DNA from: Thermodesulfobacteriota bacterium
Lineage (GTDB): Bacteria > Desulfobacterota > Desulfobacteria > Desulfobacterales > B30-G6
Length of the DNA stretch: 60,915 nucleotides
Direction: 5' to 3'
NCBI GenBank assembly: GCA_039714495.1
Contig: JBDLJD010000003.1
Coordinates: 1 to 60,915, forward strand
Part shown: in pieces, positions 1 to 60,915 of the stretch
How the letters are laid out: every line of letters starts with the position of its first letter
Numbering within the stretch: position 1 is the stretch's first letter
Translations under genes and position numbers: made by a program
The notes under the pieces: generated by a model
Database searches by the model: none
What the model was told of the DNA's origin: nothing
What the model saw: only the letters and a program-made list of their open reading frames with translations

Positions 1-204
1 CGCACAGCGATTTTCGATAACCTCAACCCTAACGGACCATTGTTGATCGGTACACCGGAAGAAGTCGAAAAGGATACCATTGTACACCTTGAAAGAGCTC
101 GTGGTATGAACGGCTATTTGTTTTCGACGGCTGGAACGATGTCTCCGAACACACCCAAGGTCAATTTCGAGACGATGAATCGGATCGTTTTAAATTTCAA
201 ATAA
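1..204 (+). CDS. C-terminal end of a uroporphyrinogen-decarboxylase (URO-D / MtaA-MtbA-like) family methyltransferase; 5' part lies outside the window
   Basis: Frame 1 is open from the window edge to TAA at 202-204. The tail LIGTPEEVEKDTIVHLERARGMNGYLFSTAGTMSPNTPKVNFETMNRIV resembles URO-D family C-termini. It ends 17 nt upstream of an MttB-family gene. Confidence 0.55.
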   Translation, partial: RTAIFDNLNPNGPLLIGTPEEVEKDTIVHLERARGMNGYLFSTAGTMSPNTPKVNFETMNRIVLNFK

Positions 205-221
205 ATTCGGAAATTAAATCA

Positions 222-1634
222 ATGATGAACAGAGCCACCATTGACTTTGACAAGCCCATTCTAGATCAAATTCATCACCGTTCACTCGAACTCCTTCAGG
301 AATGCGGAATTCGCTTCCCCAGTGAAAAGGCTCTCGAATTTTTTAAAAGCCGGGGATTTAGAGTCGACGGGAAAACAGTTTATTTTAAAGAAAAAGATAT
401 TGCAAATGGGCTCGAAACGGTTCCCGCGCAATTTACCATCAAGGCGCGCAACCCTGAAAAGAGCATCTGTATCGGCGGTGGCGATTATATGATGGCACCG
501 GGTTATGGTCCCCCATTTATAATAGAAACTACAGGTAAAAAGAGGAACGCCACCCTTGAGGATGTCTACAAGTTTTGCAAGCTTGTCCAGACATCGACTG
601 TTTTGGATTTCAATAGCTCCATTGTGGCCCAACCAAACGATGTGCCGGCAGAGACGGCGCACCTGGACATCCTTTTAGCGACGATTCTTTTAACCGATAA
701 ACCGCTTATGGGAAGTACAGCCTCTGAAACCGCTGCCCTGGACTCATTGAAACTGTCTGAAAGAATATGGGGAAATACCGATGAACCGGTCATGATTTCA
801 TTGGTGGATTCACTCTCACCCCTTCAATATGCCGATGAATCGATTGAATCACTCATGGTATTTGCCGAAGCCGGACAACCGGTGCTCGTTCACTCTGCCT
901 GTTCCTTAGGTTCTACCGGCCCTATCACCATCGCCGGCTCTTTGGTTATTTCCAATGCAACCACCCTTGCGGGTATCTGCCTTTCTCAATTAAAAAAGCC
1001 TGGTACGCCGGTTGTCTATGGATTGGGCGGCAGTCCCACCGATATGCGTACCGGAGGCTATGTAAATGCTTCACCGGAAGATGCCAAACATACAGCGATT
1101 GCAACTGAGATGGGACGATATTATGGCATCCCATGCCGAAGCCAGGGAGCACTGACGGAATCCTTTTGCCTTGACTACCAGTCGGGCATGGAATCAGCAG
1201 TGATGATGACCACCGCCGCCTTATCTGGTGTCGATGTCAGTTTGCACACATGCGGCACCTACGGCTCTATGCTGGCGATGAGCTTCGAAAAATTCATCGC
1301 CGATGAGGATCTGTGCGGAGTGCTTAAGAAGTTGATGAAACCGGTAGAATTTACGAAAGAGGCGTTTGCGATGGATTTGATCAAGGAACTCAGCACATCG
1401 GGAAACTACCTGGTGCAGGATCATACGCTGAAGCGCTGTCGGACCGAGTTTTTTGAACCCGCCTTGAGTACCCGTACGAATTACGACAAATGGGTACATA
1501 TGGAGATGCGGAAAATGGATAACCGGGCAGGAAAAATATTGGAGAGCAGGCTTGCCTCGTTTGAAAAACCGGACATTGACAAAATGTTGGAAAAAGATCT
1601 AATAAAATACGTCGAACAACGAAAAGGGATTTAG
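222..1634 (+). CDS. MttB-superfamily (trimethylamine methyltransferase family) corrinoid methyltransferase, non-pyrrolysine type
   Basis: Uninterrupted 470-aa ORF. The N-terminal LDQIHHRSLELLQECGIRF and overall pattern are typical of the MttB family. There is no in-frame TAG, so it is MtgB/MtpB/MtcB-like rather than Pyl-dependent. Confidence 0.9.
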   Translation: MMNRATIDFDKPILDQIHHRSLELLQECGIRFPSEKALEFFKSRGFRVDGKTVYFKEKDIANGLETVPAQFTIKARNPEKSICIGGGDYMMAPGYGPPFIIETTGKKRNATLEDVYKFCKLVQTSTVLDFNSSIVAQPNDVPAETAHLDILLATILLTDKPLMGSTASETAALDSLKLSERIWGNTDEPVMISLVDSLSPLQYADESIESLMVFAEAGQPVLVHSACSLGSTGPITIAGSLVISNATTLAGICLSQLKKPGTPVVYGLGGSPTDMRTGGYVNASPEDAKHTAIATEMGRYYGIPCRSQGALTESFCLDYQSGMESAVMMTTAALSGVDVSLHTCGTYGSMLAMSFEKFIADEDLCGVLKKLMKPVEFTKEAFAMDLIKELSTSGNYLVQDHTLKRCRTEFFEPALSTRTNYDKWVHMEMRKMDNRAGKILESRLASFEKPDIDKMLEKDLIKYVEQRKGI

Positions 1635-1725
1635 TTATCCTCAGAAATGGGAACAACTTGTACAAATTTTGCCGATCCCAATTTTATAGGTTCCTCAAAA
1701 AAACAACCTGAGGGGAGATTTTACC

Positions 1726-2121
1726 ATGACCGAATTTAAAACACTGGGGGAGATGAAAATCAGAAATCCCCTTGAAATCGATCGTTATTCCGTACAAACC
1801 ATTGAGCGTCCGGATGAGCAAGTTGACGTTTTAAGAATTGTTTACAAACGTAATAAAGGCTCTTTATTGCCGAAAAGCAAACGTTTTCGATTTCAACGAA
1901 TCAAGAAGAAACCGGTTAAAGAAAGCGGTCCCGGTAAAATGGGTGCCCGGTGGGAGGTATCCCCATTTCTGAGAAAGGCAGTTGCGGAGTTGGATCAAAT
2001 TTTTTCGGCTGAATACAATAAAAAAGAAAAAATAAAAATAATTCTTGATGAGGTGAGACGATTGGAAGAGGATTCAAAGATCCGGCTCGATTATATTCGC
2101 GGTTTGGTTGATTCAATTTAA
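1726..2121 (+). CDS. DUF3461-like small protein
   Basis: 131-aa ORF preceded by a GAGGGGAG Shine-Dalgarno. The pattern IRNPLEIDRYSV..LRIVYKRNKGSLLPKSKRFRF..SPFLRKAVAELDQI matches my recollection of DUF3461 proteins. Confidence 0.55.
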   Translation: MTEFKTLGEMKIRNPLEIDRYSVQTIERPDEQVDVLRIVYKRNKGSLLPKSKRFRFQRIKKKPVKESGPGKMGARWEVSPFLRKAVAELDQIFSAEYNKKEKIKIILDEVRRLEEDSKIRLDYIRGLVDSI

Positions 2122-2147
2122 GACGCAGAGGATTTGGTCCTGGCACA

Positions 2148-2972
2148 TTAATGCGCGATAATCTGGCTCAGAAAGTCTTTCGTGCGTTGCGATTTTGGAT
2201 GGTCGAAAAACGTCGTCGGATCGGTATTTTCTATAATCTCGCCCGCGTCCATAAAGACTACATTGTTTGCAACCTTCCGCGCGAATCCCATCTCATGGGT
2301 CACGCAGATCATCGTCATGCCGGATTCCGCCAGCTCGACCATCACATCCAGCACCTCGGAAATCATTTCAGGGTCCAGGGCCGATGTGGGTTCGTCAAAA
2401 AGCATGATCTTGGGCTGCATGGCAAGACTGCGAGCAATGGCGACCCGCTGCTGCTGACCCCCCGAAAGTTGCGCCGGGTATTTGTGCGCCTGTTCGGGAA
2501 TCTTCACCCGCTCCAGGAGCTGCTTTGCTGTCTCATCTGCTTCTTTCTTGGGTATCTTGCGTACCCAAAGGGGGGCTGCCATGAGATTTTCAAGCACCGT
2601 CAGGTGCGGAAAGAGGTTGAACTGTTGAAAAACCATGCCGATTTCACGGCGGACGACATTGACTTCTTTCATATGATCATGAAGCTCTATACCGTCGACG
2701 ATGATCTTTCCCTTCTGGTGGGCCTCGAGCCGATTGAGGCAACGGATTAAGGTGGATTTGCCCGAACCCGATGGACCGCAAACGACGATCTTTTCGCCTT
2801 GACGCACCTTCAGGTTGACATCCTTAAGAACATGCAGGGGGCCAAACCACTTATTAACGTTGGTCATCTCGATGATAGAATCGTCGGAGGAGCCTTTAGC
2901 TGTCAAAGCGGCAGACCCGTGCTGCGATGTGTCGCTTACGTCGCCACCTTGGGAATTGCTTGTCGTATTCAT
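2148..2972 (-). CDS. Polar amino-acid ABC transporter ATP-binding protein (GlnQ/HisP type)
   Basis: Walker [10 protein letters not shown], signature [13 protein letters not shown] and Walker [12 protein letters not shown] are present. The ATG overlaps the permease stop (ATGA coupling). There is a ~35-aa N-terminal extension. Confidence 0.93.
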
Positions 2973-3946
2973 GCTTTATTCACTTTCACAGTGCGGTAAT
3001 GGCTTTCCAGACGCCGCTGTATGGCTTCCATCACTATGGTAAGGGCCCAGTAGATCATGGCGACCGTTATCAGCATCTCCATATGCTGGAATGTCTTCTG
3101 GCCCAGGGTCCGGGCCAGGAACATAAGCTCCCAGACGCCGATGACCGATATGAGCGAACTGTCCTTGAGCATGGAAATGAAACTATTGCCGGTGGGGGGG
3201 ATGATGACCGGAATGGCCTGGGGCAGTATGATCCTCCGCATGGTAGGCCCGAAGGTGAAGCCCAGAGACCTGGAAGCCTCCCATTGACCGGGGGGAATGC
3301 TTTCTATGCCGGCCCGGAAGACCTCCGTCATGAAGGCACCGTAGTTGAGCGTGAGTGCCAAAATACCGGCCGGCACGGCATCAATCACATAACCCATCTG
3401 CGGCAGCCCGAGGTAAACGAGGTAAATCAGCAGCAGAAGGGGCAGTGCACGAAACAAAGACGTGTAGAAACTGGCAATCCCGTGGGCAAAACCATTACCG
3501 GAAAGCTTGGCTATCGCACCGACCATAGCGACTATGAAAGCAAGAACAATGGATATTGCCGACACATAGATCGTCGTGAAGAGACCCCTGCTTAGAAGGA
3601 ACCATAACTGACTCTGGATGAATTCCAAACTGAGGTTGAATATATGGAAGCCGCTCACAAAAAAGACCGCAAGCTCTAACCATACCACTAAACTCTGGAT
3701 CGGCGTCGGCAAAAATCCGATCGCAAAAATATTCAGCGTAAAAAGAATACCAAGCACAAGGGCAACGGCGAAGCGGCCGTAAAGGCCGCTTTGCGCCGGA
3801 TCGCCGATCACCGGTGTGAGGAAATGGCCAAAGATTGTGTCGGCAAGATTAAGGGCAAAAAGGATCACAAATACAACCCCGAGGAAAATACCCAAAAACT
3901 TCGGCTTGTGAACCAGTTTTTCCTCAATTACCGTATCCGTGTACAT
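2969..3946 (-). CDS. Amino-acid ABC transporter permease (His/Glu/Gln/Arg/opine family)
   Basis: 325-aa multi-TM ORF with the family EAA-type loop ([22 protein letters not shown]). It has an extra N-terminal TM region compared with typical ~220-aa permeases. Confidence 0.9.
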
Positions 3947-4005
3947 CTATTTCTCCCCATATCTTGCAGACACAACGATTAAGATTTATTTAAATTGCGC
4001 CCAGG

Positions 4006-4842
4006 CTATTTGGCAGCCTTTGTGTAGTCGACGCCGTACCATTTTTTTGAGAGTGCCGATAACGTACCATCCGCATGCAGCTCTTTGATCATAGCCGCTA
4101 ACTTGTCATGGAACTCCTGATCACCTTTGTCGATGGCCACCGCAAGCGGTTCGTAGAATGCCGGTGCCCCGATGATCCGAAGCGGGTAGCCGTTCTTAAT
4201 GGCTTCTTGAATGGTGGGAACCGAACTTAACACGCCGTCGAGACGCACACCATCTCCAAGGCGCAGATCATCGAATGCGGTGTTCGAATCTTTATACGAT
4301 TTGATGTTTTTGGCCGTGGTGGTGACATCATATACGAACGCCGGTGCACCTTCGGCATCGATGACCAGGTCTTTTTTCATATAATTCTCAAATACGGTGG
4401 CGGTCGTAGCACCGATTCTCTTGCCGTTCAGTTCAGTCTTATCTTTGTATTTGGCGTCTTTGTGAACGACAAAACCGGCCGGTGTATAGTAATAGACACC
4501 CGGAAAACTCAGCTTTTTGGCGCGTGCCTTGGTGGGTGTCATGGAGCCGACCGAAATGTCCCAGCGCCCATGCCAATTGCCGGCGGTAAGGATGTCCCAC
4601 TCCGGGGTCTCGAATTTGATTTTGACGCCCAGACGCTTTGCTATTTCTCTGGCAACGGAAATATCGAACCCATCCCACTCTTTATTATCATTCAGGAAAG
4701 ATTGTGGCGGCCAGCCCCCGTATGTCGAGGCGACTAAAACTTTGTTGTTCATCACACGATCCAGGTTCTCTCCGGCCCAGGCGCCACTGGTTCCAATGGC
4801 AATAATTAGCACCACCATTGCGAGTTTAAATAATTGTTTCAT
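4006..4842 (-). CDS. Amino-acid ABC transporter substrate-binding protein (family 3)
   Basis: Signal peptide MKQLFKLAMVVLIIAIGTSGAWA. The ORF track starts at 4875, but ATG 4842 has a GGAGGA 7 nt upstream. The gene is adjacent to the permease and ATPase. Confidence 0.9.
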   Translation of the reverse strand: MKQLFKLAMVVLIIAIGTSGAWAGENLDRVMNNKVLVASTYGGWPPQSFLNDNKEWDGFDISVAREIAKRLGVKIKFETPEWDILTAGNWHGRWDISVGSMTPTKARAKKLSFPGVYYYTPAGFVVHKDAKYKDKTELNGKRIGATTATVFENYMKKDLVIDAEGAPAFVYDVTTTAKNIKSYKDSNTAFDDLRLGDGVRLDGVLSSVPTIQEAIKNGYPLRIIGAPAFYEPLAVAIDKGDQEFHDKLAAMIKELHADGTLSALSKKWYGVDYTKAAK

Positions 4843-4957
4843 GATAGTTCCTCCAATTAAATTAGATGTTAACATTAAATTGAGCTATGCCCCTTGCCAA
4901 TCTTTATTACACGCGTATTCATGTATACAAATCAAACAGAATCTCCGAAATATATAT

Positions 4958-5212
4958 TTTCGCATAGCGATAATATATATTTCTATGTGTATAGTAGTTG
5001 ATTTAGAAATGTCAACATTTTTTTAAAATAAGGACATCACATGCAATGCAATAGTTATAACTTTAAAAAACTATTGACAAGGCAATAATACCAACATAGA
5101 TATTAACCGTATGTTGAAATATAATTTCACATAGCGATAAATATAGTCAGTCAAGGCCACTCGACGTCAATGTCAAATAAACCCAAAACTAATTGGAGAG
5201 GTGATAAAAATC
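4958..5212. promoter_or_regulatory. Bidirectional control region, copy A (paralogue of 23049-23297)
   Basis: AT-rich divergent intergenic region. It holds the inverted repeat CGCATAG(4961-4967)-N15-CTATGTG(4983-4989) and the box TTCACATAGCGATA (5126-5139). It is collinear with a second copy 18 kb away. Confidence 0.55.
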
Positions 5213-6679
5213 ATGAAAAAATTTAATTACAAAATCGAATTGTACCAGTATCTAGCGGAAACCAAGGGTAAGCTTTTTGAAATGGCCAAGAAAATTCCCG
5301 GACAAATTGGCATGCCGGATAATTTGTTGGGAACCTTTGGATTGTCCGGCACAATCTCCGAATGTCATGGCCTCTTGCGTAAAGCAATCGCTGATGAAGT
5401 TGAGAACGGACAGCGGAAAGTTATCAATAGTGGCAATCTTGATTTTGAAATCAGGAAGTTGGTTAAAAGTTACTACGGGGATGAGTACGATGCGGTTGCG
5501 GCAAGCACCTGTGAGGCCTTGCTGATGGTCGGTTTTGATACGCTTTTTTCACCGCCGGTTGCAGGCCGTGGTGAAAATTACCGCGCCCGTTATATCTCCC
5601 CCTATGAAAGACATGCTCACCATCATGCCGGTTACGGCAGACCCTTTCCGCCACGATATAAAGACATATTCGCCGATCGTGGCGTTACTGCCGGTGAATA
5701 TGGTTTTATGGGTAAGCGCCTGAATAACCTGGATACGATACTCGTGCCAATGGTTGGCGGGCGCTATGATTGTCACGGATTGAAATACCACCCTTGTCAG
5801 CTTCTCAGCAATGTAGACGCAAAGGCTACCGCCGAAGCAATTGCTGCGACAGCCAAACGCCATGAAGCATCTATTTCTGGTTTCACATCTCTGGGGTACA
5901 CAAATCCATCATATGGATATGGCGAAGTTGATGAAACGGGCGTACCTGTACTCCAAAAGGAAATTTCTAAGATTGCTCAGCAATACAACGTACCCTATAT
6001 TATCGACAATGCTACAGCGATTCCTTTTCAATGCGTTGATATTCGCAAAAGTGAGGCTGACTTGATGATGTTCAGCATGGATAAGTCAAGTGGCGGTACC
6101 ACTTGCGGCCTTGCAATAGGTAAAGAAGAGAGCATCGTACCTATGGCCCGCGCAATGGGGACGGCAGGGCCGCGATTCGGTGGCCTCATCTCGCATGCAA
6201 AGGCGATGTACGTTCAAGTAGACCCCGGCAAGGAATCCCTGTTAGGGTTGATCGCGACACTCAAAATTCTCATTGAACGCCAGGATCAATTCCGCAAAAA
6301 CTGTGATATCTTTTATGAAATTGCAGTTGATGAGTTCTCTAAAATCGATCAAGGCATTATGGAAAATGTTGCCATTAATAAAGACTATGGAAGTAGTGGT
6401 GTTGAAATCGATTATCAAGGAACATGGCGTGATGGAAAAATGGGTTGGCCCATCTTTTCAATCGAAGATATGTATGCCGGCACCTCATTGATCCAGACTG
6501 GTCTTAAGATGATGGGTATCATCCCGTGCTTGGCATATGATGCAAATATCAAAATGTCATTAGGGCTTGGCACCACCGATGAAAACGGAGACATTATCGA
6601 AGACACCACGCGGTGGGGTGTTCGTGGTTTGGCCAAACTTGTTGAATTGCTTTGCCGGCATTGCGGGATGATGGATTAA
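5213..6679 (+). CDS. SelA-like / fold-type-I PLP-dependent enzyme (unknown specificity)
   Basis: The motif FSMDKSSGGTTCGLAIGKEE resembles the SelA/DgaE-type PLP-lysine motif FSGDKLLGGPQAGIIVGK. Start placed at ATG 5213 (MKKFNYK), which has a GGAGAGG upstream and is conserved in the duplicated stump at 23298. Confidence 0.7.
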   Translation: MKKFNYKIELYQYLAETKGKLFEMAKKIPGQIGMPDNLLGTFGLSGTISECHGLLRKAIADEVENGQRKVINSGNLDFEIRKLVKSYYGDEYDAVAASTCEALLMVGFDTLFSPPVAGRGENYRARYISPYERHAHHHAGYGRPFPPRYKDIFADRGVTAGEYGFMGKRLNNLDTILVPMVGGRYDCHGLKYHPCQLLSNVDAKATAEAIAATAKRHEASISGFTSLGYTNPSYGYGEVDETGVPVLQKEISKIAQQYNVPYIIDNATAIPFQCVDIRKSEADLMMFSMDKSSGGTTCGLAIGKEESIVPMARAMGTAGPRFGGLISHAKAMYVQVDPGKESLLGLIATLKILIERQDQFRKNCDIFYEIAVDEFSKIDQGIMENVAINKDYGSSGVEIDYQGTWRDGKMGWPIFSIEDMYAGTSLIQTGLKMMGIIPCLAYDANIKMSLGLGTTDENGDIIEDTTRWGVRGLAKLVELLCRHCGMMD

Positions 6680-6783
6680 ATGTTGGCTGCTTCAGTGAGG
6701 TCAATCGATGATGCATTGAAGGCGTATATGAAACATCGAAAGGCTGAAATTCAGGCGAACTCCTCTATAAAAAGCGAGTTATA

Positions 6784-8052
6784 ATGGCAGATAGTAACGC
6801 GTCCCCCAAATCAAAGCGCCACGTAATTGTAATTGGCGCAGGAATCGTGGGCACTTGCTGTGCTCTCTATTTGCAGCGTGAGGGATTCCAGGTGACTCTG
6901 ATCGAAAAGAATAAGCCTGGTGTGGGCGCCTCTGGAGCTAATGCCGGCAATTTGGGCATCGCCTCGTGCGTCCCATTATCGACACCAGGTATGGTGTGGC
7001 AAGTGCCGGGCATGATGTTGGATAAAACTTCAGCACTGAAGTTGCGCTGGCGTTACTTTCCCGGGGCCATACCCTTTTTAATTCGTTTCATGCGTGCGGG
7101 GAATCGTAAAAAAGTAGAAGAAATCGCAGACGCACTGCTCTCCCTTATGAGTCGACTACATGATGCATACCAGCCCCTTCTTGACGACGCCAATGCCCAT
7201 GACCTGATAAAACAACTGGGCCGGGCCACTGTTTACCAAACCGAAAAAGGGCTGGCAGGTTGTAAATACTCCGTCGAGCTGCGGCAGCGCAGGGACATCG
7301 AAATAGAGATGTTATCCGGGGATGAACTGCGTGAGATCATTCCCGATCTGTCTCCTGAAGTCAAGGGCGGCTATCACATATTGAAGGCGATCCAGTGTTT
7401 CAATCCGGAAAGGCTGGTCGAGGTATTTGCCGAGCATTTGGTTCGACAAGGCGGATCACTGCTCTATGAAAGGGTTCATGGGGTCGAAGATGCAACGGAT
7501 GGCAAGGGATGTAGCGTGCTGACCGACCTGGGACGACACAGTGCCGATGCTGTAGTCCTTTCTGCCGGCGCATGGTCGACGCCCCTTGTGAAGCAGCTGG
7601 GAGCCAGGGTTCCAATGCATACTGAAAACGGCTATTATACCATGTTTCCCAACCCGGGCGTAAGGCTGCCGATTCCTATCACCGGTGGTGACTGTCACGT
7701 GGCCCTGGCTGAAATGGAAGGTGGGTTGAGGGTAAGCGGAATCGCCGAATATGTCCCGGTTGATGTTCCACCTAAATGGGAGTATTGTGAGGCAATTACC
7801 GAGCATACGAAGACACTGTTGCCGGGACTCAATGTCGAGGGAGCCTATAATGGTTTGGGCCCGCGCCCATCCATGCCGGACGGAAAACCGGTCATTGGTC
7901 GTTCACCTCGATACCCGTGGGCCTTTTTTGCTTTCGGCCACGGGCACGTGGGGTTGGGAACCGGCGCCATCACCGGCAGAATTATTAGCCAGCTTGTTGC
8001 GGGTCGCCCTCCAGAGGTTGACCTTGCGCCATTTCGACATGATCGCTTTTAA
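6784..8052 (+). CDS. FAD-dependent oxidoreductase, D-amino-acid dehydrogenase (DadA/DAO) family
   Basis: N-terminal dinucleotide fold VIVIGAGIVGTCCALYLQREGFQVTLIEKN. Length is 422 aa, and the C-terminal FGHGHVGLGTGAITG is typical of the DAO family. Confidence 0.85.
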   Translation: MADSNASPKSKRHVIVIGAGIVGTCCALYLQREGFQVTLIEKNKPGVGASGANAGNLGIASCVPLSTPGMVWQVPGMMLDKTSALKLRWRYFPGAIPFLIRFMRAGNRKKVEEIADALLSLMSRLHDAYQPLLDDANAHDLIKQLGRATVYQTEKGLAGCKYSVELRQRRDIEIEMLSGDELREIIPDLSPEVKGGYHILKAIQCFNPERLVEVFAEHLVRQGGSLLYERVHGVEDATDGKGCSVLTDLGRHSADAVVLSAGAWSTPLVKQLGARVPMHTENGYYTMFPNPGVRLPIPITGGDCHVALAEMEGGLRVSGIAEYVPVDVPPKWEYCEAITEHTKTLLPGLNVEGAYNGLGPRPSMPDGKPVIGRSPRYPWAFFAFGHGHVGLGTGAITGRIISQLVAGRPPEVDLAPFRHDRF

Positions 8053-8118
8053 TTAGAATTAACTATTTTGCTTAAACCCATTCAACATGAACTATATTAA
8101 TAAAGGAAATCTTTCATT

Positions 8119-8892
8119 ATGACAACTCAAGAGAATCGCATTGGTATTGTCGGCTGCGGAACCATCGGGAGCCATATTGCCAGACGGGCACATGAACGTC
8201 AGTTTGCAAATGTAGACTTTATTTGCGATGTTGATCTAGACAATGCAAAAAAAGTTGCCTCCAAGGCCAACCTTTTTTCAGACTTGAAACAGGTTCATGA
8301 ACACGATGTTGACTTGGTTGTGGAAGCGGCCAACGCTGATGTCATGCGCGAAATCGCCATCGATGTTTTATCTAAGCGGAATTTTATGCCGTTTACCATG
8401 ACGGCCTTGGCTGATGATGAATTCCGCAAGCAAATCAGGGAAACTTGCCTTACAGCCGGAACCCGATTGTTCATTCCCCATGGCGGCATTCTCGGACTCG
8501 ACGGTGTCTTTGACGGTCGTCATGTTATAGAGGAACTGACGGTTACCACAACCAAGCATCCGAAAAATTTCGGTCTTGACCCGACCATCAAAGGCACTAT
8601 TTATGAAGGGCCCGTGCGCGGAGCGTGTGAGAAATATCCCCGCAATGTTAACGTGCACGCCGCATTTGCACTTATGGGGCTGGGATTTGACAAAACCCGC
8701 AGCGTCGTAATCGCTGATCCTGAAACCAACCGCAATACGATTGATATTCATGTCAAAGGAGAGGGATTGGAATGGAACCTGACGATCGTCAGCATCCCCG
8801 TAGGGTTGGTAACCGGTGCCTACACGCCGGAATCTGCCGCCTCATCGGTTGCACGGGTCCTGTGCGCCGATTATGATATCGTATTAGCTTGA
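8119..8892 (+). CDS. Aspartate dehydrogenase (NadX)-like NAD(P) oxidoreductase
   Basis: IGIVGCGTIGSHIA Rossmann start, plus YPRNVNVHAA and VVIADP motifs that match my recollection of Thermotoga L-aspartate dehydrogenase (FPRNINVA, IVADP). Length is 257 aa. Confidence 0.8.
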   Translation: MTTQENRIGIVGCGTIGSHIARRAHERQFANVDFICDVDLDNAKKVASKANLFSDLKQVHEHDVDLVVEAANADVMREIAIDVLSKRNFMPFTMTALADDEFRKQIRETCLTAGTRLFIPHGGILGLDGVFDGRHVIEELTVTTTKHPKNFGLDPTIKGTIYEGPVRGACEKYPRNVNVHAAFALMGLGFDKTRSVVIADPETNRNTIDIHVKGEGLEWNLTIVSIPVGLVTGAYTPESAASSVARVLCADYDIVLA

Positions 8893-8952
8893 TGCTCAAC
8901 TGAATTTGGTTTTTACGTTTCAATAACGTTTATCGTTTGAAAGATACAGCAT

Positions 8953-10647
8953 ATGCATTATGACATCATCATTGTTGGTGGCGGCTCGGCAGGTTGTGTG
9001 CTTGCCAACCGGCTTTCGGCCCGTTCTACCAATAACGTTCTCCTTGTAGAAGCCGGCAAGGACACGCTTCCGGGATTGGAACCGGCCGAGGTAGTGGATG
9101 GCTTTTCCGCCACAGCCTATTTTAATCCGAATTGGATCTGGAATGACCTGCGCGTTCATGTTCACCCCCAGCCACCGGGCCAACCACTTCCTAAGGCCAA
9201 GAGCCGCTATGAACAGGCGCGCATCATGGGTGGGGGGTCCTCCACCAACGGTCAAATGGCGGTCCGTGGTGCTGCTGCCGACTATGATCGATGGGGGGAG
9301 TTGGGGGCCAAAGGCTGGAACTGGGATAATGTCCTGCCATATTTTCGGAAGCTGGAGCGGGATATGGATTTTGACGGGCCCGAGCATGGCAAGGATGGGC
9401 CCATTCCCATACGCCGCATTTTTCCGGAGTTGTGGTCAGGCCTCACCCGGGCAGCAGGCGAGGCGTTCCACTCAGCCGGATATGAATACCGGGATGACAT
9501 TAACAGAGAGTTAGTCGAATGCTATGGCCCGTTGCCGTTCAATAACGCCTATGACCGGCGTGTTTCCGCCGCAATGGGGTATCTGGACCCGGTAACCCGT
9601 CAACGTCAAAACCTGACCATACTTCCCGAGACTCAGGTCAAAAAAATTATTACCGAAGGATGCAGGGCCGTGGGTATCGAGGTTTCATCTATTCGAGGAG
9701 ATAAAACCTATCGGGCCAAAGAAATTATCATATCGGCCGGAGCGCTTCATTCACCGGGCCTGCTGATGCGATCGGGTGTGGGCCCGGCGGAACACTTGAG
9801 GACACTGGGGATCGAGGTGGTATCTGATAGACGAGGTGTGGGGCAAAACCTGATGGATCATCCCATGGCGGCGATTACAGGCTACTTACCCAAAGCGTAC
9901 AGGTTAAATCCCGACACTCCCCGGCACATACAAGGAAATCTGCGCTATTCATCCGGGCTCGAAGGGTGTCCGCCGGTGGATATGCAGACCAATATCATCC
10001 AACGCTCAGGCTGGCATCCCTTAGGCAAACGGTTGGGAACACTTTCGCTCTGTGTCTTCAAGCCCTTTTCACGCGGCCAGGTTACCTTGGCTGCGCCGGA
10101 TTGGAATGCCGAGCCCAATGTGGAATTTAACTTGTTATCCGATCAACGCGACATGATCCGTTTGATGAATGCTGTTCGATTCGCCATCTCATTGATAGAT
10201 CATGAGGCCTTAAAAAAGGCCTTTCGGGATCCCTTCCCGGCCAGTTATTCGGAAAGGGTCAGAAAGGTGACCAAGGTCTCTTTCCAAAATTGGGTGGCCA
10301 CCAGTATCCTGGGTTTTCTTATGGAAGGGGGAGGGACTATGCGCCGTTTTCTTATCCGCAATGTAATCACCCTCGGCGATACCCTCAAAAAGATCTTAGC
10401 CGATGACGTCGCCCTGGAAGCCTACCTTCGGCGAACCGTATTTGGAGATTGGCACCCCACCAGTACCTGTAAAATGGGGTCAAACGAGGATCCGCTGGCA
10501 GTAACCGATGAACAAGGCCGCGTTTATGGTGTTGACGGACTCAGGGTCGTGGATGCATCGATTATGCCCGAGATTCCCTCCGGGAACACCAATATTCCAA
10601 CCATTATGATGGCTGAAAAAATAGCGGATGACATGCTTGCGGTTTAA
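8953..10647 (+). CDS. GMC-family flavin oxidoreductase (choline/alcohol dehydrogenase-like)
   Basis: YDIIIVGGGSAGCVLANRLS N-terminus, GGSSTNGQM, and a C-terminal HPTSTCKMG ... VVDASIMP GMC signature. Confidence 0.92.
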   Translation: MHYDIIIVGGGSAGCVLANRLSARSTNNVLLVEAGKDTLPGLEPAEVVDGFSATAYFNPNWIWNDLRVHVHPQPPGQPLPKAKSRYEQARIMGGGSSTNGQMAVRGAAADYDRWGELGAKGWNWDNVLPYFRKLERDMDFDGPEHGKDGPIPIRRIFPELWSGLTRAAGEAFHSAGYEYRDDINRELVECYGPLPFNNAYDRRVSAAMGYLDPVTRQRQNLTILPETQVKKIITEGCRAVGIEVSSIRGDKTYRAKEIIISAGALHSPGLLMRSGVGPAEHLRTLGIEVVSDRRGVGQNLMDHPMAAITGYLPKAYRLNPDTPRHIQGNLRYSSGLEGCPPVDMQTNIIQRSGWHPLGKRLGTLSLCVFKPFSRGQVTLAAPDWNAEPNVEFNLLSDQRDMIRLMNAVRFAISLIDHEALKKAFRDPFPASYSERVRKVTKVSFQNWVATSILGFLMEGGGTMRRFLIRNVITLGDTLKKILADDVALEAYLRRTVFGDWHPTSTCKMGSNEDPLAVTDEQGRVYGVDGLRVVDASIMPEIPSGNTNIPTIMMAEKIADDMLAV

Positions 10648-10675
10648 AACGAACTTGTAATGAGGGGAAAATTAG

Positions 10676-12571
10676 ATGAATGAACAATATCCCGGCGGTT
10701 ATAACGGAAAAGTATTACGCGTCAGCCTAAGCACCGGATCTATCGAAAGCGAGGCCATTGACAGCCGGTTTTGCCGAAAATATATAGGCGGTGCAGGCTT
10801 TATCGCCCACTACCTTTTAAACGAAACCGAACCCGGAGTCGATCCATTGGGACCGTTGAATAAATTAATATTTGCAACCGGACCGCTTACAGGTATTGCG
10901 CTAGGGGGGTGCGCCCGTCACACAGTTGGTTCGAAATCACCTTTGACCGGTGGAATTGTCAAATCAGAAGTGGGTGAACATTGGGGATTTCAATTCAAAC
11001 GCGCCGGTTTCGATGCGCTAATTATCGAAGGACAGGCAAAAAGGCCGGTGTATCTCTGGATTTACAATGGAGAAGCCGAAATCAGGGATGCCGCCCATTT
11101 ATGGGGTAAAAGCACAAAAGAGACCCAGGATACTATTCGGACTGAGCTGGACGATCCCAAGATACGGGTGGCGATGATTGGTCCGGGAGGTGAAAACAAA
11201 GTCCACTATGCATGCATCATGCATGGCCTGTCTAATGCTGCGGGTCGCGGCGGGCTCGGTGCCGTGATGGGTTCCAAAAACCTGAAAGCCGTGGCGGTGA
11301 AAGGAAATCGTTTTCCGGCCATTGCAGACAAAAGTTACTTCCAAGAGTCAGCCAGATGGCTTAAGGAGAACATGAGCCTTGTAAAAGGCTTTTCTGAACT
11401 GGGCACCGGGGCTAGTATGGAAAACTACGAGGCCCACGGATATCTGCCGGTGCGCAACTTCAGGGATAGTGCCTTTCCCGATGTTGTCAAAATTTCTCCC
11501 AAGGCCATCAAAGAGACCATCGGCATCGGGATGAAAGGGTGTTTTGCATGCCCGGTTAAATGTAAGAAAGTAGTGGAAGTTACCCACCCCTATTCGGTAA
11601 ACAGCGAATACGGCGGGCCGGAATACGAGACCCTTGGCGCCCTTGGTTCTGCTTGTGGCGTGACGGATTTAAAAGCGATCGCCAAGGGAAGTGAACTTTG
11701 CGACGCTTATTCCCTCGACACCATATCGACTGGAATGACAATTGCTTTTGCGATGGAGTGTTTTGAAAAGGGGATATTGACTTTAAATGAAACCGAGGGC
11801 ATTGAATTGAAGTTTGGCAACGCGGAGGCGATGCTAAAAACAATCGAAAAGATCGCCAACCGCGAGGGTATCGGAAATCTGCTGGCGCAGGGCAGCTTGA
11901 AGGCGGCTGAACATATTGGTAACGGAGCAGAAGCGTTTGCCATGCAGGTTAAAAGAATGGAGATCCCGATGCATGAACCCAGGCTTGGTAAAAGTTTGGC
12001 CTTAGGCTTTATGGTCAATCCCCATGGCGCCGATCACATGGACAGCTTGCTTGACCCGTTAAGAACCGGGTTTGGTGATAAACCTGAACTATCGTTGCCT
12101 GAGATGGTTCCTCTGGGCTACGGTCCGGTACCGTCAGACGATATCGGTCCCAAAACCGTAGCGTTGAACAGGCTTTTTCAAATAAAACGTTTTTTAGCCG
12201 ATTCACTTGTACTGTGCGATTTTTTGCCCTACTCTGTCTCTCAATATGTTGAAATGGTTGCGGCTGCTACGGGTTGGCAGACAACGGCCAAAGAGCTTTT
12301 TCGCATCGCTGAACGCATTCTTACCATGTGCCGTTTATATAATGTGGGCAATGGGTTCACCGACAAAGAAGACCGGCTCCCGGAGCGGTTTTTTTCGTTC
12401 CCAAAAGATGGGGCCGCCGCAGGTAAGAAACTTGATCGTGAAGAGATGGAGCGGGCCAAAAGATACTATTACACTTTAATGGGCTGGCATGAAAATGGCG
12501 TGCCGCGAGATGAAACACTGGATGAATTGGGAATAGATTATCCTGCTTACAGGGTGTCACCATCGGATTAG
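10676..12571 (+). CDS. Aldehyde:ferredoxin oxidoreductase (tungstopterin AOR family)
   Basis: 631 aa. The N-terminal GKVLRVSLSTGSIESE..GGAGFIAHYL pattern, the Cys motif CFACPVKCKK and the AOR C-terminal domain pattern are all present. Confidence 0.9.
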   Translation: MNEQYPGGYNGKVLRVSLSTGSIESEAIDSRFCRKYIGGAGFIAHYLLNETEPGVDPLGPLNKLIFATGPLTGIALGGCARHTVGSKSPLTGGIVKSEVGEHWGFQFKRAGFDALIIEGQAKRPVYLWIYNGEAEIRDAAHLWGKSTKETQDTIRTELDDPKIRVAMIGPGGENKVHYACIMHGLSNAAGRGGLGAVMGSKNLKAVAVKGNRFPAIADKSYFQESARWLKENMSLVKGFSELGTGASMENYEAHGYLPVRNFRDSAFPDVVKISPKAIKETIGIGMKGCFACPVKCKKVVEVTHPYSVNSEYGGPEYETLGALGSACGVTDLKAIAKGSELCDAYSLDTISTGMTIAFAMECFEKGILTLNETEGIELKFGNAEAMLKTIEKIANREGIGNLLAQGSLKAAEHIGNGAEAFAMQVKRMEIPMHEPRLGKSLALGFMVNPHGADHMDSLLDPLRTGFGDKPELSLPEMVPLGYGPVPSDDIGPKTVALNRLFQIKRFLADSLVLCDFLPYSVSQYVEMVAAATGWQTTAKELFRIAERILTMCRLYNVGNGFTDKEDRLPERFFSFPKDGAAAGKKLDREEMERAKRYYYTLMGWHENGVPRDETLDELGIDYPAYRVSPSD

Positions 12572-12580
12572 TTTGGTAAT

Positions 12581-14182
12581 ATGAAAAATTTCTCCAATGC
12601 CAAGCCATTAACCCTTGGCGCCGGCATCAATCAGCTTTTAGCCCAATATGGCGTGAATGTCGTTTTTGGCATTCCGGGCGTTCATAATATTGAATTGTTC
12701 AGAGGTGTTGAGGATTCGGGAATCGACCTGGTCTTGCCACGGCACGAACAAGGGGCTGGATTTATGGCGGACGGATACGCCAGGGCTTCCGGAAAACCGG
12801 GGGTATGCTTTGTGACCAGCGGACCCGGCTTAACCAATATCATGACACCCATGGGACAAGCCTATTCCGACTCCGTCCCCATGCTTGTCATCTCCTCTGT
12901 TCTACCTCGCCATGACAATCAGAAAGGCAAGGGAATTATTCATGAAATGCGGGATCAGGAAGCAGCAGCATCTACAGTTTCCTGTCTAAGCGTTACCGTT
13001 GACACGGATGCCGATATTTCACAATTCATAGGCCGTGCGTTTTCATTGTTCAGGGTCTGTAGGCCACGACCGGTTCATCTTCAAGTACCAACCGATCTAC
13101 TCAATAGTAAGGCCTGCACCTTAAAAAAGCTGAACTTGCCCGAAAGGCCTCATCCCTCTCCTGAATCGACTAAAAAAGCTGTCGCGATTTTAAGCGCATC
13201 GAAGCGTCCCATGATCATTGCAGGGGGCGGTGCATCTCAGTGCGGTTCAGAAATTCAGTCCATCGCCGGAAAGCTCAATGCCGCGGTGATAACCACCTAT
13301 GCCGGTAAAGGCATTGTGCCGGATGACAACCCGAGATGTCTGGGCACTGTTCTACCAAGAAAAGCGGCTCATAAATTTCTTAATTCCGCCGATACTGTCC
13401 TTGTTGTGGGCAGCGAACTGGCATTGAAGGATTTCCAGTGCACCTCCCTGCCGATAACCGGGCGCTTTGTGAGGATTGACATTGATCCGAATGTTCTGGC
13501 AGGTAGTGTGCCGGTTGATCTGCCTATTTTATCGGATGCCCGTGCAGCCCTTGCCGATATTGAAGCAAAACTGGATGCATCCAGTGCAGGCATTGAAATA
13601 AATGAGCTGGATCAACTGCGGCAAACCATAAGGGCAGAGGTAAGGAGAGAGTTTCCCGGTACCTATTCGTTCATTCAAGAGCTTCGAAAGGCGTTGCCGG
13701 ATGATGCGATCATATCCGCCGACATGACGGAACCGGCGTATTCGGCTAATGAATTGTTTCCGATGAAGCATCCCTCAAGCTGGCTTCATCCCGTCGGATT
13801 CGGTTCGCTTGGCTATGCAGTTCCGGCAGCAATTGGCGCCAAAATAGCGGTGCCGGAGCGGCCGGTGATCGCATTAGTAGGGGATTACGGTCTTCAATTT
13901 ACACTTTCAGAGATATCGGTAGCTGTCGAACGCAAGCTGGCGCTGCCTATTATTGTATGGAATAATGAAAAACTCTGGGCAATTGAACAGAACATGGTCA
14001 ATCAAAAAATAGCAACGACTCACTCTTGTTGCAAAAATCCTGATTTCCAAGAAATGGCCAGAGCTTTCGGCGCCCATGCAGCAATGCCTAAATCTTTGAT
14101 GGAGCTTGAAGAGATAATAGGTAAATCCCTAAAACGCGAAGGCCCTACAGTGATTGAAATCCGCCCAAACCACATCGATTAA
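12581..14182 (+). CDS. Thiamine-diphosphate-dependent enzyme (acetolactate synthase / sulfoacetaldehyde acetyltransferase-like)
   Basis: N-terminal GVNVVFGIPGVHNIEL with RHEQGAGFMADGYAR, and a C-terminal ThDP motif GDYGLQFTLSEISVAVERKLALPIIVWNN. Confidence 0.9.
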   Translation: MKNFSNAKPLTLGAGINQLLAQYGVNVVFGIPGVHNIELFRGVEDSGIDLVLPRHEQGAGFMADGYARASGKPGVCFVTSGPGLTNIMTPMGQAYSDSVPMLVISSVLPRHDNQKGKGIIHEMRDQEAAASTVSCLSVTVDTDADISQFIGRAFSLFRVCRPRPVHLQVPTDLLNSKACTLKKLNLPERPHPSPESTKKAVAILSASKRPMIIAGGGASQCGSEIQSIAGKLNAAVITTYAGKGIVPDDNPRCLGTVLPRKAAHKFLNSADTVLVVGSELALKDFQCTSLPITGRFVRIDIDPNVLAGSVPVDLPILSDARAALADIEAKLDASSAGIEINELDQLRQTIRAEVRREFPGTYSFIQELRKALPDDAIISADMTEPAYSANELFPMKHPSSWLHPVGFGSLGYAVPAAIGAKIAVPERPVIALVGDYGLQFTLSEISVAVERKLALPIIVWNNEKLWAIEQNMVNQKIATTHSCCKNPDFQEMARAFGAHAAMPKSLMELEEIIGKSLKREGPTVIEIRPNHID

Positions 14183-14272
14183 ATCCGATTATAATGGAAT
14201 AGTATTGGTAACCCTTGGTGTCTATTCGAGCTCTCCGCATTTCCGCCAAAAAGACACAAATCCGGTTTTGAT

Positions 14273-16057
14273 ATGATACAACAACAGAAAAAAACGTCTG
14301 CTAAACAGACAACCGCAACCGAAGCCCCCATTTTAGGGAGGCTTTTTCAACTGCTGAAGCCCTATTGGAAAACACTTACGCTCAGTGGGCTATTATTGGT
14401 TGGACGTGCCGGCCTGGAACTTGTACCGCCGCTGTTTCAGCGATCTATTATAGATGGTGTTATCGAAGACCGCAATTTGACACTTCTGGGAATTTTGATC
14501 GGCGCTCTCATTGCCATTTATGGTATCCAGCAAATTATCAACATAGGGGATAATTTTATCCGGCACGCGTTGGGCGAGAAATTCATTATGGATTTGCGCA
14601 TCCGCCTTTACGCATATCTGCAAAAGCTGTCACTTTCCTTTTTTGAAAAAACATCCACAGGCGAACTGATGTCACGGGTGACCAACGATCTTAACGCCCT
14701 GGAACATTTCGTGACCCATGGATCGGCTTTAACAGCAATCGATCTGTTACGGTTAACAGGTGGTTCAATCGTACTTTTCGTTCTGGATCCGCGATTAGCT
14801 GTGATCGTATTGATTCCCATACCGATATTGATCCTTGCGTTACGGCACTACAATCAGAAGATCCGGCCGGTGTACCGACGGGTTCGTGCCCGACTGGGAG
14901 ATCTGAACGCCAAACTTCACGACAACCTGTCCGGGATTCGCGTGATCAAGGCCTTTGCCAGGGAAGACCTGGAAAGGGAGCGCTTTGCCAAAGAAAGCGA
15001 GGAGTATTACCGAGCCCGAGTGAAAGGCATCCGCTACTGGTCCGTCTTTTTTCCGGGGATCCGCTTTCTTGGCTCAATGGGAACGGTAATTGTTCTGGGC
15101 GTTGGGAGCTTCATGGTGATTCATGGAGAATTGTCCCTCGGAACCCTGGTGGCGTTTTTGGCTTATGTTTCTTCTTTTTATGAACCACTCAACAGGTTGG
15201 CAGAGGTGGACAATACCTTTCAGCAAGCCATAGCAGCTGGTGAACGCATATTCGAACTTTTGGATGAGAAGTCTGATGTAAAGGATGCGCCGGACGCCAT
15301 GCCGCTGGCACCTATCTCCGGGGCGGTCAAACTGGAACATGTGTATTTTAAGTACGGAACCGGCAATGAAATTCTAAAGGATATTACTTTTACCATCGAA
15401 CCCGGACAAATGGTTGCTTTGGTAGGCCCGAGCGGTTCCGGCAAAACCAGTATCGCTAATCTGATTTGCCGTTTTTACGATCCAATTTCCGGGCAAATTT
15501 CTATAGATGGCACTCCGTTAATTCAAATCAAACTGTCTTCCTTGCGCCGTCAAATAGCAGTAGTGCTCCAGGACGCATTTCTTTTTAACAACACCATCGC
15601 CGAAAATTTGCGCTATGGAAAACCGGGAGCGACCGAAGCAGAGTTAAAAGCAGCAGCCACAATCGCTTATGCCCATGATTTCATAGACCAATTGTCTGCC
15701 GGCTACGAGACCGAGATAGGAGAGCGCGGAGTCAAACTAAGCGGTGGTCAAAAACAACGACTCACTCTGGCAAGAGCTGTGTTGGCTGATCCACGCATTC
15801 TCATACTGGATGAAGCGACCTCTTCGGTTGACGCCGAGTCTGAATATCTGATCCAACAGGCACTGGAAAAAGTGTTGCAAGGCCGAACCTCAATTGTGAT
15901 TGCCCACCGATTGAGCACGATTCGAAATGCCGATAAAATTATTGTAATCGATGAAGGACGTATCATTGAACAAGGTAAACACTCGGAACTTCTGGATTCG
16001 GGGGGACTGTACCATGAACTATACCATACACAAATGGAGTTGGCGTCAACCTTATAA
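14273..16057 (+). CDS. ABC exporter, fused permease/ATPase (MsbA-like)
   Basis: Six-TM N-terminal half, followed by Walker A GPSGSGKTS, LSGGQKQRLTLARA and ILILDEATSSVD. Confidence 0.92.
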   Translation: MIQQQKKTSAKQTTATEAPILGRLFQLLKPYWKTLTLSGLLLVGRAGLELVPPLFQRSIIDGVIEDRNLTLLGILIGALIAIYGIQQIINIGDNFIRHALGEKFIMDLRIRLYAYLQKLSLSFFEKTSTGELMSRVTNDLNALEHFVTHGSALTAIDLLRLTGGSIVLFVLDPRLAVIVLIPIPILILALRHYNQKIRPVYRRVRARLGDLNAKLHDNLSGIRVIKAFAREDLERERFAKESEEYYRARVKGIRYWSVFFPGIRFLGSMGTVIVLGVGSFMVIHGELSLGTLVAFLAYVSSFYEPLNRLAEVDNTFQQAIAAGERIFELLDEKSDVKDAPDAMPLAPISGAVKLEHVYFKYGTGNEILKDITFTIEPGQMVALVGPSGSGKTSIANLICRFYDPISGQISIDGTPLIQIKLSSLRRQIAVVLQDAFLFNNTIAENLRYGKPGATEAELKAAATIAYAHDFIDQLSAGYETEIGERGVKLSGGQKQRLTLARAVLADPRILILDEATSSVDAESEYLIQQALEKVLQGRTSIVIAHRLSTIRNADKIIVIDEGRIIEQGKHSELLDSGGLYHELYHTQMELASTL

Positions 16058-16103
16058 GCTTTCTTACAACAAATGATGTTATGGGGTTTTTGGAGATTAG
16101 CCA

Positions 16104-17309
16104 ATGGGTGATAAAAGGATATCGTCCAGAGTTTCATGCCTGGGGCAGTCAGGAATCCAGGCCGTTACCATAAAGGCCGGGCAGTTAAGACAAATGGGAA
16201 TAGACCTGCTCAATTTCGCCGAAGGCGAACCTGATTTCAGCACTCCCCAGCACATCAAAGATTCAGCTTATATAGCTATGCAAGAAGATTTTACCAAATA
16301 TACTGCTGTTGAGGGAATCGAAGAACTACGTAGTGCCATCTGCGAGAAATTGAAATATGAAAACAACGTTTACTACAATCCTTCGCAGATAATTGTCAGC
16401 AGCGGTGCCAAACAGGCTCTTTTCAATGCATTCATGGCCCTATGCGATAGAGGAGATCAGGTCTTGCTCCCGGTACCCTGCTTCAGCAGCTATATGGACC
16501 AGATTAAAATTACAGGCGCAACGCCGGTACTGGTTCCAACTGACAAGGCAAATAAATACAGAATTACTGCGAATGATTTGAGAAAACATTTCTCGCCCAA
16601 GGTAAAAGCGGTTGTACTCAATAGCCCCTGTAACCCTTCCGGGGCTGTTATTGAGCGTGATCATCTCGAAGAGATAGCTGAATTTGTTGTGGAGCAGAAC
16701 ATCTGGGTTATAACCGATGAAGTCTATGAAAAAATACTTCATGATAACAACGAATATATCAGTATCGCGTCTTTGGGTGAGGCCATTAAAAAGCGCACAA
16801 TAACCATAAACGGTTTATCCAAAACATATGCAATGACCGGCTGGCGATTAGGATACGCAGCCGGGCCGGAGGACATTATTGCCGCTATGGCTAAAATTCA
16901 GACACACGCCACCTCTAATGCGAACTCCATAGCGCAAAAGGCCGCTATTGCTGCGTTGTCAGGTCCACAGGAGCCGGCCAATGAAATGGCGGCTGCCTAC
17001 AGCCGTAGGATGGAACATGTGTACGAAGGCCTCAACTCCCTGCCTGGTGTCTCCTGCTTGCGGCCGGCCGGCGGGTTTTACGCGTTTGCATGCATACAAG
17101 ACCTATATGGGGCCCGATTTGGCAGAGAAACACTCACCAACGAGACGGAGATCGTTACTTTCCTTCTGACGGAGGCCAACATTGCCGTGGTTCCGGGTGA
17201 GGCGTTTTATTATCCAGGCTATTTTCGCTTTTGTTTTGCAACTTCGATGGATAATATTTCCAAGGGTCTTGATCGTATGGACAGGGCATTCCGGAAACTT
17301 GAATTTTAA
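16104..17309 (+). CDS. PLP-dependent aminotransferase class I/II (AspC-like)
   Basis: 401 aa. It has the PLP-lysine motif SKTYAMTGWRLGY and NSPCNPSG. Confidence 0.92.
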   Translation: MGDKRISSRVSCLGQSGIQAVTIKAGQLRQMGIDLLNFAEGEPDFSTPQHIKDSAYIAMQEDFTKYTAVEGIEELRSAICEKLKYENNVYYNPSQIIVSSGAKQALFNAFMALCDRGDQVLLPVPCFSSYMDQIKITGATPVLVPTDKANKYRITANDLRKHFSPKVKAVVLNSPCNPSGAVIERDHLEEIAEFVVEQNIWVITDEVYEKILHDNNEYISIASLGEAIKKRTITINGLSKTYAMTGWRLGYAAGPEDIIAAMAKIQTHATSNANSIAQKAAIAALSGPQEPANEMAAAYSRRMEHVYEGLNSLPGVSCLRPAGGFYAFACIQDLYGARFGRETLTNETEIVTFLLTEANIAVVPGEAFYYPGYFRFCFATSMDNISKGLDRMDRAFRKLEF

Positions 17310-17329
17310 CCTGATACGAGGGTATCACC

Positions 17330-18457
17330 GTGGAACTAACCTTAATGGAAGGTAACGAGGCCATTGGATGGGGAGCGATGGTCGCAGGATGTAACTTTTT
17401 TGCCGGCTACCCCATTACACCGGCCACAACAATTTACAACACCATGCTCAAGCTGTTACCGCCCAAAGGCGGTATCTGTCTTCAGGGTGAAGATGAAATC
17501 GCTTCCATCGGCTTTTGCCTTGGGGCTGCGATGGCCGGCATGAAAACCATGACGGCCACATCTGGCCCTGGCATCAGCTTGTACAGTGAGCAGATCTCAT
17601 TTGCCATCGGCAGCGAGATTCCCCTTGTAATTGTCGATGTTCAGCGATTAGGCCCTTCCACCGGGTCGGCCACCAAGGGGGCGGACGGCGACATTCAGTT
17701 CTTGCAGTGGGGCAACAGTGGCGGGTTGCCGGTGATTGTACTGGCCCCGGTGGATGTGAAGGATTGCTATGAACTCACCGTGCAAGCCTTCAATCTGGCC
17801 GAACAATACCGCTGCCCGGTGTTTGTCGCTGCCAATAAAGAGATCTCCATGACCCGTGAGACATTTTGCGTGGATGCGCTGGCAATCCCGCCCCTTGTGG
17901 AGCGCAAAAAAGCGGATCCGGCGAGTGATTTCTTGCCGTTCGGGGTCGGTGGTGATCAAAAGGTACCCGACTTTCTCCCCATCGGCGGTGATCGGATAGT
18001 GCGTCAGACATCATCGACCCATGGGACAAATGGCTATATCACCACCGACCCCGAGGAGATTGCCATGGTACAGGCTCGCCTTAAGGCCAAAATCACCCAG
18101 GCCGCTGCCGAATTTACCTACTTCGACGAATACCTTGTGCCGGATGCCGATACATTGGTGGTTGCCTACGGGGTAACGGCCCGTGCGGCCAGGGCGGCGG
18201 TTAAAAGATTGCAAAACAGTGTCCATAAAGCTTCACTGCTTGTACTGAAGACGCTGTGGCCAGTACCGGAAACACTGATTATAGAAAGGGCCGCAGCCTA
18301 CAAGCGGGTGGTCATGGCAGAAATGAATCTCGGGCAGTACGTTAGAGAACTTCAACGGCTGCTGCCCGACAAAGATATCGGTTTTATGGGACAGATGAAT
18401 GGCGAACTGATCAATCCCGGCCAGATTATAGAATTGATTGAGCATGGAGGTGGTTGA
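17330..18457 (+). CDS. 2-oxoacid:ferredoxin oxidoreductase alpha subunit
   Basis: GTG start. The GNEAIGWGAMVAGCNFFAGYPITPAT motif is typical of PorA/KorA. Its stop overlaps the next gene. Confidence 0.9.
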   Translation: MELTLMEGNEAIGWGAMVAGCNFFAGYPITPATTIYNTMLKLLPPKGGICLQGEDEIASIGFCLGAAMAGMKTMTATSGPGISLYSEQISFAIGSEIPLVIVDVQRLGPSTGSATKGADGDIQFLQWGNSGGLPVIVLAPVDVKDCYELTVQAFNLAEQYRCPVFVAANKEISMTRETFCVDALAIPPLVERKKADPASDFLPFGVGGDQKVPDFLPIGGDRIVRQTSSTHGTNGYITTDPEEIAMVQARLKAKITQAAAEFTYFDEYLVPDADTLVVAYGVTARAARAAVKRLQNSVHKASLLVLKTLWPVPETLIIERAAAYKRVVMAEMNLGQYVRELQRLLPDKDIGFMGQMNGELINPGQIIELIEHGGG

Positions 18458-18459
18458 GC

Positions 18460-19791
18460 ATGGATAGTCTTTTGAACGAAACGCGGCCTGCGGTATTCTG
18501 TCCTGGCTGTTCTCACGAAAGGGTATTGCATGCACTGGATCAGGCACTGACAGGCATGGGTTATGCCGGCAAGGATGTGGCCATCGTTACCGACATAGGG
18601 TGTTCCGGTCTTTTCGACACGTTTTTCAACACCCACGCTTTTCATGGTTTGCATGGCCGGGCCTTGACCTACGCCACCGGCATCAAGATGGCGCGTCCCG
18701 ACCTGAAAGTCATCGTCACCATGGGTGACGGCGGGCTGGGCATTGGCGGCGCACATGTGCTGAGTACCTGTCGGCGCAACATCGACCTCACCCTTTTGGT
18801 GCTCAATAACTTTAACTACGGTATGACCGGTGGACAATGTTCGACCACAACACCCCAGGATGCGGTGGTTGGTTCCGGTTTCCTGAACAAATTAGAAAAG
18901 CCTATTGATATATGCCAGGTGGCCGGAGCTGCCGGGACGCCATTTGTATCGCGAATGTCTACTTACCAGAAGGACCTTGTTGAACGGCTCAAAGAGGCCA
19001 TTACATTCGAGGGGTTTTCGTTGCTGGATATCTGGGGTATCTGTCCTGGACGCTACACTCGCCGCAATAAACTGACACCGAAGAACATCGAGGCAGACCT
19101 GGCACAGTTTCCTGATATGCCTGATTTCAAGTCCCAAAACGCGAGGACGGAGTACGGACGGGCCTACCGCCGGGAGGCTGCCAGGCTCGATACCCCCCAG
19201 GATCCGGTACGCATCGAACCCACCTGCATACCGCCCAGGGAAGGTCGCCAGGAGGTAGTTATTCTCGGCAGTGCCGGCCAAAGGATTATCACGGCCGGAG
19301 AACTGCTGTGCCTGGCCGGTGCATCCGCAGGCTGCCACGCCACTCAGAAAAACGATTATCCCATTACTGTCATGAAGGGCCACTCGGTCAGCGAAGTCAT
19401 TGTTGCCGATACGGAAATTGAATACACCGGGATAGAAGATCCCTCGGTGATCATCGCCCTTGCGCCCGAAGGCGTCAAACGGCGCAAGAAGATGCTGACA
19501 ACCCTTTCATCCGAATCCGTTGTCATCAAGGCCACCGGTATTGAGCTGCCTCCTTGCCGGGCAACCATAATCGAAATCGATTTCAAAGCTCACAAGATTA
19601 AATCCCGGGATTGGGCATTAGCGGCCCTGGTGGTTGCCGCCCGGCAAAACAAAGCATTGACCATGGAAATGCTCACGGCTGCTTTGAGATTGCGCTTTAA
19701 AAAGTCAGTGTTTGAGACGGCCATGAACGTAACGGAAAAGATCACTCTTGATGAACACGATTGTAAGGCACAAGGAACAAGCGTTTATTAA
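18460..19791 (+). CDS. 2-oxoacid:ferredoxin oxidoreductase beta subunit with a C-terminally fused gamma domain
   Basis: FCPGCSHERVL and the ThDP motif TMGDGGLGIGG mark the beta part. The C-terminal ~180 aa (VVILGSAGQRIITAGELL..KNDYPITVMKGHSVSEVIV) look like the gamma domain. ATG 18460 follows GGAGGTGG; an alternative TTG lies at 18454. Confidence 0.87.
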   Translation: MDSLLNETRPAVFCPGCSHERVLHALDQALTGMGYAGKDVAIVTDIGCSGLFDTFFNTHAFHGLHGRALTYATGIKMARPDLKVIVTMGDGGLGIGGAHVLSTCRRNIDLTLLVLNNFNYGMTGGQCSTTTPQDAVVGSGFLNKLEKPIDICQVAGAAGTPFVSRMSTYQKDLVERLKEAITFEGFSLLDIWGICPGRYTRRNKLTPKNIEADLAQFPDMPDFKSQNARTEYGRAYRREAARLDTPQDPVRIEPTCIPPREGRQEVVILGSAGQRIITAGELLCLAGASAGCHATQKNDYPITVMKGHSVSEVIVADTEIEYTGIEDPSVIIALAPEGVKRRKKMLTTLSSESVVIKATGIELPPCRATIIEIDFKAHKIKSRDWALAALVVAARQNKALTMEMLTAALRLRFKKSVFETAMNVTEKITLDEHDCKAQGTSVY

Positions 19792-19847
19792 GAGGCTGAC
19801 TCTGACCGGCATTCGGACCGAAGATAAAGAGGAGGAAAATAACGGGT

Positions 19848-20858
19848 ATGAAGAAGAAAAATTGCGGATCTTCTTTGGATTTCAAGGAAACAGCATCCAC
19901 CTTGCGAGCGGTGGATCGGTTGGAAATCATCAGTCTGCAGGACAACATGGTGGAATACCTCTGCACAACAGACAGGGAAAATGTACTTACCGCCGATAAA
20001 TGGGTCCAAGTAGATAAGGGGGAAGACCTGGTTCTACCTATGGCAGAACATGGCTTTTCCATGCTCATCCGCACATGGGCTGGTGAACAGGAACATGCAG
20101 TATTATTTGATACCGGCCAAAGTGAAAACAGCGTCATTGCTAATGCCGAAGTCATGAAACTGGACCTGAGAGAAGTTGAAGCAGTGGTACTTTCCCACGG
20201 ACACAGTGATCACTGGGGCGGGATTGCCGGCATCTTAAGAAAACTGGAAAGTAAAAATATACCCTTTGTAGTCCATCCCGATGTATTCAAAATCCGTGGA
20301 ATGAAGGAAAACAAAAAGATCATCAAGTTTACCCCGTTTCCCGCCAAAGAGCAGTTGGAATCTCTGGGTGCGCAGGTGATTGAGCACAAAACGCCGCTCT
20401 TTTTAGCCGAAGATACCATTCTGGTCATGGGCGAAGTTCCACAGGTCACGGAGTTTGAACACGGATTTTCAACAGGTCTGGTAAAAAAAGAGGGGAAGTG
20501 GGAACCGGAGTCACAGATGGCTGATGATAGAGGCATTGTCATTCATGTAAAAGATAAAGGATTAATTGTTATCACTGGTTGCGCCCATTCCGGCCTTGTC
20601 AATAATATGGAGTACGCTCGCGAGCTTACGTTGCAGAAGTATCCCATATACGCGGTCCTTGGTGGGTTTCATCTGGCGGGTAGTGAATACGAACAGTGGA
20701 TTACAGCAACAGTTGAGGCTGTGAAGAGTTTCAATCCTTCTTTTGTGATCCCTTCTCACTGCACCGGCTGGAAGGCCATGTATCGATTCGCGCAGGAAAT
20801 GCCCCAGGCTTTTGTCCATCCAGGCACCGGAAATCTGTACCGCTTTTTTTCCAGTTAA
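19848..20858 (+). CDS. MBL-fold metallo-hydrolase
   Basis: LSHGHSDHWGG (HxHxDH) motif, 336 aa, with GAGGAGGA upstream. Confidence 0.8.
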   Translation: MKKKNCGSSLDFKETASTLRAVDRLEIISLQDNMVEYLCTTDRENVLTADKWVQVDKGEDLVLPMAEHGFSMLIRTWAGEQEHAVLFDTGQSENSVIANAEVMKLDLREVEAVVLSHGHSDHWGGIAGILRKLESKNIPFVVHPDVFKIRGMKENKKIIKFTPFPAKEQLESLGAQVIEHKTPLFLAEDTILVMGEVPQVTEFEHGFSTGLVKKEGKWEPESQMADDRGIVIHVKDKGLIVITGCAHSGLVNNMEYARELTLQKYPIYAVLGGFHLAGSEYEQWITATVEAVKSFNPSFVIPSHCTGWKAMYRFAQEMPQAFVHPGTGNLYRFFSS

Positions 20859-20897
20859 TCTCTCCGGAGTCTAATTCTCCGCAGCTTGCTGCGAACA

Positions 20898-20929
20898 GAC
20901 AACATATCTGCTGCACGTTGTCGTTTTTT
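20898..20929 (+). terminator. Possible intrinsic terminator after the 11-gene operon
   Basis: GACAAC (20898-20903) pairs with GTTGTC (20917-20922) and is followed by a T6 run. It lies between convergent genes. Confidence 0.4.
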
Positions 20930-20942
20930 CTTTATTCAATAT

Positions 20943-22295
20943 TCAGACTAACCATTTATAAAGTGGATAGAGATCTTCTCGAGAATCCATCGTATAAATA
21001 AAATCGAGAATTTTTCCTTGTTGCCGAGGGCCCAATATTTGGGAGGTAAATCGGATAAATTTATTTTTGATTTCTTCTGCACTCAAAGGTAGCTCCGGTT
21101 CGCCTTTGGCCAGATCAAGGGAATGCAAAAATTCCCGGCCTCCCGTTGTCCTAATCATTACCTTTGTTCCTCGTTTGTCCGGGTATTCCCTGTCTAGTTC
21201 CGGATCATGCGCTATGGTGATTTTATCCATCAGTTGCCGGATTTTTTTGTCGCCCAAATGACTCGAAGAAAATCTATCGACAAAAGCGTCTCCGTAAACC
21301 AGCAGAACGGCTATACCGAACGGCATATTATATTTCGCCTCATCTGCCGTCTTTGGATCTTTAACCCCCGAGTCTATGGCCAATGAATAGGTGTTAACGA
21401 TAATTTTTTCAATTTCTTCCAGGACGATATTGTTTTTCTTGACAATATAAGCCGCAGCGTCCATAGGGGCATGCATATGCCTGCATCCGGCATGCAATTT
21501 AATATAGGTTTGTGAAATTATGAAATCCTTACCTATATCTTCTATAATTGAATCCGTCCGATCTTCATCACAAAACGCCGGCAGAAACCCATTTTCTAGA
21601 ATCGTATCCACCCCCACTATCCCTTGCTGGGCAAGTTTAACAGAGGTTATGCCGGCTTCGCATATTCGTCCGATTTGGACTTGTGCAAAAGGCTCCAGAG
21701 CTGTGAGAGCGGCAACCAGACCGGAACTCCATGTACAAGCGATCGCTAACGCATGGGACATTTCTGTAGCATTCAAATGCATGATTTTGCCAACGGCCGT
21801 TGTTGACGCCAGAGCGCCGACAATTGAGGTTATATGGAATCCTTTTTTAACTGTGGAGGGGATCATCGCACGGCCGATCCTTACCATCACTTCGTATCCC
21901 AACGCCACGGCTACAATCAATTCCCGCCCATGCACCGGCTTCGTCCGTCCTGCGAATTCTGCAGCTGCCATAGCAGCCGGAATCACCACCACACCGGGAT
22001 GAAGTCCGGCAGCCCTGGCACCATCAGTCATATCCGGGGAACACATACTGCTATTAACAAACGCGGCTTCACCCCAGTGTAATTTTTCCTTCTGACCGAT
22101 CACTGTAGTGGCTTCAGGACCGGTGCAGGGGTTAAAGGCCTTTAGAATAGGAGCATGGATGTTCCTGGAGCAGCCTGAAAAGACGATGCCGAGTAAATCA
22201 AGGATCCTATCTTTAGAGTTGTCAATTACGGCTAAAGGCAAAGAATCCGAGTTGGTACGGCAAATAAAATCACTTATTTCATTAACTAATCCCAT
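20943..22295 (-). CDS. MmgE/PrpD (2-methylcitrate dehydratase) family protein
   Basis: 450-aa ORF whose overall pattern (HPGVVVIPAAMAAAE, LHAGCRHMHAPMDAA) matches my recollection of the PrpD family. Confidence 0.85.
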   Translation of the reverse strand: MGLVNEISDFICRTNSDSLPLAVIDNSKDRILDLLGIVFSGCSRNIHAPILKAFNPCTGPEATTVIGQKEKLHWGEAAFVNSSMCSPDMTDGARAAGLHPGVVVIPAAMAAAEFAGRTKPVHGRELIVAVALGYEVMVRIGRAMIPSTVKKGFHITSIVGALASTTAVGKIMHLNATEMSHALAIACTWSSGLVAALTALEPFAQVQIGRICEAGITSVKLAQQGIVGVDTILENGFLPAFCDEDRTDSIIEDIGKDFIISQTYIKLHAGCRHMHAPMDAAAYIVKKNNIVLEEIEKIIVNTYSLAIDSGVKDPKTADEAKYNMPFGIAVLLVYGDAFVDRFSSSHLGDKKIRQLMDKITIAHDPELDREYPDKRGTKVMIRTTGGREFLHSLDLAKGEPELPLSAEEIKNKFIRFTSQILGPRQQGKILDFIYTMDSREDLYPLYKWLV

Positions 22296-22351
22296 CCGTA
22301 GCCTCCTAGTAAATCATTTTTCTTATGCCCTAAGCCGTTTGCCGTACATTC

Positions 22352-22858
22352 TTAATCCACATTTTGTCCTTGAATAAATTCGACTGAATCACCACCTTCG
22401 ATTCCGTGTTCGAGGCCGGTCTTTCTTTCCGGGCCCTTTAGAAGTATGTTCATGTGGTTAGGAAAATGTGATTCATCAAAACCTGCAATCTTACCGATCT
22501 CCTTGCCTCTGACGTGTACTGCATCTCTCTCCATGATGACGCCACCCTCAGTAAATTCGATAAAAGCGATAGCTGACACACGGTTAACCGTTGCTCCTGG
22601 CAGAGCCTCTATTTCGTCAGTCATCAAAAACTCATGAATTTCGTTTTTTTTGATACACCGCGTGTAAGGGTGGATTAATTTCAAACCGCGTTGATCCCTT
22701 TTACTGGTCAAAACAGCCACAATCCTCCCTGTTAATTTTGTCCGAGATTCAATCCTGGGACGTCCTCCAATGATGCCGGATTTGTACGGGCAAATCGTTT
22801 CGGCAGAGGCTTTCTTTTTTGGAACTGCTGTTTTGTCGGATTCATTCACGAAAATCAT
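22352..22858 (-). CDS. Conserved hypothetical protein, co-oriented with the PrpD-family gene
   Basis: 168-aa ORF lying 56 nt upstream of the PrpD-family gene. No family recognised. Confidence 0.55.
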   Translation of the reverse strand: MIFVNESDKTAVPKKKASAETICPYKSGIIGGRPRIESRTKLTGRIVAVLTSKRDQRGLKLIHPYTRCIKKNEIHEFLMTDEIEALPGATVNRVSAIAFIEFTEGGVIMERDAVHVRGKEIGKIAGFDESHFPNHMNILLKGPERKTGLEHGIEGGDSVEFIQGQNVD

Positions 22859-23048
22859 TCTCCTTTTTGTTTGAGATTCCTTTGACGAGGCAACCTATTC
22901 TCGGTTATTCACTTTTGCTTTGGAGCACCCAGACGCTCTGGTAAAATCAAGTCAAACTAAGGAAAGAAGATTTAAAAGTTGGCTGAAACAGGTCAAATAG
23001 AAAAGAAATCTTTAAATGAGCAAAAAGAATTCAAAGAGCTTTTTAAAG

Positions 23049-23297
23049 TTCCGCATGGCGAAAAAATATTTTTCTATGTGAATAGTCATTTGGTGCAAAA
23101 ATGTCAATATTTTTTAAATTGAATTCCAAAAATATTGACAACGTAAAATTGACAAGATATATCATTGTTCGTAATACGAAATTTATTTTCACATAGCGAT
23201 ATATTTTACACAAAAATAATCCCAAATATTATCGACCAAGGCCACTCAAAATCTTTGACAGATAAACTCAAAACCAATTGGGAGGACGTTAAAGATT
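23049..23297. promoter_or_regulatory. Bidirectional control region, copy B (paralogue of 4958-5212)
   Basis: CGCATGG(23052-23058)-N15-CTATGTG(23074-23080) and TTCACATAGCGATA (23188-23201). It is collinear with copy A, including the SD and the first codons. Confidence 0.55.
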
Positions 23298-23357
23298 ATG
23301 AAAAAATTTGATTGCAAGATCGAATTGTACCAATATCTATCGGAAACCACGGTTTAA
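23298..23357 (+). pseudogene. 19-codon 5' stump of a paralogue of the SelA-like PLP-enzyme gene
   Basis: MKKFDCKIELYQYLSETTV* aligns with MKKFNYKIELYQYLAETKG at 5213. The SD GGGAGG is conserved. Confidence 0.7.
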
Positions 23358-23359
23358 TA

Positions 23360-23625
23360 GATTCATCACGAATATTTTATTTATTGGAGCAGCCCTATTA
23401 GCAATCGACATACTTTTTGCGGTAGCAACCCAGACCGCCCTTGGTTTAAGATTTTCAGAGTTTATGTTGATAGCTTTGAAGGAAAGCTTATCCTTTCTAT
23501 TGTTTGTAACGGCATTAGCTAGTATTATCATGGGGATGGGAATATCGAGTACTGCGATATACGTCTTTGCCGTTTTGATTATAGCTCCCGCATTGTTGGA
23601 TATGCTAATAGAAAACTCACCTTAA
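23360..23625 (+). pseudogene. Internal fragment of a TRAP-transporter large permease (DctM-like)
   Basis: The translation ..TALGLRFSEFMLIALKESLSFLLFVTALASIIMGMGISSTAIYVFAVLIIAPALLDM resembles the conserved ..ILGMGLPTTAAYI..APAL segment of TRAP permeases. It is only ~85 aa and has no proper start. Confidence 0.5.
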
Positions 23626-23701
23626 AATTCGTAATTTGGGTTGTTTTAAAAGGATTATGCAGTGTTATAAAAATGATATGCCATATGACAAAGGATAAGA
23701 A

Positions 23702-24745
23702 ATGGGTTTCAAAAGAATTGTGACAACTATTGACGCTCACGTTGAAGGTGGGCCTGCAAGAGTAATTACCGGTGGGGTCCCGAATATTCCTGGGGACTCC
23801 ATGGCAGAAAAACTTATTTTTATGGAAAAAAACTTAGACTATTTAAGAACGGCTACAGTTAACGAGCCCAGGGGGCATAGGGATATGAATTGCGCTGTGC
23901 TGACCTCGCCGACAACAAATGAAGCAGAATTTGGCGTTATATTCATGACGCCAAGACATTACATGGGTATGTGTGGTCACGCTTCAATAGGTGTCGCTGG
24001 TATAGCTGTTGAAACAGGAATAGTGGAACCTAAGGAGCCTGTAACTGAGTTTAAAATAGATACTCCTTCTGGCCTCATTCGCGCCAGAGTGACTGTAAGT
24101 GATGGCAAGGCAAAGAGTGCCACTATACAGAATGTTCCATCCTTCTTATTGAAATCAACTGTACTTGAGGTTCCTGGTATAGGTGAGTTGCCCGTTGATG
24201 TAGCCTATGGCGGTAACTTCTATGTTATTGTTGAAGCGGAACACCTCGATTTTCCGATTGATGCATCTAATATAAAAAGGATGGAGGATCAATTGGCCGA
24301 AATTGTGAAAGCGACTAACGAACAAGTTGAAATTTTGCACCCCGAGGCAGATAATTTTGCTGGAGCAAATGCGGTTAAGGCGGTTGCTATAAGTGACAAG
24401 CCGAAGAATCCGAATGCAAATCGCAGAAATATAGTTGTCGCCGTGAATCGCACTGCAACCATTGGCAGTCGTCAAACGCACCAGCATATTGACCGGACAC
24501 CCTGTGGAACGGGAACGTGTGCAAAAATGGCCACTTTGTACAGCAAGGGGAAACTTGAGATAGGAGAGAGTTTTGTAACAGAAAGCATATTAGGGTCACT
24601 TTTTGAGGGAAAATTGGTTGGAAGTGTCACAGTTGGAGGTGCCAAAGCAGTTGTGCCAGAGATAACCGGCCGTGTTTATATTACGGGGATGCATACCTTT
24701 ATTATGGATGAGGATGACCCATTCAAACATGGTTTTATACTTTAA
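23702..24745 (+). CDS. Proline racemase family protein (proline racemase / 4-hydroxyproline 2-epimerase type)
   Basis: Typical N-terminus TIDAHVEGGPARVITGG. Both catalytic Cys motifs are present (MCGH and DRTPCGTG). Confidence 0.9.
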   Translation: MGFKRIVTTIDAHVEGGPARVITGGVPNIPGDSMAEKLIFMEKNLDYLRTATVNEPRGHRDMNCAVLTSPTTNEAEFGVIFMTPRHYMGMCGHASIGVAGIAVETGIVEPKEPVTEFKIDTPSGLIRARVTVSDGKAKSATIQNVPSFLLKSTVLEVPGIGELPVDVAYGGNFYVIVEAEHLDFPIDASNIKRMEDQLAEIVKATNEQVEILHPEADNFAGANAVKAVAISDKPKNPNANRRNIVVAVNRTATIGSRQTHQHIDRTPCGTGTCAKMATLYSKGKLEIGESFVTESILGSLFEGKLVGSVTVGGAKAVVPEITGRVYITGMHTFIMDEDDPFKHGFIL

Positions 24746-25048
24746 AGAACAATAAGCCTTCACGATTTTGGGATGATGGAGTGCACCCGGAAAGCGTTCA
24801 AGTGGCTGCAGGCGATGAGTGGACGCGGCTGGAGGTGTCGTTTTACGGCGCTCCATCCTGAGGCCAGCAGATATTTGACGGTTCGGTAAAATTTGTCGGT
24901 GTGCCGGGGGGCACGATTGCTTTCGAGACCGTTATCAAAGCCGCCGTCAACCATTATTTTTATCCAAAAATTTTAGGGATGTTTCCCTGGGGGGACGATA
25001 GCTACTGAACCAGATTCCCTTATCTTTATCGACTGAGGATGATTTTAA

Positions 25049-26227
25049 GTGATTCTAAAATCGGTAGAAATTGCCGTTGTTGGAGGTGGGGTCATCGGCT
25101 CTGCCATATGTTATTATCTGGCGAAAGAGGGCTATGATGTTGCGCTTTTCGAACGCGGAGGGCTGGTTGACGGCGCATCCGGAGCCTGTGGTGGATATGT
25201 AGGTCTCCAAACCAAGGGGCTCGAATACAAGTTGTCTCTGGCGGTGAAGAGTCGGGGTATCTTTAGAACGTTGGAAGAAGAGTTAGAAGAAGATATTGAG
25301 TGCAGAGAGTCCCCTGGTATGATCATTGCCGAAAATGATGAAGAAGTTGAATATATTTCTACCTTAACCCGTCAGCTAAAAGAAAAAGGTATAAATATTG
25401 AACTGCTGGACCGCAGGCAGGTCAGAAAACAGCAACCGATATTAAACGAGAGCGTGAAACAGGCAACTTTGTGTCTGGATGATTGTGAGGTCAACCCCAT
25501 AAAGCTCACACTTGCACTTGCGGCCGGTGCTGAGCGCAATGGAGCCAAAATTTTCACCCATACACAGATAAAGGATATTGGGCTGACGAGAAATAGAGTT
25601 TCTGCGATCATTACCGACCGGGGAAAAATAAATACGGGAATCGTTATTAACGCTGGTGGAATATGGGCGCCCCAAATCGGCAACATGGTCGGATTAAAGA
25701 TACCGATCATCCCACGCAGAGGTATTTTAATCGTTTCCGAACCGATGGCGCCGTTGGTGAATGGGCATATTATAGCCGCTAGATCTTCGGTGGCAAAATT
25801 ATCGTCACCGTCCGGACACACTACTGAAAGGGCCACCCCAAGTTTTGGCGGTGGCATCAGCATCGCTCAGCATGAAAACGGTAATATCGTGTGCGGGACA
25901 ACCCGGGAATTTGTGGGTTATGATAAATCGACAACCTTCAGGGGGATATCCTTTATTGTCGGCGAGCTGTTGCGTATTTTCCCTTCTCTAGAAAATATGA
26001 GGATCATCAGGACATTTGCAGGGTTAAGACCTTATACGCCCGATGGATTGCCGATTGTCGGAAACATTTCAGGAATAGACGGCTTTATCGTGGCGGCGGG
26101 CCATGAAGGAGACGGGATTGCCCTGGCCCCGATAACCGGAAAACTGGTGGCAGCACTCATCTCCGGCGATGAAATACCCGAAATGCTTGCTCCACTGAAT
26201 CTCACGCGATTTCAAGAAATAAAATAG
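25049..26227 (+). CDS. FAD-dependent oxidoreductase, DAO family (HcnC / LhpB / opine-oxidase-B-like beta subunit), copy 1
   Basis: GTG start with GAGGA 8 nt upstream. It has VVGGGVIGSAICYYLAKEGYDVALFE and a C-terminal GHEGDGIALAPITG. Confidence 0.87.
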   Translation: MILKSVEIAVVGGGVIGSAICYYLAKEGYDVALFERGGLVDGASGACGGYVGLQTKGLEYKLSLAVKSRGIFRTLEEELEEDIECRESPGMIIAENDEEVEYISTLTRQLKEKGINIELLDRRQVRKQQPILNESVKQATLCLDDCEVNPIKLTLALAAGAERNGAKIFTHTQIKDIGLTRNRVSAIITDRGKINTGIVINAGGIWAPQIGNMVGLKIPIIPRRGILIVSEPMAPLVNGHIIAARSSVAKLSSPSGHTTERATPSFGGGISIAQHENGNIVCGTTREFVGYDKSTTFRGISFIVGELLRIFPSLENMRIIRTFAGLRPYTPDGLPIVGNISGIDGFIVAAGHEGDGIALAPITGKLVAALISGDEIPEMLAPLNLTRFQEIK

Positions 26228-26354
26228 ATTCTAAAGGGGAAGGAGGAGGACGTAAGAAACTGTTGGAATTGTCGATTAATAGAAGCCGGGAGAGATGGTT
26301 TCCTGTGAGGCAAGGGCAATTGCACCCCAGTGAAAATTGTTTTGGAAATCCTAT

Positions 26355-27548
26355 ATGAAAACGACCCTGAATATCAATCCTCAGGTTATTGTTGTCGGCG
26401 GTGGGGTAATCGGCTCGGCGGTTACCTATTATCTCAGCAGGGCCGGCGTTCGCGTAGTCTTAATCGAAAAAAAGGGGCTTACTTCTGAAACCTCCGGTGC
26501 ATGCTCCGGAAAGGTCTGGCTTGGTACGAAGAAACCCGGACTTCACCTTGAGCTCGCCCGGATGGGCCTGCATATGCTCAAGGAGTTGAGACAAGAATTC
26601 GACTATCCCTTCGAGATGGATAGCGAATGCGGCGAGATGTATCTCATCGAATCGGAGCGAGACCTGCGGTTTATGGAAGAGTTTGCAGCGCAACAGCAGG
26701 CGGCGGGAATCGAAATGCATCTGCTGACAAAAGGCGAAATCGGAAAACTACAGCCGTCCATCAATGTCGATGTTTTGGTCGGTGCGGCCTACAGTCCGTC
26801 GGGGATCGCGATAAATCCGATCAGTTTGGTTTATGCATTTGTGCGGGAAGCCGAAGGACTCGGCGCGACGATTCTGCGGAACACTCCCGTAGAAGAGATT
26901 TGTGTGGAAGGGTCTCGCGTCAAATCCGTTTCGACTGATAAAGGAGAGATACGGACCGATTTTGTGGTGAATGCGGCCGGTGTTGCTGTACCCAGTATCG
27001 GAAAGATGATCGGGATCGATATCCCTATCGTCCCTTTGAGGGGAGAGATTCTGGTAACTGAGGCCGTCGCACCGTTCGTAAGAATCCCAATCCCGACCAG
27101 CGAAGCGCGGTATATCGTGGCGAAAAAAGACCCACAAAGCTTTAGTCAAACGGACAAATCCGGGGTGACTTGCGGCGTCTCCCAGAGTCTCAACGGCAAT
27201 GTTTATGTTTCGGCATCAAAGGAATTCGCAGGGCACAATAAAATGAACTCGACCCGTGCTATGAAGTTGCTGGCGCAAGGCGCAATAAAGTTTTTCCCCA
27301 AGTTGGAAAGTGTTCGGGTGATCCGATCCTATGCTGGGTTGCGTCCCTATACTGCAGACGGACTTCCCATTCTAGGCGAAATCGACGGTATCGAAGGATT
27401 CATCATGGCAGGGGGACACAGCGGAGACGGCATAGCCCTGTCTGCGATAACCGGGAAACTGATTTCCGAAATCATTACAACCGGTAGCCCTTCGGTCTCT
27501 ATAGACAAGTTTCGGCTGTCCCGATTTGCACCCAAAAACCTTCAGTAG
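26355..27548 (+). CDS. FAD-dependent oxidoreductase, DAO family (beta-type), copy 2
   Basis: VVGGGVIGSAVTYYLSRAGVRVVLIE and GHSGDGIALSAITG; clearly paralogous to 25049-26227. An alternative TTG start lies at 26337. Confidence 0.87.
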   Translation: MKTTLNINPQVIVVGGGVIGSAVTYYLSRAGVRVVLIEKKGLTSETSGACSGKVWLGTKKPGLHLELARMGLHMLKELRQEFDYPFEMDSECGEMYLIESERDLRFMEEFAAQQQAAGIEMHLLTKGEIGKLQPSINVDVLVGAAYSPSGIAINPISLVYAFVREAEGLGATILRNTPVEEICVEGSRVKSVSTDKGEIRTDFVVNAAGVAVPSIGKMIGIDIPIVPLRGEILVTEAVAPFVRIPIPTSEARYIVAKKDPQSFSQTDKSGVTCGVSQSLNGNVYVSASKEFAGHNKMNSTRAMKLLAQGAIKFFPKLESVRVIRSYAGLRPYTADGLPILGEIDGIEGFIMAGGHSGDGIALSAITGKLISEIITTGSPSVSIDKFRLSRFAPKNLQ

Positions 27549-27560
27549 AGTTATTGAGTT

Positions 27561-27880
27561 ACCGAATTTCCCCCTGTTTTGGGGAAACAGTGCGGCTGAG
27601 TGAATTATTACGGACAGTTTTATAAGTCGGAACGCCACCCTTTTTTAAATCAACTCAACGGTTCATTGCAACGATGGGCCATGCGGAAATACAAAAAGTT
27701 ACGCCGATGTAGGCGCAGAGCCTTTTATTGGCTTGGGCGCATTGCGAAAAAGATGACGTATCTGTTCGCACATTGGCGATTAACGCGACAATCGGCTGGT
27801 CGATAGGAGCCGGATGAATCGAGAGGTTCACGTCCGTGTCTGTGAGAGGCTGAGGGGGAGGTTCCCATGGTCTACTCGAC
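27561..27880 (+). mobile_element. 5'-truncated group II intron relic (IEP C-terminal codons plus domains V and VI)
   Basis: The peptide ..VNYYGQFYKSERHPFLNQLNGSLQRWAMRKYKKLRRCRRRAFYWLGRIAKKMTYLFAHWRL is a typical maturase C-terminus. A 34-nt domain V (27807-27840) has an AGC triad, a GAGA loop and an AC bulge. A DVI-like stem has a bulged A at 27874. The 5' boundary is uncertain. Confidence 0.75.
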
Positions 27881-27913
27881 TATCCAAGCGACTTAAAACA
27901 AAGGAGTACCGAC

Positions 27914-28225
27914 ATGACTACCTACAGAATCGAAAAAGGTGTGACTCCGGGGCAGCAGTTTGAAATCGAGGTGGACAAAAATAAAATTGTTGCTTTCGAA
28001 GGAGAGACCGTAGCGACGGCTTTGATGGCATCCGGGCGAAGAACTTTCGGCCACACCACTAAAAAAGGTCATCCACGGGGGGTTTTTTGTGGAATTGGCC
28101 TGTGTCATAATTGTCTGATGACCATCGACGGTATACACAATACCCGGGCCTGCCAGGTACTTGCAACGCCGGGATGCCGGGTCGAAACTCAAAAATGCGT
28201 GGAGAACCTCAATGAAGTCAAATGA
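27914..28225 (+). CDS. Small [2Fe-2S] protein (HcnA / LhpE / opine-oxidase gamma-like)
   Basis: 103 aa with Cys cluster CGIGLCHNCLMTIDG..ACQ. AAGGAG lies upstream. Confidence 0.85.
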   Translation: MTTYRIEKGVTPGQQFEIEVDKNKIVAFEGETVATALMASGRRTFGHTTKKGHPRGVFCGIGLCHNCLMTIDGIHNTRACQVLATPGCRVETQKCVENLNEVK

Positions 28226-29618
28226 GTTGGTCATCATCGGGGGGGGGGCCGGCGGATTGGCCGCCGCCATTGAAGCTGCTAAATTAGGTGTCGAGACTAC
28301 CGTAATAGATGAAAATGTAAAACCCGGAGGTCAGATCTACCGGCAACTCGAAGAAGGTTTTCAAATTCACAGCCTCAGAGCTTTAGGAAGAGATTATACC
28401 AGGGGCTCTAGACTGTTAAATGAGTTTGATGTGATCCGTTCTAAGATAAAATATCTGAACAACACCGTCGTTTGGGGGCTATTTCCCGAAAATGAACTAG
28501 TTTATCAGCATTCGGGCAGGTCCGAAAGTCTCCGATATCGTAAACTGATCATTGCCTCAGGAGCATACGATCGACCTGTTGCCTTTCCAGGATGGACACT
28601 ACCCGGTGTCTTGACAGCCGGCGGCGCCCAGAGGTTGGTAAAGACGCAGCGAGTTCTTCCCGGAGAAATGATTCTTCTAGCTGGAACCGGACCACTTCAG
28701 CTCGTTTTGGCCAATCAGATTATCAATGCCGGCGGCAATATCGTCGCTGTGTTGGAAGCCGGCACCATCATTGACAGTTGGTTCAAGTTGCTTCGCAGTC
28801 TGTGGGGCCAATGGGACCTTCTTATGGACGGCTTATCCTATATTTTCAACATCCGCAAAGCAAAAGTCCCCCTTCTACTAAACCATATTATACTGGAAGC
28901 CCACGGAGAGGAGGAGGTAAAAGAAGCGGTTGTTGCCAGAGTGGATAAGGACTGGAGACCTATTCCCGGGACGGAACGTACCTTAGATGTCGATACCATC
29001 TGCATCGGCTACGGGCTAGTCCCTTCGGCCGAAATCACCCAGCTGGGAAAATGTGAGCACCAATATTCGCCGCGTCTGGGCGGATGGGTTCCGAAACGTC
29101 AAGAAAACTTGGAGACCAGCGTTCCGGGTATCTATGCGATCGGCGATGGTTCCGGTGTCGAGGGGAGCAAAGCGGCGATTGCGGAAGGCCGGATTGCCGG
29201 TATTGATGCTGCACACACGCTAGGGTATCTGTCCGCCTCCGATTCGCGCAAACGTAAGGAACCCTTTGAAAAACAATTGAAGAAATATAGACGATTCCGA
29301 AAAGTCATGGATAAAATCTCCGAGCCTCGACCCGGGCTGTTCGAATTGGCCAAAGAGGATACCATCATCTGCCGCTGTGAAGAAATCACGCTCGGGGATG
29401 TGGACGAGGCTATCGCCCGAGGTGGAAGAGAAATCAATGAAATCAAACGCATGACCCGTGCCGGAATGGGTCGCTGCCAAGGCCGAATGTGTGGGCCCTT
29501 TCTTGTTGAGCGAATCCGCAGAACTGTTGGACTCCAAGAAATACCTGGCCCGGGCCATCTAAACCCCAGGCCGCCACTTAAGCCGATCAAATTGGGCTCG
29601 ATGACAACCGTGGATTGA
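28212..29618 (+). CDS. FAD/NAD(P)-binding pyridine-nucleotide-disulfide-type oxidoreductase (HcnB / LhpF / opine-oxidase-A-like alpha subunit)
   Basis: Start placed at MKSNELVIIGGGAGGLAAAIEAAKLG, which overlaps the 2Fe-2S gene by 14 nt. It has a second nucleotide fold LLAGTGPLQL and AIGDGSG. A C-terminal BFD-like Cys motif CRCEEIT..CQGRMC is present. Confidence 0.87.
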   Translation: MKSNELVIIGGGAGGLAAAIEAAKLGVETTVIDENVKPGGQIYRQLEEGFQIHSLRALGRDYTRGSRLLNEFDVIRSKIKYLNNTVVWGLFPENELVYQHSGRSESLRYRKLIIASGAYDRPVAFPGWTLPGVLTAGGAQRLVKTQRVLPGEMILLAGTGPLQLVLANQIINAGGNIVAVLEAGTIIDSWFKLLRSLWGQWDLLMDGLSYIFNIRKAKVPLLLNHIILEAHGEEEVKEAVVARVDKDWRPIPGTERTLDVDTICIGYGLVPSAEITQLGKCEHQYSPRLGGWVPKRQENLETSVPGIYAIGDGSGVEGSKAAIAEGRIAGIDAAHTLGYLSASDSRKRKEPFEKQLKKYRRFRKVMDKISEPRPGLFELAKEDTIICRCEEITLGDVDEAIARGGREINEIKRMTRAGMGRCQGRMCGPFLVERIRRTVGLQEIPGPGHLNPRPPLKPIKLGSMTTVD

Positions 29619-30112
29619 ATAACGCATTTCCCGGAATTCTCTCAAGCCGTAATTAATTGTGGTTGCAATCACTAATCCCATATTATCGAGCAACATTTTT
29701 TATCTTTATCGAGACTAGGGAAGAATCTCTAATCTTGATAAATGGACTGTTATTTTCAAACATTTATAGAAAAGACTTCCATTTCAAACTTCCAAAGCAT
29801 CGTGTTCTGTGAAACAAAAGACTTCACCGAATCCAACGAGCCTCTTCGACAAAAGGCTATGTTACACCTTTGAAACCACTGTGGCATAAATCCGCTTAGA
29901 AATTGGATTAATCTTGACCTCTATGCAACGGAATGCCCAAAAAGATTCCTGTAATCATGAGAGTTGATCATTATCTTATAGATACAATAGTGGGATGGTC
30001 GCTCCAGTCATGTCTTCTCCCAAAGCACATGGGATTTGCTAGGCATATCAGATGTCCTCTTGCAGTAAACGATAGGTTTGTATGGGGTAAGGAAACCTCT
30101 TGAATCCTGTAT

Positions 30113-31168
30113 TTAAATAATCCTTGTTTCACCAATCTTCATAATGCCCGCACGCCTGTCACTAATTCCGTTTTTATTTGCATAGGCCCGATATCTTTCC
30201 AGGGGTTCAAAGGGCGGTTCATCCGTTAGAATGATGGTGCCCCAGTGGGAGGGGATAATCAGGTCGGCCTTGACGTCATTGGCCATTTGAATCGCCTCCT
30301 CGGGGTTGGTGTGCACCGGTTGCATGACGTTGGCAGGATCATAGGCCCCAATGGGAACGATGGCAATGTCAAAACCGCGGAATTGCTGTCCGATCCCCTT
30401 GAAAAGGGTTGGAGAATAGCCGGTGTCCCCGGCGAAAAAAATATTTCCGGCGGCGGATTGAATTGCCCAGGAGCACCACAGGGTCTCGTTGCGGTCGCCC
30501 ATCCCCCGGCCGGAAAAGTGGACCGCCGGAAGGGCGGTCAGCTGGATCCCATCCATCTCAGCAGATTGATGCCAGTCCAGTTCCCGGACGTTTTCATAGC
30601 CCCTCTTGGTGAAAAACGGCTTCAGCCCCAGGGGTACGAACACGGCGATCCTTTCTTTACCTTTAAAGGCCTCAATGGTTTTGGCGTCCAGGTGGTCGTA
30701 GTGGTTGTGGGAGATGACCACCCCGTCGATGGGCGGGAGCTGTTCCAGGGCTATTCCCGGGGGTACAAACCGTTCCGGCCCAAAGGGCAGCGGGCTGGCA
30801 AGATTGCTGAAAAAGGGATCGAGCAGGAAATGCCGGTTCTCGAGCCGCAGCAGATAAGTGGAATGCCCGATCCAGGTTATGGCGGAATCGGTAGAGTATT
30901 GCTTGAGTGCTGTCAGCGCCAGGGATGTTTCGATAACATGATCCCGGGGAATCTCCGGTTTACCATTCAACTCTTTTATCCTTCTGAGCAAAAAAGATAG
31001 ACCGGGGGTTTGTGGTTTTGGTGCAATCGGATAGTTGCGAAAACCTGTGGTCAGGTGATGAGGTGGTTTACCGTCCATGATCATATCCTTGGGGGAGCAG
31101 CCCGTCATCAGTTGAAAGGCTGCCGCCGTGCTCAATTGCATGAATTGTCTGCGGGTCCAAAAGTTCAT
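30113..31168 (-). CDS. Exported MBL-fold hydrolase (NAPE-PLD-like), Tat signal
   Basis: Start at MNFWTRRQFMQLSTAAAF..TGCSP (twin-arginine signal plus lipobox-like Cys). It carries an SHNHYDHLD motif. The ATG overlaps the upstream gene's stop (ATGA). Confidence 0.85.
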   Translation of the reverse strand: MNFWTRRQFMQLSTAAAFQLMTGCSPKDMIMDGKPPHHLTTGFRNYPIAPKPQTPGLSFLLRRIKELNGKPEIPRDHVIETSLALTALKQYSTDSAITWIGHSTYLLRLENRHFLLDPFFSNLASPLPFGPERFVPPGIALEQLPPIDGVVISHNHYDHLDAKTIEAFKGKERIAVFVPLGLKPFFTKRGYENVRELDWHQSAEMDGIQLTALPAVHFSGRGMGDRNETLWCSWAIQSAAGNIFFAGDTGYSPTLFKGIGQQFRGFDIAIVPIGAYDPANVMQPVHTNPEEAIQMANDVKADLIIPSHWGTIILTDEPPFEPLERYRAYANKNGISDRRAGIMKIGETRII

Positions 31169-32283
31169 TTGTTCTCCACCCCTCGCCACCAAGGATTCAC
31201 CTCAGATGGGCGGCTACAATCAACCCGCTCCCCGATGAGGGGGGTGATGACCTGGACGCCGGATGTGACGGCTGCTGTCAGCGTCCGTTCGACAGGTTCG
31301 TACCAGGGGTGCAGGGCCAGGTCAAAGGTGGCCCAGTGGAGTGGCACCAGTAGGCTGCCGCCAAGATCCAGGTGCTGTCGGACCGCTTCCTCCGGCAGCA
31401 TGTGGATCTGCTTCCACATTTCGTCGTAGGAGCCGATCTTCAGAAAAGTGATGTCAAAAGGTCCCATTTTTTCACCGATCTTTTTGAACCCGTCAAAATA
31501 CCCGGAATCGCCGCTGATAAAGAGTTTCCGGGTTTGACCCCGTACGGCCCAGGAGCACCAGAGCCGTTCATCGCCGTCAAACAAACCTCTTCTGGCATAA
31601 TGCACGGCCGGTGTGGCCGTGAAGCTGAGCGAGCCCACGCTGTGATGCTCCCACCAGTCCAGTTCCCTGACCTTTTCAGGGGCGATGCCCCAATCTTCGA
31701 GCAGTTCCCCGATGCCCAGGGGCACCAGAAACAGGCCGGTTTTGCTTGCCAACTGCTTCATCGTGGGCTTTTCCAGGTGGTCGTAGTGATCGTGGGTGAT
31801 CAACACCACGTCAATAGAGGGCAGTCCATCCGCTGTAACCGGCGGGGGATGAAACCTTTTGGGACCGATCCAGGAAAAGGGCGAGGCGCGTTTTTCAAGG
31901 ACCGGATCCACCAGGATCGTTTTGCCATCCACAGCAATGAGGATGCTGGAGTGGCCCAGCCAGGCAAAGCGAACGCTATGTTTGGCTGGTTTCATCCAAT
32001 CGTTGGGCTGGATGGCTGTCACCGGCAGTTCCCCGGAGGGTTCGGGATCGATTCTTTTGGAAAAGTAGGCCTTTTTAATGTATTTCCAAGTGGACCCCGG
32101 GGCCATTAACGGGGCCTCGATGGGGTTGATGAACTTGCCGTCCTTGAATTGCAGAGAGTTCTGCATGCGTTTTTCCCGCTCCAGTTGTGAATGCGTTTTG
32201 GTACCGCAGCTTGTGAATATAAATCCTGACAGGATCAACAGGATCAGAATGATTTTATATAGTAAATTTTCATGAACAGGCAT
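31165..32283 (-). CDS. Exported MBL-fold hydrolase (NAPE-PLD-like), lipoprotein signal; paralogue of 30113-31168
   Basis: LILLILSGFIFTSCGT lipobox and a THDHYDHLE motif. It is collinear in similarity with the downstream paralogue. Confidence 0.85.
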   Translation of the reverse strand: MPVHENLLYKIILILLILSGFIFTSCGTKTHSQLEREKRMQNSLQFKDGKFINPIEAPLMAPGSTWKYIKKAYFSKRIDPEPSGELPVTAIQPNDWMKPAKHSVRFAWLGHSSILIAVDGKTILVDPVLEKRASPFSWIGPKRFHPPPVTADGLPSIDVVLITHDHYDHLEKPTMKQLASKTGLFLVPLGIGELLEDWGIAPEKVRELDWWEHHSVGSLSFTATPAVHYARRGLFDGDERLWCSWAVRGQTRKLFISGDSGYFDGFKKIGEKMGPFDITFLKIGSYDEMWKQIHMLPEEAVRQHLDLGGSLLVPLHWATFDLALHPWYEPVERTLTAAVTSGVQVITPLIGERVDCSRPSEVNPWWRGVENK

Positions 32284-32355
32284 TTGATGATCACTCAGGC
32301 AATATTAGGTTATCAAAGGTTAAATATTTCTTTATGTTTATAAAAACATGAAAAT

Positions 32356-33552
32356 TTACATGTTGAGCATCTTTTTGCCGATGGCGATTCTTTTCTCCAG
32401 ATCCGCATCTTCGAATTCCTCGGCAACCATTTCCAGAATATCCGGAATTTCGATGTGTTGGGGGCATTTTTCCAGACATTCTTCACAGCGAACACATTGG
32501 GACGCAAATGCAAGGATTCCGCTGAAAGCACCGCCCATGCTTAAGGCGTAGCTGAATTTCGCCTCGACCTCATTGCCGAACATGTGCATTTTGTTGTACA
32601 GCTCGAAACAGCGGGGGATAGACACATCCGAGGGGCAGGGCATGCAGTAGCCACAGCCGGTGCATTCCACCTTCATCAGTGTCTGGTATTTTCGGCCAGC
32701 CTTTTCCACCAGCTGCAGCTCATCGTCTGTCAGTGAATTGGGCAAGGCCTCTTCAGCAATGGCCAGGTTTTCTCCAATGTGGGCTTCCTCGTTCATGCCT
32801 GAAAGCACCACCGTCACTTCAGGGCGGTTCCACACCCAGCGCAAGGCCCATTCCACAGGTGTTCTCTTTTTGTCTGCTTTCTGCCAGATGGCGTCCACAT
32901 CCGGCGGCGCTTCGGGCAGCCCCAGGTTCCCGCCGCGCAACGGTTCCATGACAATCACCCCCAGGTCCTTTGACGCAGCATATTCGAGCCCTTCGGTGCC
33001 GGCCTGGTTTTCTTCGTCAAGATAGTTGTACTGGATCTGACAGAAGATCCAGGGGTAGGCGTCCACGATGCGTTTGAAGTCATCCAGTATGCCGTGAAAG
33101 GAAAACCCAGCGTTGACAATGCGGCCGTCGGCCAGGGCCTGGTCCAAGAAACCCAAAACATCCATTGATTGAAGGCGGTCCCAGGGGCGGCCGTCCAGCC
33201 CGTGGAGCAGGTAGTAGTCAATGTGGTCTGTTTGGAGTTTTTCCAACTGGGCGTTGAGATAAAAGTCCATGTCCTTGCGGCTGTTGACCATCCACAATGG
33301 CAGTTTGGTGGCAATCTTCACTTTGTCGCGAAAACCGCCTGCCAGCGCACGTCCCAGAAAATTCTCGCTTTCACCGGCATGGTAGGGCCAGGCCGTGTCC
33401 AGGTAATTGACGCCGCGCTCGATGGCATCGCAGACTTGCCGGGTTGCCCTATCTTCGTCGATCTGCCTTTCCTTGGTCATGGGCAGGCGCATGAGGCCGA
33501 ATCCCAAGATAGATAGTTCGTCGCCGTTTTTGGGTATTTTTCTGTAAAGCAT
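32356..33552 (-). CDS. Aldo/keto reductase with a C-terminal 4Fe-4S ferredoxin-like domain
   Basis: AKR-type N-terminus (LSILGFGLMRLP, NYLDTAWPYH) with C-terminal Cys motifs CTGCGYCMPCP and CVRCEECLEKCP. Confidence 0.9.
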   Translation of the reverse strand: MLYRKIPKNGDELSILGFGLMRLPMTKERQIDEDRATRQVCDAIERGVNYLDTAWPYHAGESENFLGRALAGGFRDKVKIATKLPLWMVNSRKDMDFYLNAQLEKLQTDHIDYYLLHGLDGRPWDRLQSMDVLGFLDQALADGRIVNAGFSFHGILDDFKRIVDAYPWIFCQIQYNYLDEENQAGTEGLEYAASKDLGVIVMEPLRGGNLGLPEAPPDVDAIWQKADKKRTPVEWALRWVWNRPEVTVVLSGMNEEAHIGENLAIAEEALPNSLTDDELQLVEKAGRKYQTLMKVECTGCGYCMPCPSDVSIPRCFELYNKMHMFGNEVEAKFSYALSMGGAFSGILAFASQCVRCEECLEKCPQHIEIPDILEMVAEEFEDADLEKRIAIGKKMLNM

Positions 33553-33574
33553 GTGATCCTCCTTTTATGATCAT

Positions 33575-33590
33575 AACCGAATGATCGTTT
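33575..33590. promoter_or_regulatory. Candidate TetR operator upstream of the reductase/hydrolase operon
   Basis: AACCGAATGATCGTTT matches the reverse complement of the 34205-34220 site at 15 of 16 positions. It lies 23 nt upstream of the AKR start. Confidence 0.5.
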
Positions 33591-33619
33591 TTAATATTTA
33601 CAAAAAAATTGAAACCAAA

Positions 33620-34192
33620 CTAAAGCTTGATGGCATCCCAGGCCATGTCAAAGGCCTGTTCCAGGTTTTGGGCATCCATTTCCAAACCATAGCACAGCCG
33701 TGGATTGGCCAACCGGGAAACCGGATTGAACAAAAACGCGGAAATAATGTTCATGTCCACATTTTTAATGATCTTCTGCTCGATCCCCCTGGCAAGTACG
33801 TTGATGAGCGGAAGGTATTCCTTTTCCAGGGCTTCCTTGTCCACCAGCGAACTGTAAGGGGAATTGGCAAACTGCTCGATATAGTCGTATGCTTCCAGGT
33901 TGTTGGAAACAAAGTTAAATACGCTGAACCAGGCGCTTCTAATGATGTCGCGGATGGGCAGGCTGTCATTAAAATCGTCATGCAGTGCCTGGGCCAGATT
34001 GTGCTTTATTTCCAGATAGGTGGATATGAGGAGGTCCTCCTTGTTCTGGAAAAACACATAGATGGTTGACGGCGAAACATTGGCTTCTTTGGCGATTTTG
34101 GACACGGAGCTTGCGGCAAACCCGATTTCATTGACGAGCTTGATGGTGGCTTTGAAAAGGGCTTCTTTTTTCTGATCGTCTTTTGTTCTCAT
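33620..34192 (-). CDS. TetR/AcrR family transcriptional regulator
   Basis: N-terminal HTH KEALFKATIKLVNEIGFAASSVSKIAKEANVSPSTIYVFFQNKEDL; 190 aa. Confidence 0.9.
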   Translation of the reverse strand: MRTKDDQKKEALFKATIKLVNEIGFAASSVSKIAKEANVSPSTIYVFFQNKEDLLISTYLEIKHNLAQALHDDFNDSLPIRDIIRSAWFSVFNFVSNNLEAYDYIEQFANSPYSSLVDKEALEKEYLPLINVLARGIEQKIIKNVDMNIISAFLFNPVSRLANPRLCYGLEMDAQNLEQAFDMAWDAIKL

Positions 34193-34204
34193 GAAAACAA
34201 TATA

Positions 34205-34220
34205 AAACGATCATTCGTTT
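34205..34220. promoter_or_regulatory. Candidate TetR operator (autoregulatory)
   Basis: AAACGA-TCAT-TCGTTT with inverted 6-nt arms, 13 nt upstream of the TetR start codon. Confidence 0.5.
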
Positions 34221-34238
34221 ATTTCAACTAAAAGATGA

Positions 34239-34317
34239 ATCACGAAAACACGAAATCAAAAAAGCACGAAATTTTAGCACACTTCTTCGTGGTTTCCTTT
34301 TTTCGTGTTTTCGTGAT
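34239..34317. repeat. Perfect 17-nt inverted repeat enclosing a smaller hairpin; likely terminator of the thiolase gene
   Basis: ATCACGAAAACACGAAA (34239-34255) pairs with TTTCGTGTTTTCGTGAT (34301-34317). The inner stem CACGAA/TTCGTG (34265-34270 / 34286-34291) is followed by a T6 run on the minus strand. Confidence 0.6.
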
Positions 34318-34366
34318 GAAAGATCTTTTTCAGTAAGCTTTATTATTGAAGATGATCTAAGTCGTA

Positions 34367-35617
34367 CTACATCGCTTCAATGGCACATGCCATGGAAACC
34401 CCGCCACCGCCGCACAAGGTGGCCAGGCCGAGGCTGTTGCCCCTTTTCTGCATGGCGTGCAGCAGGGTGACCATGATGCGAGCGCCGGTGGCGCCCACCG
34501 GGTGCCCCAGCCCGATACCCGAGCCGTTGACATTGGTGATCTCGCGGTTCAATCCGAGTTCCCTTTCGCAGCCTATGTACTGGGCGGCAAAGGCCTCGTT
34601 GACCTCCACAAGCTCGAAATCGTCGATTTTGAGTCCGCTGCGCTGCATGAGGTCATTAACAGCCGGAACCGGCGAAAGGCCCATGACCGATGGGTGGCAG
34701 CCGCCTCTACCTGTGGCGATGATCTTGGCCAGGGGCTTGAGGCCGAGTTCGGCAGCTTTTTCTGCCGACATCAGCACCATGGCGGCGGAACCGTCATTGA
34801 TGCCGCTGGCGTTGCCGGCCGTGACGGTACCGGTTTTAGGCACGAACCCCGGGGGCAGTTTCTGGAGTTGATCCAGGGTCAAACCCGGTCTGAAATGTTC
34901 GTCCTTGTCAAATGTAATGGGGTCCTTCTTGCGTCTGGGGATTTCCATGGGGATGATCTCATCCTTGAAGACGCCGTCATTGGTGGCCCTTTCAGCATTG
35001 TTCTGGCTGCGCAGGGCAACCTCGTCGCTCTCTTCCCGGGTAATGCCCAGGTGCTGGGCGATGAATTCGGCGGTGTGGCCCATGATGTAGGGTTTGCCCT
35101 TGAAATAGCTCAGAGGGGGCTCGTCAGCATTCACCGGTCCGTCTTCGGGGTGGGGCATGATGTGGGAGCCGCAGTGCAATCCCCTGATGAGGCCATCCAC
35201 AAACTCGTTGTCCTGCAGTCGACATCCCCATCTGGCCGCGGGAACAACGTACGGTACGCCCGACATGTGCTCGACACCGCCGGCCAGGATCACATCCGCC
35301 ATTCCGGCCTGGATCATGGCCATGCCCGACAGGGTGGCTTCCATGCCGGAAATGCACACGCGGTTGATGGTTACGGCCGGGACTGAGTCCGGGATGCCGG
35401 CCAGTAGGGCGGCCGTGCGGGTTACATTGAGCGCATCCACAGGCTCCATACAGCACCCATAGCGCACATCGTCGATAATGGCGGGATCGATGCCGGCCCT
35501 TTGAATGGCTGCCTGCATGGTTGTTTTGGCGATGGTGGTGGCATGTGTGTCGCGCAAAGTGCCGCCGAATGATCCGATGGCTGTCCGGCATGCTGATACG
35601 ATAACGACATCTTTCAT
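34367..35617 (-). CDS. Acetyl-CoA C-acyltransferase / thiolase
   Basis: MKDVVIVSACRTAIGSFGG start, active-site NRVCISGMEA, and C-terminal GHPVGATGARI and LCGGGGVS motifs. Confidence 0.95.
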   Translation of the reverse strand: MKDVVIVSACRTAIGSFGGTLRDTHATTIAKTTMQAAIQRAGIDPAIIDDVRYGCCMEPVDALNVTRTAALLAGIPDSVPAVTINRVCISGMEATLSGMAMIQAGMADVILAGGVEHMSGVPYVVPAARWGCRLQDNEFVDGLIRGLHCGSHIMPHPEDGPVNADEPPLSYFKGKPYIMGHTAEFIAQHLGITREESDEVALRSQNNAERATNDGVFKDEIIPMEIPRRKKDPITFDKDEHFRPGLTLDQLQKLPPGFVPKTGTVTAGNASGINDGSAAMVLMSAEKAAELGLKPLAKIIATGRGGCHPSVMGLSPVPAVNDLMQRSGLKIDDFELVEVNEAFAAQYIGCERELGLNREITNVNGSGIGLGHPVGATGARIMVTLLHAMQKRGNSLGLATLCGGGGVSMACAIEAM

Positions 35618-36004
35618 GGTTTTCTCCTTTTAGTGTTTTTTTCCAATAATACCGGAGCAACCCTGACCCTGGGGGCAAGGTTGTCTGTTCTTTGTCAAAG
35701 TTGCGGCATATTATTGGATAGCGTTGATCATTGTCAACCCTGCAGGAAATGAAGGTTTGTAAAACCTTCTTCAAAATGCATATGAAAGGGATGTGCCACT
35801 TGAAAATTACGGTTATTGAATTATAATATCAGATGTATCCATGAGAAAAAGCAGGAGAACGGGTGCAAAAGGGGCAGCCTCTAAGTAAAAAAAAACATCC
35901 TTAACAAGCTGAAAATAGAATATAAAAAATGTATATGCGGTGACAGAAAGCCATGATAGGGGACCCAGCGCTCACCGATTTACGGTTATGGAAAACCAGA
36001 CATT

Positions 36005-37207
36005 ATGAAAACACATAAAAAAATTATTATACAGATATTTACATTGATTATGGTTCTGCTGTTCTCTGGAACCGCATTCTCCAACGGCAATGAAAAGACA
36101 ATTCCGTTAAACGTGAACCCTGGCCTCAACCATCTTTTGGACATGGCCACGCCAGGCAACAGCGCCGCATTCAATCCTGAGATCATCGCCCCGGTGCTGG
36201 ATTTTGTAGCGTCCCAGAAAAGCCCTGACGCGGTTTATGTGTCGGATAAATCGTTCAAATCCCCTTCCGCATACATAGAGGTGGATCTGAACCAGGGACT
36301 GGCGGAACTTTTAAGGGTTTCCTACAATCCTGATATTCCTTCTTATATAATGACCCCCTCGTCCATGCGCCTCTCTTATTGGAAGGAGATCAGCCAGGGG
36401 AAGGAAAGTTTTGCAGAGCTTTGGAACCTCCTTGGGGATTATGAAGCCCCTATCGCGATTCGCGGTGTGGAAACAGTTGAAAACACACCGGATATTCATA
36501 CGGGCGCTTACTATAAGTATGATCTGGAGCGCACGATGATTCTGTTCAAGCATGAGGGCAGAAAAGTGTTTGTGTCCCTTTCCCGGCAGCTCGGCAACTC
36601 CATGGTCGGAAAAAAAGGGGTGGTGCTGGGGGATGACGGAGACTGGAACTATCTCTACTCCGGCGAAAAGGGGATCAACAAGTTCGGCCTGGGATGGGTG
36701 GATTCCTACATGTATGAATCTTCATCCATCATTGTCTATTATGAAACAGACCCTGGCAGTCCCCTTTTGCGCTGTGCGGTTTTCAAATGGCTGAAGGCCG
36801 GGTGGAAGGACATCAATATGGTGAAAAACCATCATATTTACAAGGGGATGCACAGGTGGGCCGTGGATTATAAGTCCATTATGGAGCATCCTGATTTCCC
36901 GGATGCCGACACATTGGAACATGCCTGGGAGCAGATCGAAAGGCTTGAGCTGACCGAGTTGCAGCGCGCTAACCATCTCTACTACCAGTCTCTGAAAAAA
37001 CGCTACAACGGGGACCGTTCGGTTTCTTCAAAATGGGTTTCCAAAGTGCTCGAAGATGATTCACGGGTGGCTACCAGCGATGTGCACGAACTGCGGTCGG
37101 TGCTGGTAATGGAATACCTCAAGAGTGTGCTGGGCAAACAGTATGAAATCGATGTGGTGAGCCTCTACCACCTGGATTCCGGGCAGATGCGGTTGAGCCG
37201 CAAATAG
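36005..37207 (+). CDS. Exported hypothetical protein
   Basis: 400-aa ORF with signal peptide IIIQIFTLIMVLLFSGTAFS. No family recognised. Confidence 0.7.
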   Translation: MKTHKKIIIQIFTLIMVLLFSGTAFSNGNEKTIPLNVNPGLNHLLDMATPGNSAAFNPEIIAPVLDFVASQKSPDAVYVSDKSFKSPSAYIEVDLNQGLAELLRVSYNPDIPSYIMTPSSMRLSYWKEISQGKESFAELWNLLGDYEAPIAIRGVETVENTPDIHTGAYYKYDLERTMILFKHEGRKVFVSLSRQLGNSMVGKKGVVLGDDGDWNYLYSGEKGINKFGLGWVDSYMYESSSIIVYYETDPGSPLLRCAVFKWLKAGWKDINMVKNHHIYKGMHRWAVDYKSIMEHPDFPDADTLEHAWEQIERLELTELQRANHLYYQSLKKRYNGDRSVSSKWVSKVLEDDSRVATSDVHELRSVLVMEYLKSVLGKQYEIDVVSLYHLDSGQMRLSRK

Positions 37208-37603
37208 CGGTTGTGGTGAAATAAGATGAGTGTCCCAGGCCAGTCGGCTGCATTATCTTACCTGCTGTATCACCGGTTCAGACATTATCGGATCCAAAAC
37301 GTTCGTCTCCAAACATGACCAACTGTTCAAACACCTGTTTTTGCCGAAAAAGAGAAGATTCCCACGCCCATCCGGGGCTGTCCGGGTTGGTCTGATCCAG
37401 CTTCCTTCCTAAAAAAATGCATTTACCGTCCATGCAAATGCAGAACTGCCTCTCTGTACCGATTGTCATATATTATCGGCATGCTTTTGCAACAAGCTCT
37501 ATATCCGATAATTTTCTACTGAAACATTGTGTATTGGGTGTTTGATATGCTATATTGTATTATTGCACATGTTTATCAACAATATGTTGTATAGGAGTGA
37601 AAA

Positions 37604-39043
37604 TTGAAGCAATCCTGTGATTATCATCCAACCCAGACCGCTCACTGGGTCTGCCCGGGATGTAATGCAAAGCTTTGTCCTGAATGTGTAGTAAAACGTG
37701 ACAAAGGCGGTTTTTCACAAGATGAATTTCTTCATTTTTGTCCCAAATGCAGTGCTCCGGTTGAGTGGTGCGGGGTTGAAAATATTATTGATCCATTTTG
37801 GAAAAGGCTTCCCATAATTTTTGCCTATCCGCTTCTTTCACTCCATCCGCTTCTTTTAATACTCGTCGTCGGCGTTATTACATCACTATTTTCCGGGCCG
37901 GGGCTGTTAAGCATGCTGATTCGAGGGGCGCTTGCTTTGATGGTCCTCAAATATTCGTTTGAATCACTGAAAGCGACAGCCGGCGGAGACCTCAGACCGC
38001 CAAAAATCAGTTCAAAAACGATTTCCGAAGACATTATCCCGGTGGTAAAGCAGTATATTCTATACTTTCTGATATTTGCGACCTCGGGCTGGCTTTTTGT
38101 CTCGATATCACCCATACTAGGCTTTCTATTTTTCTTTGTCATAATGTTTTTCACCCCGGCCATGATAATTCTCCTGGTCACCACCAGCAGTATTCTGCAT
38201 GCCTTGAATCCGCTCATATTTGTTCGCTTGGTCCACCGCATAGGCTGGGGATACCTGACGATGTTTTTATTTCTTTCTTTATTGGGCGGTGCCCCGGCAA
38301 TAGCGGCAAGACTCATTGTAGGCTGGCTTCCCGAAGCACTGCATGTGCTGTTTTTCAGCGCTGCGCAAAGTTTCTATACAATCATTTCTTATCACCTGAT
38401 GGGATATGTCATCCTTCAATATCATGATGAAATCGGATATAGGGTTGAACAGGAAGATTTCAAAGATCAAACCATGCAGGCGACAGATGCCGTTCAAACA
38501 GATGCCGGTGCACTCATTCTGAAGAAGATCAATCCGCTGATACAGGATGGAAAATATGACCAAGCCGTTTCAATGATCAAGGAAATGACCCATGGGGCGA
38601 ATATTGAAAATATAGAACTGTCCTCTCGCTATTACAATCTGACTAAAATGACGAAAAAATCATCCGATATGCTTGAGTGCGCCGTTAATCATCTTGAACT
38701 TATCATTAAAGATAAGCAAAAAGATGAAGCGTTAAAGGTATATGCGGAATGCATGGATCTTGACACAACCTTCCTCCCGACCGCCAACTCGCTATTCAGC
38801 ATCGGCGACTGGCTGAACCAGTCTGGAAAGGCTGAAAGGGCGATCAAAACATATAATCGAATAATTAAAGCGTATCCTGATAGCCCGCTGGTTCCAAAAT
38901 CATATTTCCGGGCCGCTCAGATCTTCAATGACCGACTGATGAATCCTGAAAAAGCAAAACGGATATTAAATGGGTTGGCAAAAAAATACCCTGAGCATGA
39001 AATGTTGCCAAAAATTGAAAATTATCTTGCAAGCATGCAATAG
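37604..39043 (+). CDS. Membrane protein with N-terminal B-box-like zinc ribbon, polytopic core and C-terminal TPR/YbgF-like domain
   Basis: TTG start after AGGAGTG. It has CDYHPTQTAHWVCPGCNAKLCPECV..FCPKCSAPV, about 6 hydrophobic segments, and a C-terminal KTYNRIIKAYPDSPLVPKSYFRAAQIF. Confidence 0.75.
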   Translation: MKQSCDYHPTQTAHWVCPGCNAKLCPECVVKRDKGGFSQDEFLHFCPKCSAPVEWCGVENIIDPFWKRLPIIFAYPLLSLHPLLLILVVGVITSLFSGPGLLSMLIRGALALMVLKYSFESLKATAGGDLRPPKISSKTISEDIIPVVKQYILYFLIFATSGWLFVSISPILGFLFFFVIMFFTPAMIILLVTTSSILHALNPLIFVRLVHRIGWGYLTMFLFLSLLGGAPAIAARLIVGWLPEALHVLFFSAAQSFYTIISYHLMGYVILQYHDEIGYRVEQEDFKDQTMQATDAVQTDAGALILKKINPLIQDGKYDQAVSMIKEMTHGANIENIELSSRYYNLTKMTKKSSDMLECAVNHLELIIKDKQKDEALKVYAECMDLDTTFLPTANSLFSIGDWLNQSGKAERAIKTYNRIIKAYPDSPLVPKSYFRAAQIFNDRLMNPEKAKRILNGLAKKYPEHEMLPKIENYLASMQ

Positions 39044-39118
39044 TTTTTCATCCAGTTAGATTGCAGAACTGATACGCCCGAAACCGTCCATACCACCAAT
39101 CCGGGATAATATTATTTT

Positions 39119-40597
39119 ATGCTGATAGTCCCTGTTTCTGGAAAAATAAGCCTGCGCAACCCGCCTGTTATCACCATAGCGCTCATCATTCTAAACTGTA
39201 TCATTTTTTTTGCATTCCAGTTTAATGAAAACCAAATTTATTGGGAAGCCGAAGAATACTATCGCGAATCGGGTTTATTGGACATAGAAATAGATGCATA
39301 CCTGAAATACAGGTATACAGCAGAGCAGCAGGACGCGATGTTCGCCGGCAGCGAAAAAATAAGCCAGGAAAAACGATTTACGCTGTACTCAGAAATGCGC
39401 CAGGACTGGGAATTTATGCACATGCTGGAAGGCGAGCAGATTATTCGGCCACAAGATGCAGTATATCAGGAGTGGAAGGCACTTAGGGCTGAATATACCG
39501 ATCTATTGTCCAGGATTGTGTCAAAAAAATATGGATTCAAGCCCGCCAGCCCAAGCATTATAACCTTATTCACGCATATGTTTCTCCATGGTGGATTTGG
39601 TCACCTGGTGGGCAACATGATTTTCTTGTGGCTGGTCGGAAGCCTGCTTGAAATGGGCAGTGGGCGATTTTTTTATTTTACGACCTATATTCTAACGGGT
39701 TTGGGGGCTGTTGGGTTGTTCTGGGTAGGGAATATGCATTCTAATGTCCCCTTGGTTGGAGCGTCCGGCGCCATTGCAGGGTTGATGGGAACTTTTACCG
39801 TTCTATATGGATGGAAAAAAATAAAAATCTTTTTCTCGATAGGTGTATTTTTCAATTATTTTAAAATCAGGGCGATTGTACTTTTGCCCCTGTGGGTTGG
39901 CGCCGAGGTCTACCAAATTGCCTTCAGCGAGGTGAGACATGTGGCATATCTTGCTCATGTCGGGGGGTTGATCTCCGGTGCTTTGTTAGGGTTGATAAAC
40001 AAACGATTTCTTGGGTTTTATGATGAAGATGTTGTCGACCCCGAACCTGAAGATGAAATATCTCCCCTGATTGAAAAGGCATTGGCGCATATTGGGCAGT
40101 TGGAAATGGAGCAGGGAGAGGCATTGCTGCAGGACGTCTTGAAAAAAGAGCCGAAAAATATTGCAGCCCTGAAACACCTCTATGAAATCCATAAAACGGA
40201 TCCGGAAAAGCCGCAATTTCATACAACCGCCAAACAGGTGCTGAAGCTGTCATCGAGAAATGAAGAAACCCATAGTATTACTGTGGATGTATACACCGAT
40301 TATGTAGCGAGAACCAAGCTGCCCAAGCTATCGGCAGGCTTATACCTGCGCTTAATAACAATTTTAGCAGGCAAAGGGCATTTAAAAAAAGCCGAACAGA
40401 TAGCAATAATGTTTCTAAATAAAAAGCCAGGCTATCAAGGTCTATCAACAGCCCTCCTGAGGTTATCGAATAAATTTAAAATGGAGGGGGACCAGGTAAA
40501 GCACAAGACGTATTTAAATATCATTCTTTCTGAATATTCAAACACCGTTGAAGCAAAACTTGCAAAAGCCGAATTAGACGAACCTGGAAACGTGTAG
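39119..40597 (+). CDS. Rhomboid-family intramembrane serine protease with C-terminal TPR-like domain
   Basis: HMFLHGGFGHLVGNMIFLW, catalytic GASGAIAGLMG and AHVGGLISGALLG motifs. The ~190-aa C-terminal part is helical-repeat-like. Confidence 0.88.
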   Translation: MLIVPVSGKISLRNPPVITIALIILNCIIFFAFQFNENQIYWEAEEYYRESGLLDIEIDAYLKYRYTAEQQDAMFAGSEKISQEKRFTLYSEMRQDWEFMHMLEGEQIIRPQDAVYQEWKALRAEYTDLLSRIVSKKYGFKPASPSIITLFTHMFLHGGFGHLVGNMIFLWLVGSLLEMGSGRFFYFTTYILTGLGAVGLFWVGNMHSNVPLVGASGAIAGLMGTFTVLYGWKKIKIFFSIGVFFNYFKIRAIVLLPLWVGAEVYQIAFSEVRHVAYLAHVGGLISGALLGLINKRFLGFYDEDVVDPEPEDEISPLIEKALAHIGQLEMEQGEALLQDVLKKEPKNIAALKHLYEIHKTDPEKPQFHTTAKQVLKLSSRNEETHSITVDVYTDYVARTKLPKLSAGLYLRLITILAGKGHLKKAEQIAIMFLNKKPGYQGLSTALLRLSNKFKMEGDQVKHKTYLNIILSEYSNTVEAKLAKAELDEPGNV

Positions 40598-40833
40598 CTT
40601 GTGGCAATAAGCCCTATGGTTACAAGTGTATATTCCGATAAATATTCGTACAACGTTATATATTTGATTTTAGGTGATGACGTTGACATCGGGCCGGTCA
40701 CCCTGTACTCTGAAAGTCTGAATGGTTCCTTCCGAAATCGGGGTCGGCAGATGAAGTCCGTCCAAAAATTCTTTGATCATCGGGGCCGTGCCCGTCGCTG
40801 TTGGTCTGCTGCTGTGGACATAAAGGATAGGAA

Positions 40834-41382
40834 ATGAGACGTGTGATGGTTCCCGTATTGTGGGTGCTTCTCGTGATGAGCCTCTCCTATGCCGGCTATT
40901 TCGGCTCCCGGCATTTGGAGGGCGGCCTGTTGCAGTCGTGGATGGCCTGCTTTTTCGGCACCACCTATTTTCTATCCATTGCATTCGGAACACTTTATGT
41001 CTATATCGCGGCCCGGTTGCGGGGGGCCAACCTGCCCCAATGCATCCTGGCATCCCTGGTCAACCCCTCGATATGGATGACCAAGGAGGTGCTGCGCCTG
41101 ACCGAATCGCACCCGTTCCTGGAAAGCCTCTACTGGTTTCTCAACCCCCTGGACCTCTGGCTGCTCTCTTTCGTGATCATGGAAATGGGCCTGGCCACAT
41201 TGATGGTGCGGACCATTCTCAAACAAAAGGGTGAGGAGGTGATCGTTTTTACCATGGGACCGGTGGTAACCGTTCTGGGGAGTTTGACTTTTGCCGTCTC
41301 CATCTATGCGTGGGGTGAAGGCGAAAACATCTATGTCTATTTTCTCGAGGGCTACAGGCTGCTGTTCGGCTACGGCCTGTAG
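40834..41382 (+). CDS. Hypothetical integral membrane protein
   Basis: 182-aa ORF with ~5 hydrophobic segments. It sits at the start of a GC-richer block. Confidence 0.6.
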   Translation: MRRVMVPVLWVLLVMSLSYAGYFGSRHLEGGLLQSWMACFFGTTYFLSIAFGTLYVYIAARLRGANLPQCILASLVNPSIWMTKEVLRLTESHPFLESLYWFLNPLDLWLLSFVIMEMGLATLMVRTILKQKGEEVIVFTMGPVVTVLGSLTFAVSIYAWGEGENIYVYFLEGYRLLFGYGL

Positions 41383-41396
41383 CCGGGAGGTGTTGC

Positions 41397-42797
41397 TTGC
41401 ATCCTATCATGCATAGACAGAATTTCGGCAGGTTCTCTGCAGCCATGCTCATCCTATTGGCGGTTTTCCTGACCTGCACCGCAGCCCAGGCTGTTGCCGG
41501 GGCCGGAGAGGATCGGCCCAACCTTGTATTCATTCTGGGGGATAACCACAATGCCCGAACCATGGGGTGTGTCGGCCATCCTTTCATTAAAACGCCGGGC
41601 ATGGATCGCCTGGCAAGGGAGGGCATTCTTTTTGAAAACGCCTTCAATACCACCAGCCTCTGCAGCCCCTCGCGGGCCAGCATCCTGACCGGCGCCTATG
41701 CTAACAGGCACGGTGTGAAAAACAACCACACCCCCTGGACCGGGCAGATGAAGACCTTTCTGGCCCACCTGTCTGCCGGCGGGTATGCCACGGCCTTCAT
41801 CGGCAAATGGCATATGCCCGGGAAAGGGTTGCCAAAAATGCCTTTTCTGGATTTGTTCGTTTCCTATACCTACAGGGAAGGTCAGGGCGCATATTTCAAC
41901 TGCCCCATGATCGTCAATGGCCAAGAGGTTCGGTCGCGCGTTCCCTATATAACAGCCGAGGTCACGGATTACGCCATCGAGTTCATGCAGAAAGTGCAGG
42001 CGGAGCCGGAGGAAGGCCGCAGGCCTTTTTGCATCTACCTGTCCCACCGACCCGGCCATCCGCCCTTCAAGGCGCCGGATGGCATTGCCGGCATGTATGC
42101 TGAGGCAGATGTAAGCCGTGTGCTGCCGTCCCATGCCGATCCCCTGTGGTACGGCAAGACCAAGGGCAATGTATTCCAGGGGGTCATGATGGGTTCCTAT
42201 GAAAACAAGTACCGGAAGTATTGCGAAACATTGACGGCCATGGACCAGGACATCGTAAGACTTTTGGAAGAAATGGATGCCATGGGACTGGCAAAGAACA
42301 CGGTTGTGATCTACATGGGGGACAACGGCATGCAGTGGGGCACCCACGATTGCCACGGTATCCGTGAAGCATACGAGGATTCCCTGCGGCTGCCGCTGAT
42401 CGTGCGGGCTCCGGGCCTGATACCGGATCCCGGATCCAACAGACGGCAGATGGTGCTGAACATCGACATGGCACCCACGTTCTTGAGTTTGGCCGGGCTG
42501 GGTGTTTCCTCAGCCATGGATGGACAGAGCCTGGTCCCGGTCCTGAAAAACCCCGAGGCCCATGGCCGGGAAAATTTTCTCATCGAGTTCTGGCGCTATT
42601 TCCCGGAAAATACGCCGTCCTACACCGGCATCCGCACCGATCGGTTCAAATACATCGAATTCGCAAGAGGCCGCAGCCCCTGGCTGTTTGACCTGCTCAA
42701 CGACCCCCTTGAAATGCACAACCTGATGGGCACACCCCAAGGAGATAAAATCCTGCCTCAATTGAAAGACCGCCTTGCCCAACTGATTGCCCGGTAA
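41397..42797 (+). CDS. Sulfatase (Cys-type formylglycine motif)
   Basis: Signal-like N-terminus, NLVFILGDNHN, and the CSPSRASILTG sulfatase signature. An alternative ATG lies at 41409. Confidence 0.9.
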   Translation: MHPIMHRQNFGRFSAAMLILLAVFLTCTAAQAVAGAGEDRPNLVFILGDNHNARTMGCVGHPFIKTPGMDRLAREGILFENAFNTTSLCSPSRASILTGAYANRHGVKNNHTPWTGQMKTFLAHLSAGGYATAFIGKWHMPGKGLPKMPFLDLFVSYTYREGQGAYFNCPMIVNGQEVRSRVPYITAEVTDYAIEFMQKVQAEPEEGRRPFCIYLSHRPGHPPFKAPDGIAGMYAEADVSRVLPSHADPLWYGKTKGNVFQGVMMGSYENKYRKYCETLTAMDQDIVRLLEEMDAMGLAKNTVVIYMGDNGMQWGTHDCHGIREAYEDSLRLPLIVRAPGLIPDPGSNRRQMVLNIDMAPTFLSLAGLGVSSAMDGQSLVPVLKNPEAHGRENFLIEFWRYFPENTPSYTGIRTDRFKYIEFARGRSPWLFDLLNDPLEMHNLMGTPQGDKILPQLKDRLAQLIAR

Positions 42798-43145
42798 AGG
42801 GGTCTGCCCTTGACTCTTATTATTGAAAAATTGGATTCAAACATTTCAACCTTTTGATTTAAAGCCGTTTTTCAAATCTATTTTTAGTTTCGTTTGGAAA
42901 CGTTTGGAAAAATTTGACCTTGACGGGCACAAAATGGGCACAGAAAATCCTTTTTTTAGGTTGATACCCCACACAACAACCTTCTACTAAAACACTCCAA
43001 ATTCATATTCAGTATCAAAAGGTTAGTTTTTTTGTTACGATACCTTTTGTTATGCCTACGACAGGTTTCATCGTGCCTTCTCATATGAGAGCGGTCAATA
43101 GTCTGGCCGCATAAAAGTTTACTCATATAATGAGGAGGCAAAACG

Positions 43146-43280
43146 ATGACAGAATCGAGCGCAAAACAAACCGTAGTTCAATTCTTGGTACCCTTAGTGC
43201 TGAAACTGGCGGATCTTTTTCGAACACCCGAGGGAGAGGCCTATCCGACCATTCACGCAAAAGCTTGCCTGTCAGTGTGA
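43146..43280 (+). pseudogene. Short ORF with a strong SD; possibly the 5' remnant of a mobile-element gene
   Basis: AGGAGG lies 8 nt upstream. MTESSAKQTVVQFLVPLVLKLADLFRTPEGEAYPTIHAKACLSV* stops abruptly. The LFRTPEGEAYPTI pattern vaguely recalls N-termini of phage/plasmid primase-type proteins. Confidence 0.3.
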
Positions 43281-43451
43281 ATGGTTGGTCGGTCAACGAC
43301 CGAAACAGTAAGGACCCCGGGCATGCTCGGGGGGATCTATTAATATCATTCCTTTACAGATTTGAAAAAAGCTAGGGTATTATGGGACCGGCATTTTTCT
43401 ATTTCGTTCGATGAAATGCCGAACCAGGGCGGGTACCTACAGTTAGCCTTG

Positions 43452-43683
43452 CTGATACCATTCCTGATATTAGCACCGACCATATGTGTCTGGGTGGTTG
43501 CTTTTTTGTATTATCAATCCAAGTTTGTTCAAGATTGCTTCATTCTAGAATTTACAAAGAAATCTTCATAATTCGACATCTGCCGAAATGTAGGTGACTT
43601 CATCATTCTTGGCGGTACTCCATAGGTGGTTCTGTAACAGAGCTCAAAATAAACGTGATATCAAATAGTTGACATAATCATCC
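43452..43683 (+). repeat. Direct repeat DR1 (paralogue of 48354-48587)
   Basis: Collinear blocks are shared with DR2: CTGATACCA, GTTGCTTTTTTGTA(T/C)TATCAATCC, TGCTTCA(T/A)TCTAGAATTTACA(A/G)AGAAATCT, TAGGTG, TGTAACA, ACGTGAT, CATAATCAT. Confidence 0.65.
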
Positions 43684-43920
43684 TGTAACCTTTCTTTTGC
43701 CACGAGACTGATTTTTGCCGCTTTCATTTGTTAATCAATACAAACCTGTATCGATGGAAATGAAAAATAGCAGGCATTGCAATTGAGATTGGATTTGAGC
43801 TTATTAAGGGAAATCTTTTTAATGGATATCCCTTTTTGCATTTTATAGAGAAAGTTGTTACCTGTATAGAATAAACAGAATTCGTATCGCGCATATTTTT
43901 CTATTACCAATGTCGGATTC

Positions 43921-44535
43921 ATGGTGAAGAATAAAAAAACTAAAATCATTGAATTCCCATCCAAATCAGGAACGTCCTCACCAACCGTTACCAAAGGTGG
44001 AATAGAAAATTTTAACGATTTTGAAGAATATGAGGATGACGAATACTTTTATCTTTTAGAGGAAAAAGATTATCAAGGTCTAATTAAATATTGTTTAGAC
44101 CGAGCATCTGACAATCCTGAGGATCTTTATGCAAAAGCCCACCTTGGAAAGGCCTATATTTTAAACGGCAACTATGAAAAAGCTCTAGGCTATTTAACAG
44201 AATGTCATCAACAATATCCTGATATTGATGAATACCAGCATTTATTGTTGGATGTATTATTTGGGATGGGAATGACTGAAGATGATTATGATTGGTCCAA
44301 AAAGCCTGTCGTATTACGACTTAACAAAGATATTTTCGATGCCTGCTATTCGTATTTGAGATCCAAAAGAAAGCCCAGATCAATATACGATATCCATAAC
44401 GAATTTGTTTTTAAAGGGTATGTAGCTTTCACGCCTGAAGACCTATTATTAGAACTCTTGGATGATCAAAGATTCATTGCTGATGACCCTGAAGACCAAG
44501 AATTGTTACGTGTAGTTCGTAAAAAGGATCTATAA
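43921..44535 (+). CDS. Hypothetical protein (acidic N-terminus, TPR-like middle)
   Basis: 204-aa ORF in the AT-rich island. The LYAKAHLGKAYILNGNYEKALGYLTECHQQYP segment is TPR-like. Confidence 0.55.
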   Translation: MVKNKKTKIIEFPSKSGTSSPTVTKGGIENFNDFEEYEDDEYFYLLEEKDYQGLIKYCLDRASDNPEDLYAKAHLGKAYILNGNYEKALGYLTECHQQYPDIDEYQHLLLDVLFGMGMTEDDYDWSKKPVVLRLNKDIFDACYSYLRSKRKPRSIYDIHNEFVFKGYVAFTPEDLLLELLDDQRFIADDPEDQELLRVVRKKDL

Positions 44536-44555
44536 ATATTGGGAAAGGATAATTA

Positions 44556-44774
44556 GTGGATTTATTTGACCAGTACCTGCAACGGAGCCAGGAAATCATT
44601 GGTGATCGAACTCGGGAAGAGATGCGGTATGATAAGGAAGTTTTGAGATGGTTACGTAAAGGGAAAAAATTCAAAAGGCAATTGAAAGAGCCAATAAAAA
44701 ATATCCAAAAGAGGCCCTCGAAGTTAATGAAAAAACGATCAATGACGTTGCCGCTCACTACGATTATTTATTAG
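44556..44774 (+). CDS. Small hypothetical ORF, possibly frameshifted at an A6 run
   Basis: GTG start. After A6 (44664-44669) the -1 frame stays open to TGA 44804-44806 and reads more protein-like. Confidence 0.3.
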   Translation: MDLFDQYLQRSQEIIGDRTREEMRYDKEVLRWLRKGKKFKRQLKEPIKNIQKRPSKLMKKRSMTLPLTTIIY

Positions 44775-45115
44775 AGCATGAAAATATTATGAAAAAGATG
44801 CATTGATGAGATCCCAACACATCATTTCAGATATCAAGAGGACGATCTATTTTGACGGATTGTCCATTTTTTGCATTTCGTCGGAAATGGGCTATCTGTA
44901 ATGGATATTATTGACCCTTAGGTGGTTGATATGTGATGGTATCTCAGCTTTTTTGGCGAGATGATAACCTGAACTTATCTCCAACTATCACAAGTTGCAG
45001 CTATAAAAACATTCTTGGTGGATTCCTGATAAAATTCAGACCGAGATGGTATCTACATATCTTAGGCTGAGCAACATAATAGTTTTTTAGATATCCTCGT
45101 CGAGAATCTCTTTTC

Positions 45116-45808
45116 ATGCAAACTTTCATTCTTAATACCTGGGAAAAAATAAGGTACCAATATCGTGGAGTTGGTTTCGCGAAAACGATAATTAAAATAG
45201 CATATAAAATCTTATCTCCTATATATAGGCACGATACTTATTATATAGCTGTGGAAACCATTCACACTGACATACCAGGAGCCAATAAAATAAATAATAG
45301 CGAGATTGAATGTGTTGTGCATGAAAAGTCAGATAGATTTCGATTGTGCGAATACAAAACAATTCCTTCAATTCCAATGAATAAAATAAAAAAATTACTA
45401 GAAAATCCTAACAGCATCAGTATCATAGCATTTCGGCAAGATAGAATTGACCCTGAGAAAAAGATTGTTGGGTTTCGGATATGTGAACCAGGTATATTCT
45501 ATGCTCCCGGTGTTAAATTCAGAGTTTCCCCTGCGATCCTGGCCATCATCCATACTGAGGTTTTACCAAAGTACAGAGGCCAAAAAATCAACGCTATCTT
45601 ATGGAAAGCCACTTATGAGATTTGCCAACAAAGAGAGTTTACAAAAGCCTATGGTTTAATATCAATACATAATTATCAGTCTTTAAAATCGCACGGAAAA
45701 TTAGGTGAAATTAAGGCCGAGAAGAAGTTTGAACTATTCTCTTTTGCTTTCGGGCTTCACAAAAGATATACACCTCCAAATGAAGTTAAAAAATTGTTAG
45801 AATCATAA
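45116..45808 (+). CDS. GNAT-like N-acetyltransferase (tentative)
   Basis: 230-aa ORF. HTEVLPKYRGQKINAILWKATYEICQQ resembles GNAT motif A (Q/R-x-x-G-x-G/A-like). Confidence 0.5.
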   Translation: MQTFILNTWEKIRYQYRGVGFAKTIIKIAYKILSPIYRHDTYYIAVETIHTDIPGANKINNSEIECVVHEKSDRFRLCEYKTIPSIPMNKIKKLLENPNSISIIAFRQDRIDPEKKIVGFRICEPGIFYAPGVKFRVSPAILAIIHTEVLPKYRGQKINAILWKATYEICQQREFTKAYGLISIHNYQSLKSHGKLGEIKAEKKFELFSFAFGLHKRYTPPNEVKKLLES

Positions 45809-46403
45809 GTCTCAATCTGCCCATTGCCGATGTCTCCAATATAAATAAAGATATCAAGACCTTTAAATATTGCCGGTGTTTAAAAATTATCACCACCGGC
45901 AGAATCTTTCATCGGCAAGCGTTTCCGTGATACCGTGGCGATGACCAGATGGTGTCTTATATTTATCCAATTTATCGGATAGTTGAGATCGTTATATAAT
46001 AGAAATACAAAGAGTTATGCCTGCCAGCATAGCACAGAAAAAATATATTATCGCTCCATGTATCGGTACTGCGAAGATCCGGAATCTTGACCTAATCAGC
46101 CGATTCATGTATACTGATCATATTGCATATAAATCCCACCTGATCTGATGCTGGATCTCCATATTTTAGCCTGACCTGACCTCAACCAGGATCTGCTCTT
46201 ATCTTTCTAAGAAGTATCATCTTCTTTAAACCGTACTTTGCTGAAACGAAGGTGATCGACATGCCCAATGAAATAAAGTCACAAGCAAACTAAGAGCCTT
46301 CCTATCTGGGGCCGCCAAAAGTAACTCCATACTGATGTCTTTTGATGAAGTCTTAGGTGATATGAAATTTTGCCACTATGAAAAAGAAGATTGATTGAAC
46401 TTA

Positions 46404-46432
46404 GCCTAAAAATCAAGATTTAGGCATTTTTT
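46404..46432 (+). terminator. Intrinsic-terminator-like hairpin in the leader of the protease gene
   Basis: GCCTAAA (46404-46410) pairs with TTTAGGC (46419-46425) and is followed by A-T6. It ends 4 nt before the GGGAGG SD, which starts at 46437. Confidence 0.5.
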
Positions 46433-46449
46433 GAATTGGGAGGTGCTAT

Positions 46450-48030
46450 ATGAAATTTTTTTCCAGACGCTACTTTAAAATATTCATTGTGTATGTCGGG
46501 ATTATATTTTCACTTTCACTTGTCCAATGGGTGGGAACCGGGGCTTTTCTCAAATCAACTTTAGCTGAATCTTCAGATATTACCATCGGTTTCTACAAAG
46601 ACAATCCTGGCATCGGAAAAGCAATTGAAGTCCAAAACAGGTATAAGGCACAATTGATAGGTATTCCAGGTGTTGTGGGGATTGGTACCGGAATCGGCCC
46701 AAACGGTCACGCAGTTATAAGAGTATTTACACGCAGGACCGGTTTGCCTGGAATCCCTGAAAAACTTGATGATATGCCCGTGCATGTAAAGGTAACAGGG
46801 GACTTTATCGCTTTGGATGATCCTGCTGCGAGATTTGATAGACCTGTTCCCATAGGTGTCTCAACTGGTCATCCTGACATTACCGCCGGAACACTTGGTG
46901 CCCGCGTAATAGATGGAGACGGCGATGTTTACGCATTAAGCAACAACCATGTTTATGCTAACATCAATAGCGCAAGTTTGGGTGATCCTGCACTTCAGCC
47001 AGGTTCATATGATGATGGTGTTTATCCTGATGACCAAATAGGAGAACTTTGCGGTTTTAATCCGATTGATTTCTCTGTTTTTGGCTCCAATACAATGGAT
47101 GCTGCGATTGCATGTACCACCCCCAACGAGGTGGGAAATGCGACCTTGATGGGGGGGTATGGGATGCCCAGCTCCCAAATATTTAATGATTCTGATCCTG
47201 TTGACGGGGTTTTTGACAATTTGAATACGCTGCTACTGCAACCGGTTCAGAAATTCGGGAGAACGACCGGCCTAACACATGGTGAAATCACAGAAATTAA
47301 CGTAACGACTATGGTCTGCTACGCATATTGTGATAATATATTGTTCGCCGAATATGCATGGTTTGACGACCAGATTGCAATCAGCAGCGTTACCAGCGAT
47401 GCTTTTAGCTTGGGGGGTGACTCAGGCTCTCTGGTTGTAACTGATGACAGCTATAATAATCCTGTCGGTTTATTATTCGCTGGCAGTTCGACGACCACAC
47501 TGGCGAATCGAATTGACTTGGTACTCAATCAGTTCGAAGTGAGTATAGACGGCTCACAGCCAACTGTACCTGGTGATGAAATATGCAATAACGGCACTGA
47601 TGATGATTCAGATGATTTAATTGACTGCGAAGATTCGGATTGTTTTGAGGATCCTGCTTGCTTAAATACCGAGTCTGGGAATTTGTGCTTTGATAAAGAA
47701 GACAATGATCAAGATCTCGCAATAGACTGTTATGACACTGACTGCAAAGATGAATGTGCAACTGAATACTGTTTTAAGGGGATAGCAGATGAGAATTGTA
47801 ATCCCCAAAAAGACGGTCCATTATGTCCTGATTGTTTAGGCACCACTCAACCCGATACTGAAATAGAATGCGGTAACAATATTGATGATGACGCCGATGA
47901 TTTAACTGATTGCGATGATCCCGACTGTTTTAGTAGTCCAAATTGTGATGATTGCCAGCCGAAAGGTTCTTTCTGCGACATGGATGGAGATTGTTGTTCT
48001 GGAAAGTGCCGAGGGGGAAAATGTAGATAA
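46450..48030 (+). CDS. Secreted S1 (chymotrypsin-fold) serine protease with a Cys-rich acidic C-terminal extension
   Basis: Signal/TM segment FKIFIVYVGIIFSLSL. Candidate catalytic triad: LSNNHVYAN (His), NTMDAAIA (Asp) and GGDSGSLVV (Ser). From 47584 there are three C..DDD.DD..DC.D.DC repeats and a terminal six-Cys motif. Confidence 0.8.
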   Translation: MKFFSRRYFKIFIVYVGIIFSLSLVQWVGTGAFLKSTLAESSDITIGFYKDNPGIGKAIEVQNRYKAQLIGIPGVVGIGTGIGPNGHAVIRVFTRRTGLPGIPEKLDDMPVHVKVTGDFIALDDPAARFDRPVPIGVSTGHPDITAGTLGARVIDGDGDVYALSNNHVYANINSASLGDPALQPGSYDDGVYPDDQIGELCGFNPIDFSVFGSNTMDAAIACTTPNEVGNATLMGGYGMPSSQIFNDSDPVDGVFDNLNTLLLQPVQKFGRTTGLTHGEITEINVTTMVCYAYCDNILFAEYAWFDDQIAISSVTSDAFSLGGDSGSLVVTDDSYNNPVGLLFAGSSTTTLANRIDLVLNQFEVSIDGSQPTVPGDEICNNGTDDDSDDLIDCEDSDCFEDPACLNTESGNLCFDKEDNDQDLAIDCYDTDCKDECATEYCFKGIADENCNPQKDGPLCPDCLGTTQPDTEIECGNNIDDDADDLTDCDDPDCFSSPNCDDCQPKGSFCDMDGDCCSGKCRGGKCR

Positions 48031-48093
48031 TACGATTGTGCAATGTCCGTAACAAGATAATTAATTTATGAAAATAACAGCAGGGTCAGAAAT

Positions 48094-48279
48094 CAAGCCG
48101 TTCGCTTAAAGTGTTGAAAACTCCTTAACACCTGCTATTTTATCGTGTAATATTAGGAATTTTCATGCAATAAAGCCTTTACACGTTGTGAAAGATTTCT
48201 TCCAGAAAGAAAAGGACCGCTGACACCCATTCTGCGGTCCTTTTTTTACTTTACTTCAACACTTTAAGCGAACGGCTTG
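48094..48279. mobile_element. MITE-like element: perfect 25-bp terminal inverted repeats flanked by a 10-bp direct duplication
   Basis: TIR-L is CAAGCCGTTCGCTTAAAGTGTTGAA (48094-48118). TIR-R (48255-48279) is its exact reverse complement. The flanking GGTCAGAAAT occurs at 48084-48093 and 48280-48289. There is no ORF inside. Confidence 0.7.
48211..48247 (+). terminator. Rho-independent terminator carried inside the MITE
   Basis: AAAGGACCGC (48211-48220) pairs with GCGGTCCTTT (48234-48243) and runs into a T-tract. It lies ~180 nt after the protease stop codon. Confidence 0.65.
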
Positions 48280-48353
48280 GGTCAGAAATGGCCCTGCTTT
48301 CTTTGTTGGTCGAGTTGCGATGGCTCCAACTAATCGTTATTCCACGAAAATTA

Positions 48354-48587
48354 CTGATACCATATATGCTATCAGCACCGGCCATCGATAACCGGGCAGT
48401 TGCTTTTTTGTACTATCAATCCTTGCCCGATGAGGAATGCTTCAATCTAGAATTTACAGAGAAATCTCCTTACTTCGACCAACGTAGAAATATAGTTGAT
48501 TACATCAATACCGGCAGAACCCCTTAGGTGTTGATTGTGTAACAAAGCATAATATATACGTGATTTCAAAAAGTTATCATAATCATG
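48354..48587 (+). repeat. Direct repeat DR2 (paralogue of 43452-43683)
   Basis: See DR1. By eye, roughly three quarters of positions are identical over ~235 nt, in the same orientation. Confidence 0.65.
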
Positions 48588-48794
48588 GTGAAATGATAAG
48601 AAAGCCAGGATTTTTAAATTGTGGTAAATTCAATCGTTAATCAAAAGGTCCTTAAACCAGCAGTCAGCCTGCCTATTCGGTCATAAGTCTGGACAACTGG
48701 ATGCATACTTGCCGTTGATCGTCTTCCTTTCCGATATTGAATCTGAACACATTTCTGACAACCGATATAGAAAAAATGCACGACAATTTTTTTC

Positions 48795-48868
48795 TTGACA
48801 TATCCTATAAAAATGGTAGGAAAGAATCCTATTGAATTAGTAGGGTTATATCCTACTAAAAAATAGGA
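48795..48868 (+). promoter_or_regulatory. Candidate hmc promoter/operator region with three tandem TCCTA-N8/9-TAGGA palindromes
   Basis: TTGACA lies at 48795-48800. The palindromes are TCCTA(48803)-N9-TAGGA(48821), TCCTA(48827)-N9-TAGGG(48845) and TCCTA(48851)-N8-TAGGA(48868). The region is ~125 nt upstream of hmcA. Confidence 0.4.
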
Positions 48869-48992
48869 CATAAGCCCTGCTGACGCCTGTGCCGCACGAT
48901 CATGTTTAGACTGCAGCCATAAACCAGGGTGCTTCTGCTCCCCGCACCCTGTTCAGCTGCCGGAAACCTGTTAGACTCCAGAGGATAAAACC

Positions 48993-50606
48993 ATGGCAAA
49001 GAGAGCTACCCGTCAATGGCGAATCAATGCAGTTTTGGCCATTATTCTGATGATACTCCTGTGCGGTGTGTCCAGCGTCTTCAGCAGCACTGCCACCGAT
49101 TCCCGGGCGCTGGATGTCGTTTACATCGATCTGCCCCATGTCCCGGGCAACGATAAAATGCCGGGGGTGCCCTTTCCGCACGACCGACACACCCGGGCTC
49201 GGGAAAATAGCAAGGACTGTAGCGCCTGCCATCTTCAGCAGAAAGAGCGTTTTGTCTTCAGGTTCAAAAGGCTGATCGACGGCACGCCTGATGCGGACAT
49301 GGCCGTGTATCACGAGAATTGTGTTGCCTGCCACGCAGAAACCAAAAGCGCCGGTAAGACGTCAGGTCCCCTGGACGGCGACTGCCGCTCCTGCCACACG
49401 ACCGTTTCCGGCGATGCACCGGCCTGGCAACCGATCCGCTTTGACAAGTCCCTGCACTTTCGCCACGTATCGTCCAAAGCCATACGGCCGGGCAACATGT
49501 ACGATGACACCAACTGCAGCGCCTGCCACCATATTTATGATGAGACAATCCAGAAAACTGTCCGCAAAAACGGTACGGAGGAGAGCTGCTTTTACTGCCA
49601 TAAACCCCAAAAGACGGAAAGGTCGCCGTCCATCCGCTGGGCATCGCATGCCTCCTGCGTCAGCTGCCATCAGAGCCTCAAAACCCGCGTCCGGAAAACC
49701 GGGCCCGTGGAGTGTGCCGGGTGCCACGATGCGGCGGTCCAGCAGCAGATCGAGGTGGTAGAAAATATTCCGCGCCTGGAACGCAAGCAGCCCGACACTG
49801 TGCTTTTAGCCAGTTGGATGTCTGCAGACGGCGGTTCTGCGGAAGCCATGAAAAAGGTTATGCAGCCGGTGGCGTTCAATCATGTAGTGCATGAATTTAA
49901 GGCCGACAGCTGCCGGGCTTGTCACCACCAGACCCTGAAAAATTGTGCCCAATGCCACACGGAAACCGGGGATGAAAAAGGCGGCGGGGTGCAGCTGGCC
50001 CGGGCCATGCACAACAGCGTATCAACACACAGCTGCATTGGATGCCACAGGCAGGTAACAATGACGAAAGATTGTGCCGGCTGCCATGCAGCCATGCCCC
50101 AGAAACGGTTTTCTCAGCTTGCCTGCGCCCAATGTCATGCCGTGGACCGTGAAGCCATGGGCCCCTTTCCCATGGCGGCGGAAGAGCGCACGGCTGTGGC
50201 AGAGAACAACCTCAATTCACGCCAGAGAGCCTTCATGACCCTTGCGGATGAGCACATACCTGAAATCGTAAAAATCGACGGCATGAAGGACAAATATGAG
50301 GCCGTGGATTTTCCCCACCGGCAGATTGTGCGGGCTATTTTTACCAGAATTAAAGAAAACAAGATGGCGGCCTATTTTCACGGCAACGATGTCACCCTGT
50401 GCGCCGGTTGCCACCACAACGCCCCGGCCACGCTCAATCCGGCAAGGTGTGCCGCGTGCCATGGAAAGGCTTTTACCAATGATGAGGATGGACGGCCGGG
50501 ACTCAAGGGGGCCTACCACGGTCAGTGCATGGCCTGCCATGAGGCGATGGGCATTGAAGAACCGGCATCCACTGATTGCATCAAATGCCATAAAGAGAAA
50601 GGATGA
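48993..50606 (+). CDS. hmcA: 16-haem high-molecular-weight cytochrome c
   Basis: Signal peptide, and I count 16 CxxCH motifs in 537 aa. It is the first gene of an Hmc-type six-gene set. Confidence 0.9.
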   Translation: MAKRATRQWRINAVLAIILMILLCGVSSVFSSTATDSRALDVVYIDLPHVPGNDKMPGVPFPHDRHTRARENSKDCSACHLQQKERFVFRFKRLIDGTPDADMAVYHENCVACHAETKSAGKTSGPLDGDCRSCHTTVSGDAPAWQPIRFDKSLHFRHVSSKAIRPGNMYDDTNCSACHHIYDETIQKTVRKNGTEESCFYCHKPQKTERSPSIRWASHASCVSCHQSLKTRVRKTGPVECAGCHDAAVQQQIEVVENIPRLERKQPDTVLLASWMSADGGSAEAMKKVMQPVAFNHVVHEFKADSCRACHHQTLKNCAQCHTETGDEKGGGVQLARAMHNSVSTHSCIGCHRQVTMTKDCAGCHAAMPQKRFSQLACAQCHAVDREAMGPFPMAAEERTAVAENNLNSRQRAFMTLADEHIPEIVKIDGMKDKYEAVDFPHRQIVRAIFTRIKENKMAAYFHGNDVTLCAGCHHNAPATLNPARCAACHGKAFTNDEDGRPGLKGAYHGQCMACHEAMGIEEPASTDCIKCHKEKG

Positions 50607-50619
50607 TTGAGGTAAAGTT

Positions 50620-51720
50620 ATGGGTATAACCCGAAGAAAATTCCTCGGCTGGGTCGGTGCAGCGACAGGAACATCCGTGATGATGGGTAAAAATGCCTCG
50701 GCCGTTTCCAACAAACACTTTGAGGGCTACCCAGGAAGCTTTGGCGTGCTGCATGATACCACCCGGTGCATCGGCTGCCGAAAATGCGAGCAGGCCTGCA
50801 ATACCGTCAATGCGTTGCCCGCTCCGGAAATAGCTTTTGACGACCTGGGCGTGCTGGAGAAGAACCGGCGCACGAGCGATGATGCCTACACGGTGGTTAA
50901 CCATTTCGAAACCGGCCAGGGCACCTTGCCGACGTTTGTCAAGATCCAGTGCAACCACTGCCTGGAGCCTGCCTGCGCATCTGCCTGCTTTGTCAAAGCG
51001 TTCAGAAAGGACAAAACAGGCGCGGTGACGTATGACGAGTCTCTTTGCGTGGGATGCCGGTACTGCATGGTCGCCTGTCCTTTCAACATTCCGGCCTATG
51101 AGTACGACGAGGCGATAACCCCCCGGGTGATGAAGTGCACCCTCTGTAAACCCCGCATTGAAAAAGGCCAGTTGCCGGGGTGTGTGGAAATCTGTCCCAA
51201 GGAAGCCCTGACATTCGGTACGCGCACGCAGCTCATCAAGGAGGCGCGGCGCAGGATCGACCGTTTTCCGGGCCGCTATGTGGACCATGTTTACGGTGAG
51301 AAAGAAATGGGGGGCACGTCGTGGCTCTACCTTAGCGGACAAGCGTTCAACGAAATAGGCCTGCGGGAAGATTTGGGGGTTACACCGGCCCCCAGCCTGA
51401 CCGCCGGTCCTTTGTCGGCGGTTCCCATTATCGTGGGGCTGTGGCCGGTACTGTTGACGGGCATTTGGGCCATATCCAGGCGCAAGGACCAGATCGCCGA
51501 CCAGGAACGCATTTCAGCCGTGGCGGCAACAACGGCTGACGCCAATGAGGAGATGCAGGTCAAGCTGGCGGAGCTGAAGGACAAGCTGAACAAGGAAAAA
51601 GAGGCGGCCATCAATCTGGAGGTCAAGAAAGCGCTGGAGGAAGCGGCAAAGCAGGCAGAGGCGGAAAAAGCGCCGGCAGAAGATGAAGATGCTGCTGAAG
51701 CGCCCAAGGAGGAAAAATAA
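50620..51720 (+). CDS. hmcB: Hmc complex iron-sulfur subunit (4Fe-4S, Tat signal, C-terminal TM anchor)
   Basis: [13 protein letters not shown] Tat motif. Ferredoxin-type clusters [36 protein letters not shown] and CTLCKPR..CVEICP. There is one TM segment and a K/E/A-rich tail. Confidence 0.88.
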
Positions 51721-52893
51721 ATGTCAGACGATACGACCCGTGCTGATACCAGGATATTAACCCCATTCAACGTGATTGCCGGCAGTATCATTCTCGTGGG
51801 CCTGGTATTGACCGTACTGCGCTTCACCAAGGGGATCGGAGCGGTAACCAACCTCGATGACAACAATCCCTGGGGGTTGTGGATCGGCTTTGACCTTCTG
51901 TGCGGTGTGGCCCTGGCAGCAGGCGGGTATGTCACGTCCGCCACCTGCTACATTTTCGGCCTCAAACGCTTTCATTCCGCGGTTAGGCCGGCGATTCTGA
52001 CCGCTTTCCTGGGGTATGCCCTGGTGGTTTTTGCGCTCAACTTCGATGTGGGCCGTCCCTGGCGCCTGCCCTACCCGATTTTCTTTTCCCCGGGGACCAC
52101 GTCCCTGCTCTATGAAGTGGGCTTGTGCGTGTTCCTTTATCTCATGGTCCTGCTCATCGAATACAGTCCGGCCGCCCTGGAGTGGCTGGGTTTCAGGAAA
52201 ATAAGAAATATTATTGTGCGTCTGACCCTGGTGCTGACCATTTTCGGCGTTGTTCTATCCACGCTGCACCAGTCCTCGCTGGGGGCCTTGTTCATGATCG
52301 CACCGTCCAAGCTCCACCCCCTGTGGTATTCGGGATACCTGCCCGTGTACTTTTTTGTTTCCAGCATTTTTGCCGGCATGTCCATGGTGATTTTCGAAGG
52401 CTCCCTGGCGCACCGTTATCTGCACCATAAGATGGATGAAACCCATCTGGCAGAAAGCGAAGGGGTTGCCCTGGGGTTTGCCAAGGCTGCCGCTTTCGTG
52501 ATGATGGGATATGTGGGCATCAAAGTGATCGGTCTGGCCATCGACAACAACTGGCACTACCTGGCCACCGGGTGGGGGGCCTGGTTCCTGGTGGAACTGA
52601 TCGGCTTCGTGGCCTTGCCGGCCTTTGCCTACGCTTTGGCCGCCAGGGAGCGCAACCTGCGCCTGGCAAGGTGGGCGGCGATCTGGTCGGTGTTGGGGCT
52701 GGTCCTCAACCGTTTGAATATTTCCCTGGTGGCATTCAACTGGCACCTGCCGTCGGCAGAGCGCTATTTCCCCAGCTGGATGGAGATTGCCATTTCCGTG
52801 TTCATCGTCACCGTCGGCATCGTGGTTTACCGTTTCATCTCCACCCACATGCCGATTTTGTACGAGCATCCGGATTACCGCCATGAGCATTGA
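51721..52893 (+). CDS. hmcC: Hmc complex integral membrane subunit (NrfD/PsrC family)
   Basis: 390 aa with ~10 TM segments. The ATG directly abuts the hmcB stop codon. Confidence 0.88.
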   Translation: MSDDTTRADTRILTPFNVIAGSIILVGLVLTVLRFTKGIGAVTNLDDNNPWGLWIGFDLLCGVALAAGGYVTSATCYIFGLKRFHSAVRPAILTAFLGYALVVFALNFDVGRPWRLPYPIFFSPGTTSLLYEVGLCVFLYLMVLLIEYSPAALEWLGFRKIRNIIVRLTLVLTIFGVVLSTLHQSSLGALFMIAPSKLHPLWYSGYLPVYFFVSSIFAGMSMVIFEGSLAHRYLHHKMDETHLAESEGVALGFAKAAAFVMMGYVGIKVIGLAIDNNWHYLATGWGAWFLVELIGFVALPAFAYALAARERNLRLARWAAIWSVLGLVLNRLNISLVAFNWHLPSAERYFPSWMEIAISVFIVTVGIVVYRFISTHMPILYEHPDYRHEH

Positions 52894-52916
52894 TAGCCAA
52901 AGTTGAGGAGATTAGA

Positions 52917-53060
52917 ATGGATAGCATTTATTATACCCTGCAGGATTTCATGCTGCATTCAAAAAACATCACCTACATCGTGATGGGTATCGTGCTGATC
53001 GCCCTTCCGCTTTTCTGGCGATTTCTGTCGGGCAGGGACGAGAAAAAAAGGACATATTGA
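52917..53060 (+). CDS. hmcD: Small single-TM membrane protein at the HmcD position
   Basis: 47-aa ORF absent from the supplied track: MDSIYYTLQDFMLHSKNITYIVMGIVLIALPLFWRFLSGRDEKKRTY. GAGGAG lies 7 nt upstream. It sits between the hmcC and hmcE homologues. Confidence 0.6.
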   Translation: MDSIYYTLQDFMLHSKNITYIVMGIVLIALPLFWRFLSGRDEKKRTY

Positions 53061-53077
53061 TATAAACGGAGGATTTC

Positions 53078-53755
53078 ATGTACGGATTCATAACCGGCCC
53101 CCTGTTTTGGCTTTCCATTGCCATATTCGTCACTGGCATGGCCGTGCGTTTTGTGATGTATTTCAAAGGCCTTCACTGGCAGCTGGACCGTGTTGCCTAC
53201 AGGGCCTTTCCCCTGCAGGGGCTGAAAGGGGCCTGGCGGTCTATCTACCGGTGGCTGCTGCCTTTTGGCACCCACAGCTGGCGTAAACAGCCTTTTATGA
53301 CAGTCATATTCTTCGGGTTCCATATCGGTGCTGTCCTGGTGCCTCTTTTTCTGCTGGCGCACAATGTATTTTTAAAGGAGAAGATCGGTTTTTCCCTGGT
53401 CACTCTGAATCCGGCCGTGGCCGATATCCTGACCTGGGCGGTGGTGGTCAGTGCTGTTTTACTGGCCTTGCGGCGGGTAGCCCTGCCCGAAGTCAGAATT
53501 CTGACAACACCATACGACTACTTTATCCTGCTGCTGTCGGTGGCGCCTTTTGTAACCGGTCTCCTGGCCCGGTACGAGGCAGGCAGCTACTCTTTTTGGC
53601 TGGTTCTGCACATTCTTTGTGGGGAAACTCTGCTCATCATGGCGCCCTTTACCAAGCTGTCGCACATTGTTCTGTTCTTTGCTTCCAGGGCGCAGCTGGG
53701 CATGGACTACGGCATCAAGCGGGGGGGGATGAAGAATAAAGGGATGGCCTGGTAA
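53078..53755 (+). CDS. hmcE: Hmc complex membrane cytochrome-b-like subunit (NarI/DsrM/HdrE family)
   Basis: 225 aa, ~5 TM segments, with conserved His in TM segments (FGFHIGAVLVP, LHILCGE, KLSHIV). Confidence 0.85.
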   Translation: MYGFITGPLFWLSIAIFVTGMAVRFVMYFKGLHWQLDRVAYRAFPLQGLKGAWRSIYRWLLPFGTHSWRKQPFMTVIFFGFHIGAVLVPLFLLAHNVFLKEKIGFSLVTLNPAVADILTWAVVVSAVLLALRRVALPEVRILTTPYDYFILLLSVAPFVTGLLARYEAGSYSFWLVLHILCGETLLIMAPFTKLSHIVLFFASRAQLGMDYGIKRGGMKNKGMAW

Positions 53756-53964
53756 ACTTGAATCGTGCATGAAATTTAGTGAGAAACAATTTTAAAAATT
53801 AATACAGAGAAATGTTATGCAAATTTTGAAAAGGAAGGGTGTCTTTTTCTCACCGAAGCGTCAGCGCTATCCAGAAAGCGATTAGCTGAAGGCCCTGGAT
53901 CCCTGCCTGCGCAGGGATGACGATCAAAACACCCCGATGGCTCAATTAATTAAAGAGGTAACAT

Positions 53965-55353
53965 ATGCCAGAAGGAACACTCTGCAACAGGCAGCCCATC
54001 GATACCGAAGAAGCCCTGAAGACGCTTTTGGGCGATACCGGCGGGAAAACCTACTACGGTGAGATGAAGTCGCTGGATGTCGACACCGATCTCCTGTGGA
54101 CCACCATCCAGAACACCCTGAAATCCAGGATGAAGACCTGGCTTGAAATTTGTGCCCACTGTGGAATGTGTGCCGACAGCTGCTTTCTATACCTGATCAA
54201 CAATCGTGATCCCAAACAGGTGCCGGCGTACAAAATTCAGTCGACCCTGGGGGAACTCGTCAAACGGCAGGGGAAGGTGGACAACGACTTCATGCACATG
54301 GCCATGGAAACCGCCTGGGCCAAGTGCACCTGCTGTAATCGCTGCGGGATGTACTGCCCCCACGGCATCGATATGGGGATCATGTTCGGCTATCTTCGCG
54401 GACTGCTTTACCAGCAGGGTTTCGTACCCTGGGAACTGAAGATCGGGGCAGGCATGCACCGGGTTTACCGGGCCCAGATGGATGTTACCGACGAGGATTT
54501 TGTGGAGACCTTCGAGTGGATGGTCGAGGAGTACGAGGAGGACTATCCCGGGCTGGAGGTTCCGGTGGACGTGGAGGGCGCTGACATCATGTATACGGTC
54601 AATGCCCGGGAGGTGAAGCACTACCCCGAAGATCTGGCCGAGGCGGCCATCCTCTTCCACCTGGCCGGTGAGAGCTGGACTGTGCCCTCCCAGGGCTGGG
54701 AACAGACCAGTCTGGCCATGTTTGCCGGTGACTGGGCGGCCTGTAAAATGCAGGTGGAGAGCGTGTATGCCGCCATGGAGCGCCTCCAACCAAAACGGAT
54801 GGTGGGGACGGAGTGTGGGCACGCCCACCGCGCCACGGTTATTGAAGGGCCCTATTGGGCGGGCAGGAGCACCGGACAACCGCCTGTTGAATCGATCCAC
54901 TACGTCGAGTGGCTGGCTGAGGCGCTGCGCGAAGGTAAACTCAAGATAGACCCGGCCAAGCGCATCAAGCGTCCGGTGACATTGCAGGATTCCTGCAACT
55001 ATGTACGCAACCACGGCTTGAAAGAAATCACCCGGGAAATCATGAGCTATATCGTTGAGCCGGGGTTTTTCAGGGATATGGCGCCCAACCGGGAGCACAA
55101 CTATTGTTGCGGCGGTGGCGGTGGGTTCAACGGGATAGGCGTTTTCAGGGCCCAGCGCAACCAGGCCCTGATTACCAAGCGAGACCAGATTCTCAACACC
55201 GGCGCGGGCCTGGTGATCGCTCCCTGCCACAACTGCTGGGATGCCATACGGGATCTCGAGGAGGAGTATAAAATCGGTATCGAGTGGTCATTTTTAAAAC
55301 CGCTCGTTATCAGCATGGTCGAAATACCTGAGCATTTGCAACTCAAAGAATAG
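53965..55353 (+). CDS. hmcF: Hmc complex cytoplasmic Fe-S subunit (HdrD/DsrK-like, CCG domain)
   Basis: [11 protein letters not shown] and [12 protein letters not shown] cluster motifs, plus CCGGGGGF and PCHNC CCG-domain motifs. Confidence 0.9.
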
Positions 55354-55393
55354 GGTGCGGATCGGCACACCGCAACCGTAAACGAGGTGACCT

Positions 55394-56296
55394 ATGTTTA
55401 AGAAAATATTGTTCGCCACATCCGCGACAGAAGCGAGTGACCACGCGGCACGGGTAGCATTCAACATGGCCCGTAACTATAAGGCGCACCTTTCCATTTT
55501 TCATGTGCTGGGAGTTCCCACGCGCGGGTTCAGCCAGGTGGTGCTGGACGTCAAGACCAAGCAGGAGGTGGTGCTGGACGACGAATATGTGGCCTGGGTC
55601 GAAGAGGAGGTCAAAACGCACTACGCCAAGCAGCTCGAAACGGCAGACGATTACGACATCAAGGTCGCCATCGGGTTTCCGCACCGTGAAATCCTGCGGG
55701 AAGCCCGGCAGCATAAACCCGATCTGATCGTGCTGGGCGGCACCACCGGGGACCCGGAGGACTCTGTTTACAAGAAAGGCATGGTCGGTTCGACGCTGCA
55801 GCGGGTGGCCAAGGCGGCGCCCTGTCCTACGCTGGTGGTAAACCGGCCGGCTGCATCTTTCTGGGGCGGGATGTCCAACATCGTTTTCGGGGCTGATTTT
55901 TCAAAAGCGTCGGACAAGGCCTTTGACTTCACCGTCAAGCTGGCCAAGGCGCAGGGGTGTGAGGTGCACATATTCCACGCCCTGGACATCAGCGCGATGC
56001 ACATGGGGCGCATGCTGACCCAGGATGAAATTGAATCGGGAATCAGGAAGTCGCTGCGGCGCATTCGCGGCAGATATGTAGCCAAGATCAAAGACGATAT
56101 AAAGGACTACGGTTTTGATGTATGGGAAGGGGTGCCGTATGTTGAAATCGTGAAGTACGCCCGGGAAAAACATGCGGACTTGATCGTCATGGCCCACCAT
56201 ACCAGCCGGACATCCGATGAGGATAACCGGCTGGGCAGCAATATTGAACAGGTGATTGTCCGGGCAGGCTGTCCGGTTATAAGCGTAAACAAATAA
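55394..56296 (+). CDS. Tandem universal stress protein (UspA) domain protein
   Basis: Two Usp-like halves (MFKKILFATS..DLIVLGG ; NIVFGADFS..DLIVMAHH..GSNIEQVIVRAGCPV). Confidence 0.87.
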   Translation: MFKKILFATSATEASDHAARVAFNMARNYKAHLSIFHVLGVPTRGFSQVVLDVKTKQEVVLDDEYVAWVEEEVKTHYAKQLETADDYDIKVAIGFPHREILREARQHKPDLIVLGGTTGDPEDSVYKKGMVGSTLQRVAKAAPCPTLVVNRPAASFWGGMSNIVFGADFSKASDKAFDFTVKLAKAQGCEVHIFHALDISAMHMGRMLTQDEIESGIRKSLRRIRGRYVAKIKDDIKDYGFDVWEGVPYVEIVKYAREKHADLIVMAHHTSRTSDEDNRLGSNIEQVIVRAGCPVISVNK

Positions 56297-56412
56297 CCCC
56301 AAGGTTGCATAAACAACATGGTAAAAATAAGCTATCGGAATATCGACGACACAGCTCCTGTCCATTCACCGATAAGGGCAACCGGACCGGGAGAATCGAA
56401 AGAGAGGAACCA

Positions 56413-56760
56413 ATGAAAAAAATACTGATTGTCGATGATGACCCCAATATCGTTGACTACCTGGTCACATTTTTTGAAGACAATGGATATGCGACCTGCT
56501 CGGCCAACAACGCCCAGGATGGGTTTGAAGTTGCCAAAAAGGAAGTGCCGGACCTGATTACCCTGGACCTGGAAATGCCCGGAGAATGGGGACCCCGTCT
56601 GTATCGGAAAATAAGCGAGGAAAAAAGCCTGAAGAATATTCCAGTGGTCGTCATTACAGGGTTTTCCGGCAGTGAACATGCCATTGGAAAAGCGGTGGCC
56701 AGCCTGACCAAGCCGTTTGACCGGGATGAATTGCTGGCAATCGTCAAGGAATCTATCTAG
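56413..56760 (+). CDS. Stand-alone response regulator receiver (CheY-like)
   Basis: Start at MKKILIVDDDP after an AGAGAGG SD. It has a DLITLDLEMPGE phospho-acceptor region and a LTKPF motif. It occupies the position of rrf1 in the Desulfovibrio hmc locus. Confidence 0.87.
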   Translation: MKKILIVDDDPNIVDYLVTFFEDNGYATCSANNAQDGFEVAKKEVPDLITLDLEMPGEWGPRLYRKISEEKSLKNIPVVVITGFSGSEHAIGKAVASLTKPFDRDELLAIVKESI

Positions 56761-56783
56761 ATGGTCACAACGGGTAACGACAT

Positions 56784-58316
56784 ATGGCAACTGAGATACT
56801 GCTCATAGACAAGGACAACAGCCACGCCGATGCTTTGGGTGTTTACCTGGAGCGCCAGCAGTTCGAGGTGTACAAGGCCGGCAGTCCTGATGAGGCGATA
56901 ACTTTTTTCGACAATCTGAGTATGGATATCGTTCTGGCCGACCCGGGATTGCCGGACACGGACACCGCCCACCTGTTGAAGCAGATAAAGGGTTCGCACC
57001 CGGGCATTCAGCTCATTATCATGTGCACCGACGACAGCCTCGACCAGGCCATGGATCTGCTAAAGCAGGATGTGGTCCACTACCTGGTGAAGCCGGTGAA
57101 GAGCGCCGCCCTCGACCTTGCCCTGAAACAGGCGCGCACCTGGATTACCATGAACAAAAAGGTCCAGAGGTATGAAAAAAAATACAAAGACCTGCGCAAC
57201 GCCCAGACCCTTTATCAACAGCTTTTTGACGAGGTGCCCTGCTATATTTCAGTACAGGACCGTGAGTTCCGGCTTACAGCCACCAACCGGATGTTCAAAC
57301 GTGATTTTGGCGATGAAATCGGATCCTACTGCTACGAAGTGTACAAGCACAGGGGGTCCCCCTGCCGGAACTGTCCGGTGGCGGCGACCTTTGAAGACGG
57401 CCTGCCCCATCCCACGGAAGAGATCGTCACCTCGAAATCCGGCAAACATTACAATGTGTTGACCTGGACAGCCCCCATCCGGAACACGGAGGGTGAGGTT
57501 ACCCAGGTGATGGAGATGTCCACCAATATCACCCTCCTGCGGCAGCTCCAGGATCATCTGACATCCCTGGGCCTTATGATCGGCTCCATGTCCCATGGGG
57601 TCAAGGGGATGCTGACCGCCCTGGACGGTGGAATCTACCAGTTGGAGACAGGCCTGGCCCGCCAGGATGAAAAACGAACCGCTAAGGCTTTCGAGCAGGT
57701 GAAGCAGATGACGGGCCGGATCCGAAAGATGGTTCTGGAAATACTGTATTATGCCAAATCCCGGGAGCTCAGCTACAAATCCGTGGATATTTCCAGGATG
57801 GCTGAAAAGGTGTTCGGTGATGCCAAGGCCATTGCCGACAAGAACGGGGTGGTGCTGAAGGCCGATATTGCAGATGACCTGGGCCTCGTGGAAGTGGATA
57901 CCAACTGGATGCAGGCGGCACTGGTCAATTTCATGGAAAATGCCGTGGATGCCTGTACCTACGATCAAAGCAAACAGGACCATATCGTTGACTTCACGGT
58001 GTTTAACCAGGGCAATGACCGCATCTGCTTCATCATCGAGGACAACGGCATGGGCATGGAACGGGAAACACGGGAAAAAATGTTTACCCTTTTCTTTACC
58101 TCCAAAGGATCCCAGGGCACCGGTCTGGGGCTTTTTATCGCCAACCGGGTCATTCAACAGCATGGCGGTACCATCAAGGTTACATCCGAGCCCCAAAAGG
58201 GTACACGGTTCCAGATATGCCTGCCCCGGAAAAAGCCCGAAAACCCCGTAAGGGTGGACGATCCCGGGAAATGGGCCAATAACCTGATAGACAGCCCCGG
58301 CAAAGGCAAGTCATGA
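56784..58316 (+). CDS. Hybrid sensor histidine kinase (N-terminal receiver, PAS-like, HisKA, HATPase)
   Basis: Receiver ILLIDKD..DIVLADPGLPD..VKP. Cys-containing PAS-like segment. H-box SHGVKGML. ATPase boxes NFMENAVDA, DNGMGM and GTGLGLFI. Confidence 0.9.
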   Translation: MATEILLIDKDNSHADALGVYLERQQFEVYKAGSPDEAITFFDNLSMDIVLADPGLPDTDTAHLLKQIKGSHPGIQLIIMCTDDSLDQAMDLLKQDVVHYLVKPVKSAALDLALKQARTWITMNKKVQRYEKKYKDLRNAQTLYQQLFDEVPCYISVQDREFRLTATNRMFKRDFGDEIGSYCYEVYKHRGSPCRNCPVAATFEDGLPHPTEEIVTSKSGKHYNVLTWTAPIRNTEGEVTQVMEMSTNITLLRQLQDHLTSLGLMIGSMSHGVKGMLTALDGGIYQLETGLARQDEKRTAKAFEQVKQMTGRIRKMVLEILYYAKSRELSYKSVDISRMAEKVFGDAKAIADKNGVVLKADIADDLGLVEVDTNWMQAALVNFMENAVDACTYDQSKQDHIVDFTVFNQGNDRICFIIEDNGMGMERETREKMFTLFFTSKGSQGTGLGLFIANRVIQQHGGTIKVTSEPQKGTRFQICLPRKKPENPVRVDDPGKWANNLIDSPGKGKS

Positions 58317-58795
58317 GACTCACGACAAAAAGCAGATACGGTACGCGCCTTATTCTTGATCTGGCGGTCAATGCCCAGAAAGGGCCGGTCCCCCTGGGAG
58401 ATGTTTCCAGGCGCCAGAATATTTCGTTGAAATACCTGGAGCAGTTGATCCGCAAACTGAAGCTGGCCGGGTTGGTAAAAAGCCAGCGTGGGCCGTTCGG
58501 CGGACACATGCTGAACAAGGCTCCGGAGGAGATAACCATCGGGGAAATAGTGCGGACGCTCGAGGAAACCACGGCCATTACCGACTGCTCCGAAAGGGAT
58601 GAAAAACTGTGCGGTGTATGCAACAAGGCCGGGGACTGCCTCTCCCGCTGGGTCTGGATCGAGGCCAGCAACGCCATGTTTGCCCGCCTGGACGAGATAA
58701 CCATCGGCGGGCTGCTTGCAGGCAAACTGGGGCAGTTTGATCTGGAGGCGTCCGAAAAGGGGGACAGGGAAGCTGATAAGGCAAAGGACAAGTAA
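58313..58795 (+). CDS. Rrf2-family transcriptional regulator (Cys-containing, IscR-like)
   Basis: MRLTTKSRYGTRLILDLA winged-helix start and a Cys cluster CSERDEKLCGVCNKAGDC. The ATG overlaps the kinase stop. Its position equals that of rrf2 in the Desulfovibrio vulgaris hmc locus. Confidence 0.9.
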   Translation: MRLTTKSRYGTRLILDLAVNAQKGPVPLGDVSRRQNISLKYLEQLIRKLKLAGLVKSQRGPFGGHMLNKAPEEITIGEIVRTLEETTAITDCSERDEKLCGVCNKAGDCLSRWVWIEASNAMFARLDEITIGGLLAGKLGQFDLEASEKGDREADKAKDK

Positions 58796-59004
58796 GCCCT
58801 TGGCCCCTGGTATTCTCCAACTTTTTGGAGAAGAACCAAAAAAAAGGTCACCATCAACAACACTCAGGATAAATGGTGGCATATTCTAGCAGGAGATATC
58901 ATATCACCAAAGACCTGTCTGGATTCACTATCTACATACCTCAATAATCGATCATAATTTTGATGTTGACTATTTACAGTATATTTAGTATCTGCTTAAT
59001 AACA

Positions 59005-59098
59005 TTTAGATCGAAAGGGCAAATCCGTTGAAAGGCGGGGACGCAAAGCCACGGGTCTACAGTTTGCAAAAACTATGATAGCCGGGTTGCCGAAGTGA
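59005..59098 (+). promoter_or_regulatory. c-di-GMP-I (GEMM-I) riboswitch aptamer
   Basis: AAAGGGCAAAUCCGUUGAAAGGCGGGGACGCAAAGCCACGGG...AUAGCCGGGUUGCCGAAG reproduces the conserved GEMM-I cores (GGGCAAA, GNRA loop, GGGACGCAAAGCC, GGGUUGCCGA). It lies in a 5' leader. Confidence 0.85.
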
Positions 59099-59106
59099 CG
59101 TACTCC

Positions 59107-59139
59107 AGCCTTTGGGGATAAACTCCCGAAGGCTTTTTT
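59107..59139 (+). terminator. Intrinsic terminator forming the riboswitch expression platform
   Basis: AGCCUUUGGGG pairs with CUCCCGAAGGCU and is followed by a U-run (59135-59139). It sits between the aptamer and the SD/ATG at 59210. Confidence 0.7.
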
Positions 59140-59209
59140 ATGTGGCAACCAGGCCCCTACGTTGCAACATTGGGGAAGATCTATTCAAATCAAAGCGGAG
59201 GAGGTACGT

Positions 59210-60814
59210 ATGCGGAAGTTGAAAACGGTGTGTTCAGTTTTATTGATGGCGATCTTTCTGGTAACAATATCATGCGGTGGTGGCAGCAGTTCGTCAGAGA
59301 CTCCTATTACTGGCCTTGCGGTGGACGCCGGACCGGATCAGACTGTTGCTTTGGGCAACACCGTAACTCTTGACGGTAGCCGGAGCTCAGCCCTGGAAGG
59401 ACCGATAACCTATGCATGGTCTTTTGAATCAAAGCCCACCGGGAGCATAGCTGAGCTAGATGATCCTTCGGCAGAAAGCCCGGTATTCATAGCAGACGCT
59501 TCTGGCACATATGAACTGAGCCTTGTCATAAGTGACGGCGAACATTTCAGCGATCCTGATCATATCATCATCTCTGTAAAATCCTGGAAAGGCGCCAATT
59601 TAATTGAAGCAGAGGCAGGTGATGCCAGTGGAGGCAAGGTGGCTATTGCCGCAAACGGTGATGCATTCGCGGTCTGGGAACAGGATGATCGAATCTACGC
59701 CAATCGGTTTGATGCCGCGTCCGGCACATGGGATGGTGCCGAGCTGATCGATGCTGTAGATTTCACTCCCGAAGGACCCTATGTAGCGGTGGATCCAAAT
59801 GGAAACGCATTCGCAGTCTGGGCTCAATATGACGGAAAATCCAGGAATCTGTATGCCAACCGATATGATGCTGACACCGGTTCCTGGGAAGTCGCGCAGG
59901 AAATCGATGCTGGAGATTATAATGTCCGTGCCCCCCGTATTGCCGTCAATACGAGCGGATATGCCTTCGCGGTATGGTCAGAGTCGGACAGCTCCACTAC
60001 TAATGTCTGTGCCAGCCGCTTTGATGCCACCACTGGCACCTGGGGCAACGCCGAAAAACTCGAGTCACGAATCGAACCCGCCTATGATCCCCGGGTGGCT
60101 GTCGATGCAGACGGAAACGCGTTCGCAGTCTGGGATCAGTCTGATGGTGCCAACAAACGCATCTACGCCAACCGGTATGATAGCGCATCAGGCATGTGGG
60201 AGGGCGCCACAACGATCGATGGCGGGGGACATGATGCCGATTGGTCTCAGGTGGCTATGGATGCAGACGGAAATGCATTCACGGTATGGGTACAGGAGGA
60301 AGGCGTTTCCTATCGTATTTATGCCAACCAATATGATGCTGCTTCGGGTACCTGGGAGGGCGCGGAAGCAACCGGTGCGGAGGGTACTTACATTTCTGAA
60401 ATAGACTTGGCAATGGCTCCGAATGGAAACGTCTTCGTGGTCTGGAACCTGGCTGACAGCAGCATCTATGCTGACCGTTTTGATGCCGCAACTGGTACAT
60501 GGGATGGCACCAAGGCTATCGGAGTAGGAGGTGAAGACGCTTGGACACCAAATGTGGCGGTTGACGCAAAGGGAAATGCTATGGTGGTCTGGTATCAGTA
60601 TGACTTCTTTGATCCTGACTACTATGACAACATCTACGCTAACCGGTACTATGCCGTTTCAGGATCGTGGGATGGTGCCGAGTTGATCGATGCGGGAAAT
60701 CACCCTACGGATGAAGACCCTGCCATAGCTTTTGGTGCAGATGGAAATGCCATCGCAGTTTGGTCACAGGATGACGGAACGAATTATAGCATCTACGCCA
60801 ACAGATACGAGTAA
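59210..60814 (+). CDS. Lipoprotein with a PKD-like domain followed by ~8 tandem 45-55-aa repeats (beta-propeller-like)
   Basis: Start at MRKLKTVCSVLLMAIFLVTISCGGG (lipobox) after GGAGGAGG. The PKD-like segment is VDAGPDQTVALGNTVTLDGSRS..YAWSF..GTYELSLVISDG. Repeats follow the pattern G(N/D)AFAVW..D....IYANR(Y/F)D..(S/T)G(T/S)W. Confidence 0.85.
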   Translation: MRKLKTVCSVLLMAIFLVTISCGGGSSSSETPITGLAVDAGPDQTVALGNTVTLDGSRSSALEGPITYAWSFESKPTGSIAELDDPSAESPVFIADASGTYELSLVISDGEHFSDPDHIIISVKSWKGANLIEAEAGDASGGKVAIAANGDAFAVWEQDDRIYANRFDAASGTWDGAELIDAVDFTPEGPYVAVDPNGNAFAVWAQYDGKSRNLYANRYDADTGSWEVAQEIDAGDYNVRAPRIAVNTSGYAFAVWSESDSSTTNVCASRFDATTGTWGNAEKLESRIEPAYDPRVAVDADGNAFAVWDQSDGANKRIYANRYDSASGMWEGATTIDGGGHDADWSQVAMDADGNAFTVWVQEEGVSYRIYANQYDAASGTWEGAEATGAEGTYISEIDLAMAPNGNVFVVWNLADSSIYADRFDAATGTWDGTKAIGVGGEDAWTPNVAVDAKGNAMVVWYQYDFFDPDYYDNIYANRYYAVSGSWDGAELIDAGNHPTDEDPAIAFGADGNAIAVWSQDDGTNYSIYANRYE

Positions 60815-60840
60815 GGAATACGATAAACGGATACCTATCC

Positions 60841-60882
60841 TAATAAGCCATCGGGACGATTATAGATCCCGATGGCTTATTA
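60841..60882 (+). terminator. Strong hairpin after the lipoprotein gene
   Basis: TAATAAGCCATCGGGA (60841-60856) pairs with TCCCGATGGCTTATTA (60867-60882), a 16-bp perfect stem. There is only a weak T-tract. Confidence 0.5.
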
Positions 60883-60915
60883 CACATAATTGCCGATGTC
60901 CAACTTATTCCCAGG

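Follow-up and report, generated by a model that had tools for sequence, protein, structure and literature searches.

Peptide fermentation in Pyrococcus and Thermococcus uses aminotransferases, 2-oxoacid:ferredoxin oxidoreductases (OFOR) and aldehyde:ferredoxin oxidoreductase (AOR). The arginine transaminase pathway consists of AruH-AruI-KauB-GbuA in Pseudomonas aeruginosa and of aspC-ilvB1 in Sinorhizobium meliloti, where it works on arginine and ornithine and IlvB1 favours 5-amino-2-oxopentanoate sevenfold (PMC7268258). In Aromatoleum aromaticum, phenylalanine is degraded anaerobically by an aminotransferase, phenylpyruvate decarboxylase and either AOR or Pdh (PMC6365974), and this AOR is the three-subunit enzyme AorABC (10.1101/2023.01.23.525143). 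P. aeruginosa converts D-arginine to L-arginine by DauA/DauB (DauA and Rid proteins are covered in PMC5619798).

The window analysed here is a whole stretch of 60,915 nt (JBDLJD010000003.1, positions 1-60,915, forward strand; assembly GCA_039714495.1) from a Thermodesulfobacteriota bacterium (GTDB Desulfobacterota; Desulfobacteria; Desulfobacterales; B30-G6), an uncultured marine sulfate-reducing member of the Desulfobacterales. It carries a predicted operon of eleven genes, g01-g11 (Table 1). This operon is similar to AruH-AruI-KauB and aspC-ilvB1 in that a class I aminotransferase and a ThDP decarboxylase of the AruI subfamily would be followed by aldehyde oxidation, but a tungsten AOR would replace the NAD-dependent KauB, a guanidinobutyrase is missing, DAO, AspDH-like, GMC, PLP, OFOR, exporter and MBL genes are added, and the host is a strict anaerobe. 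As in the Aromatoleum route, transamination, ThDP decarboxylation and a tungsten AOR are combined under anoxic conditions. However, the Aromatoleum decarboxylase belongs to a different ThDP subfamily from g06, the single AOR gene has no adjoining AorA/C partners, and downstream phenylacetate genes are absent from the operon. The initial annotation recognised no published pathway in this set, yet the core logic of the set is published for AruH-AruI-KauB, aspC-ilvB1 and Aromatoleum and is also known from Pyrococcus.

With Pyrococcus and Thermococcus the operon shares aminotransferase, OFOR, AOR and the use of ferredoxin as electron sink, although the archaeal genes are not grouped with genes for ThDP decarboxylase, GMC and DAO enzymes in a single operon. 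In one relative (G004) the OFOR pair is flanked by an AOR gene and an aminotransferase gene, a row that resembles the archaeal combination. As with DauA/DauB, an FAD D-amino-acid dehydrogenase adjoins an NAD(P) amino-acid dehydrogenase and the two would converge on the 2-oxo or imino acid; homologous loci also carry Rid proteins and YheO-type regulators. DauB belongs to the ornithine cyclodeaminase family, whereas g03 is AspDH-like.

Gene row and control regions

All eleven ORFs lie on the plus strand and span 5213-20858, and all eleven are intact. The gaps from g01 to g11 are 104, 66, 60, 28, 9, 90, 46, 20, -4 (an overlap) and 56 nt. The row of same-strand genes with gaps of at most about 105 nt, as first described, therefore holds, with a maximum gap of 104 nt and no internal terminator-like site. 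A scan of the operon found no terminator-like sites on the plus strand within the intergenic gaps, counts of promoter- and terminator-like sites were not in excess over shuffled sequence, and the two longest internal gaps folded no better than shuffles. A hairpin with a U-run follows g11; this possible terminator was missed by the simple terminator scan. Judged from this layout, the eleven-gene row is a genuine operon, and co-transcription is predicted. Translation of g01 starts at the ATG at 5213 behind GGAGAGG, which is kept in three copies of the leader; the GTG at 5201 chosen by the ORF lister was rejected because it is not conserved in the leader copies.

Table 1. Positions of the operon genes, the divergent importer and neighbouring features in the window
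Feature	Position	Strand	Basis or remark
Polar-amino-acid ABC importer	2148..4875	-	divergent from operon, common control region; Pfam and NCBIfam
Importer ATPase	2148-2972	-	Pfam/NCBIfam
Importer permease	2969-3946	-	Pfam/NCBIfam
Importer SBP_bac_3 binding protein	4006-4875	-	Pfam/NCBIfam
Operon control region	4876..5212	+	two operator-like sites, best sigma-70-like site, SD GGAGAGG
Operator-like sites TTTC[GA]CATAGCGATA	4958-4972, 5125-5139	+	motif scan
Best sigma-70-like site	5097-5125	+	promoter scan
g01 fold-type I PLP enzyme	5213..6679	+	uncharacterised, highly conserved family; Pfam Aminotran_5 (weak)
g02 DAO-family FAD dehydrogenase	6784..8052	+	Pfam DAO
g03 aspartate-dehydrogenase-like (AspDH-like) NAD(P) protein	8119..8892	+	Pfam Asp_DH_C and NAD_binding_3
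g04 GMC flavoprotein	8953..10647	+	Pfam GMC_oxred_N/C
g05 tungsten-type AOR	10676..12571	+	AFOR_N and AFOR_C, full length
g06 ThDP-dependent 2-oxoacid decarboxylase, AruI subfamily	12581..14182	+	TPP_enzyme_N/M/C; NF005712
g07 half-size MsbA-type ABC exporter	14273..16057	+	ABC_membrane and ABC_tran
g08 class Ib aspartate-type aminotransferase	16104..17309	+	Aminotran_1_2
g09 OFOR alpha subunit	17330-18457	+	POR_N and PFOR_II
g10 OFOR fused beta-gamma subunit	18454-19791	+	TPP_enzyme_C and POR; 4 nt overlap with alpha
g11 MBL-fold hydrolase	19848..20858	+	Lactamase_B; uncharacterised subfamily
Possible intrinsic terminator	20893..20936	+	stem GACAAC/GUUGUC then U-run, 3' of g11; fold z = -1.7
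DUF6917 protein	22352..22858	-	Pfam; sole copy in genome (whole-genome search, one match)
Second copy of control region with 5' stump of PLP gene	23049..23357	+	80% identical to 5139-5267

Four matches to the operator-like motif occur in the window, where 0.24 are expected, and all four fall in the two control regions; the motif is kept in copy B and on contig C136. Sites precede the operon, the racemase/DAO module and a second PLP copy on C136, and a C136 site separates an M24 creatinase-like gene with SBP_bac_5 from a DAP-epimerase-like/URO-D/MttB unit. A control with the reversed motif, one mismatch allowed, also yields 5 matches, so single sites may be due to chance. MttB and URO-D are found 3.5 kb upstream in both copies. 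The operon might be one arm of a methylated amine or betaine-type osmolyte regulon, in which an MttB-family methyltransferase would demethylate the substrate, the GMC enzyme and AOR would act like BetA/BetB (alcohol to aldehyde to acid), and the deaminating enzymes would complete the breakdown of the demethylated amino compound. The motif common to the operon, the racemase/DAO module and the PLP copy and MttB unit on C136 is consistent with this, as are the upstream MttB and URO-D genes. In a marine alphaproteobacterial MAG (G063), the neighbours of the PLP and AspDH-like genes are MttB, a DMGDH-like fusion, a DgcB-like Fe-S protein and ETF. The G063 order of regulator, aldehyde dehydrogenase and GMC also resembles betI-betB-betA. 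We nevertheless consider a methylated-amine function unlikely: g04 is far under the BetA cut-off (316 vs 732 bits) and nearer to 5-hydroxymethylfurfural oxidase (HMFO), the importer belongs to the polar-amino-acid and not the betaine type, among 80 loci just one other genome has MttB close to PLP genes, and the reversed-motif control weakens the single sites.

Enzymes and candidate substrate

The enzyme families named in the initial annotation are all right at the superfamily level, but the SelA-, DadA-, NadX- and BetA-like assignments fall below family cut-offs. A Pfam search gave no SelA match for g01, whose PLP lysine is K295 in the motif SMDK. The AF2 model of g01 (pLDDT 84.7) is closest to the folds of SepCysS, SufS and SelA, at TM of about 0.5 and 12-14% identity, and its activity is probably of the beta-elimination or replacement type. 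g02 scores 169 bits against the DadA cut-off of 383 and has no close relative among solved structures (best match glycine oxidase, 73 bits), and g03 reaches 134-144 bits where the AspDH cut-offs are 184-267. For g04 the score is 361 bits, compared with a choline dehydrogenase cut-off of 605, and its nearest solved relative is the aryl-alcohol-type HMFO, not choline dehydrogenase. g05 matches 1AOR with 421 bits, the best solved relative of g08 is 6F35, aspartate aminotransferase B (328 bits), and g11 has an intact HGHSDH motif. g06 passes the cut-off of NF005712 (AruI, 5-guanidino-2-oxopentanoate decarboxylase; 565 bits, cut-off 500) and falls in the AruI subfamily, outside the indolepyruvate/phenylpyruvate decarboxylase group.

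We give slightly less than an even chance to our preferred reading, in which foreign and native modules make up an anaerobic form of the arginine/ornithine transaminase (Ehrlich-type) route; its substrate, reaction order and co-transcription are inferred. The divergent ABC importer would take up a polar amino acid, probably a basic one (L- or D-arginine, ornithine or something closely analogous), which would be converted to the 2-oxo acid by g08 (AspC-type aminotransferase), g02 (FAD dehydrogenase) and/or g03 (AspDH-like). g06 would decarboxylate the 2-oxo acid to an aldehyde, for example 4-guanidinobutanal or 4-aminobutanal, and the tungsten AOR g05 would oxidise this to the acid, with electrons passing to ferredoxin. 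From the corresponding alcohol, g04 (GMC) could supply the same aldehyde pool, and OFOR (g09/g10) may oxidise the 2-oxo acid derived from the amino acceptor, or that of the substrate itself, to acyl-CoA.

The arginine/ornithine-type route is suggested by the score of g06 above the AruI cut-off and by the fact that an AspC-type aminotransferase and an AruI homologue form a known unit. The nearest solved relatives of the importer binding protein bind Arg, Gln, Lys or Orn (AncQR, AncCDT-1, 3VV5), which points to a basic amino acid as substrate, and its second NCBIfam match is a Lys/Arg/Orn binding protein. The earlier general reading of anoxic catabolism of an amino compound, by deamination, decarboxylation or oxidation of a 2-oxoacid, and oxidation of an aldehyde, stands, and the anoxic setting is supported by dsrA in the host genome. 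Against an arginine route, the operon contains no guanidinobutyrase or GABA aminotransferase, the HMFO-like g04 has no obvious place in such a pathway, and the common operator motif and neighbouring MttB genes hint at methylated amines. The host genome has three arginase-family genes, unlinked to the operon. The nearest homologues of g06, mostly alphaproteobacterial, are at most 51% identical to it, and enzymes of the AruI family are promiscuous, so g06 could act on a different 2-oxo acid.

Another candidate substrate is a sulfonated (cysteate or cysteinolic acid) or aromatic amino compound instead of a basic one, which we regard as very unlikely. A sulfonate would be oxidised by the GMC enzyme and AOR, deaminated by the aspartate-type enzymes, which would accept cysteate because it is an aspartate analogue, and decarboxylated by the ThDP enzyme, with export of the product by g07. 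The aspartate-type enzymes g03 and g08 (class Ib AspAT), the best NCBIfam matches of the importer to cystine transporters, under cut-off, and the fold of g01, which is like that of C-S and C-Se lyase-type PLP enzymes, would fit this. Exporters are usual in sulfonate pathways, and sulfite, which serves sulfite reducers, would be useful to this dsrA-bearing host. An aromatic amino acid would be handled as in the phenylalanine route of Aromatoleum, where aminotransferase, decarboxylase and AOR are known together (PMC6365974), and g04 is nearest to aryl-alcohol oxidase. However, g06 reaches only 227-239 bits on Xsc models with cut-offs of 620-676, its place in the AruI subfamily is not that of the indolepyruvate/phenylpyruvate enzymes, and a sulfite exporter, a sulfo-lyase and phenylacetate-CoA ligase are absent from the row.

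Conservation and origin of the modules

A search of 60 Desulfobacterales relatives found no orthologue of g01 (PLP), g03 (AspDH-like), g04 (GMC), g05 (AOR) or g06 (ThDP), and g03 and g04 have no homologues above 38% there. Close kin in these genomes are limited to the OFOR pair (76-84% aa; G000:C9, G017, G007 and G004) and the exporter (72-74%; the same-family genomes G008 and G009). The homologues of g05 at 62-68% that carry names are from Desulfobacterales or Deltaproteobacteria. By these relationships, g05, g07 and the g09/g10 pair belong to a Desulfobacterota type. The GC3 of g09/g10 is 0.60, typical of the host genome (mean 0.64, sd 0.07), and that of the other nine genes is 0.46-0.58. 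The full set is co-conserved neither in the 60 relatives nor around 80 homologues of g01, and the absence from relatives, by the initial annotation's own test, speaks against its reading for the set as a whole.

The best homologues of g01-g04 and g06 come from marine Alphaproteobacteria and are partly co-located there, the co-location being seen in two or three MAGs. One G063 contig (C13; JAJRRU010000004.1) carries homologues of all five. Those of g02 (49.5%), g04 (57%) and g06 (50%) are adjacent to each other, with an aminotransferase, RidA and an ABC importer nearby, and those of g01 (70%) and g03 (53%) form a second group 24 kb away. This contig differs from the operon in several ways. Its genes are on both strands, an NAD-type aldehyde dehydrogenase, whose gene overlaps that of the GMC enzyme, takes the place of AOR, the importer is peptide-type (SBP_bac_5), an IclR regulator is present, and OFOR, exporter and MBL genes are missing. 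G061 has AspDH-like (51%), PLP paralogue (37%) and DAO (45%) genes on the same strand; they fit within about 4.6 kb and have one other gene between them. The g03 homologues (50-53%) adjoin PLP genes in G061, G062 and G063, and in alphaproteobacterial MAGs those of g02 (45-50%) are next to PLP, AspDH-like, ThDP and GMC genes. Homologues of the GMC and ThDP types from other Alphaproteobacteria lack a context like that in G061 or G063. A GMC enzyme had been thought unexpected in this setting, but the G063 homologue adjoins ThDP, DAO and aldehyde dehydrogenase genes. The exporter has close orthologues in relatives in unrelated gene contexts, so any part it has in the pathway is putative.

In about 70 of the 80 g01-homologue loci, the gene immediately upstream of that for the PLP enzyme encodes DUF6917, and by this association the g01-type PLP enzyme elsewhere is part of another module. 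Here DUF6917 is 16 kb from g01, beside the truncated second PLP copy. It is conceivable, though in our view improbable, that no single pathway exists and that independent modules for several substrates were juxtaposed by rearrangement and may be co-transcribed: a displaced PLP gene, alphaproteobacteria-like g02-g06, a native exporter, a native aminotransferase-OFOR group and the MBL gene. The lack of co-conservation of the full set at any locus searched, the displaced DUF6917, further rearrangement scars noticed in the window by the initial annotation, the different composition of the OFOR genes and the unrelated contexts of the exporter orthologues would all agree with juxtaposition. On the other hand, the spacing is tight with a 4 nt overlap, internal terminator- or promoter-like signals do not exceed chance, no ORF is broken, the enzyme activities form a chemical chain, and a single alphaproteobacterial contig again brings together five of the genes.

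The operon is apparently a strain-specific patchwork of foreign and native modules that was assembled horizontally. In the preferred arginine/ornithine-type route, the chemistry is already known and the gene set is new.

Layout and control of the operon

The window is a complete 60.9-kb contig of a 4.6-Mb MAG in 312 contigs. In this MAG, dsrA scores above the equivalog cut-off, and the weaker dsrA-family match immediately adjacent is presumably dsrB. The eleven-gene same-strand row described in the initial annotation is real and intact, and all its gaps are 104 nt or shorter. It runs from a PLP enzyme (g01), a DAO-family FAD dehydrogenase (g02), an AspDH-like protein (g03), a GMC flavoprotein (g04), an AOR (g05) and a ThDP enzyme (g06) to an MsbA-type ABC exporter (g07), an aspartate-type aminotransferase (g08), OFOR alpha and fused beta-gamma subunits (g09 and g10) and an MBL hydrolase (g11). 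The ATG at the 5' end of the row lies behind GGAGAGG and is taken as the true start of g01 because it is conserved in three leader copies. A consensus scan of the + strand found no terminator-like site in the intergenic gaps of the operon, the counts from the promoter and terminator consensus scans were not above those of shuffles, and the two longest internal gaps folded no better than shuffled sequence. Downstream of g11, GACAAC/GUUGUC forms the stem of a hairpin, with a U-run after it. The layout, the control region and this hairpin are compatible with one regulated transcription unit.

Features of the window and of related loci (window coordinates unless a contig or locus is named)
Feature	Location	Strand	Remarks
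Polar-amino-acid ABC importer	2148-4875	-	divergent, upstream of the operon
Divergent region common to operon and importer	upstream of g01, 337 nt		best sigma-70-like site and two TTTC[GA]CATAGCGATA copies
Candidate operator TTTC[GA]CATAGCGA[TA]A	4958-4972, 5125-5139, 23049-23063, 23187-23201; contig C136 at 3088, 10449, 10610
Eleven ORFs, g01-g11	5213-20858	+	intergenic gaps 104, 66, 60, 28, 9, 90, 46, 20, -4, 56 nt
g01, PLP enzyme	5213-6679	+
g03, AspDH-like	8119-8892	+	residues compared with 2DC1 near 205-212
DUF6917 gene	22352-22858		genome's single copy; adjoins second control region with 5' stump of PLP gene
Second control-region copy	23049-23357
Racemase-dehydrogenase module	23702-29618		DAO genes at 25049 and 26337
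Diverged copy on C136 (L006)	1-11680		MttB, DUF3461, importer and PLP region
OFOR locus, own genome (L105, G000:C9)	9177-11574
OFOR locus, relative (L106, G017:C77)	4210-11523
OFOR locus, relative (L108, G004:C106)	1248-7058
Demethylation genes, alphaproteobacterial MAG G063 (L012)	4083-17580
ThDP, exporter and GMC row (L149, G390:C8)	832-10800		Alphaproteobacteria
ThDP, exporter and GMC row (L150, G074:C2)	3670-10800		Alphaproteobacteria
PLP/DUF6917 module, examples from L021-L086	L021:8479-19000; L043:9551-18600

The operator-like motif TTTC[GA]CATAGCGATA has four matches in the window, compared with 0.24 expected, and the two outside the divergent region both fall in the second control-region copy. 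The motif is paired before the operon, before the racemase/DAO module and before the second PLP copy, and single before the DAP-epimerase-like, URO-D and MttB unit. Near these sites, no gene for a regulator stands out. Further matches on C18, C90, C101 and C168 have one mismatch each, and two of them, on C18 and C101, fall within ORFs. They were regarded as chance because the pattern with one mismatch, read backwards as a control, gave 5 matches in the genome.

Another contig of the same genome, C136, is collinear with window positions 1-6196 at about 87% nucleotide identity, except that DUF3461 is inverted. In the intergenic region this value is 61%; within the PLP gene it climbs to 96%, and there C136 stops. 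The upstream part of C136 also holds SBP_bac_5, M24 creatinase-like, DAP-epimerase-like and URO-D genes. A search of the whole assembly found no second close copy of g03-g06. The operator motif stands again before the second PLP copy on C136, and on the same contig it also occurs between the M24/SBP_bac_5 pair and the DAP-epimerase-like, URO-D and MttB unit; MttB is also a neighbour in the alphaproteobacterial MAG G063. This suggests an alternative in which the operon is tied to methylated amines as part of a regulon.

Family assignments and predicted chemistry

All superfamilies named in the initial annotation were confirmed by Pfam. Its finer names, SelA, DadA, NadX (AspDH) and choline dehydrogenase, hold at the superfamily level, but the proteins score below the family cut-offs or have no match. 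The naming of the ThDP enzyme was borne out and could be sharpened. Residues 10-530 of g06 align with positions 3-530 of the 536 in NF005712 (AruI, 5-guanidino-2-oxopentanoate decarboxylase) at 565.4 bits, above the subfamily cut-off of 500. By profile, g06 belongs to the AruI subfamily, and decarboxylation of 5-guanidino- or 5-amino-2-oxopentanoate is predicted. AruI-family members are promiscuous (PMC7268258).

Full-length matches of g05 to AFOR_N (260 bits) and AFOR_C (402 bits), and its scores against solved relatives (1AOR 421 bits, FOR 306, WOR5 272), point to an AOR sensu stricto with a predicted tungsten content. In g09 and g10, the OFOR alpha (POR_N, PFOR_II), beta (ThDP-binding) and gamma (POR) domains are all present, with beta and gamma fused in g10. 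No delta ferredoxin gene lies alongside, and g09 scores 389 bits on NF006412 (cut-off 411). In the case of g03, all nine AspDH models score below cut-off, including TIGR03855 for L-aspartate dehydrogenase (133.7 bits, cut-off 206.55). Aligned to 2DC1 of A. fulgidus, g03 has an Ile opposite the His of the NIHE motif, which we take to be the catalytic His of aspartate dehydrogenase, and a His three residues on. The mechanism of g03 may not be that of an aspartate dehydrogenase. g02 falls outside DadA (NF001933, 169 bits, cut-off 383), and its best solved relative is glycine oxidase (73 bits). g04 likewise falls outside choline dehydrogenase on the BetA models TIGR01810 (316 bits, cut-off 732) and NF002550 (361 bits, cut-off 605); its closest solved structure is HMF oxidase (380 bits). 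g08 is a class Ib aspartate aminotransferase. The best NCBIfam match of g07, a 'cyanophycin metabolism-associated' exporter, reached 534 bits against a cut-off of 880, and this label was set aside because the score is barely above those of generic MsbA models. The closest solved structures to the importer binding protein are Arg/Gln/Lys/Orn binders.

Known pairs of an aminotransferase and an AruI homologue are aruH-aruI of Pseudomonas and aspC-ilvB1 of S. meliloti. This is similar to the operon, where AspC-type g08 accompanies AruI-type g06. The S. meliloti transaminase takes arginine, ornithine, agmatine and putrescine, and IlvB1 has a sevenfold preference for 5-amino-2-oxopentanoate (PMC7268258). 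The AruH/AruI/KauB/GbuA pathway is defined by its four steps, with aruH adjoining aruI, whereas here the class Ib aminotransferase is two genes from g06, and the operon has an AOR instead of an Aldedh gene and lacks an arginase-family gene. The operon does not match that pathway as described. Three arginase-family genes are present elsewhere in the genome, and the operon row contains no ureohydrolase or GABA aminotransferase gene. Peptide fermentation in Pyrococcus is driven by aminotransferase, OFOR and AOR. Anaerobic phenylalanine degradation in Aromatoleum uses aminotransferase, ThDP decarboxylase and tungsten AOR steps, the same three enzyme kinds as the operon (PMC6365974).

From the known aminotransferase pairs, g08, the importer binders, Aromatoleum and Pyrococcus, we infer an anaerobic Ehrlich- or arginine-transaminase-type route. 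An amino acid would be converted to the 2-oxo acid, the aldehyde and then the acid, with ferredoxin as the electron sink, and the substrate is probably basic. The closeness of g04 to HMF oxidase is a poor fit to an arginine-type route. As an alternative, a sulfonated or aromatic substrate is conceivable. The initial annotation did not recognise the set as a published pathway. The gene combination is indeed unique among what could be searched, but the chemistry follows known patterns.

The PLP/DUF6917 family

Pfam gave no SelA match (PF03841) for g01. Its AF2 model (pLDDT 84.7) has TM scores of 0.38-0.40 to SelA and 0.44-0.52 to SepCysS and SufS, with 11-14% identity, and as modelled the resemblance to all three is at the fold level only. 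The family of g01 matched at least 400 genome loci, with a mean column identity of 65% and an invariant lysine in SMDK; no solved structure and no literature were found for it. The closest homologues (67-74%) are from Rhodospirillales MAGs of oxygen-minimum zones.

Of 80 loci, about 70 have DUF6917 immediately upstream of the PLP gene and on its strand, and no counterparts of g02-g11 are near the PLP gene there. The genes seen repeatedly around it encode RidA, YheO- or GntR-type regulators, a GIDA-like flavoprotein, a 606-aa protein with a B12-binding domain, a TAXI-TRAP transporter and DAO-type flavoproteins. The module has no name and is widespread in anaerobes (Thermotogota, Atribacterota, Bacillota, Sumerlaeota and others). 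It is made up of a YheO or GntR regulator, RidA, DUF6917, a 488-aa PLP enzyme, the GIDA-like flavoprotein, the 606-aa protein (B12-binding domain N-terminal) and two unknown proteins (~359 and ~464 aa), often with a TAXI-TRAP transporter and a DAO flavoprotein. DUF6917 was considered as the sulfur-acceptor partner of a desulfurase-like enzyme, and this was rejected as it lacks a conserved cysteine. Its conserved residues are P24, Y25, G122, G126 and H131, and a literature search found no mention of it.

The DAO proteins of the PLP/DUF6917 loci resemble the two DAO genes in the racemase-dehydrogenase module of the window (41-46% identity) and not g02. The DAO and Pyr_redox/BFD proteins of this module are of types also present in PLP/DUF6917 loci of other phyla, with the DAO type in 14 of 80 and the Pyr_redox/BFD type in 8 of 80. 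The DUF6917 gene and PLP stump at the second control region, together with the DAO likeness, indicate that a PLP/DUF6917/DAO module was once present at 22-29 kb. In this genome, the PLP family seems to have had the racemase-dehydrogenase module as its original partner, rather than g02-g11. Judged by gene neighbourhood, g01 heads a gene set other than the usual one of its family. The PLP/DUF6917 family is the most promising by-product of this analysis and a better discovery target than the operon itself.

Conservation and origin of the genes

The search in relatives covered sixty genomes: 3 from within the genus, another 11 from within the family and 46 from the order's remaining families. Among them, g01 had no match beyond chance, g03, g04 and g06 had no homologue above 38%, and for g05 the genus had no homologue and identities elsewhere did not exceed 51%. 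When the whole cluster was compared as DNA with 20 relatives, only the OFOR pair and the exporter gave matches. The OFOR pair is 73-78% identical in nucleotides and 76-84% in amino acids, and has a paralogue on contig C9 of its own genome; g07 is 72-74% identical in amino acids in two Desulfobacterales relatives (G008 and G009), in unrelated contexts. The relative G004 has a one-strand row of AOR (38%), OFOR alpha, OFOR beta-gamma and aminotransferase (39%), so that a module of AOR, OFOR and aminotransferase counts as native in this family. Such a row has the look of an amino-acid oxidation module that recurs in Desulfobacterales. Among 401 Desulfobacterota genomes, g05 had one orthologue (64%), with an unrelated neighbourhood.

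The initial annotation treated the eleven genes as a set, and conservation of the gene neighbourhood did not uphold this. The complete set was found nowhere searched, and only sub-sets recur: five genes in the alphaproteobacterial MAG G063, three in the alphaproteobacterial MAG G061, and OFOR, aminotransferase and AOR in G004. The row may be a chance mosaic in which several substrates are served.

On one 87-kb contig of G063, homologues of the ThDP (50%), DAO (49.5%) and GMC (57%) genes are adjacent, and an aldehyde dehydrogenase gene overlaps the GMC gene. The surroundings of these genes include an IclR regulator, a peptide-type ABC importer, a class I/II aminotransferase and RidA. The same contig has PLP (70%) and AspDH-like (53%) homologues at a distance of 24 kb, where their neighbours are MttB, a DMGDH-like fusion, a DgcB-like Fe-S protein and ETF. 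In this locus, the MttB-family methyltransferase and a 587-aa B12-binding protein adjoin the DMGDH-like DAO-GCV_T fusion, the DgcB-like protein and ETF alpha, and thus genes for corrinoid-type and flavin-type demethylation are adjacent. In G061, AspDH-like (51%), PLP paralogue (37%) and DAO (45%) genes occupy ~4.6 kb on one strand, the first two being separated by a 2-hydroxyacid dehydrogenase gene; M24 creatinase-like and SBP_bac_5 genes adjoin the group. Elsewhere among 401 Alphaproteobacteria, GMC homologues (47-57%, 19 other genomes) had no operon-like context, nor did AruI-type homologues (42-45%) in 11 other genomes. The alphaproteobacterial association is thin. Two further alphaproteobacterial loci (L149 and L150) have ThDP (28%), MsbA-type exporter (39% to g07) and g04-type GMC (53%) genes in a row, a faint echo of the exporter-GMC-ThDP association of the operon.

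Among candidates scored from 5.8 billion proteins, g06 has no homologue above 51%; those with names carry the label 5-guanidino-2-oxopentanoate decarboxylase, and where an organism is given it is mostly an alphaproteobacterium. A metagenome scan with this single protein as query found no close relative (best 31%). Homologues of g05 at 62-68% are numerous, and those with a name come from Desulfobacterales or Deltaproteobacteria. GC3 is 0.60 in g09/g10 and 0.46-0.58 in the other nine genes (0.46-0.51 in seven of them), compared with a genome mean of 0.64 (sd 0.07). On sequence grounds, g01-g04 and g06 look foreign, and g05, g07 and g09/g10 are of Desulfobacterota type. The gene adjoining GMC is an NAD-type aldehyde dehydrogenase in the alphaproteobacterial locus and an AOR here. 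The operon looks assembled from foreign and native parts.

The fullest scenario joins these points, and we regard it as unlikely in its entirety. A sulfate reducer would have acquired an aerobic-type alphaproteobacterial block (PLP enzyme, FAD dehydrogenase, AspDH-like protein, GMC and AruI-type decarboxylase) and adapted it to anoxic conditions, with a ferredoxin-linked tungsten AOR in place of the NAD-dependent aldehyde dehydrogenase gene and the native OFOR added. The result would be a novel anaerobic pathway acting on D/L-arginine, on ornithine or on a marine nitrogenous osmolyte, co-controlled with MttB-type demethylation genes by a single regulator binding TTTC[GA]CATAGCGATA. Its first step would be carried out by a member of a widespread PLP family usually paired with DUF6917. 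If this is true, the operon would be a concrete case of anaerobes rebuilding imported aerobic pathways, in which the carbon-skeleton steps (deamination and ThDP decarboxylation) are retained and the redox steps are rerouted to ferredoxin via tungsten AOR and OFOR. It would also give marine sulfate reducers an extra route for using basic amino acids or similar solutes rich in nitrogen.

Follow-up and report, generated by a model that had tools for sequence, protein, structure and literature searches.

What could a cysteine-rich tail contribute to a bacterial protease that carries it at its C terminus? This question is raised by a gene of a Thermodesulfobacteriota bacterium, which encodes a serine protease of the NAL1 type whose tail is acidic and rich in Cys and which lies in a stretch of 60,915 nucleotides that was analyzed as a whole and is called the window below. 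Three uncharacterized things meet in this one gene, namely a NAL1-type protease family, a calcium-type stalk repeat, and a knottin-like domain. The gene is a complete open reading frame for 526 amino acids at 46450..48030 of the + strand, exactly as originally predicted. It is preceded by a strong Shine-Dalgarno sequence, GGGAGGTG, read from the sequence 4 nt 5' of the ATG (46438..46445, + strand), and ends with a stop codon at 48028-48030 (+ strand); 3' of the gene, an inverted repeat (I3) and the sequence itself indicate a terminator-like hairpin, AAAGGACCGC...GCGGTCCTTTTTTT (48204..48250, + strand). The whole window contains no further copy of protease, repeats, or knot.

The catalytic part was assigned from profile, structure, and alignment comparisons. 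Residues 130 to 366 (46837..47547, + strand) make up a predicted chymotrypsin-fold serine protease domain, on the basis of a Pfam Nal1_C match, Foldseek matches, and a conserved triad. The motifs from which the triad had been read, LSNNHVYAN (H167), NTMDAAIA (D217), and GGDSGS (S325), are all present in the 526-residue protein, with the catalytic codons at 46948-46950, 47098-47100, and 47422-47424 (+ strand), respectively, and H167, D217, and S325 were invariant in all 120 of the 120 aligned homologues. In a Pfam hmmscan at E ≤ 1, Nal1_C (PF25819) was matched alone (28.0 bits vs a gathering score of 26.1, residues 257-348), with neither Trypsin (PF00089) nor Trypsin_2 (PF13365) among the results. 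When an AF2 model of the full-length protein, built from 18 sequences and of low confidence (mean pLDDT 59.8), was searched with Foldseek, the top match was rice NAL1 (E 2.5e-11, 363-410 aligned columns), and a second tier consisted of streptogrisin and alpha-lytic proteases (E 5e-6 to 1e-4). A profile search of the PDB matched nine distinct NAL1 sequences (E 1.9e-5 to 1.1e-4), and in the profile the His and Ser motifs of the window protease align with the NAL1 motifs NHHV and GDSGS, which we take to bear H234 and S385. By sequence and model comparison, the window protein is thus classed as a clan PA chymotrypsin-fold serine protease with the triad H167/D217/S325, and by sequence as a member of a NAL1-type family rather than of classical S1. 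The original prediction had called it an S1 protease; the chymotrypsin fold and the named triad held, whereas the classical S1 assignment did not, as only Nal1_C is matched in Pfam.

NARROW LEAF 1 (NAL1; PDB 7Y77, 8PME, 8PMM) and the window protein share the chymotrypsin-type double barrel, the His-Asp-Ser order, and a small alpha/beta domain ahead of the protease domain. In the window protein, this N-domain covers residues 52 to 120 (46603..46809, + strand) and is the part best modeled by AF2 (pLDDT 82-90). It is probably the counterpart of the domain that precedes the protease domain in NAL1, that is, the NAL1 ATP-binding domain (domain boundaries from PMC12012508), because the Foldseek alignments to NAL1, at 363-410 columns, exceed the protease domain alone. 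The two proteins differ in that the window protein has a Cys-rich tail and a putative export signal, and their identity is only 16-21%; NAL1 itself, an intracellular protein of plants, assembles into a hexameric cage that binds ATP (PMC12012508). Homologues of the protease part number more than 6000 proteins from many phyla. These NAL1-related bacterial proteins are uncharacterized and annotated only by their tail domains, and a small, conserved partner gene is present at most of their loci; of 91 related loci, 56 have a free-standing N-domain paralogue of 66-70 amino acids downstream of the protease.

The first 40 residues (46450..46569, + strand) look like a signal peptide or an N-terminal signal anchor, with a basic n-region (K2, R6, R7, and K10) and a long hydrophobic stretch. 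AF2 predicts a helix for residues 4 to 28, and cleavage by signal peptidase is possible after TLA39. From this basic and hydrophobic N terminus we infer that the protease is exported or secreted. In this respect it would resemble the bacterial S1E enzymes (streptogrisin A and B, alpha-lytic protease, and Lysobacter L1 and L5), which are likewise secreted chymotrypsin-fold enzymes with an N-terminal accessory domain but lack a Cys-rich tail; the alpha-lytic pro region bears no sequence relation to the N-domain of the window protease.

The three acidic Cys repeats that had been reported in the tail are present with the sequences given, and the window translated in all six frames contains no other match to their pattern. 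Repeat 1 (C379-C404; 47584..47661, + strand) and repeat 2 (C413-C436; 47686..47757, + strand), whose fourth Cys is shifted and common to the next module, were delimited from the stretches matched by the NCBIfam model NF033662 and from the mapping of teneurin-4 calcium-ligand positions, which are conserved in them. Repeat 3 (C474-C499; 47869..47946, + strand) is, by phmmer, profile, and ligand mapping, the best match to the C-rich domain of teneurin-4. The DNA of repeats 1 and 3 shows 77% identity over a stretch of 64 nt (repeat family D2), so that they arose from duplication and not by chance. NF033662 scored 39.7 bits over three separate stretches, just under its curated cut-off of 41. Repeat 3 matched the teneurin-4 C-rich domain (7PLP) with E 0.0097 in a single-sequence phmmer search and E 0.00098 with a profile, while Foldseek with the tail model gave teneurin 7PLP matches that were not significant (E about 1). 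In each repeat, eight of the nine positions that supply side-chain calcium ligands in 7PLP are occupied by D, E, or N. Counted from the first Cys, every repeat has a Cys at C+14 and at C+19, and repeats 1 and 3 have another at C+25; the first three Cys fall at the 7PLP positions in every repeat, the fourth in repeats 1 and 3. The repeats also fit the teneurin C-rich consensus ExxCx(D/N)xxDx(D/E)xDxxxDCxxx(D/E)C of Tucker et al., who aligned its core with the MopE copper motif.

Judged from these sequence comparisons, the repeats are a four-Cys form of the teneurin C-rich motif and would bind calcium. The C-rich domain in 7PLP holds three calcium ions, which are bound by carboxylates, and its six Cys form the disulfides 1-3, 2-5, and 4-6. 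The Cys residues of two of these three disulfides are conserved in the window repeats, which lack the teneurin pair C858-C869 and hence have four Cys instead of six: F399, K433, or F494 stands in place of C858, and C869 is without counterpart. Teneurin has one copy of the domain vs three in the window protein. Related motifs occur in a diatom glucanase, in algal gametolysins, and in MopE, and in algae they are found on secreted enzymes (Tucker et al.), which thus bear a teneurin-type motif as the window protease does. The original likening of the repeats to LDL-A, thrombospondin type 3, or MopE motifs proved right as to class, as they belong with the calcium-binding teneurin C-rich, thrombospondin type 3-like, and MopE-like motifs, but none of the respective Pfam profiles (PF02412, thrombospondin type 3; PF00057, LDL-A; PF11617, MopE) matched the whole protein or the tail at E ≤ 1. 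What we propose to see here is the teneurin C-rich calcium module in a bacterial version, which serves as a stalk-building repeat on exoenzymes.

Between repeats 2 and 3 lies a further module of four to five Cys (C436/C441, C450, C459, and C462; 47755..47838, + strand) with the consensus CFKGxxDGxCNPKKDGxxCPDC. Its Cys residues are invariant in 11 tails, two of which belong to nonprotease proteins, and no significant relatives were found in the PDB or Pfam. The original prediction had seen only the repeats and the terminal module in this region.

The terminal six-Cys module, CQPKGSFCDMDGDCCSGKCRGGKC plus R526 (47953..48027, + strand), was found where it had been predicted, one residue from the stop codon. 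Its framework is C-x6-C-x5-CC-x3-C-x4-C, followed by R and the stop. Among the best 120 homologues, 17 keep the module, and 16 aligned modules show no variation at the six Cys or at two of the Gly. When its profile was compared with the PDB, all 31 matches at E ≤ 10 were knottins, with a best E of 2.5e-4; toxins of the inhibitor cystine knot (ICK) type made up nearly all of them, including maurocalcine, omega-atracotoxin Hv1a, and omega-conotoxin MVIIA, although short Cys-rich motifs can converge. In Pfam, too, toxin or knottin families accounted for almost all matches; the lowest E was 6.8e-6, and every score stayed below its gathering score. These PDB and Pfam profile comparisons bear out the claim of a toxin-like Cys knot as far as Cys framework and sequence likeness go, and we class the module as having a knottin-type Cys framework and an ICK-like sequence pattern. 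This pattern may point to a knotted fold, with disulfides 1-4, 2-5, and 3-6 and the third threading the ring, which AF2 did not model confidently: the pLDDT of the knot was below 50 in both the full-length model and a tail-only model built from 10 sequences (mean about 60). Scorpion calcins, omega-atracotoxin Hv1a, and omega-conotoxin MVIIA have the same C-C-CC-C-C order with near-identical loop lengths, but they are free animal peptides made with a propeptide, whereas the window knot is the end domain of a 526-residue bacterial enzyme, and the sequence likeness may be convergent.

Domains of this knottin-like kind are widespread in metagenomes and are without name, structure, or function. At least 437 representative clusters at 50% identity contain the knot, many of them as tandem arrays in lipoprotein-like proteins of bacteria, and the KNOTTIN database lists bacterial knottin sequences with no experimental structure among them. 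It is conceivable, if unlikely, that the terminal module represents a genuine prokaryotic ICK family, serving as a portable and extremely stable head, for binding or as a toxin, which is perhaps delivered by or freed from protease fusions as a bioactive peptide. Such a family could bear on the origin of the knottin scaffolds of animals, fungi, and plants, and a true cystine knot would make knottin scaffolds available from bacteria, in a genetically tractable form, and serve as a test case for what the module binds. Should it be no more than a binding tail, the gene encodes an ordinary secreted protease with an unusual anchor.

The tail is not restricted to the NAL1-type protease. Repeats, mid-module, and knot together also occur on an fn3 protein (P0241) and on P0255, and partial forms of the cassette are found on a subtilase fragment (P0263) and a CARDB protein (P0259). 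Most members of the protease family have PKD, FN3, or CARDB tails or no tail, and in paralogous proteases PKD, FN3, or CARDB domains stand where the window protein has the cassette. Because the cassette takes the place of these domains in paralogues and is also borne by unrelated exoproteins, we read it as a portable targeting module. C-terminal PKD, PPC, FN3, and CARDB domains of secreted proteases, such as deseasin MCP-01, have no catalytic role and serve to bind insoluble substrates or make them swell. These tails are beta-sandwich domains, whereas the window tail consists of mini-modules of about 25 residues that would be held together by disulfides and calcium. Among the relatives, the number of repeats varies from one to three while the terminal knot is kept throughout, as expected for a spacer plus a head.

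The architecture of protease, repeats, and knot is rare (about 20 proteins) and unnamed. The original prediction had not recognized it as any described bacterial family, and no source that we consulted names it; the relatives are annotated as "hypothetical" or called after other tail domains. With regard to the tail taken alone, this view needs to be narrowed: the acidic repeat already has a name in NCBIfam, the "acidic double-disulfide repeat" NF033662, while the rest of the C terminus falls in no named family, so that the C terminus as a whole does not belong to one well-known family. In our literature search, no paper was found on NF033662, on bacterial NAL1 homologues, or on characterized bacterial knottins. 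Homologue searches retrieved one short protein with the tail alone and two with the tail profile, numbers that are limited by a word index apparently ill-suited to low-complexity Cys/Asp sequence. A metagenome scan with the tail profile yielded mainly other proteins with acidic repeats, as many as 28 per protein and with a PPC-like domain at the end in many of them, and only one further knot-bearing protease (in L134).

On balance, we think it somewhat more likely than not that the gene encodes an exported NAL1-type protease with a calcium-stiffened stalk and a knottin binding head that stays attached. According to this model, the N-terminal signal peptide or signal anchor would carry the protease across the cytoplasmic membrane, and the alpha/beta N-domain (residues 52-120) would lie ahead of the catalytic domain (residues 130-366) in the exported enzyme. 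The last 156 residues would form a noncatalytic, disulfide-rich cassette of three repeats, mid-module, and knot. Each acidic repeat would bind calcium via its conserved Asp, Asn, and Glu residues, the tail being stiffened into a stalk, and the knot, without being released, would serve as a binding head by which the enzyme is kept at the cell surface or on a substrate or partner. A neighboring gene encodes a 16-haem HmcA-like cytochrome of a type typical of sulfate reducers, which suggests that the host is a sulfate-reducing anaerobe; to form eleven disulfides outside such a cell would be demanding, which counts against this explanation.

The original prediction had offered two possibilities, namely that the protease displays a small disulfide-rich peptide or that it autoprocesses and releases it, and display is the better half. 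Release would mean that the knot is cut off by its own or another protease and freed as a toxin, an antimicrobial, or a signal. It would be in keeping with the fusion of the knot to a protease, with its likeness to free ICK toxins in framework and sequence, and with its place in protease fusions, always at the extreme C terminus and ending in C-[KR], the last residue being Lys or Arg in every relative. However, the linker before the knot has only 2 residues here and varies from 1 to 12 in relatives, it lies between two disulfide-locked modules, and in the relatives it contains no conserved basic site or other cleavage motif. The cassette is also borne by fn3 and CARDB proteins lacking a protease domain, the knot forms internal tandem arrays in bacterial lipoprotein-like proteins (median 6 copies), and ordinary binding domains occupy its position in paralogues. 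Delivery of a free peptide is thus very unlikely in our judgment. For a role of the tail in latency, in which the knot or the tail would fold back and block the active site, as free knottin inhibitors of proteases do, until calcium, a partner, or removal of the tail frees the enzyme, one may point to knottin trypsin inhibitors among the weak matches (SOTI-III, 4aoq, E 0.48; Pfam Tryp_inh, two members), to the constant C-terminal Lys or Arg, and to the apparent use of extra regulatory pieces by the family, such as the free-standing N-domain copy. We consider this quite unlikely, as the inhibitor matches are far weaker than those to ion-channel toxins, the cassette occurs on nonprotease proteins, and most family members, with PKD, FN3, or CARDB tails or tailless, need no knot for their regulation.

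The cassette could also be a tag for sorting or docking, recognized by an export or attachment system in the manner of a T9SS CTD or PEP-CTERM or plugged into a scaffold like a dockerin. It is strictly C-terminal on several unrelated exoenzymes, it would bind calcium as dockerins do, and a minor-pilin/PilY1 cluster lies beside some relatives. Nevertheless, NCBIfam, which holds models of the known C-terminal sorting domains, gave no such match, and neither NCBIfam nor Pfam matched PEP-CTERM, T9SS CTD, LPXTG, GlyGly-CTERM, or MYXO-CTERM; the last 25 residues are polar and Cys-rich, with no terminal hydrophobic helix and no basic tail. With no conserved sortase-like or scaffold gene adjoining in the eight related contexts examined, and with the knot also placed internally in tandem arrays, we give a tag of this kind little credence. 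Highly improbable, finally, is a tail whose 22 Cys, under reducing and sulfidic conditions, stay free of disulfides and bind metal ions like those of metallothionein or MopE, and which acts as a metal-binding or metal-sensing appendage. The Pfam Cu-binding_MopE motif does occur in three relatives (P0058, P0119, and P0263), the above alignment by Tucker et al. of this copper motif with the teneurin C-rich core points the same way, and the neighboring cytochrome is of the sulfate-reducer type. In the solved teneurin C-rich domain, however, calcium is bound by carboxylates and the Cys are in disulfides, the Cys spacing and invariant Gly of the knot fit disulfide knots and not metallothioneins, and the window protein has no MopE match in Pfam.

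The surroundings of the gene point to no partner for the tail, since the eight related contexts shared no conserved neighbor gene indicating a substrate or partner. A conserved operon with the adjacent GNAT and TPR genes was considered and rejected, as these neighbors appear in none of the eight. In some relatives, the adjoining genes form a minor-pilin/PilY1 cluster, and because others adjoin sigma-54 activators, a sigma-54 promoter was looked for; upstream of the gene the plus strand gave no match, and the window as a whole gave no more matches than expected by chance. Rfam gave no match in 42700-49100. The TPR protein gene, the GNAT gene, and the protease gene together occupy a segment of low GC (42800..48990), and the low-GC island that had been reported is real: GC is 0.39 in 42800-48990 vs 0.50 in the rest of the window, and GC3 of the protease gene is 0.37 vs 0.66-0.70 in the flanking sulfatase and cytochrome genes. 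This region is bracketed by direct repeats of about 290 nt, at 43449-43738 and 48351-48644, which are 73-88% identical.

The open reading frame originally predicted at 46450..48030 (+) was recovered with exactly these coordinates and a length of 526 aa, and it contained the three triad motifs, three acidic Cys repeats, and terminal six-Cys module described for it. A conserved module of 4 to 5 Cys between repeats 2 and 3 had been overlooked. A strong Shine-Dalgarno sequence (GGGAGGTG) lies 4 bases ahead of the ATG, and a terminator-like hairpin follows the gene at 48204-48250.

Nal1_C was the sole Pfam match of the protein (28 bits, cut-off 26.1), and none of the classical Trypsin models in Pfam matched it at E <= 1. 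When the AlphaFold2 model of the full-length protein, which is of low confidence (mean pLDDT 59.8), was compared with known structures by Foldseek, the best match was rice NARROW LEAF 1 (NAL1; E 2.5e-11, 363-410 aligned columns), followed by streptogrisins and alpha-lytic proteases at about 1e-5. In the family profile, LSNNHVYAN aligned with TNHHVAVD of NAL1 and GGDSGS with GDSGS, motifs to which we assign two residues, H234 and S385, of the NAL1 triad as published (H234/D291/S385). Residues H167, D217, and S325 were invariant in all 120 aligned homologues. The gene product is very probably a protease. Its residues 1-40 comprise a basic n-region and a long hydrophobic helix, from which we infer a signal peptide or signal anchor. 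Residues 52-120 form the domain modelled best by AlphaFold2 (pLDDT 82-90); from how far the Foldseek alignments extend, they probably correspond to a NAL1 domain of ~84 residues that lies N-terminal to the protease domain, binds ATP, and makes trimer contacts.

The protease domain is common, with more than 6000 proteins containing it. Among species-representative genomes it was found in Gemmatimonadota, Desulfobacterota, Nitrospinota, Ignavibacteria, and Bacteroidales, as well as in Planctomycetota, Vibrio, Oceanimonas, and others. Family members are named from their tails alone ("PKD domain-containing", "CARDB domain-containing") or are called "hypothetical". In 56 of 91 family loci, independent of tail type, a co-oriented ORF of 66-70 aa lies downstream of the protease gene (for example L170 2398-2610, L173 2871-3083, and L174 3103-3315); the gap is about 65 nt in the five loci for which genes had been called. 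This small protein had no Pfam match and is paralogous to the N-domain of the protease itself (BLASTP E 2e-5); as a free-standing protein, it could act as an inhibitor, a chaperone, or an assembly partner. It is absent 3' of the window's protease gene (48031-48290). A perfect 25-nt inverted repeat (CAAGCCGTTCGCTTAAAGTGTTGAA; 48094-48118 / 48255-48279), the arms of which enclose 136 nt including the terminator-like hairpin, occupies the place that the small partner gene has in relatives; it had no second copy within the window and no match in Rfam.

The three acidic stretches matched the NCBIfam acidic double-disulfide repeat NF033662 at 39.7 bits, slightly below the cut-off of 41. Repeat 3 also matched 7PLP, the C-rich domain of human teneurin-4 solved by crystallography (E 0.0097 with the single sequence, 0.00098 with a profile), in which eight acidic side chains and N844 hold three calcium ions and the disulfides join Cys 1-3, 2-5, and 4-6. 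When each repeat was mapped to 7PLP in register with the first Cys, every one had Asp, Glu, or Asn at 8 of the 9 calcium side-chain ligand positions. Every repeat has counterparts of C838, C852, and C857, only repeats 1 and 3 have one of C863, and none has the C858-C869 pair of the teneurin domain. The likeness to LDL-A, TSP3, or MopE motifs that had been pointed out was a good comparison, since the consensus of Tucker et al., which covers teneurins, a diatom glucanase, algal gametolysins, and MopE, fits the repeats, although none of the three specific Pfam models matched the protein. The repeats probably bind calcium. Repeats 1 and 3 share 77% DNA identity across 64 nt and so arose by duplication, and a six-frame translation of the whole window contained no match to the repeat pattern other than the gene's own repeats. 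Repeats of this type are frequent in large bacterial exoproteins, reaching 28 copies in a single protein among the fetched metagenome loci (L085-L164); they also occur alone in one small lipoprotein-like protein. Many of the metagenomic multi-repeat exoproteins end in a conserved "...YYLVVDADKPGSEGGVILQLSG" domain, which resembles a pre-peptidase C-terminal domain.

The terminal module, CQPKGSFCDMDGDCCSGKCRGGKC-R-stop, has the framework C-x6-C-x5-CC-x3-C-x4-C, and 16 relatives share all six Cys and two Gly positions without exception. The PDB entries that its profile matched were all knottins, and nearly all were inhibitor-cystine-knot (ICK) toxins, led by maurocalcine and omega-atracotoxin Hv1a (about 2.5e-4) and followed by imperatoxin A and omega-conotoxins; the Pfam matches were weak and sub-threshold, and almost all were to toxin or knottin families. 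Since the module received a pLDDT below 50 in both AlphaFold2 runs, the knotted topology is inferred from sequence, and we lean slightly toward a true ICK fold. When 1.84 billion representatives were searched exhaustively with an HMM, the module was matched in 437 clusters at E <= 0.001, one of them recorded from a Deltaproteobacteria MAG and all annotated as hypothetical. Most of the best-scoring proteins are tandem copies of the module (median 6), with lipobox-like N-termini in about a third and twin-arginine signals in some, and the contigs checked carry typical bacterial genes. Several knot proteins score above the gathering threshold of Pfam Conotoxin_I2. Bacterial knottin sequences without an experimental structure are mentioned in the KNOTTIN database paper, and no curated family covers the bacterial knot module. 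Proteins P0122-P0269 from our searches form a large unnamed bacterial set with 3-11 tandem knottin-like modules, and signals of the lipoprotein or twin-arginine type are present in many of them; the gene for one of them, P0123 (L167 4001-6760), adjoins an ECF sigma factor gene.

The tail of the protease is a portable cassette. P0241, which contains fn3 and also TSP3-like repeats, and P0255 share with the protease the acidic repeat, the mid-module, and the terminal knot; P0263, a C-terminal fragment of a subtilase, contains a MopE motif, an acidic repeat, and the knot but lacks the mid-module; and in P0259 (CARDB) an acidic-repeat-like stretch is flanked by two knots. Known relatives exist for each component. 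The full combination is rare: 5.8 billion clusters yielded about 20 such proteins, and the 80 best genome loci include one species representative that has it, a Nitrospinaceae MAG (L005). The combination of protease, repeats, and knot is unnamed.

In the best-supported mechanism, which we favor by a little over even chances, the NAL1-type endopeptidase is exported and its tail is non-catalytic; the acidic repeats would form a calcium-stiffened stalk, and a knottin-like head at its end would bind to a substrate, to a partner, or to the cell surface. The knot is present in 17 of the 120 best protease homologues. Among these, the number of acidic repeats and the other Cys modules vary (14-30 Cys per tail) and the terminal knot is constant. 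The others have PKD, FN3, or CARDB domains or short tails in the same position; the tail here would play the same role as these domains of its paralogues. For a binding role of the tail as such, we put the chances at even. That the knot instead inhibits its own protease is unlikely, and its release as a peptide is a little less likely still: the linker from the preceding Cys to the knot measures 1-12 residues (2 in the window protein), and no conserved basic motif was found in it in this protein or its relatives. A sorting or docking tag is just as improbable as release. Least likely is a metal-thiolate tail.

No conserved operon was found for the knot-bearing protease genes. In one subgroup, that with 30 Cys (loci L001, L004, and L169), the gene lies divergently beside a gene for a sigma-54-dependent response regulator and a minor-pilin cluster, with PilY1 and PilX at L001 and L004 and only the regulator and a PpdB-like gene on the short L169 contig; this may be due to synteny within the lineage or to a functional connection with pili. 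Another subgroup lies near a transposase.

The low-GC island of the original prediction was borne out, with a GC content of 0.39 at 42800-48990 versus 0.50 elsewhere in the window; the protease gene has a GC3 of 0.37, the sulfatase and cytochrome genes on either side 0.66-0.70. Inside the segment, the protease gene neighbors GNAT and TPR genes, and the sulfatase and a 16-haem HmcA-like cytochrome are encoded outside it. Direct repeats of ~290 nt (43449-43738 and 48351-48644; 73-88% identical, about 4.9 kb apart) bracket the low-GC segment with these three genes, and no integrase, transposase, or tRNA lies close by. The right copy lies inside an intact 79-aa ORF (48288-48527); the left encodes the same protein with an internal stop and is therefore probably a pseudogene. 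A second terminator-like hairpin with a T-run (46404-46425), 25 nt 5' of the protease start codon, separates the gene from the best sigma-70-like promoter match (46087-46115), and could mark the end of an upstream unit or an attenuator. The HmcA-like cytochrome gene (48993-50606, 16 CxxCH motifs) directly follows the low-GC segment, and several same-strand ORFs continue to about 56300, which suggests an Hmc-type redox operon of a Desulfobacterota-like sulfate reducer.

Follow-up and report, generated by a model that had tools for sequence, protein, structure and literature searches.

A predicted knottin-type tail at the C-terminus of a Nal1-type serine protease from an uncultured Desulfobacterales bacterium

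Why would a bacterial protease end in a cluster of cysteines that resembles a venom peptide, and what would such a tail do there? In the window (the whole stretch of DNA analyzed here, 60,915 nucleotides from an uncultured Desulfobacterales bacterium), a 526-aa open reading frame (ORF) terminates, in frame according to its translation, in a short tail for which the sequence-only reading of this locus had proposed the knottin framework C-x6-C-x5-CC-x3-C-x4-C. The translation matches this spacing exactly (Table 1). With six cysteines in the order C-C-CC-C-C and in a compact unit of less than 50 aa, the tail has the framework required of the knottin class. When the whole 60.9-kb window was translated in six frames and searched with the loop lengths loosened, the cysteine pattern occurred only once. 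This single occurrence closes a long ORF, in its reading frame, and recurs in homologues, indicating that the pattern exceeds chance.

The protein that bears the tail is a chymotrypsin-fold serine protease of the Nal1 type (S1), as indicated by the family HMM, the His-Asp-Ser triad and the fold. It scores 28 bits against Pfam Nal1_C (PF25819; cut-off 26.1), H167, D217 and S325 do not vary across 55 aligned homologues, and the best Foldseek match is rice NAL1 (8pmg, E 3.8e-14), followed by S1E proteases (alpha-lytic protease and SGPB). The Nal1_C match, the triad and the fold match bear out the earlier assignment of the host as a secreted-type serine protease. The protein has 6221 homologues; phmmer matched the protease domain to no PDB sequence, and a scan for close relatives of the full-length protein among GTDB species genomes gave a single weak match, from an archaeon. 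In the AF2 model, a helix spans residues 5-30 and precedes a pro-domain-like module, of which homologue P0017 has a free-standing 70-aa copy downstream.

The protease domain is followed by an acidic, Cys-rich stalk (43 D/E and 4 K/R). Three stretches of the stalk (aa 378-499) match NF033662, a 32-residue four-Cys acidic repeat, with a score of 45.7 bits against a cut-off of 41 when the C-terminal 166 aa were searched. A 4-Cys spacer lies between the second and third repeats; it gave no Pfam or NCBIfam match and is kept in the tail-bearing homologues P0002-P0007, P0017 and P0019. The tail is not a fourth acidic double-disulfide repeat, as the number and spacing of its cysteines differ and it lies outside the NF033662 matches. 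In every module, including the tail, the number of cysteines is even (4+4+4+4+6).

Table 1. Features of the protease gene and its C-terminal tail in the window
Feature	Positions	Strand	Basis or remark
Whole gene, 526-aa secreted/anchored Nal1-type serine protease with Cys-rich stalk and knottin-like tail	46450..48030	+	ORF list, Pfam, fold match
N-terminal basic stretch and hydrophobic helix (MKFFSRRYFKIFIVYVGIIFSLSLV...AES), putative signal peptide or membrane anchor	46450..46584	+	sequence reading
Pro-domain-like alpha/beta module, aa 53-120	46606..46809	+	pLDDT 90-98; family-conserved
Chymotrypsin-fold protease domain, aa 130-370	46837..47559	+	triad and Foldseek
Catalytic His167, Asp217, Ser325	46948-46950, 47098-47100, 47422-47424	+	invariance in alignment
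Acidic double-disulfide repeat 1, 4 Cys	47581..47661	+	NCBIfam NF033662 acid_disulf_rpt
Acidic double-disulfide repeat 2, 4 Cys	47680..47757	+	NF033662, sequence
4-Cys spacer module YCFKG..D.NCNP.KDG..CPDC	47758..47850	+	conserved in homologues
Acidic double-disulfide repeat 3, 4 Cys, separated from the tail by 2 residues	47863..47946	+	best NF033662 stretch, aa 469-499
Six-Cys module CQPKGSFCDMDGDCCSGKCRGGKC, 24 residues	47953..48024	+	C-x6-C-x5-CC-x3-C-x4-C; ICK fold predicted
Arg526 (48025-48027), then TAA stop (48028-48030)	48025..48030	+	part of terminal-subtype signature

Both a profile search and a structure model favored the knottin reading of the tail. A profile of the tail had 34 matches in the PDB at E<10, of which 33 were ICK-type peptides, indicating sequence-profile similarity to the knottin class. 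The best of them was omega-atracotoxin-Hv1a (E 2.3e-4), with all six cysteines aligned gap-free. In an AF2 model of the last 42 aa, pLDDT was about 90 over the tail, against 61-63 for the tail in the full-length model. The top Foldseek match of this model was the hairpinless mutant of omega-atracotoxin-Hv1a (1hvw; rmsd 0.8 A over 25 residues, TM 0.83, prob 0.98), and 12 of its 13 matches were small knottin-type toxins or inhibitors. The predicted backbone is that of a knottin, although the model is not independent proof, given that the AlphaFold training data included ICK toxins and that the alignment comprises only 18 sequences. Because the cysteine unit is conserved, the profile matches ICK toxins and the model fits 1hvw, the knottin reading of the tail is supported as a prediction. 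A putative I-IV, II-V, III-VI connectivity is suggested by the gap-free alignment together with the fit of the model to a solved ICK at 0.8 A.

The tail shares with the 1hvw toxin the 6-5-0-3-4 spacing, the Gly of loop 1 and the CCS motif, with 44% identity over 25 residues, but the toxin has Asn before CC where the tails have an acidic residue. Natural omega-atracotoxin-Hv1a carries a 13-residue beta-hairpin in its last loop, whereas the last loop of the tail is short and basic. The toxin is a free venom peptide processed from a prepropeptide, whereas the tail is joined covalently to a bacterial enzyme, as the end of its 526-aa chain. The likeness to omega-conotoxin MVIIA that had been noticed earlier is real, in that both have the C-C-CC-C-C framework and a basic C-terminal half (CCTGSCRSGKC in MVIIA, CCSGKCRGGKC in the tail), but it is weak (profile E 0.028, 17.8 bits), and the closest solved sequence is omega-atracotoxin-Hv1a. 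Loop 2 of MVIIA has six residues instead of five, its Tyr13 and amidation signal have no equivalents in the tail, and the tail protein lacks the O-superfamily signal/propeptide.

A single copy of the tail falls below the thresholds of individual Pfam toxin models. The omega-conotoxin/O-superfamily model (PF02950) gave 11.6 bits against a cut-off of 25.1, and a tail preceded by an enzyme and a stalk is not a conotoxin precursor. Conotoxin I2 (PF17557; 38 positions, eight-Cys framework XI) gave 19.7 bits against 27, with only positions 1-25 matched, and UPF0506 (PF11703, a helminth knottin-like family) gave 19.5 bits with a 36-aa piece, below its gathering threshold of 23.2. A squash-type trypsin inhibitor was also rejected, as Cys III and IV are adjacent in the tail and the spacing C-x6-C-x5-C-x3-C-x1-C-x5-C is absent.

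Homologues in which the six cysteines are not conserved as a unit had been named in advance as evidence against a knottin; instead, the six are conserved in an all-or-none fashion. The unit is kept in 18 of the 120 best homologues, the tail being present or absent as a whole, and most members of the protease family have no tail. The six cysteines, a Gly in loop 1 and a Gly in loop 4 are invariant in the 18 tails, and Lys is common as the third residue of loop 1. Over the aligned C-terminal 30 residues, the 17 further tail homologues are 37-62% identical to the window tail. In close relatives, the same C-terminal position is occupied by a PKD, FN3 or CARDB domain or by a tail with a D-x-N-D-D-G motif, and in a protease-domain tree (without support values) proteins of the tail type and the PKD type are interleaved. 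These results indicate that the C-terminal domains of this protease family are interchangeable. No conserved partner was found when the gene neighborhoods of three tail-bearing homologues were compared, and no processing or export genes were found in the neighborhood.

Such modules had been expected to be rare and poorly documented in bacteria, and only the second half of this expectation holds. An exhaustive HMM search retrieved 466 cluster representatives at E<=1e-3 and 72 at E<=1e-10, and 372 copies have the exact 6-5-0-3-4 spacing; the consensus of the module is C-x-P-x-G-x-x-C-x4-[DE]-CC-S-x2-C-x-G/x-G-x-C. NCBIfam has no model for the module, and no paper using the term for bacterial knottins was found in the open-access literature. 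Most carriers are multi-copy lipoprotein-like proteins with 4-18 tandem copies, mostly with lipoprotein-type signals, and their arrays end 1-9 residues from the C-terminus. Taxon-labelled carriers come mostly from MAGs assigned to Myxococcota, Myxococcales, Polyangiales or 'Deltaproteobacteria'. The tandem proteins share the module and its consensus with the tail, but they usually lack an enzyme domain and have neutral or acidic last loops, whereas the window protein has one copy, which ends a protease and has a basic end. Multi-copy members pass the Pfam Conotoxin_I2 threshold, but only by summing repeats. Multi-copy insect proteins are also matched by the module profile. A word-index protein search with the 42-aa tail alignment had no match at E<=1, a profile of this length being too short for a database of that size. 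According to the KNOTTIN database paper, 'bacterial knottins' are already present in that database, solely as predictions with unsolved structures; the tandem 6-5-0-3-n proteins are probably these entries.

The terminal copies are a distinct, basic-ended subtype that is new in this analysis. All 37 terminal tails have exactly one residue beyond the last Cys (R in 21, K in 14 and Q in 2), and only 1-5 residues separate the tail from the disulfide repeat before it. The mean charge of the last loop plus the end residue is +2.7 in this subtype, versus -0.26 in 806 array modules. In Phycisphaerae MAGs (Planctomycetota), a terminal tail is also found at the end of a Peptidase_C25 protein (Pfam E 2.9e-60) and of an HExxH protein; we guess that the latter may be a metalloprotease, the HExxH motif alone being visible in its N-terminal domain. 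Furthermore, 17 metagenomic stalk fragments end in a terminal tail, and three others end in PEP-CTERM-like anchors, one of which passes TIGR02595.

The best explanation that we can offer for these observations, held with middling confidence, is that the tail is a non-released, knotted targeting or retention mini-domain that ends the protease stalk. It would be a single, independently folding, disulfide-knotted domain of the ICK/knottin type, one copy of the widespread bacterial 6-5-0-3-n module in its basic-ended terminal subtype, and would close the extracytoplasmic acidic stalk of a secreted or membrane-tethered Nal1-type protease. We infer that it most likely stays attached as an accessory targeting or retention module. 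Judging purely from its context, it would position the protease by binding to a surface or matrix ligand that is anionic or specific in some other way. In related proteins, the same job may be done by PKD, FN3, CARDB, a tail with the D-x-N-D-D-G motif or a PEP-CTERM anchor. PKD, FN3, CARDB and PEP-CTERM are found at the equivalent place in the architecture, within this protein family and on this stalk cassette, but the first three have unrelated and much larger folds, and PEP-CTERM is a transmembrane sorting signal.

Alternatively, the knot might act only as a structural cap that stabilizes the stalk or nucleates its oxidative folding and shields the C-terminus from exoproteolysis, with no ligand. 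The tail is always found at the extreme C-terminus, close behind the previous disulfide repeat, and the arrays of the lipoprotein-like proteins likewise end near theirs, as expected of a cap. ICK folds resist proteases, and such a fold would be useful on a protease. Nevertheless, the basic signature (+2.7 versus -0.26; K/R/Q last) is peculiar to the terminal copies and suggests an interaction surface, and relatives have binding or anchoring modules at the equivalent position, which makes a purely structural role unlikely.

The sequence-only reading had favored a releasable peptide: the protease or another enzyme would clip off the 25-mer, which would then serve as a toxin, channel blocker, antimicrobial or signal. 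The terminal location is consistent with this proposal, as are the venom ICK peptides that are closest in sequence and predicted fold and the insect proteins matched by the same profile; in addition, the tail is found on proteases of at least two catalytic classes, which could in principle free it. However, no conserved processing site was found in the 8 upstream residues of the 37 terminal tails, and the linker of 1-5 residues holds no conserved cleavage motif or propeptide-like spacer, the residues before Cys1 being variable and often acidic. Moreover, ordinary adhesion domains (PKD, FN3 or CARDB) replace the tail in the nearest relatives, most bacterial copies lie in long tandem arrays of lipoprotein-like proteins, and the neighborhood is not conserved and has no processing or export genes. 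Release of the peptide thus appears quite unlikely.

Some knottins are serine-protease inhibitors, and the knot or its C-terminal Lys/Arg might, until removed, keep the attached protease latent by filling its active site in cis or in trans. Like the tail, knottin-type inhibitors are small six-Cys knots associated with proteases, and spinach trypsin inhibitor III (4aoq) is among both the sequence matches (E 0.5) and the fold matches (rank 4) of the tail. The Lys in loop 1 and the C-terminal K/R of 35 of the 37 tails are also compatible with inhibition. Loops 1 and 2 of squash inhibitors (EETI/MCoTI) have 6 and 5 residues, as in the tail, but these inhibitors have no adjacent CC, so that their cysteine spacing is not matched, and loops 2 and 4 of Mirabilis/spinach SOTI-III are longer than those of the tail. 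The same tail ends an S1 serine protease, a C25 cysteine protease and an HExxH protein, and since it is common to three protein classes, one canonical 25-residue inhibitor is unlikely to fit them all. Most family members do without the tail, and, judged by per-residue confidence, the full-length AF2 model gives no confident docking of the tail on the protease (pLDDT 38-49 in the stalk, which is disordered, and 61-63 in the tail). Accordingly, we regard latency or auto-inhibition as very unlikely. Least probable of all is a tail without a disulfide knot, with cysteines that stay reduced and bind metal (Zn, Fe, Cu) or serve as a thiol-rich sink: the host is a Desulfobacterales sulfate reducer of sulfidic, reducing habitats and some stalk relatives (P0058, P0119) have the MopE-type copper-binding motif PF11617, but the spacing and the conserved Gly, Ser and acidic positions are those of disulfide-knotted peptides, the Cys count is even in every module, a His/Cys metal-site pattern is absent, and taxon-labelled carriers are mostly MAGs of the Myxococcota type, a largely aerobic group.

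Knottins are prized as ultra-stable scaffolds, and almost all known ones are, to our knowledge, from animals, plants, fungi and some viruses. The tail offers a short, well-conserved and experimentally tractable candidate for a bacterial example, from a module that is abundant as tandem arrays in bacterial metagenomes and whose basic-ended subtype is fused to proteases of different classes. Confirmation of its fold and of a binding function would carry the ICK fold into prokaryotic enzyme architecture, provide a new minimal tag for targeting or retention, and make it possible to ask whether the fold is ancient, was transferred horizontally or arose by convergence. It would then have to be explained how an anaerobe that reduces sulfate makes and maintains 11 disulfides outside the cytoplasm. 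The host belongs to a strict-anaerobe lineage, in which extracytoplasmic disulfide formation is less certain.

Beyond this protease, we tentatively propose, as a possibility that we ourselves doubt, that the basic-ended terminal knottin constitutes a C-terminal module, undescribed until now, that is dedicated to secreted proteases and shared by catalytic classes (S1 Nal1-type, C25 gingipain-type and the HExxH protein) across Desulfobacterota-like and Planctomycetota lineages. It might have one common purpose, either as a retention tag for one conserved surface or matrix receptor or as a clipped-off knottin acting on other cells. A search with the degenerate DNA pattern DCCSGKC.G..C gave only arrays or noise in metagenome contigs, and in genomes it detected 6 loci, one of which, from Phycisphaerales (L010), was informative.

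The tail that closes the ORF of the Nal1-type protease reads CQPKGSFCDMDGDCCSGKCRGGKC, followed by Arg and a TAA stop codon. Its translation agrees exactly with the spacing C-x6-C-x5-CC-x3-C-x4-C claimed in the sequence-only reading, and the cysteine pattern, even with loop lengths relaxed, occurred only once across the 60.9-kb window in six-frame translation. When a profile of 18 tails from homologous proteases was searched against all PDB sequences (E<10), 33 of 34 matches were ICK-type peptides: omega-atracotoxins, maurocalcin, omega-conotoxins, scytotoxins, nemertides and a spinach trypsin inhibitor. The best match, a hairpinless mutant of omega-atracotoxin-Hv1a (1hvw; E 2.3e-4), aligned at all six Cys without gaps. 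The likeness to omega-conotoxin MVIIA noted in that reading was recovered as a profile match (E 0.028), but 1hvw was closer. The lone tail scored below the Pfam toxin thresholds (Conotoxin_I2, 19.7 vs 27; UPF0506, 19.5 vs 23.2; Conotoxin, 11.6 vs 25.1). For the last 42 residues, an AlphaFold2 model from the 18-sequence alignment had a pLDDT of about 90 across the tail, and Foldseek against the PDB matched it to knottin-type peptides in 12 of 13 cases, with 1hvw at the top (rmsd 0.8 A over 25 residues, TM 0.83, probability 0.98, E 0.1); AlphaFold2 had such folds in its training, which limits the evidence from the model. Profile and fold matches support the proposed knottin structure at the level of prediction, and by homology we infer a I-IV/II-V/III-VI knot.

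For the host protein, 6221 homologues were found at E<=1e-3, and the same tail ends 18 of the 120 best. The six Cys, one Gly in loop 1 and one Gly in loop 4 are invariant in these 18; the C-terminal 30 aligned residues are otherwise only 37-62% identical, and loop length varies only in the last loop (3-7 residues). The concern that homologues might not conserve the six Cys as a unit was not borne out, because the Cys are invariant in the 18 tails and the module is wholly absent, with no decayed copy, from the remaining 102.

Elsewhere in the protease family, C-termini consist of PKD plus a Cys-containing end, FN3, CARDB, or a D-x-N-D-D-G motif end that looks dockerin-like by eye, instead of an acidic stalk plus tail. 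In a neighbor-joining tree of the protease domain alone, computed without support values, tail-type proteins are interspersed with PKD-type ones, and the nearest neighbor of the window protease is a PKD-type protein. With C-termini interchangeable and the two types interleaved, the tail behaves as a swappable accessory module. A DNA-pattern scan of species genomes found the same tail in Phycisphaerales and Phycisphaerae MAGs at the end of two further proteins. One is a member of Peptidase_C25, propeptide included (Pfam E 2.9e-60 and 1.4e-31; ...CVPKGDPCTLDSECCSNRCHRGYCK); the other, ~960 aa long, has an HExxH motif (...CLPKGEPCSTNAQCCSNRCQRGACK) and gave no family match. At the locus where the two are adjacent, both are large and secreted, and the basic knottin tail ends long Cys-rich stalks with Dicty_CTDC-like repeats and a CGNGVCE...FCCG cassette. 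This cassette (CGNGVCE...FCCG...CCGD.CEG) is common to the C25 protein, the HExxH protein and the database homologues P0011-P0016. Searching with it yielded 33 metagenomic C-terminal fragments, of which 17 ended in the tail and 3 carried PEP-CTERM-like anchors in its place; one anchor passed TIGR02595 and another just missed it.

When 1.84 billion cluster representatives were searched exhaustively with HMMER, the tail profile matched 466 proteins at E<=1e-3, 72 of them at E<=1e-10, the top matches carrying tandem copies, up to 17-18 per protein. Among the best 150 of the 466, the exact 6-5-0-3-4 spacing occurred in 372 copies; the first three loop lengths of array modules were nearly fixed, and the last ranged from 3 to 14. 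Most array proteins have a lipoprotein-type signal at the N-terminus, and the arrays stop 1-9 residues short of the C-terminus. Their consensus, C-x-P-x-G-x-x-C-x4-[DE]-CC-S-x2-C-..G.-C, agrees with the tail, and carriers with a named source are MAGs assigned to Myxococcota, Myxococcales, Polyangiales or 'Deltaproteobacteria'. Multi-copy bacterial proteins pass the Pfam Conotoxin_I2 threshold through summed repeats, and NCBIfam has no model for the module. With 466 matches, mostly arrays, and no such model, the module is common in bacterial metagenomes but uncurated, and not rare in bacteria as had been supposed. Multi-ICK proteins of the mosquito Uranotaenia lowii and the sand fly Lutzomyia longipalpis (P0140, P0171) were also matched; the bacterial profile is therefore indistinguishable from animal ICK repeats, and common descent, transfer or convergence are candidate origins of the 6-5-0-3 likeness.

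In all 37 terminal tails a single residue follows the last Cys (R in 21, K in 14, Q in 2), and the last loop plus this residue has a mean charge of +2.7, as against -0.26 for the last loop of array modules (n=806). Terminal copies are therefore a distinct basic-ended subtype, set atop an extremely acidic stalk. The best-supported interpretation of the tail is a non-released, disulfide-knotted C-terminal mini-domain for targeting or retention: its basic face would plausibly bind an anionic surface or matrix component, a role equivalent to that of the modules for adhesion or anchoring that occupy this position in relatives. A pure stabilizing cap is also plausible, but would leave the basic signature unexplained. 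Release of the tail as a bioactive peptide, also suggested by the sequence-only reading, is not supported: the eight residues before Cys1 in the 37 tails are variable and frequently acidic and show no conserved processing site, basic or otherwise, the previous Cys lies only 1-5 residues away, and the nearest relatives carry adhesion domains instead. Auto-inhibition of the protease is unlikely because unrelated catalytic classes bear the same tail; the full-length model, confident for the protease but with stalk (pLDDT 38-49) and tail (61-63) unplaced, gave no indication of docking on the active site. A reduced metal-binding cluster in an anaerobe is disfavored by the cysteine spacing and even cysteine counts and by the labeling of most carriers as Myxococcota-type MAGs, Myxococcota being mostly aerobes.

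The 2007 KNOTTIN paper does not list bacterial knottins; the 2018 database paper mentions them as a family without experimental structure. The tail is thus not a categorical novelty: its fold class is established, and a specialist database already includes knottin-like sequences from bacteria. None of the open-access papers searched used terms such as 'bacterial knottin', and we found no earlier description of the basic-ended terminal subtype, of its fusion across phyla to proteases of different classes, or of how extensive the tandem arrays in lipoprotein-like proteins are.

The protease starts with a basic stretch and a hydrophobic helix, together resembling a signal peptide or anchor, followed by a confidently modeled alpha/beta module (residues 53-120) and a chymotrypsin-fold protease (~130-370). 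It passes Pfam Nal1_C (28 bits vs 26.1), His167, Asp217 and Ser325 are invariant in 55 homologues, and the predicted model matches rice NAL1 structures (8pmg, E 3.8e-14), then S1E enzymes such as alpha-lytic protease. The stalk (residues 375-501; 43 Asp/Glu vs 4 Lys/Arg) comprises three acidic double-disulfide repeats (NF033662) and one four-Cys module, and the tail begins 2 residues past the final repeat. The four-Cys module (YCFKG..DGNCNPKKDG..CPDC) is conserved, is common to many tail-bearing homologues and matched no Pfam or NCBIfam family. The family's most conserved stretch, RFDRPVPIGVSTGHPDITAG, with many invariant residues, separates the N-terminal module from the protease core and is modeled at pLDDT <50; conserved yet unplaced, it could be an autoprocessing or maturation site. 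Directly downstream of the tail-bearing homologue P0017, a 70-aa ORF resembles the protease's own N-terminal pro-domain-like module (YGVVGTG...IKVFV...IPEKLEGYPVKIKETGVF) and may encode a separate pro-domain or a paralogue with a chaperone-like role.

Coordinates of the tail, its host gene and associated features
Feature	Location	Coordinates	Remark
Tail	window	47953-48024 (+)	C-terminal end of protease
Protease ORF	window	46450..48030	526 aa
Conserved stretch	window	46822-46890	aa 125-147
Four-Cys module	window	47758-47850	aa 437-467; between acidic repeats 2 and 3
Rhomboid-domain protein and sulfatase	window	39119-42797	492 aa; 466 aa with SGSH_C domain; upstream of protease
TPR ORF	window	43921-44535	in low-GC stretch with protease gene
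GNAT-like ORF	window	45116-45808	in low-GC stretch with protease gene
Low-GC stretch	window	44001-48000	0.35-0.42 vs about 0.50 over most of window
Hmc-like redox operon	window	48993-53755	directly downstream of protease
C25 gingipain-like peptidase	L015, Phycisphaerae MAG DATKXO010000261.1	1303-4143	adjacent to HExxH protein
HExxH protein	L015, Phycisphaerae MAG DATKXO010000261.1	4514-7405	adjacent to C25 peptidase
70-aa ORF	L005; L006	2398-2610; 1934-2146	beside P0017

The neighborhoods of three tail-bearing homologues had no common processing or export partner. In the window the protease gene stands alone, flanked by the GNAT-like ORF and an Hmc-type cytochrome/redox operon typical of sulfate reducers, which encodes a 537-aa multihaem cytochrome c of class III, a protein with a 4Fe-4S dicluster, a membrane subunit of the NrfD type and a NarI-like subunit. 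Since the HmcC-like/NrfD-type neighbor shares 91-94% identity with proteins from MAGs of uncultured Desulfobacterales, the host belongs to a sulfate-reducer lineage. The rhomboid-domain protein and sulfatase have no evident link to the protease gene. The closest homologues of the protease are only 67% identical and come solely from metagenomes. The low-GC stretch may be an acquired islet.

What the first reader, a model, noticed from the sequence alone, without database searches (positions are those of the whole stretch)
59005..59139. Canonical c-di-GMP-I riboswitch with a terminator platform in front of a repeat lipoprotein
The leader contains all conserved GEMM-I elements in order: AGGGCAAA, a GAAA tetraloop hairpin, GGGACGCAAAGCC, a second hairpin, and GCCGGGUUGCCGAA. 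A GC-rich hairpin and a U-run (59107-59139) follow immediately, about 70 nt before the start codon, so control is most likely by transcription termination. The nucleotide context AGGGCAAA retains the G that I recall as the c-di-GMP (not 3'3'-cGAMP) specificity determinant. However, Desulfobacterota are the clade where cGAMP-selective GEMM-I variants were found, so ligand identity deserves a test.
Basis: partly seen in the sequence, partly recalled or inferred. Interest (0 to 1): 0.65.

Follow-up and report, generated by a model that had tools for sequence, protein, structure and literature searches.

The report
Ordinary c-di-GMP riboswitch, likely OFF switch
This is a textbook class-I cyclic-di-GMP riboswitch followed by a transcription terminator, in front of a surface lipoprotein gene of a marine sulfate-reducing bacterium; it is real and well formed but belongs to a well-known kind.

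Summary
Rfam's c-di-GMP-I model (RF01051) matches window 59008-59094 (+) over its full length at 88.6 bits (gathering score 35, E 3e-16). It is the only Rfam hit in the window. An 11-bp GC-rich hairpin plus U-run (59107-59139) follows 12 nt later. The lipoprotein ORF starts at 59210.

The three ligand-contacting positions are the c-di-GMP type: G59018 (Vc2 G20), A59045 (A47) and C59090 (C92). The cGAMP subclass has A at the first of these, so c-di-GMP is the predicted ligand.

Aptamer and terminator do not overlap. That is the layout of the characterised Cd1 OFF switch, so I infer that ligand binding causes termination. Two candidate anti-terminators exist. Neither beats chance in this sequence alone. 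Across 23 related terminator-bearing GEMM-I leaders, however, the terminator 5' arm is enriched for complementarity to the aptamer 3' tail (combined p about 2e-6).

The cargo is a lipoprotein with a PKD domain and an 8-repeat beta-propeller that resembles lectins and sialidases. This is typical GEMM-I cargo. The host is a Desulfobacterales-type sulfate reducer, and the riboswitch-gene unit is absent from the syntenic site in its relatives.

Verdict: a new member of a known kind, of low interest.

The parts
58931..58958 (+). Promoter-like site (TCTACA, 16 nt spacer, CATAAT). It would put the transcription start about 40 nt before the aptamer. A second candidate seen by eye is TTGACT 58966-58971 with a weak -10.
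   Evidence: 9 of 12 matches. The number of such sites in the region is no higher than in shuffles, so this is only a candidate.
59008..59094 (+). c-di-GMP-I (GEMM-I) aptamer. It comprises the two-pair helix 59019-20/59043-44, the hairpin 59024-59039 with GAAA tetraloop 59030-33, and the helix/hairpin 59047-59088 carrying the tetraloop-receptor variant UCUACA...CUAUGA. Predicted ligand contacts are G59018, A59045 and C59090. Likely P1 pairs are 59011-13/59091-93 and 59003-06/59094-97.
   Evidence: 88.6 bits, full length; P1 pairs appear when the Rfam structure is enforced; contact mapping from PMC6140456 and PMC5888326.
59095..59106 (+). Linker between aptamer and terminator (GUGACGUACUCC). 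It is part of candidate anti-terminator A.
59107..59139 (+). Intrinsic terminator: stem 59107-59117 / 59124-59134, loop 59118-59123, U-run 59135-59139.
   Evidence: (pair probabilities 0.68-1.0); a homologous terminator sits at the same offset in L092/L094.
59031..59113 (+). Candidate anti-terminator A: 59031-59045 (3' strand of the GAAA hairpin plus the GACGCA core, including A59045) pairs with 59096-59113 (linker plus the first 7 nt of the terminator 5' arm). It has 15 pairs and 3 bulges.
   Evidence: It is the minimum-energy fold of transcripts ending at 59110-59130, 2.4-5.3 kcal/mol better than the best aptamer-containing fold. It is not better than chance (695 of 2000 shuffles; 0.15-0.29).
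59086..59119 (+). Candidate anti-terminator B: the aptamer 3' tail 59086-59095 (GUUgCCGAAG, holding the C92-equivalent and the P1 3' strand) pairs with 59110-59119 (CUUUGGgGAU, the terminator 5' arm and loop). It has 9 pairs and one mismatch.
   Evidence: duplex -10.6 kcal/mol, p 0.07 alone; L092 shows the same geometry; the panel-wide enrichment has Fisher p 1.8e-6; it is 3-4 kcal/mol less stable than A on nascent transcripts.
59197..59204 (+). Shine-Dalgarno sequence GGAGGAGG, 5 nt before the ATG.
   Evidence: Sequence.
59210..60814 (+). Regulated gene. It encodes a 534-aa predicted lipoprotein: a signal segment with Cys22, a low-complexity linker, a PKD-like domain (aa 40-123), and an eight-repeat beta-propeller (aa ~125-534).
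   Evidence: K319L-like_PKD 37.5 bits against 27; Cys22 conserved in 90% or more; pLDDT above 90 across the propeller; lectin and sialidase propeller matches.
60841..60882 (+). Perfect 16-bp inverted repeat with a 10-nt loop, 27 nt after the stop codon and without a U-run. It is probably a 3' stem-loop of the lipoprotein transcript.

Best explanation
This is a class-I cyclic-di-GMP riboswitch in the 5' leader of a surface lipoprotein gene, and it works by transcription attenuation. Shown: the aptamer is a full-length, high-scoring GEMM-I member with the c-di-GMP-type contact bases, and a strong intrinsic terminator follows 12 nt later without overlapping it. Inferred: without ligand, the aptamer's 3' tail (helix B) and/or its central strand (helix A) pairs with the terminator's 5' arm while the polymerase is still on the U-run, so transcription reads through into the gene. 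With c-di-GMP bound, P1, the C at 59090 and the core are locked. The 5' arm is then free, the terminator forms and the transcript ends near 59139. High c-di-GMP would therefore switch the lipoprotein OFF. The cargo is a PKD plus eight-bladed propeller lipoprotein, probably a carbohydrate-binding or glycan-acting surface protein.
For: Aptamer identity. Contact bases: G59018, A59045 and C59090 match the G20/A47/C92 positions described in PMC6140456 and PMC5888326. No alternative base at 59018 appears among about 40 near-identical copies in two metagenomes. Terminator. Aptamer and terminator are disjoint and coexist in the global minimum (-40.1 kcal/mol). This is the arrangement reported for the Cd1 OFF switch; in the pilM ON switch the two are mutually exclusive (PMC9262584). 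For nascent transcripts ending at 59110-59130, every low-energy fold already has the 5' arm paired to aptamer sequence, and the terminator wins only from 59132 on. Cd1's anti-terminator is likewise described as only transiently stable. Comparative support: in 23 non-redundant terminator-bearing relatives, the 5' arm plus loop is complementary to the aptamer 3' tail beyond shuffles (mean -11.3 against -8.5 kcal/mol; 9 of 23 at p<=0.05; Fisher p 1.8e-6). The closest relative, L092/L094, keeps the linker/5'-arm stretch TCCAGCCTTTGGG identical, while its two 3'-arm changes preserve pairing. Cargo. The panel's cargo genes are mostly surface or secreted Ig-like proteins and response regulators.
Against: There is no experimental or transcript evidence: no RNA run holds the locus. 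Neither anti-terminator is significant in this sequence alone (p 0.07). I formulated helix B after looking at the panel, so its test is partly post hoc. The panel was selected to share this P2 helix and is not phylogenetically corrected. Folding energies ignore tertiary structure and ligand. The promoter is not established. The nearest homologues of the lipoprotein carry no riboswitch, so conservation cannot confirm the pairing of riboswitch and gene. The join between the upstream flank and the rest of the leader lies inside a sequence repeated many times in the sample.
Confidence: 0.72

Rival explanations
1. Same aptamer, opposite sign: c-di-GMP binding prevents termination (an ON switch), for example through an extended P1 or a tertiary contact that occupies the terminator's 5' arm.
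For: Both signs are known in this class (PMC9262584). Surface adhesin-like proteins are often induced by c-di-GMP (general knowledge). The anti-terminator is not statistically secured here.
Against: The terminator starts 12 nt after the aptamer and shares no nucleotide with P1 or the ligand pocket. With the aptamer enforced, the terminator still forms fully (-39.3 against an unconstrained minimum of -40.1 kcal/mol). I found no complement to the 5' arm in the upstream leader by eye.
Confidence: 0.12
2. The aptamer senses 3'3'-cGAMP, or both dinucleotides, rather than c-di-GMP alone.
For: Rfam's RF01051 covers both subclasses. Some natural members are bispecific (PMC6140456). cGAMP riboswitches were found in Geobacter, which is in the same phylum.
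Against: The discriminating position is G (59018). cGAMP binders carry A there, and wild-type Vc2 with G discriminates against cGAMP (PMC6140456). The A-type relatives in the panel have a distinct UAAUAGCAAAC context, whereas this one has AAAGGGCAAAU. The host is Desulfobacterales-like, not Geobacter. No cGAMP synthase candidate is in the window, although 61 kb says little about the whole genome.
Confidence: 0.05
3. The aptamer is intact, but the element no longer regulates. It would be a constitutive attenuator, or a relic cassette copied in front of a newly acquired gene.
For: The riboswitch-gene unit is absent from the syntenic position in three relatives. A 70%-identical aptamer-terminator cassette precedes an unrelated gene in L092. 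Many near-identical aptamer copies exist in the same samples.
Against: Every conserved position and every pair of the model is intact. The terminator, the Shine-Dalgarno sequence and the ORF are intact and correctly ordered. Being multi-copy is normal for GEMM-I (17 copies in G. sulfurreducens, PMC8835794).
Confidence: 0.08

Closest known systems
Rfam RF01051, c-di-GMP-I (GEMM-I) riboswitch; structural reference Vibrio cholerae Vc2
   Same: It matches the covariance model over its full length at 88.6 bits. It has the same three-helix layout, the GAAA tetraloop, the GACGCAAAGCC core and the G/A/C ligand-contact triad (PMC6140456).
   Different: The tetraloop receptor reads UCUACA instead of the commoner UCUAAA/UCUAAG. 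The CUAC form occurs in about 12 of 124 panel members, so it is a minor natural variant. Here the expression platform is a terminator.
Cd1 riboswitch of Clostridioides difficile (c-di-GMP-I transcriptional OFF switch)
   Same: The aptamer and an intrinsic terminator can coexist, and both compete with a transient anti-terminator that invades the binding pocket (PMC9262584). The energetics here show the same ordering along the transcript.
   Different: The phylum and the cargo differ (flagellar operon there, lipoprotein here). The platform is much shorter here: a 12-nt linker, with the terminator ending 45 nt after the aptamer. The anti-terminator here is only predicted.
GEMM-Ib cGAMP riboswitches (Gs1761, Gm0970/pilM of Geobacter)
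   Same: They share the fold and the Rfam family. They are also followed by terminators and are found in the same phylum.
   Different: They carry A at the position equivalent to Vc2 G20 (PMC6140456), and this RNA carries G. pilM is an ON switch whose terminator overlaps the aptamer (PMC9262584), which is not the case here.
L092/L094 (JGI metagenome contigs Ga0316583_10007045 and Ga0316578_10095638)
   Same: They are 70% identical over aptamer plus platform. The terminator is at the same offset, and the 13-nt stretch TCCAGCCTTTGGG is identical.
   Different: The downstream gene there is a helix-turn-helix plus receiver-domain regulator, not a lipoprotein. The loop and two 3'-arm positions also differ.
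PLL/PHL/CV39L bacterial beta-propeller lectins and sialidase-type propellers (for the cargo protein)
   Same: The predicted propeller of aa 125-534 matches them at Foldseek E about 1e-14, with TM about 0.7 relative to the target. The repeats are tryptophan-rich.
   Different: Sequence identity is only 13-17%. This protein has eight repeats, an added PKD domain and a lipoprotein signal. No sugar-binding or catalytic residues were checked.

Membership tests
c-di-GMP-I riboswitch (Rfam RF01051) | Covariance-model score at or above the curated gathering score | tested here: met
   88.6 bits against 35, E 3e-16, model positions 1-87 of 87.
c-di-GMP-I riboswitch (Rfam RF01051) | All consensus helices can form with standard pairs | tested here: met
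   cmscan flags no non-canonical pair. The Rfam structure evaluates to -19.1 kcal/mol, close to the aptamer's own minimum of -20.6.
c-di-GMP-I riboswitch (Rfam RF01051) | GNRA tetraloop on the first hairpin and a receptor in the second | tested here: met
   GAAA is at 59030-33. The receptor-like UCUACA...CUAUGA has one A-to-C difference from the commonest form, and the same variant recurs in the panel. Docking itself was not tested.
c-di-GMP-I riboswitch (Rfam RF01051) | Ligand-contacting bases equivalent to Vc2 G20, A47 and C92 | tested here: met
   G59018, A59045 and C59090 sit at model positions 11, 38 and 83. The mapping rests on the spacing reported in PMC6140456 and PMC5888326, so it is by alignment and not by structure.
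c-di-GMP-I riboswitch (Rfam RF01051) | Sits in a 5' leader on the coding strand, followed by an expression platform | tested here: met
   It lies in a 415-nt intergenic region, 116 nt upstream of the ATG at 59210 on the same strand, with a terminator in between.
c-di-GMP-I riboswitch (Rfam RF01051) | Binds c-di-GMP and changes gene expression | not testable with these tools
   This needs in-line probing or ITC and transcription assays. No RNA runs are available.
GEMM-Ib (3'3'-cGAMP riboswitch subclass) | Adenine at the position equivalent to Vc2 G20 (A14 in Gs1761) | tested here: not met
   G is at 59018. Ten panel members have A, and this one does not.
Cd1-type transcriptional OFF switch | Aptamer and terminator are compatible with each other (no shared nucleotides) | tested here: met
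   The aptamer ends at 59094 and the terminator starts at 59107. Both are present in the full-length minimum-energy fold.
Cd1-type transcriptional OFF switch | An anti-terminator that sequesters the terminator's 5' arm and disrupts the binding pocket | tested here: inconclusive
   There are two candidates, A and B. Neither is significant alone (p 0.07). The panel-level enrichment for type B has Fisher p 1.8e-6.
Bacterial lipoprotein | N-terminal signal segment ending in a lipobox cysteine | tested here: inconclusive
   The N-terminus reads MRKLKTVCSVLLMAIFLVTISC|GGGSS. The model predicts a helix over aa 2-18, and Cys22 is conserved in 90% or more of 35 homologues. The -3 residue is Thr rather than Leu, and no dedicated predictor was run. 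NCBIfam PDIAV_lipo scores 57 bits, below its cut-off of 90.
PKD domain | Pfam score above the gathering threshold | tested here: met
   K319L-like_PKD scores 37.5 bits against 27 over aa 40-123. The structural model is poor in this region (pLDDT about 40-57).

The most novel reading that the evidence does not exclude
The most novel reading not excluded is that this is one of many near-identical GEMM-I aptamer-terminator cassettes in a single Desulfobacterales genome. The depth of the shared 42-nt core is about 6-7 times that of the contig, with further variants at equal depth. Under this reading the cassettes have been copied as a portable module in front of unrelated, recently acquired surface and regulatory genes. 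That would amount to a large c-di-GMP RNA regulon in a marine sulfate reducer, built by cassette duplication. A subset of the copies, despite carrying G at the key position, might respond to a different dinucleotide.
Probability: 0.12. Interest if true: 0.45.

Novelty: new member of a known kind. Interest (0 to 1): 0.17.

Why it matters
The finding gives a clean, testable example of c-di-GMP control by RNA in a marine Desulfobacterales-type sulfate reducer. In that group, to my knowledge (no systematic literature search beyond), second-messenger regulation of surface proteins is little studied. It also suggests that a PKD-propeller surface lipoprotein is shut off when c-di-GMP is high. The compact 45-nt platform would be a convenient model OFF switch. 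Otherwise it confirms what is already known about GEMM-I: it sits before surface or secreted proteins and regulators, occurs in many copies, and discriminates its ligand at one base.

Tried and rejected
1. Conservation of the riboswitch in front of homologues of the lipoprotein. The nearest relatives are only about 50% identical. Their loci (L001-L007) contain no RF01051 hit.

2. Conservation at the syntenic site. The cluster hmcA-F, usp, response regulator, kinase and rrf2 is conserved in L008-L010, but the gene after rrf2 differs in each, and no riboswitch is present.

3. Statistical support for anti-terminator A. The RNAduplex test against shuffled linkers gave 695 of 2000 as good or better. 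The terminator-preserving randomisation gave 0.15-0.29. I therefore rejected A as evidence and keep it only as a possibility.

4. RNA-seq evidence. No runs hold the locus, and only two marine metagenome DNA runs do.

5. Primary papers. Kellenberger 2015, Nelson 2015 and Sudarsan 2008 are not held. A search for the Vc2 sequence string found nothing. The numbering map therefore rests on secondary descriptions.

6. DNA-level tandem repeats in the gene. None were found. The repeats are visible only at protein level.

7. Cyclic-dinucleotide enzymes or PilZ genes among the window's large ORFs. None were found.

8. An ON-switch layout. I rejected this as the leading model because the aptamer and terminator share no nucleotides.

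Full report
OBSERVATION. A scan of the whole window, both strands, against Rfam 15 at gathering thresholds returns one hit. It is RF01051 (c-di-GMP-I) at 59008-59094 on the + strand, covering model positions 1-87 of 87, at 88.6 bits against a gathering score of 35 and E 3e-16, with no non-canonical pair flagged. The consensus scan finds an intrinsic-terminator-like site at 59107-59134 (11 pairs, 6 of them G-C, loop of 6) followed by TTTTT. In a partition-function fold of 59000-59140 those pairs have probability 0.68-1.0. The downstream ORF is best started at ATG 59210, which has GGAGGAGG 5 nt upstream. It ends at TAA 60812-60814 and encodes 534 aa.

LIGAND. The literature held here states that in Vc2 the ligand's G-alpha is read by G20, G-beta pairs with C92, and A47 contacts the ligand. 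It also states that cGAMP-selective GEMM-Ib RNAs replace G20 by A (A14, with A41 and C75, in Gs1761), and that wild-type Vc2 discriminates against cGAMP while the G20A mutant binds both (PMC6140456, PMC5888326). In the cmscan alignment, the G that directly precedes the two-pair G-C/C-G helix is model position 11. The A directly after that helix is position 38, and the conserved C near the 3' end is position 83. These spacings (27 and 72) equal G20-A47 and G20-C92. In the window the three positions are G59018, A59045 and C59090. The mapping is by alignment and published numbering, not by structure.

I retrieved 120 metagenome loci that share this P2 helix. The base at that position is G in 104 and A in 10, and could not be resolved in 6. 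All the A-type members have a UAAUAGCAAAC-like context, unlike the AAAGGGCAAAU here. About 40 near-identical copies of the aptamer's 5' half in two metagenome runs show no alternative base at 59018. The predicted ligand is therefore c-di-GMP. Binding was not and cannot be tested here.

EXPRESSION PLATFORM. The aptamer ends at 59094 and the terminator stem begins at 59107. They share no nucleotide, and both are present in the full-length minimum-energy structure (-40.1 kcal/mol). Landgraf et al. (PMC9262584) describe exactly this distinction. In the Cd1 c-di-GMP OFF switch, the aptamer and terminator can coexist and compete with a transiently stable anti-terminator. In the pilM cGAMP ON switch, they are mutually exclusive. 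On architecture, this leader is of the Cd1 type, so ligand binding should promote termination.

Folding of successively longer transcripts shows the following. From 59110 to 59130, the lowest-energy fold is not the aptamer. It is a helix (A) between 59031-59045 (the 3' strand of the GAAA hairpin plus the GACGCA core) and 59096-59113 (the linker plus the first 7 nt of the terminator 5' arm). Helix A is 2.4-5.3 kcal/mol better than the best aptamer-containing fold. From 59132 on, the terminator wins.

I tested whether helix A is more than chance in two ways, and it is not. Shuffled linkers pair as well with the aptamer in 695 of 2000 trials. Randomised platforms that keep a terminator of the same composition do as well in 15-29% of trials.

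A second helix (B) pairs the aptamer's 3' tail 59086-59095 with 59110-59119. The tail holds the C92-equivalent and the 3' strand of P1. Helix B has 9 pairs and one mismatch and scores -10.6 kcal/mol as a duplex (p 0.07 against shuffles), and it is 3-4 kcal/mol weaker than A on nascent transcripts. Its support is comparative. In 23 non-redundant panel members that have a terminator, the 5' arm plus loop is more complementary to the aptamer's 3' tail than shuffles (mean -11.3 against -8.5 kcal/mol, and -6.3 for the 3' arm). Nine of the 23 are individually at p<=0.05, and the Fisher combined p is 1.8e-6. Many of them carry CUUCGGCA or CUUUGG in that arm.

The closest relative of this leader is L092, which is identical to L094. 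It is 70% identical over aptamer plus platform and has its terminator at the same 12-nt offset. It keeps TCCAGCCTTTGGG unchanged, while its two 3'-arm differences preserve pairing (G-C to G-U, U-G to U-A). These tests carry caveats. I formulated helix B after seeing the panel. The panel was selected on the P2 sequence and is not corrected for relatedness. L092 is effectively one independent comparison. The sign of regulation (OFF) is therefore an inference from layout plus family-level evidence, and which strand does the switching is unresolved.

CARGO AND CONTEXT. The protein starts MRKLKTVCSVLLMAIFLVTISC|GGGSSSS. Cys22 is conserved in at least 90% of 35 homologues. Residues 40-123 match the K319L-like PKD domain (37.5 bits against 27). 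The rest consists of eight tryptophan-rich repeats of about 52 aa. An AlphaFold2 model built on 35 homologues has mean pLDDT 83.6, with blocks mostly above 90 from residue 125 to the end, and is poor over the PKD region. Foldseek against the PDB puts the PLL/PHL/CV39L propeller lectins first (E about 1e-14, TM about 0.7 relative to the target, 13-17% identity), followed by bacterial sialidases. A lectin-like or glycan-acting surface protein is a reasonable guess and no more than that.

The first downstream ORFs of 100 panel riboswitches are dominated by response regulators (10) and by Ig-like, fn3, PKD, lectin-like and protease domains of secreted proteins. This cargo is therefore typical for the class.

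Upstream on the same strand lie a multihaem cytochrome, an Fe-S protein, an NrfD-like protein, a membrane subunit and HmcF, then a universal stress protein, a response regulator, a hybrid kinase and an Rrf2 regulator (48993-58795). HmcF is 80-92% identical to proteins named HmcF from Desulfobacula, Desulfosarcina and other Desulfobacterales. The window thus comes from a Desulfobacterales-type sulfate reducer in marine metagenomes.

In three relatives the whole hmc-to-rrf2 cluster is syntenic, but the gene after rrf2 differs each time and no GEMM-I is present. The nearest homologues of the lipoprotein (about 50% identity) also lack a riboswitch. The unit is therefore lineage-specific. The L092 cassette precedes an unrelated HTH-receiver gene.

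ASSEMBLY CHECK. Independent contigs from two runs cover 58392/58651-59036 (X2 and X1 respectively). In X2 one contig covers 59030-59753 exactly, so the aptamer's 3' part, the terminator and the start of the gene are linked. The contigs break inside 59002-59059 because that stretch is shared at 90% or better by 39 (X1) and 27 (X2) other contigs with different flanks. Summed depth there reaches 2689 against a baseline of 22-29 in X1. An exact 42-nt core unitig has depth 163, and two variant copies have depth 21.6 and 24.5, which matches this contig. This suggests several paralogous copies in the same genome, although other organisms may contribute. It leaves a small risk that the upstream flank (promoter, rrf2) and the cargo were joined wrongly. 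It does not affect the link between riboswitch, terminator and gene.

COMPARISON AND NOVELTY. The element works like, and passes every sequence-testable criterion for, a c-di-GMP-I riboswitch. It fails the defining criterion of the cGAMP subclass. Its platform has the layout of Cd1-type OFF switches. The only departures are a minor receptor variant (CUAC for CUAA, present in about 10% of the panel) and a very compact platform. It is a new member of a known kind, and a specialist would not be surprised by it.

CONFIDENCE. GEMM-I aptamer: about 0.98. c-di-GMP as the ligand: about 0.9. Termination-based control: about 0.85. OFF direction: about 0.75. The overall statement as written: 0.72.

Noticed in passing
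window 59002-59059 (runs X1, X2): The aptamer's 5' half is massively multi-copy in the two marine metagenomes that hold this contig. At 90% or better, 39 and 27 contigs pile on it with different AT-rich upstream flanks. Summed depth is about 90 times the baseline. An exact 42-nt core unitig sits at about 6-7 times this contig's depth, and two variants have equal depth. This suggests a multi-copy GEMM-I family in this genome or community.
   Followed up: partly
window 48993-58795: A complete hmc-type gene cluster (multihaem cytochrome, Fe-S protein, NrfD-like protein, small and membrane subunits, HmcF) is followed by a universal stress protein, a response regulator, a hybrid receiver-PAS-kinase and an Rrf2 regulator. 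The cluster is syntenic in three Desulfobacterales relatives (L008-L010), and synteny ends exactly at rrf2.
   Followed up: partly
L092 3365-3500 and L094: An aptamer-plus-terminator cassette 70% identical to the window's, with an identical 13-nt linker/5'-arm, sits in front of an unrelated HTH plus receiver-domain gene. In L092 the terminator loop and 3' arm (GUUUGCCC) is also a perfect complement of the aptamer's GGGCAAAC.
   Followed up: partly
L001 8519-14021: The two closest homologues of the lipoprotein (about 50% identity) lie in tandem, two genes downstream of a PilZ-domain gene, with no riboswitch. This hints at a c-di-GMP link through a protein receptor instead.
   Followed up: no
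window 60841-60882: A perfect 16-bp inverted repeat with a 10-nt loop lies 27 nt after the lipoprotein stop codon, without a U-run. The contig ends 33 nt later.
   Followed up: partly
L127 (three copies within about 1.3 kb) and L026 (two copies): Several GEMM-I aptamers with the same P2 helix are clustered on one short contig.
   Followed up: no
L020, L060, L099, L126, L117 and others: Ten of 120 panel loci carry A at the specificity position in a UAAUAGCAAAC context, so they are candidate cGAMP-type members. Several have closely similar terminators (AACUGUAUGC...).
   Followed up: no
window 59065-59225 in run X1: The X1 contigs cover both sides but not this stretch (the aptamer's second hairpin to the gene start), while X2 covers it exactly. 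The cause could be strain variation or an assembly drop-out.
   Followed up: no
window 222-29618: The first half of the window encodes an MttB-family methyltransferase, amino-acid ABC transporter parts, aldehyde:ferredoxin oxidoreductase, 2-oxoacid:ferredoxin oxidoreductase subunits, a proline racemase and several FAD-dependent (DAO) oxidoreductases. This looks like an amino-acid or osmolyte catabolism neighbourhood.
   Followed up: no
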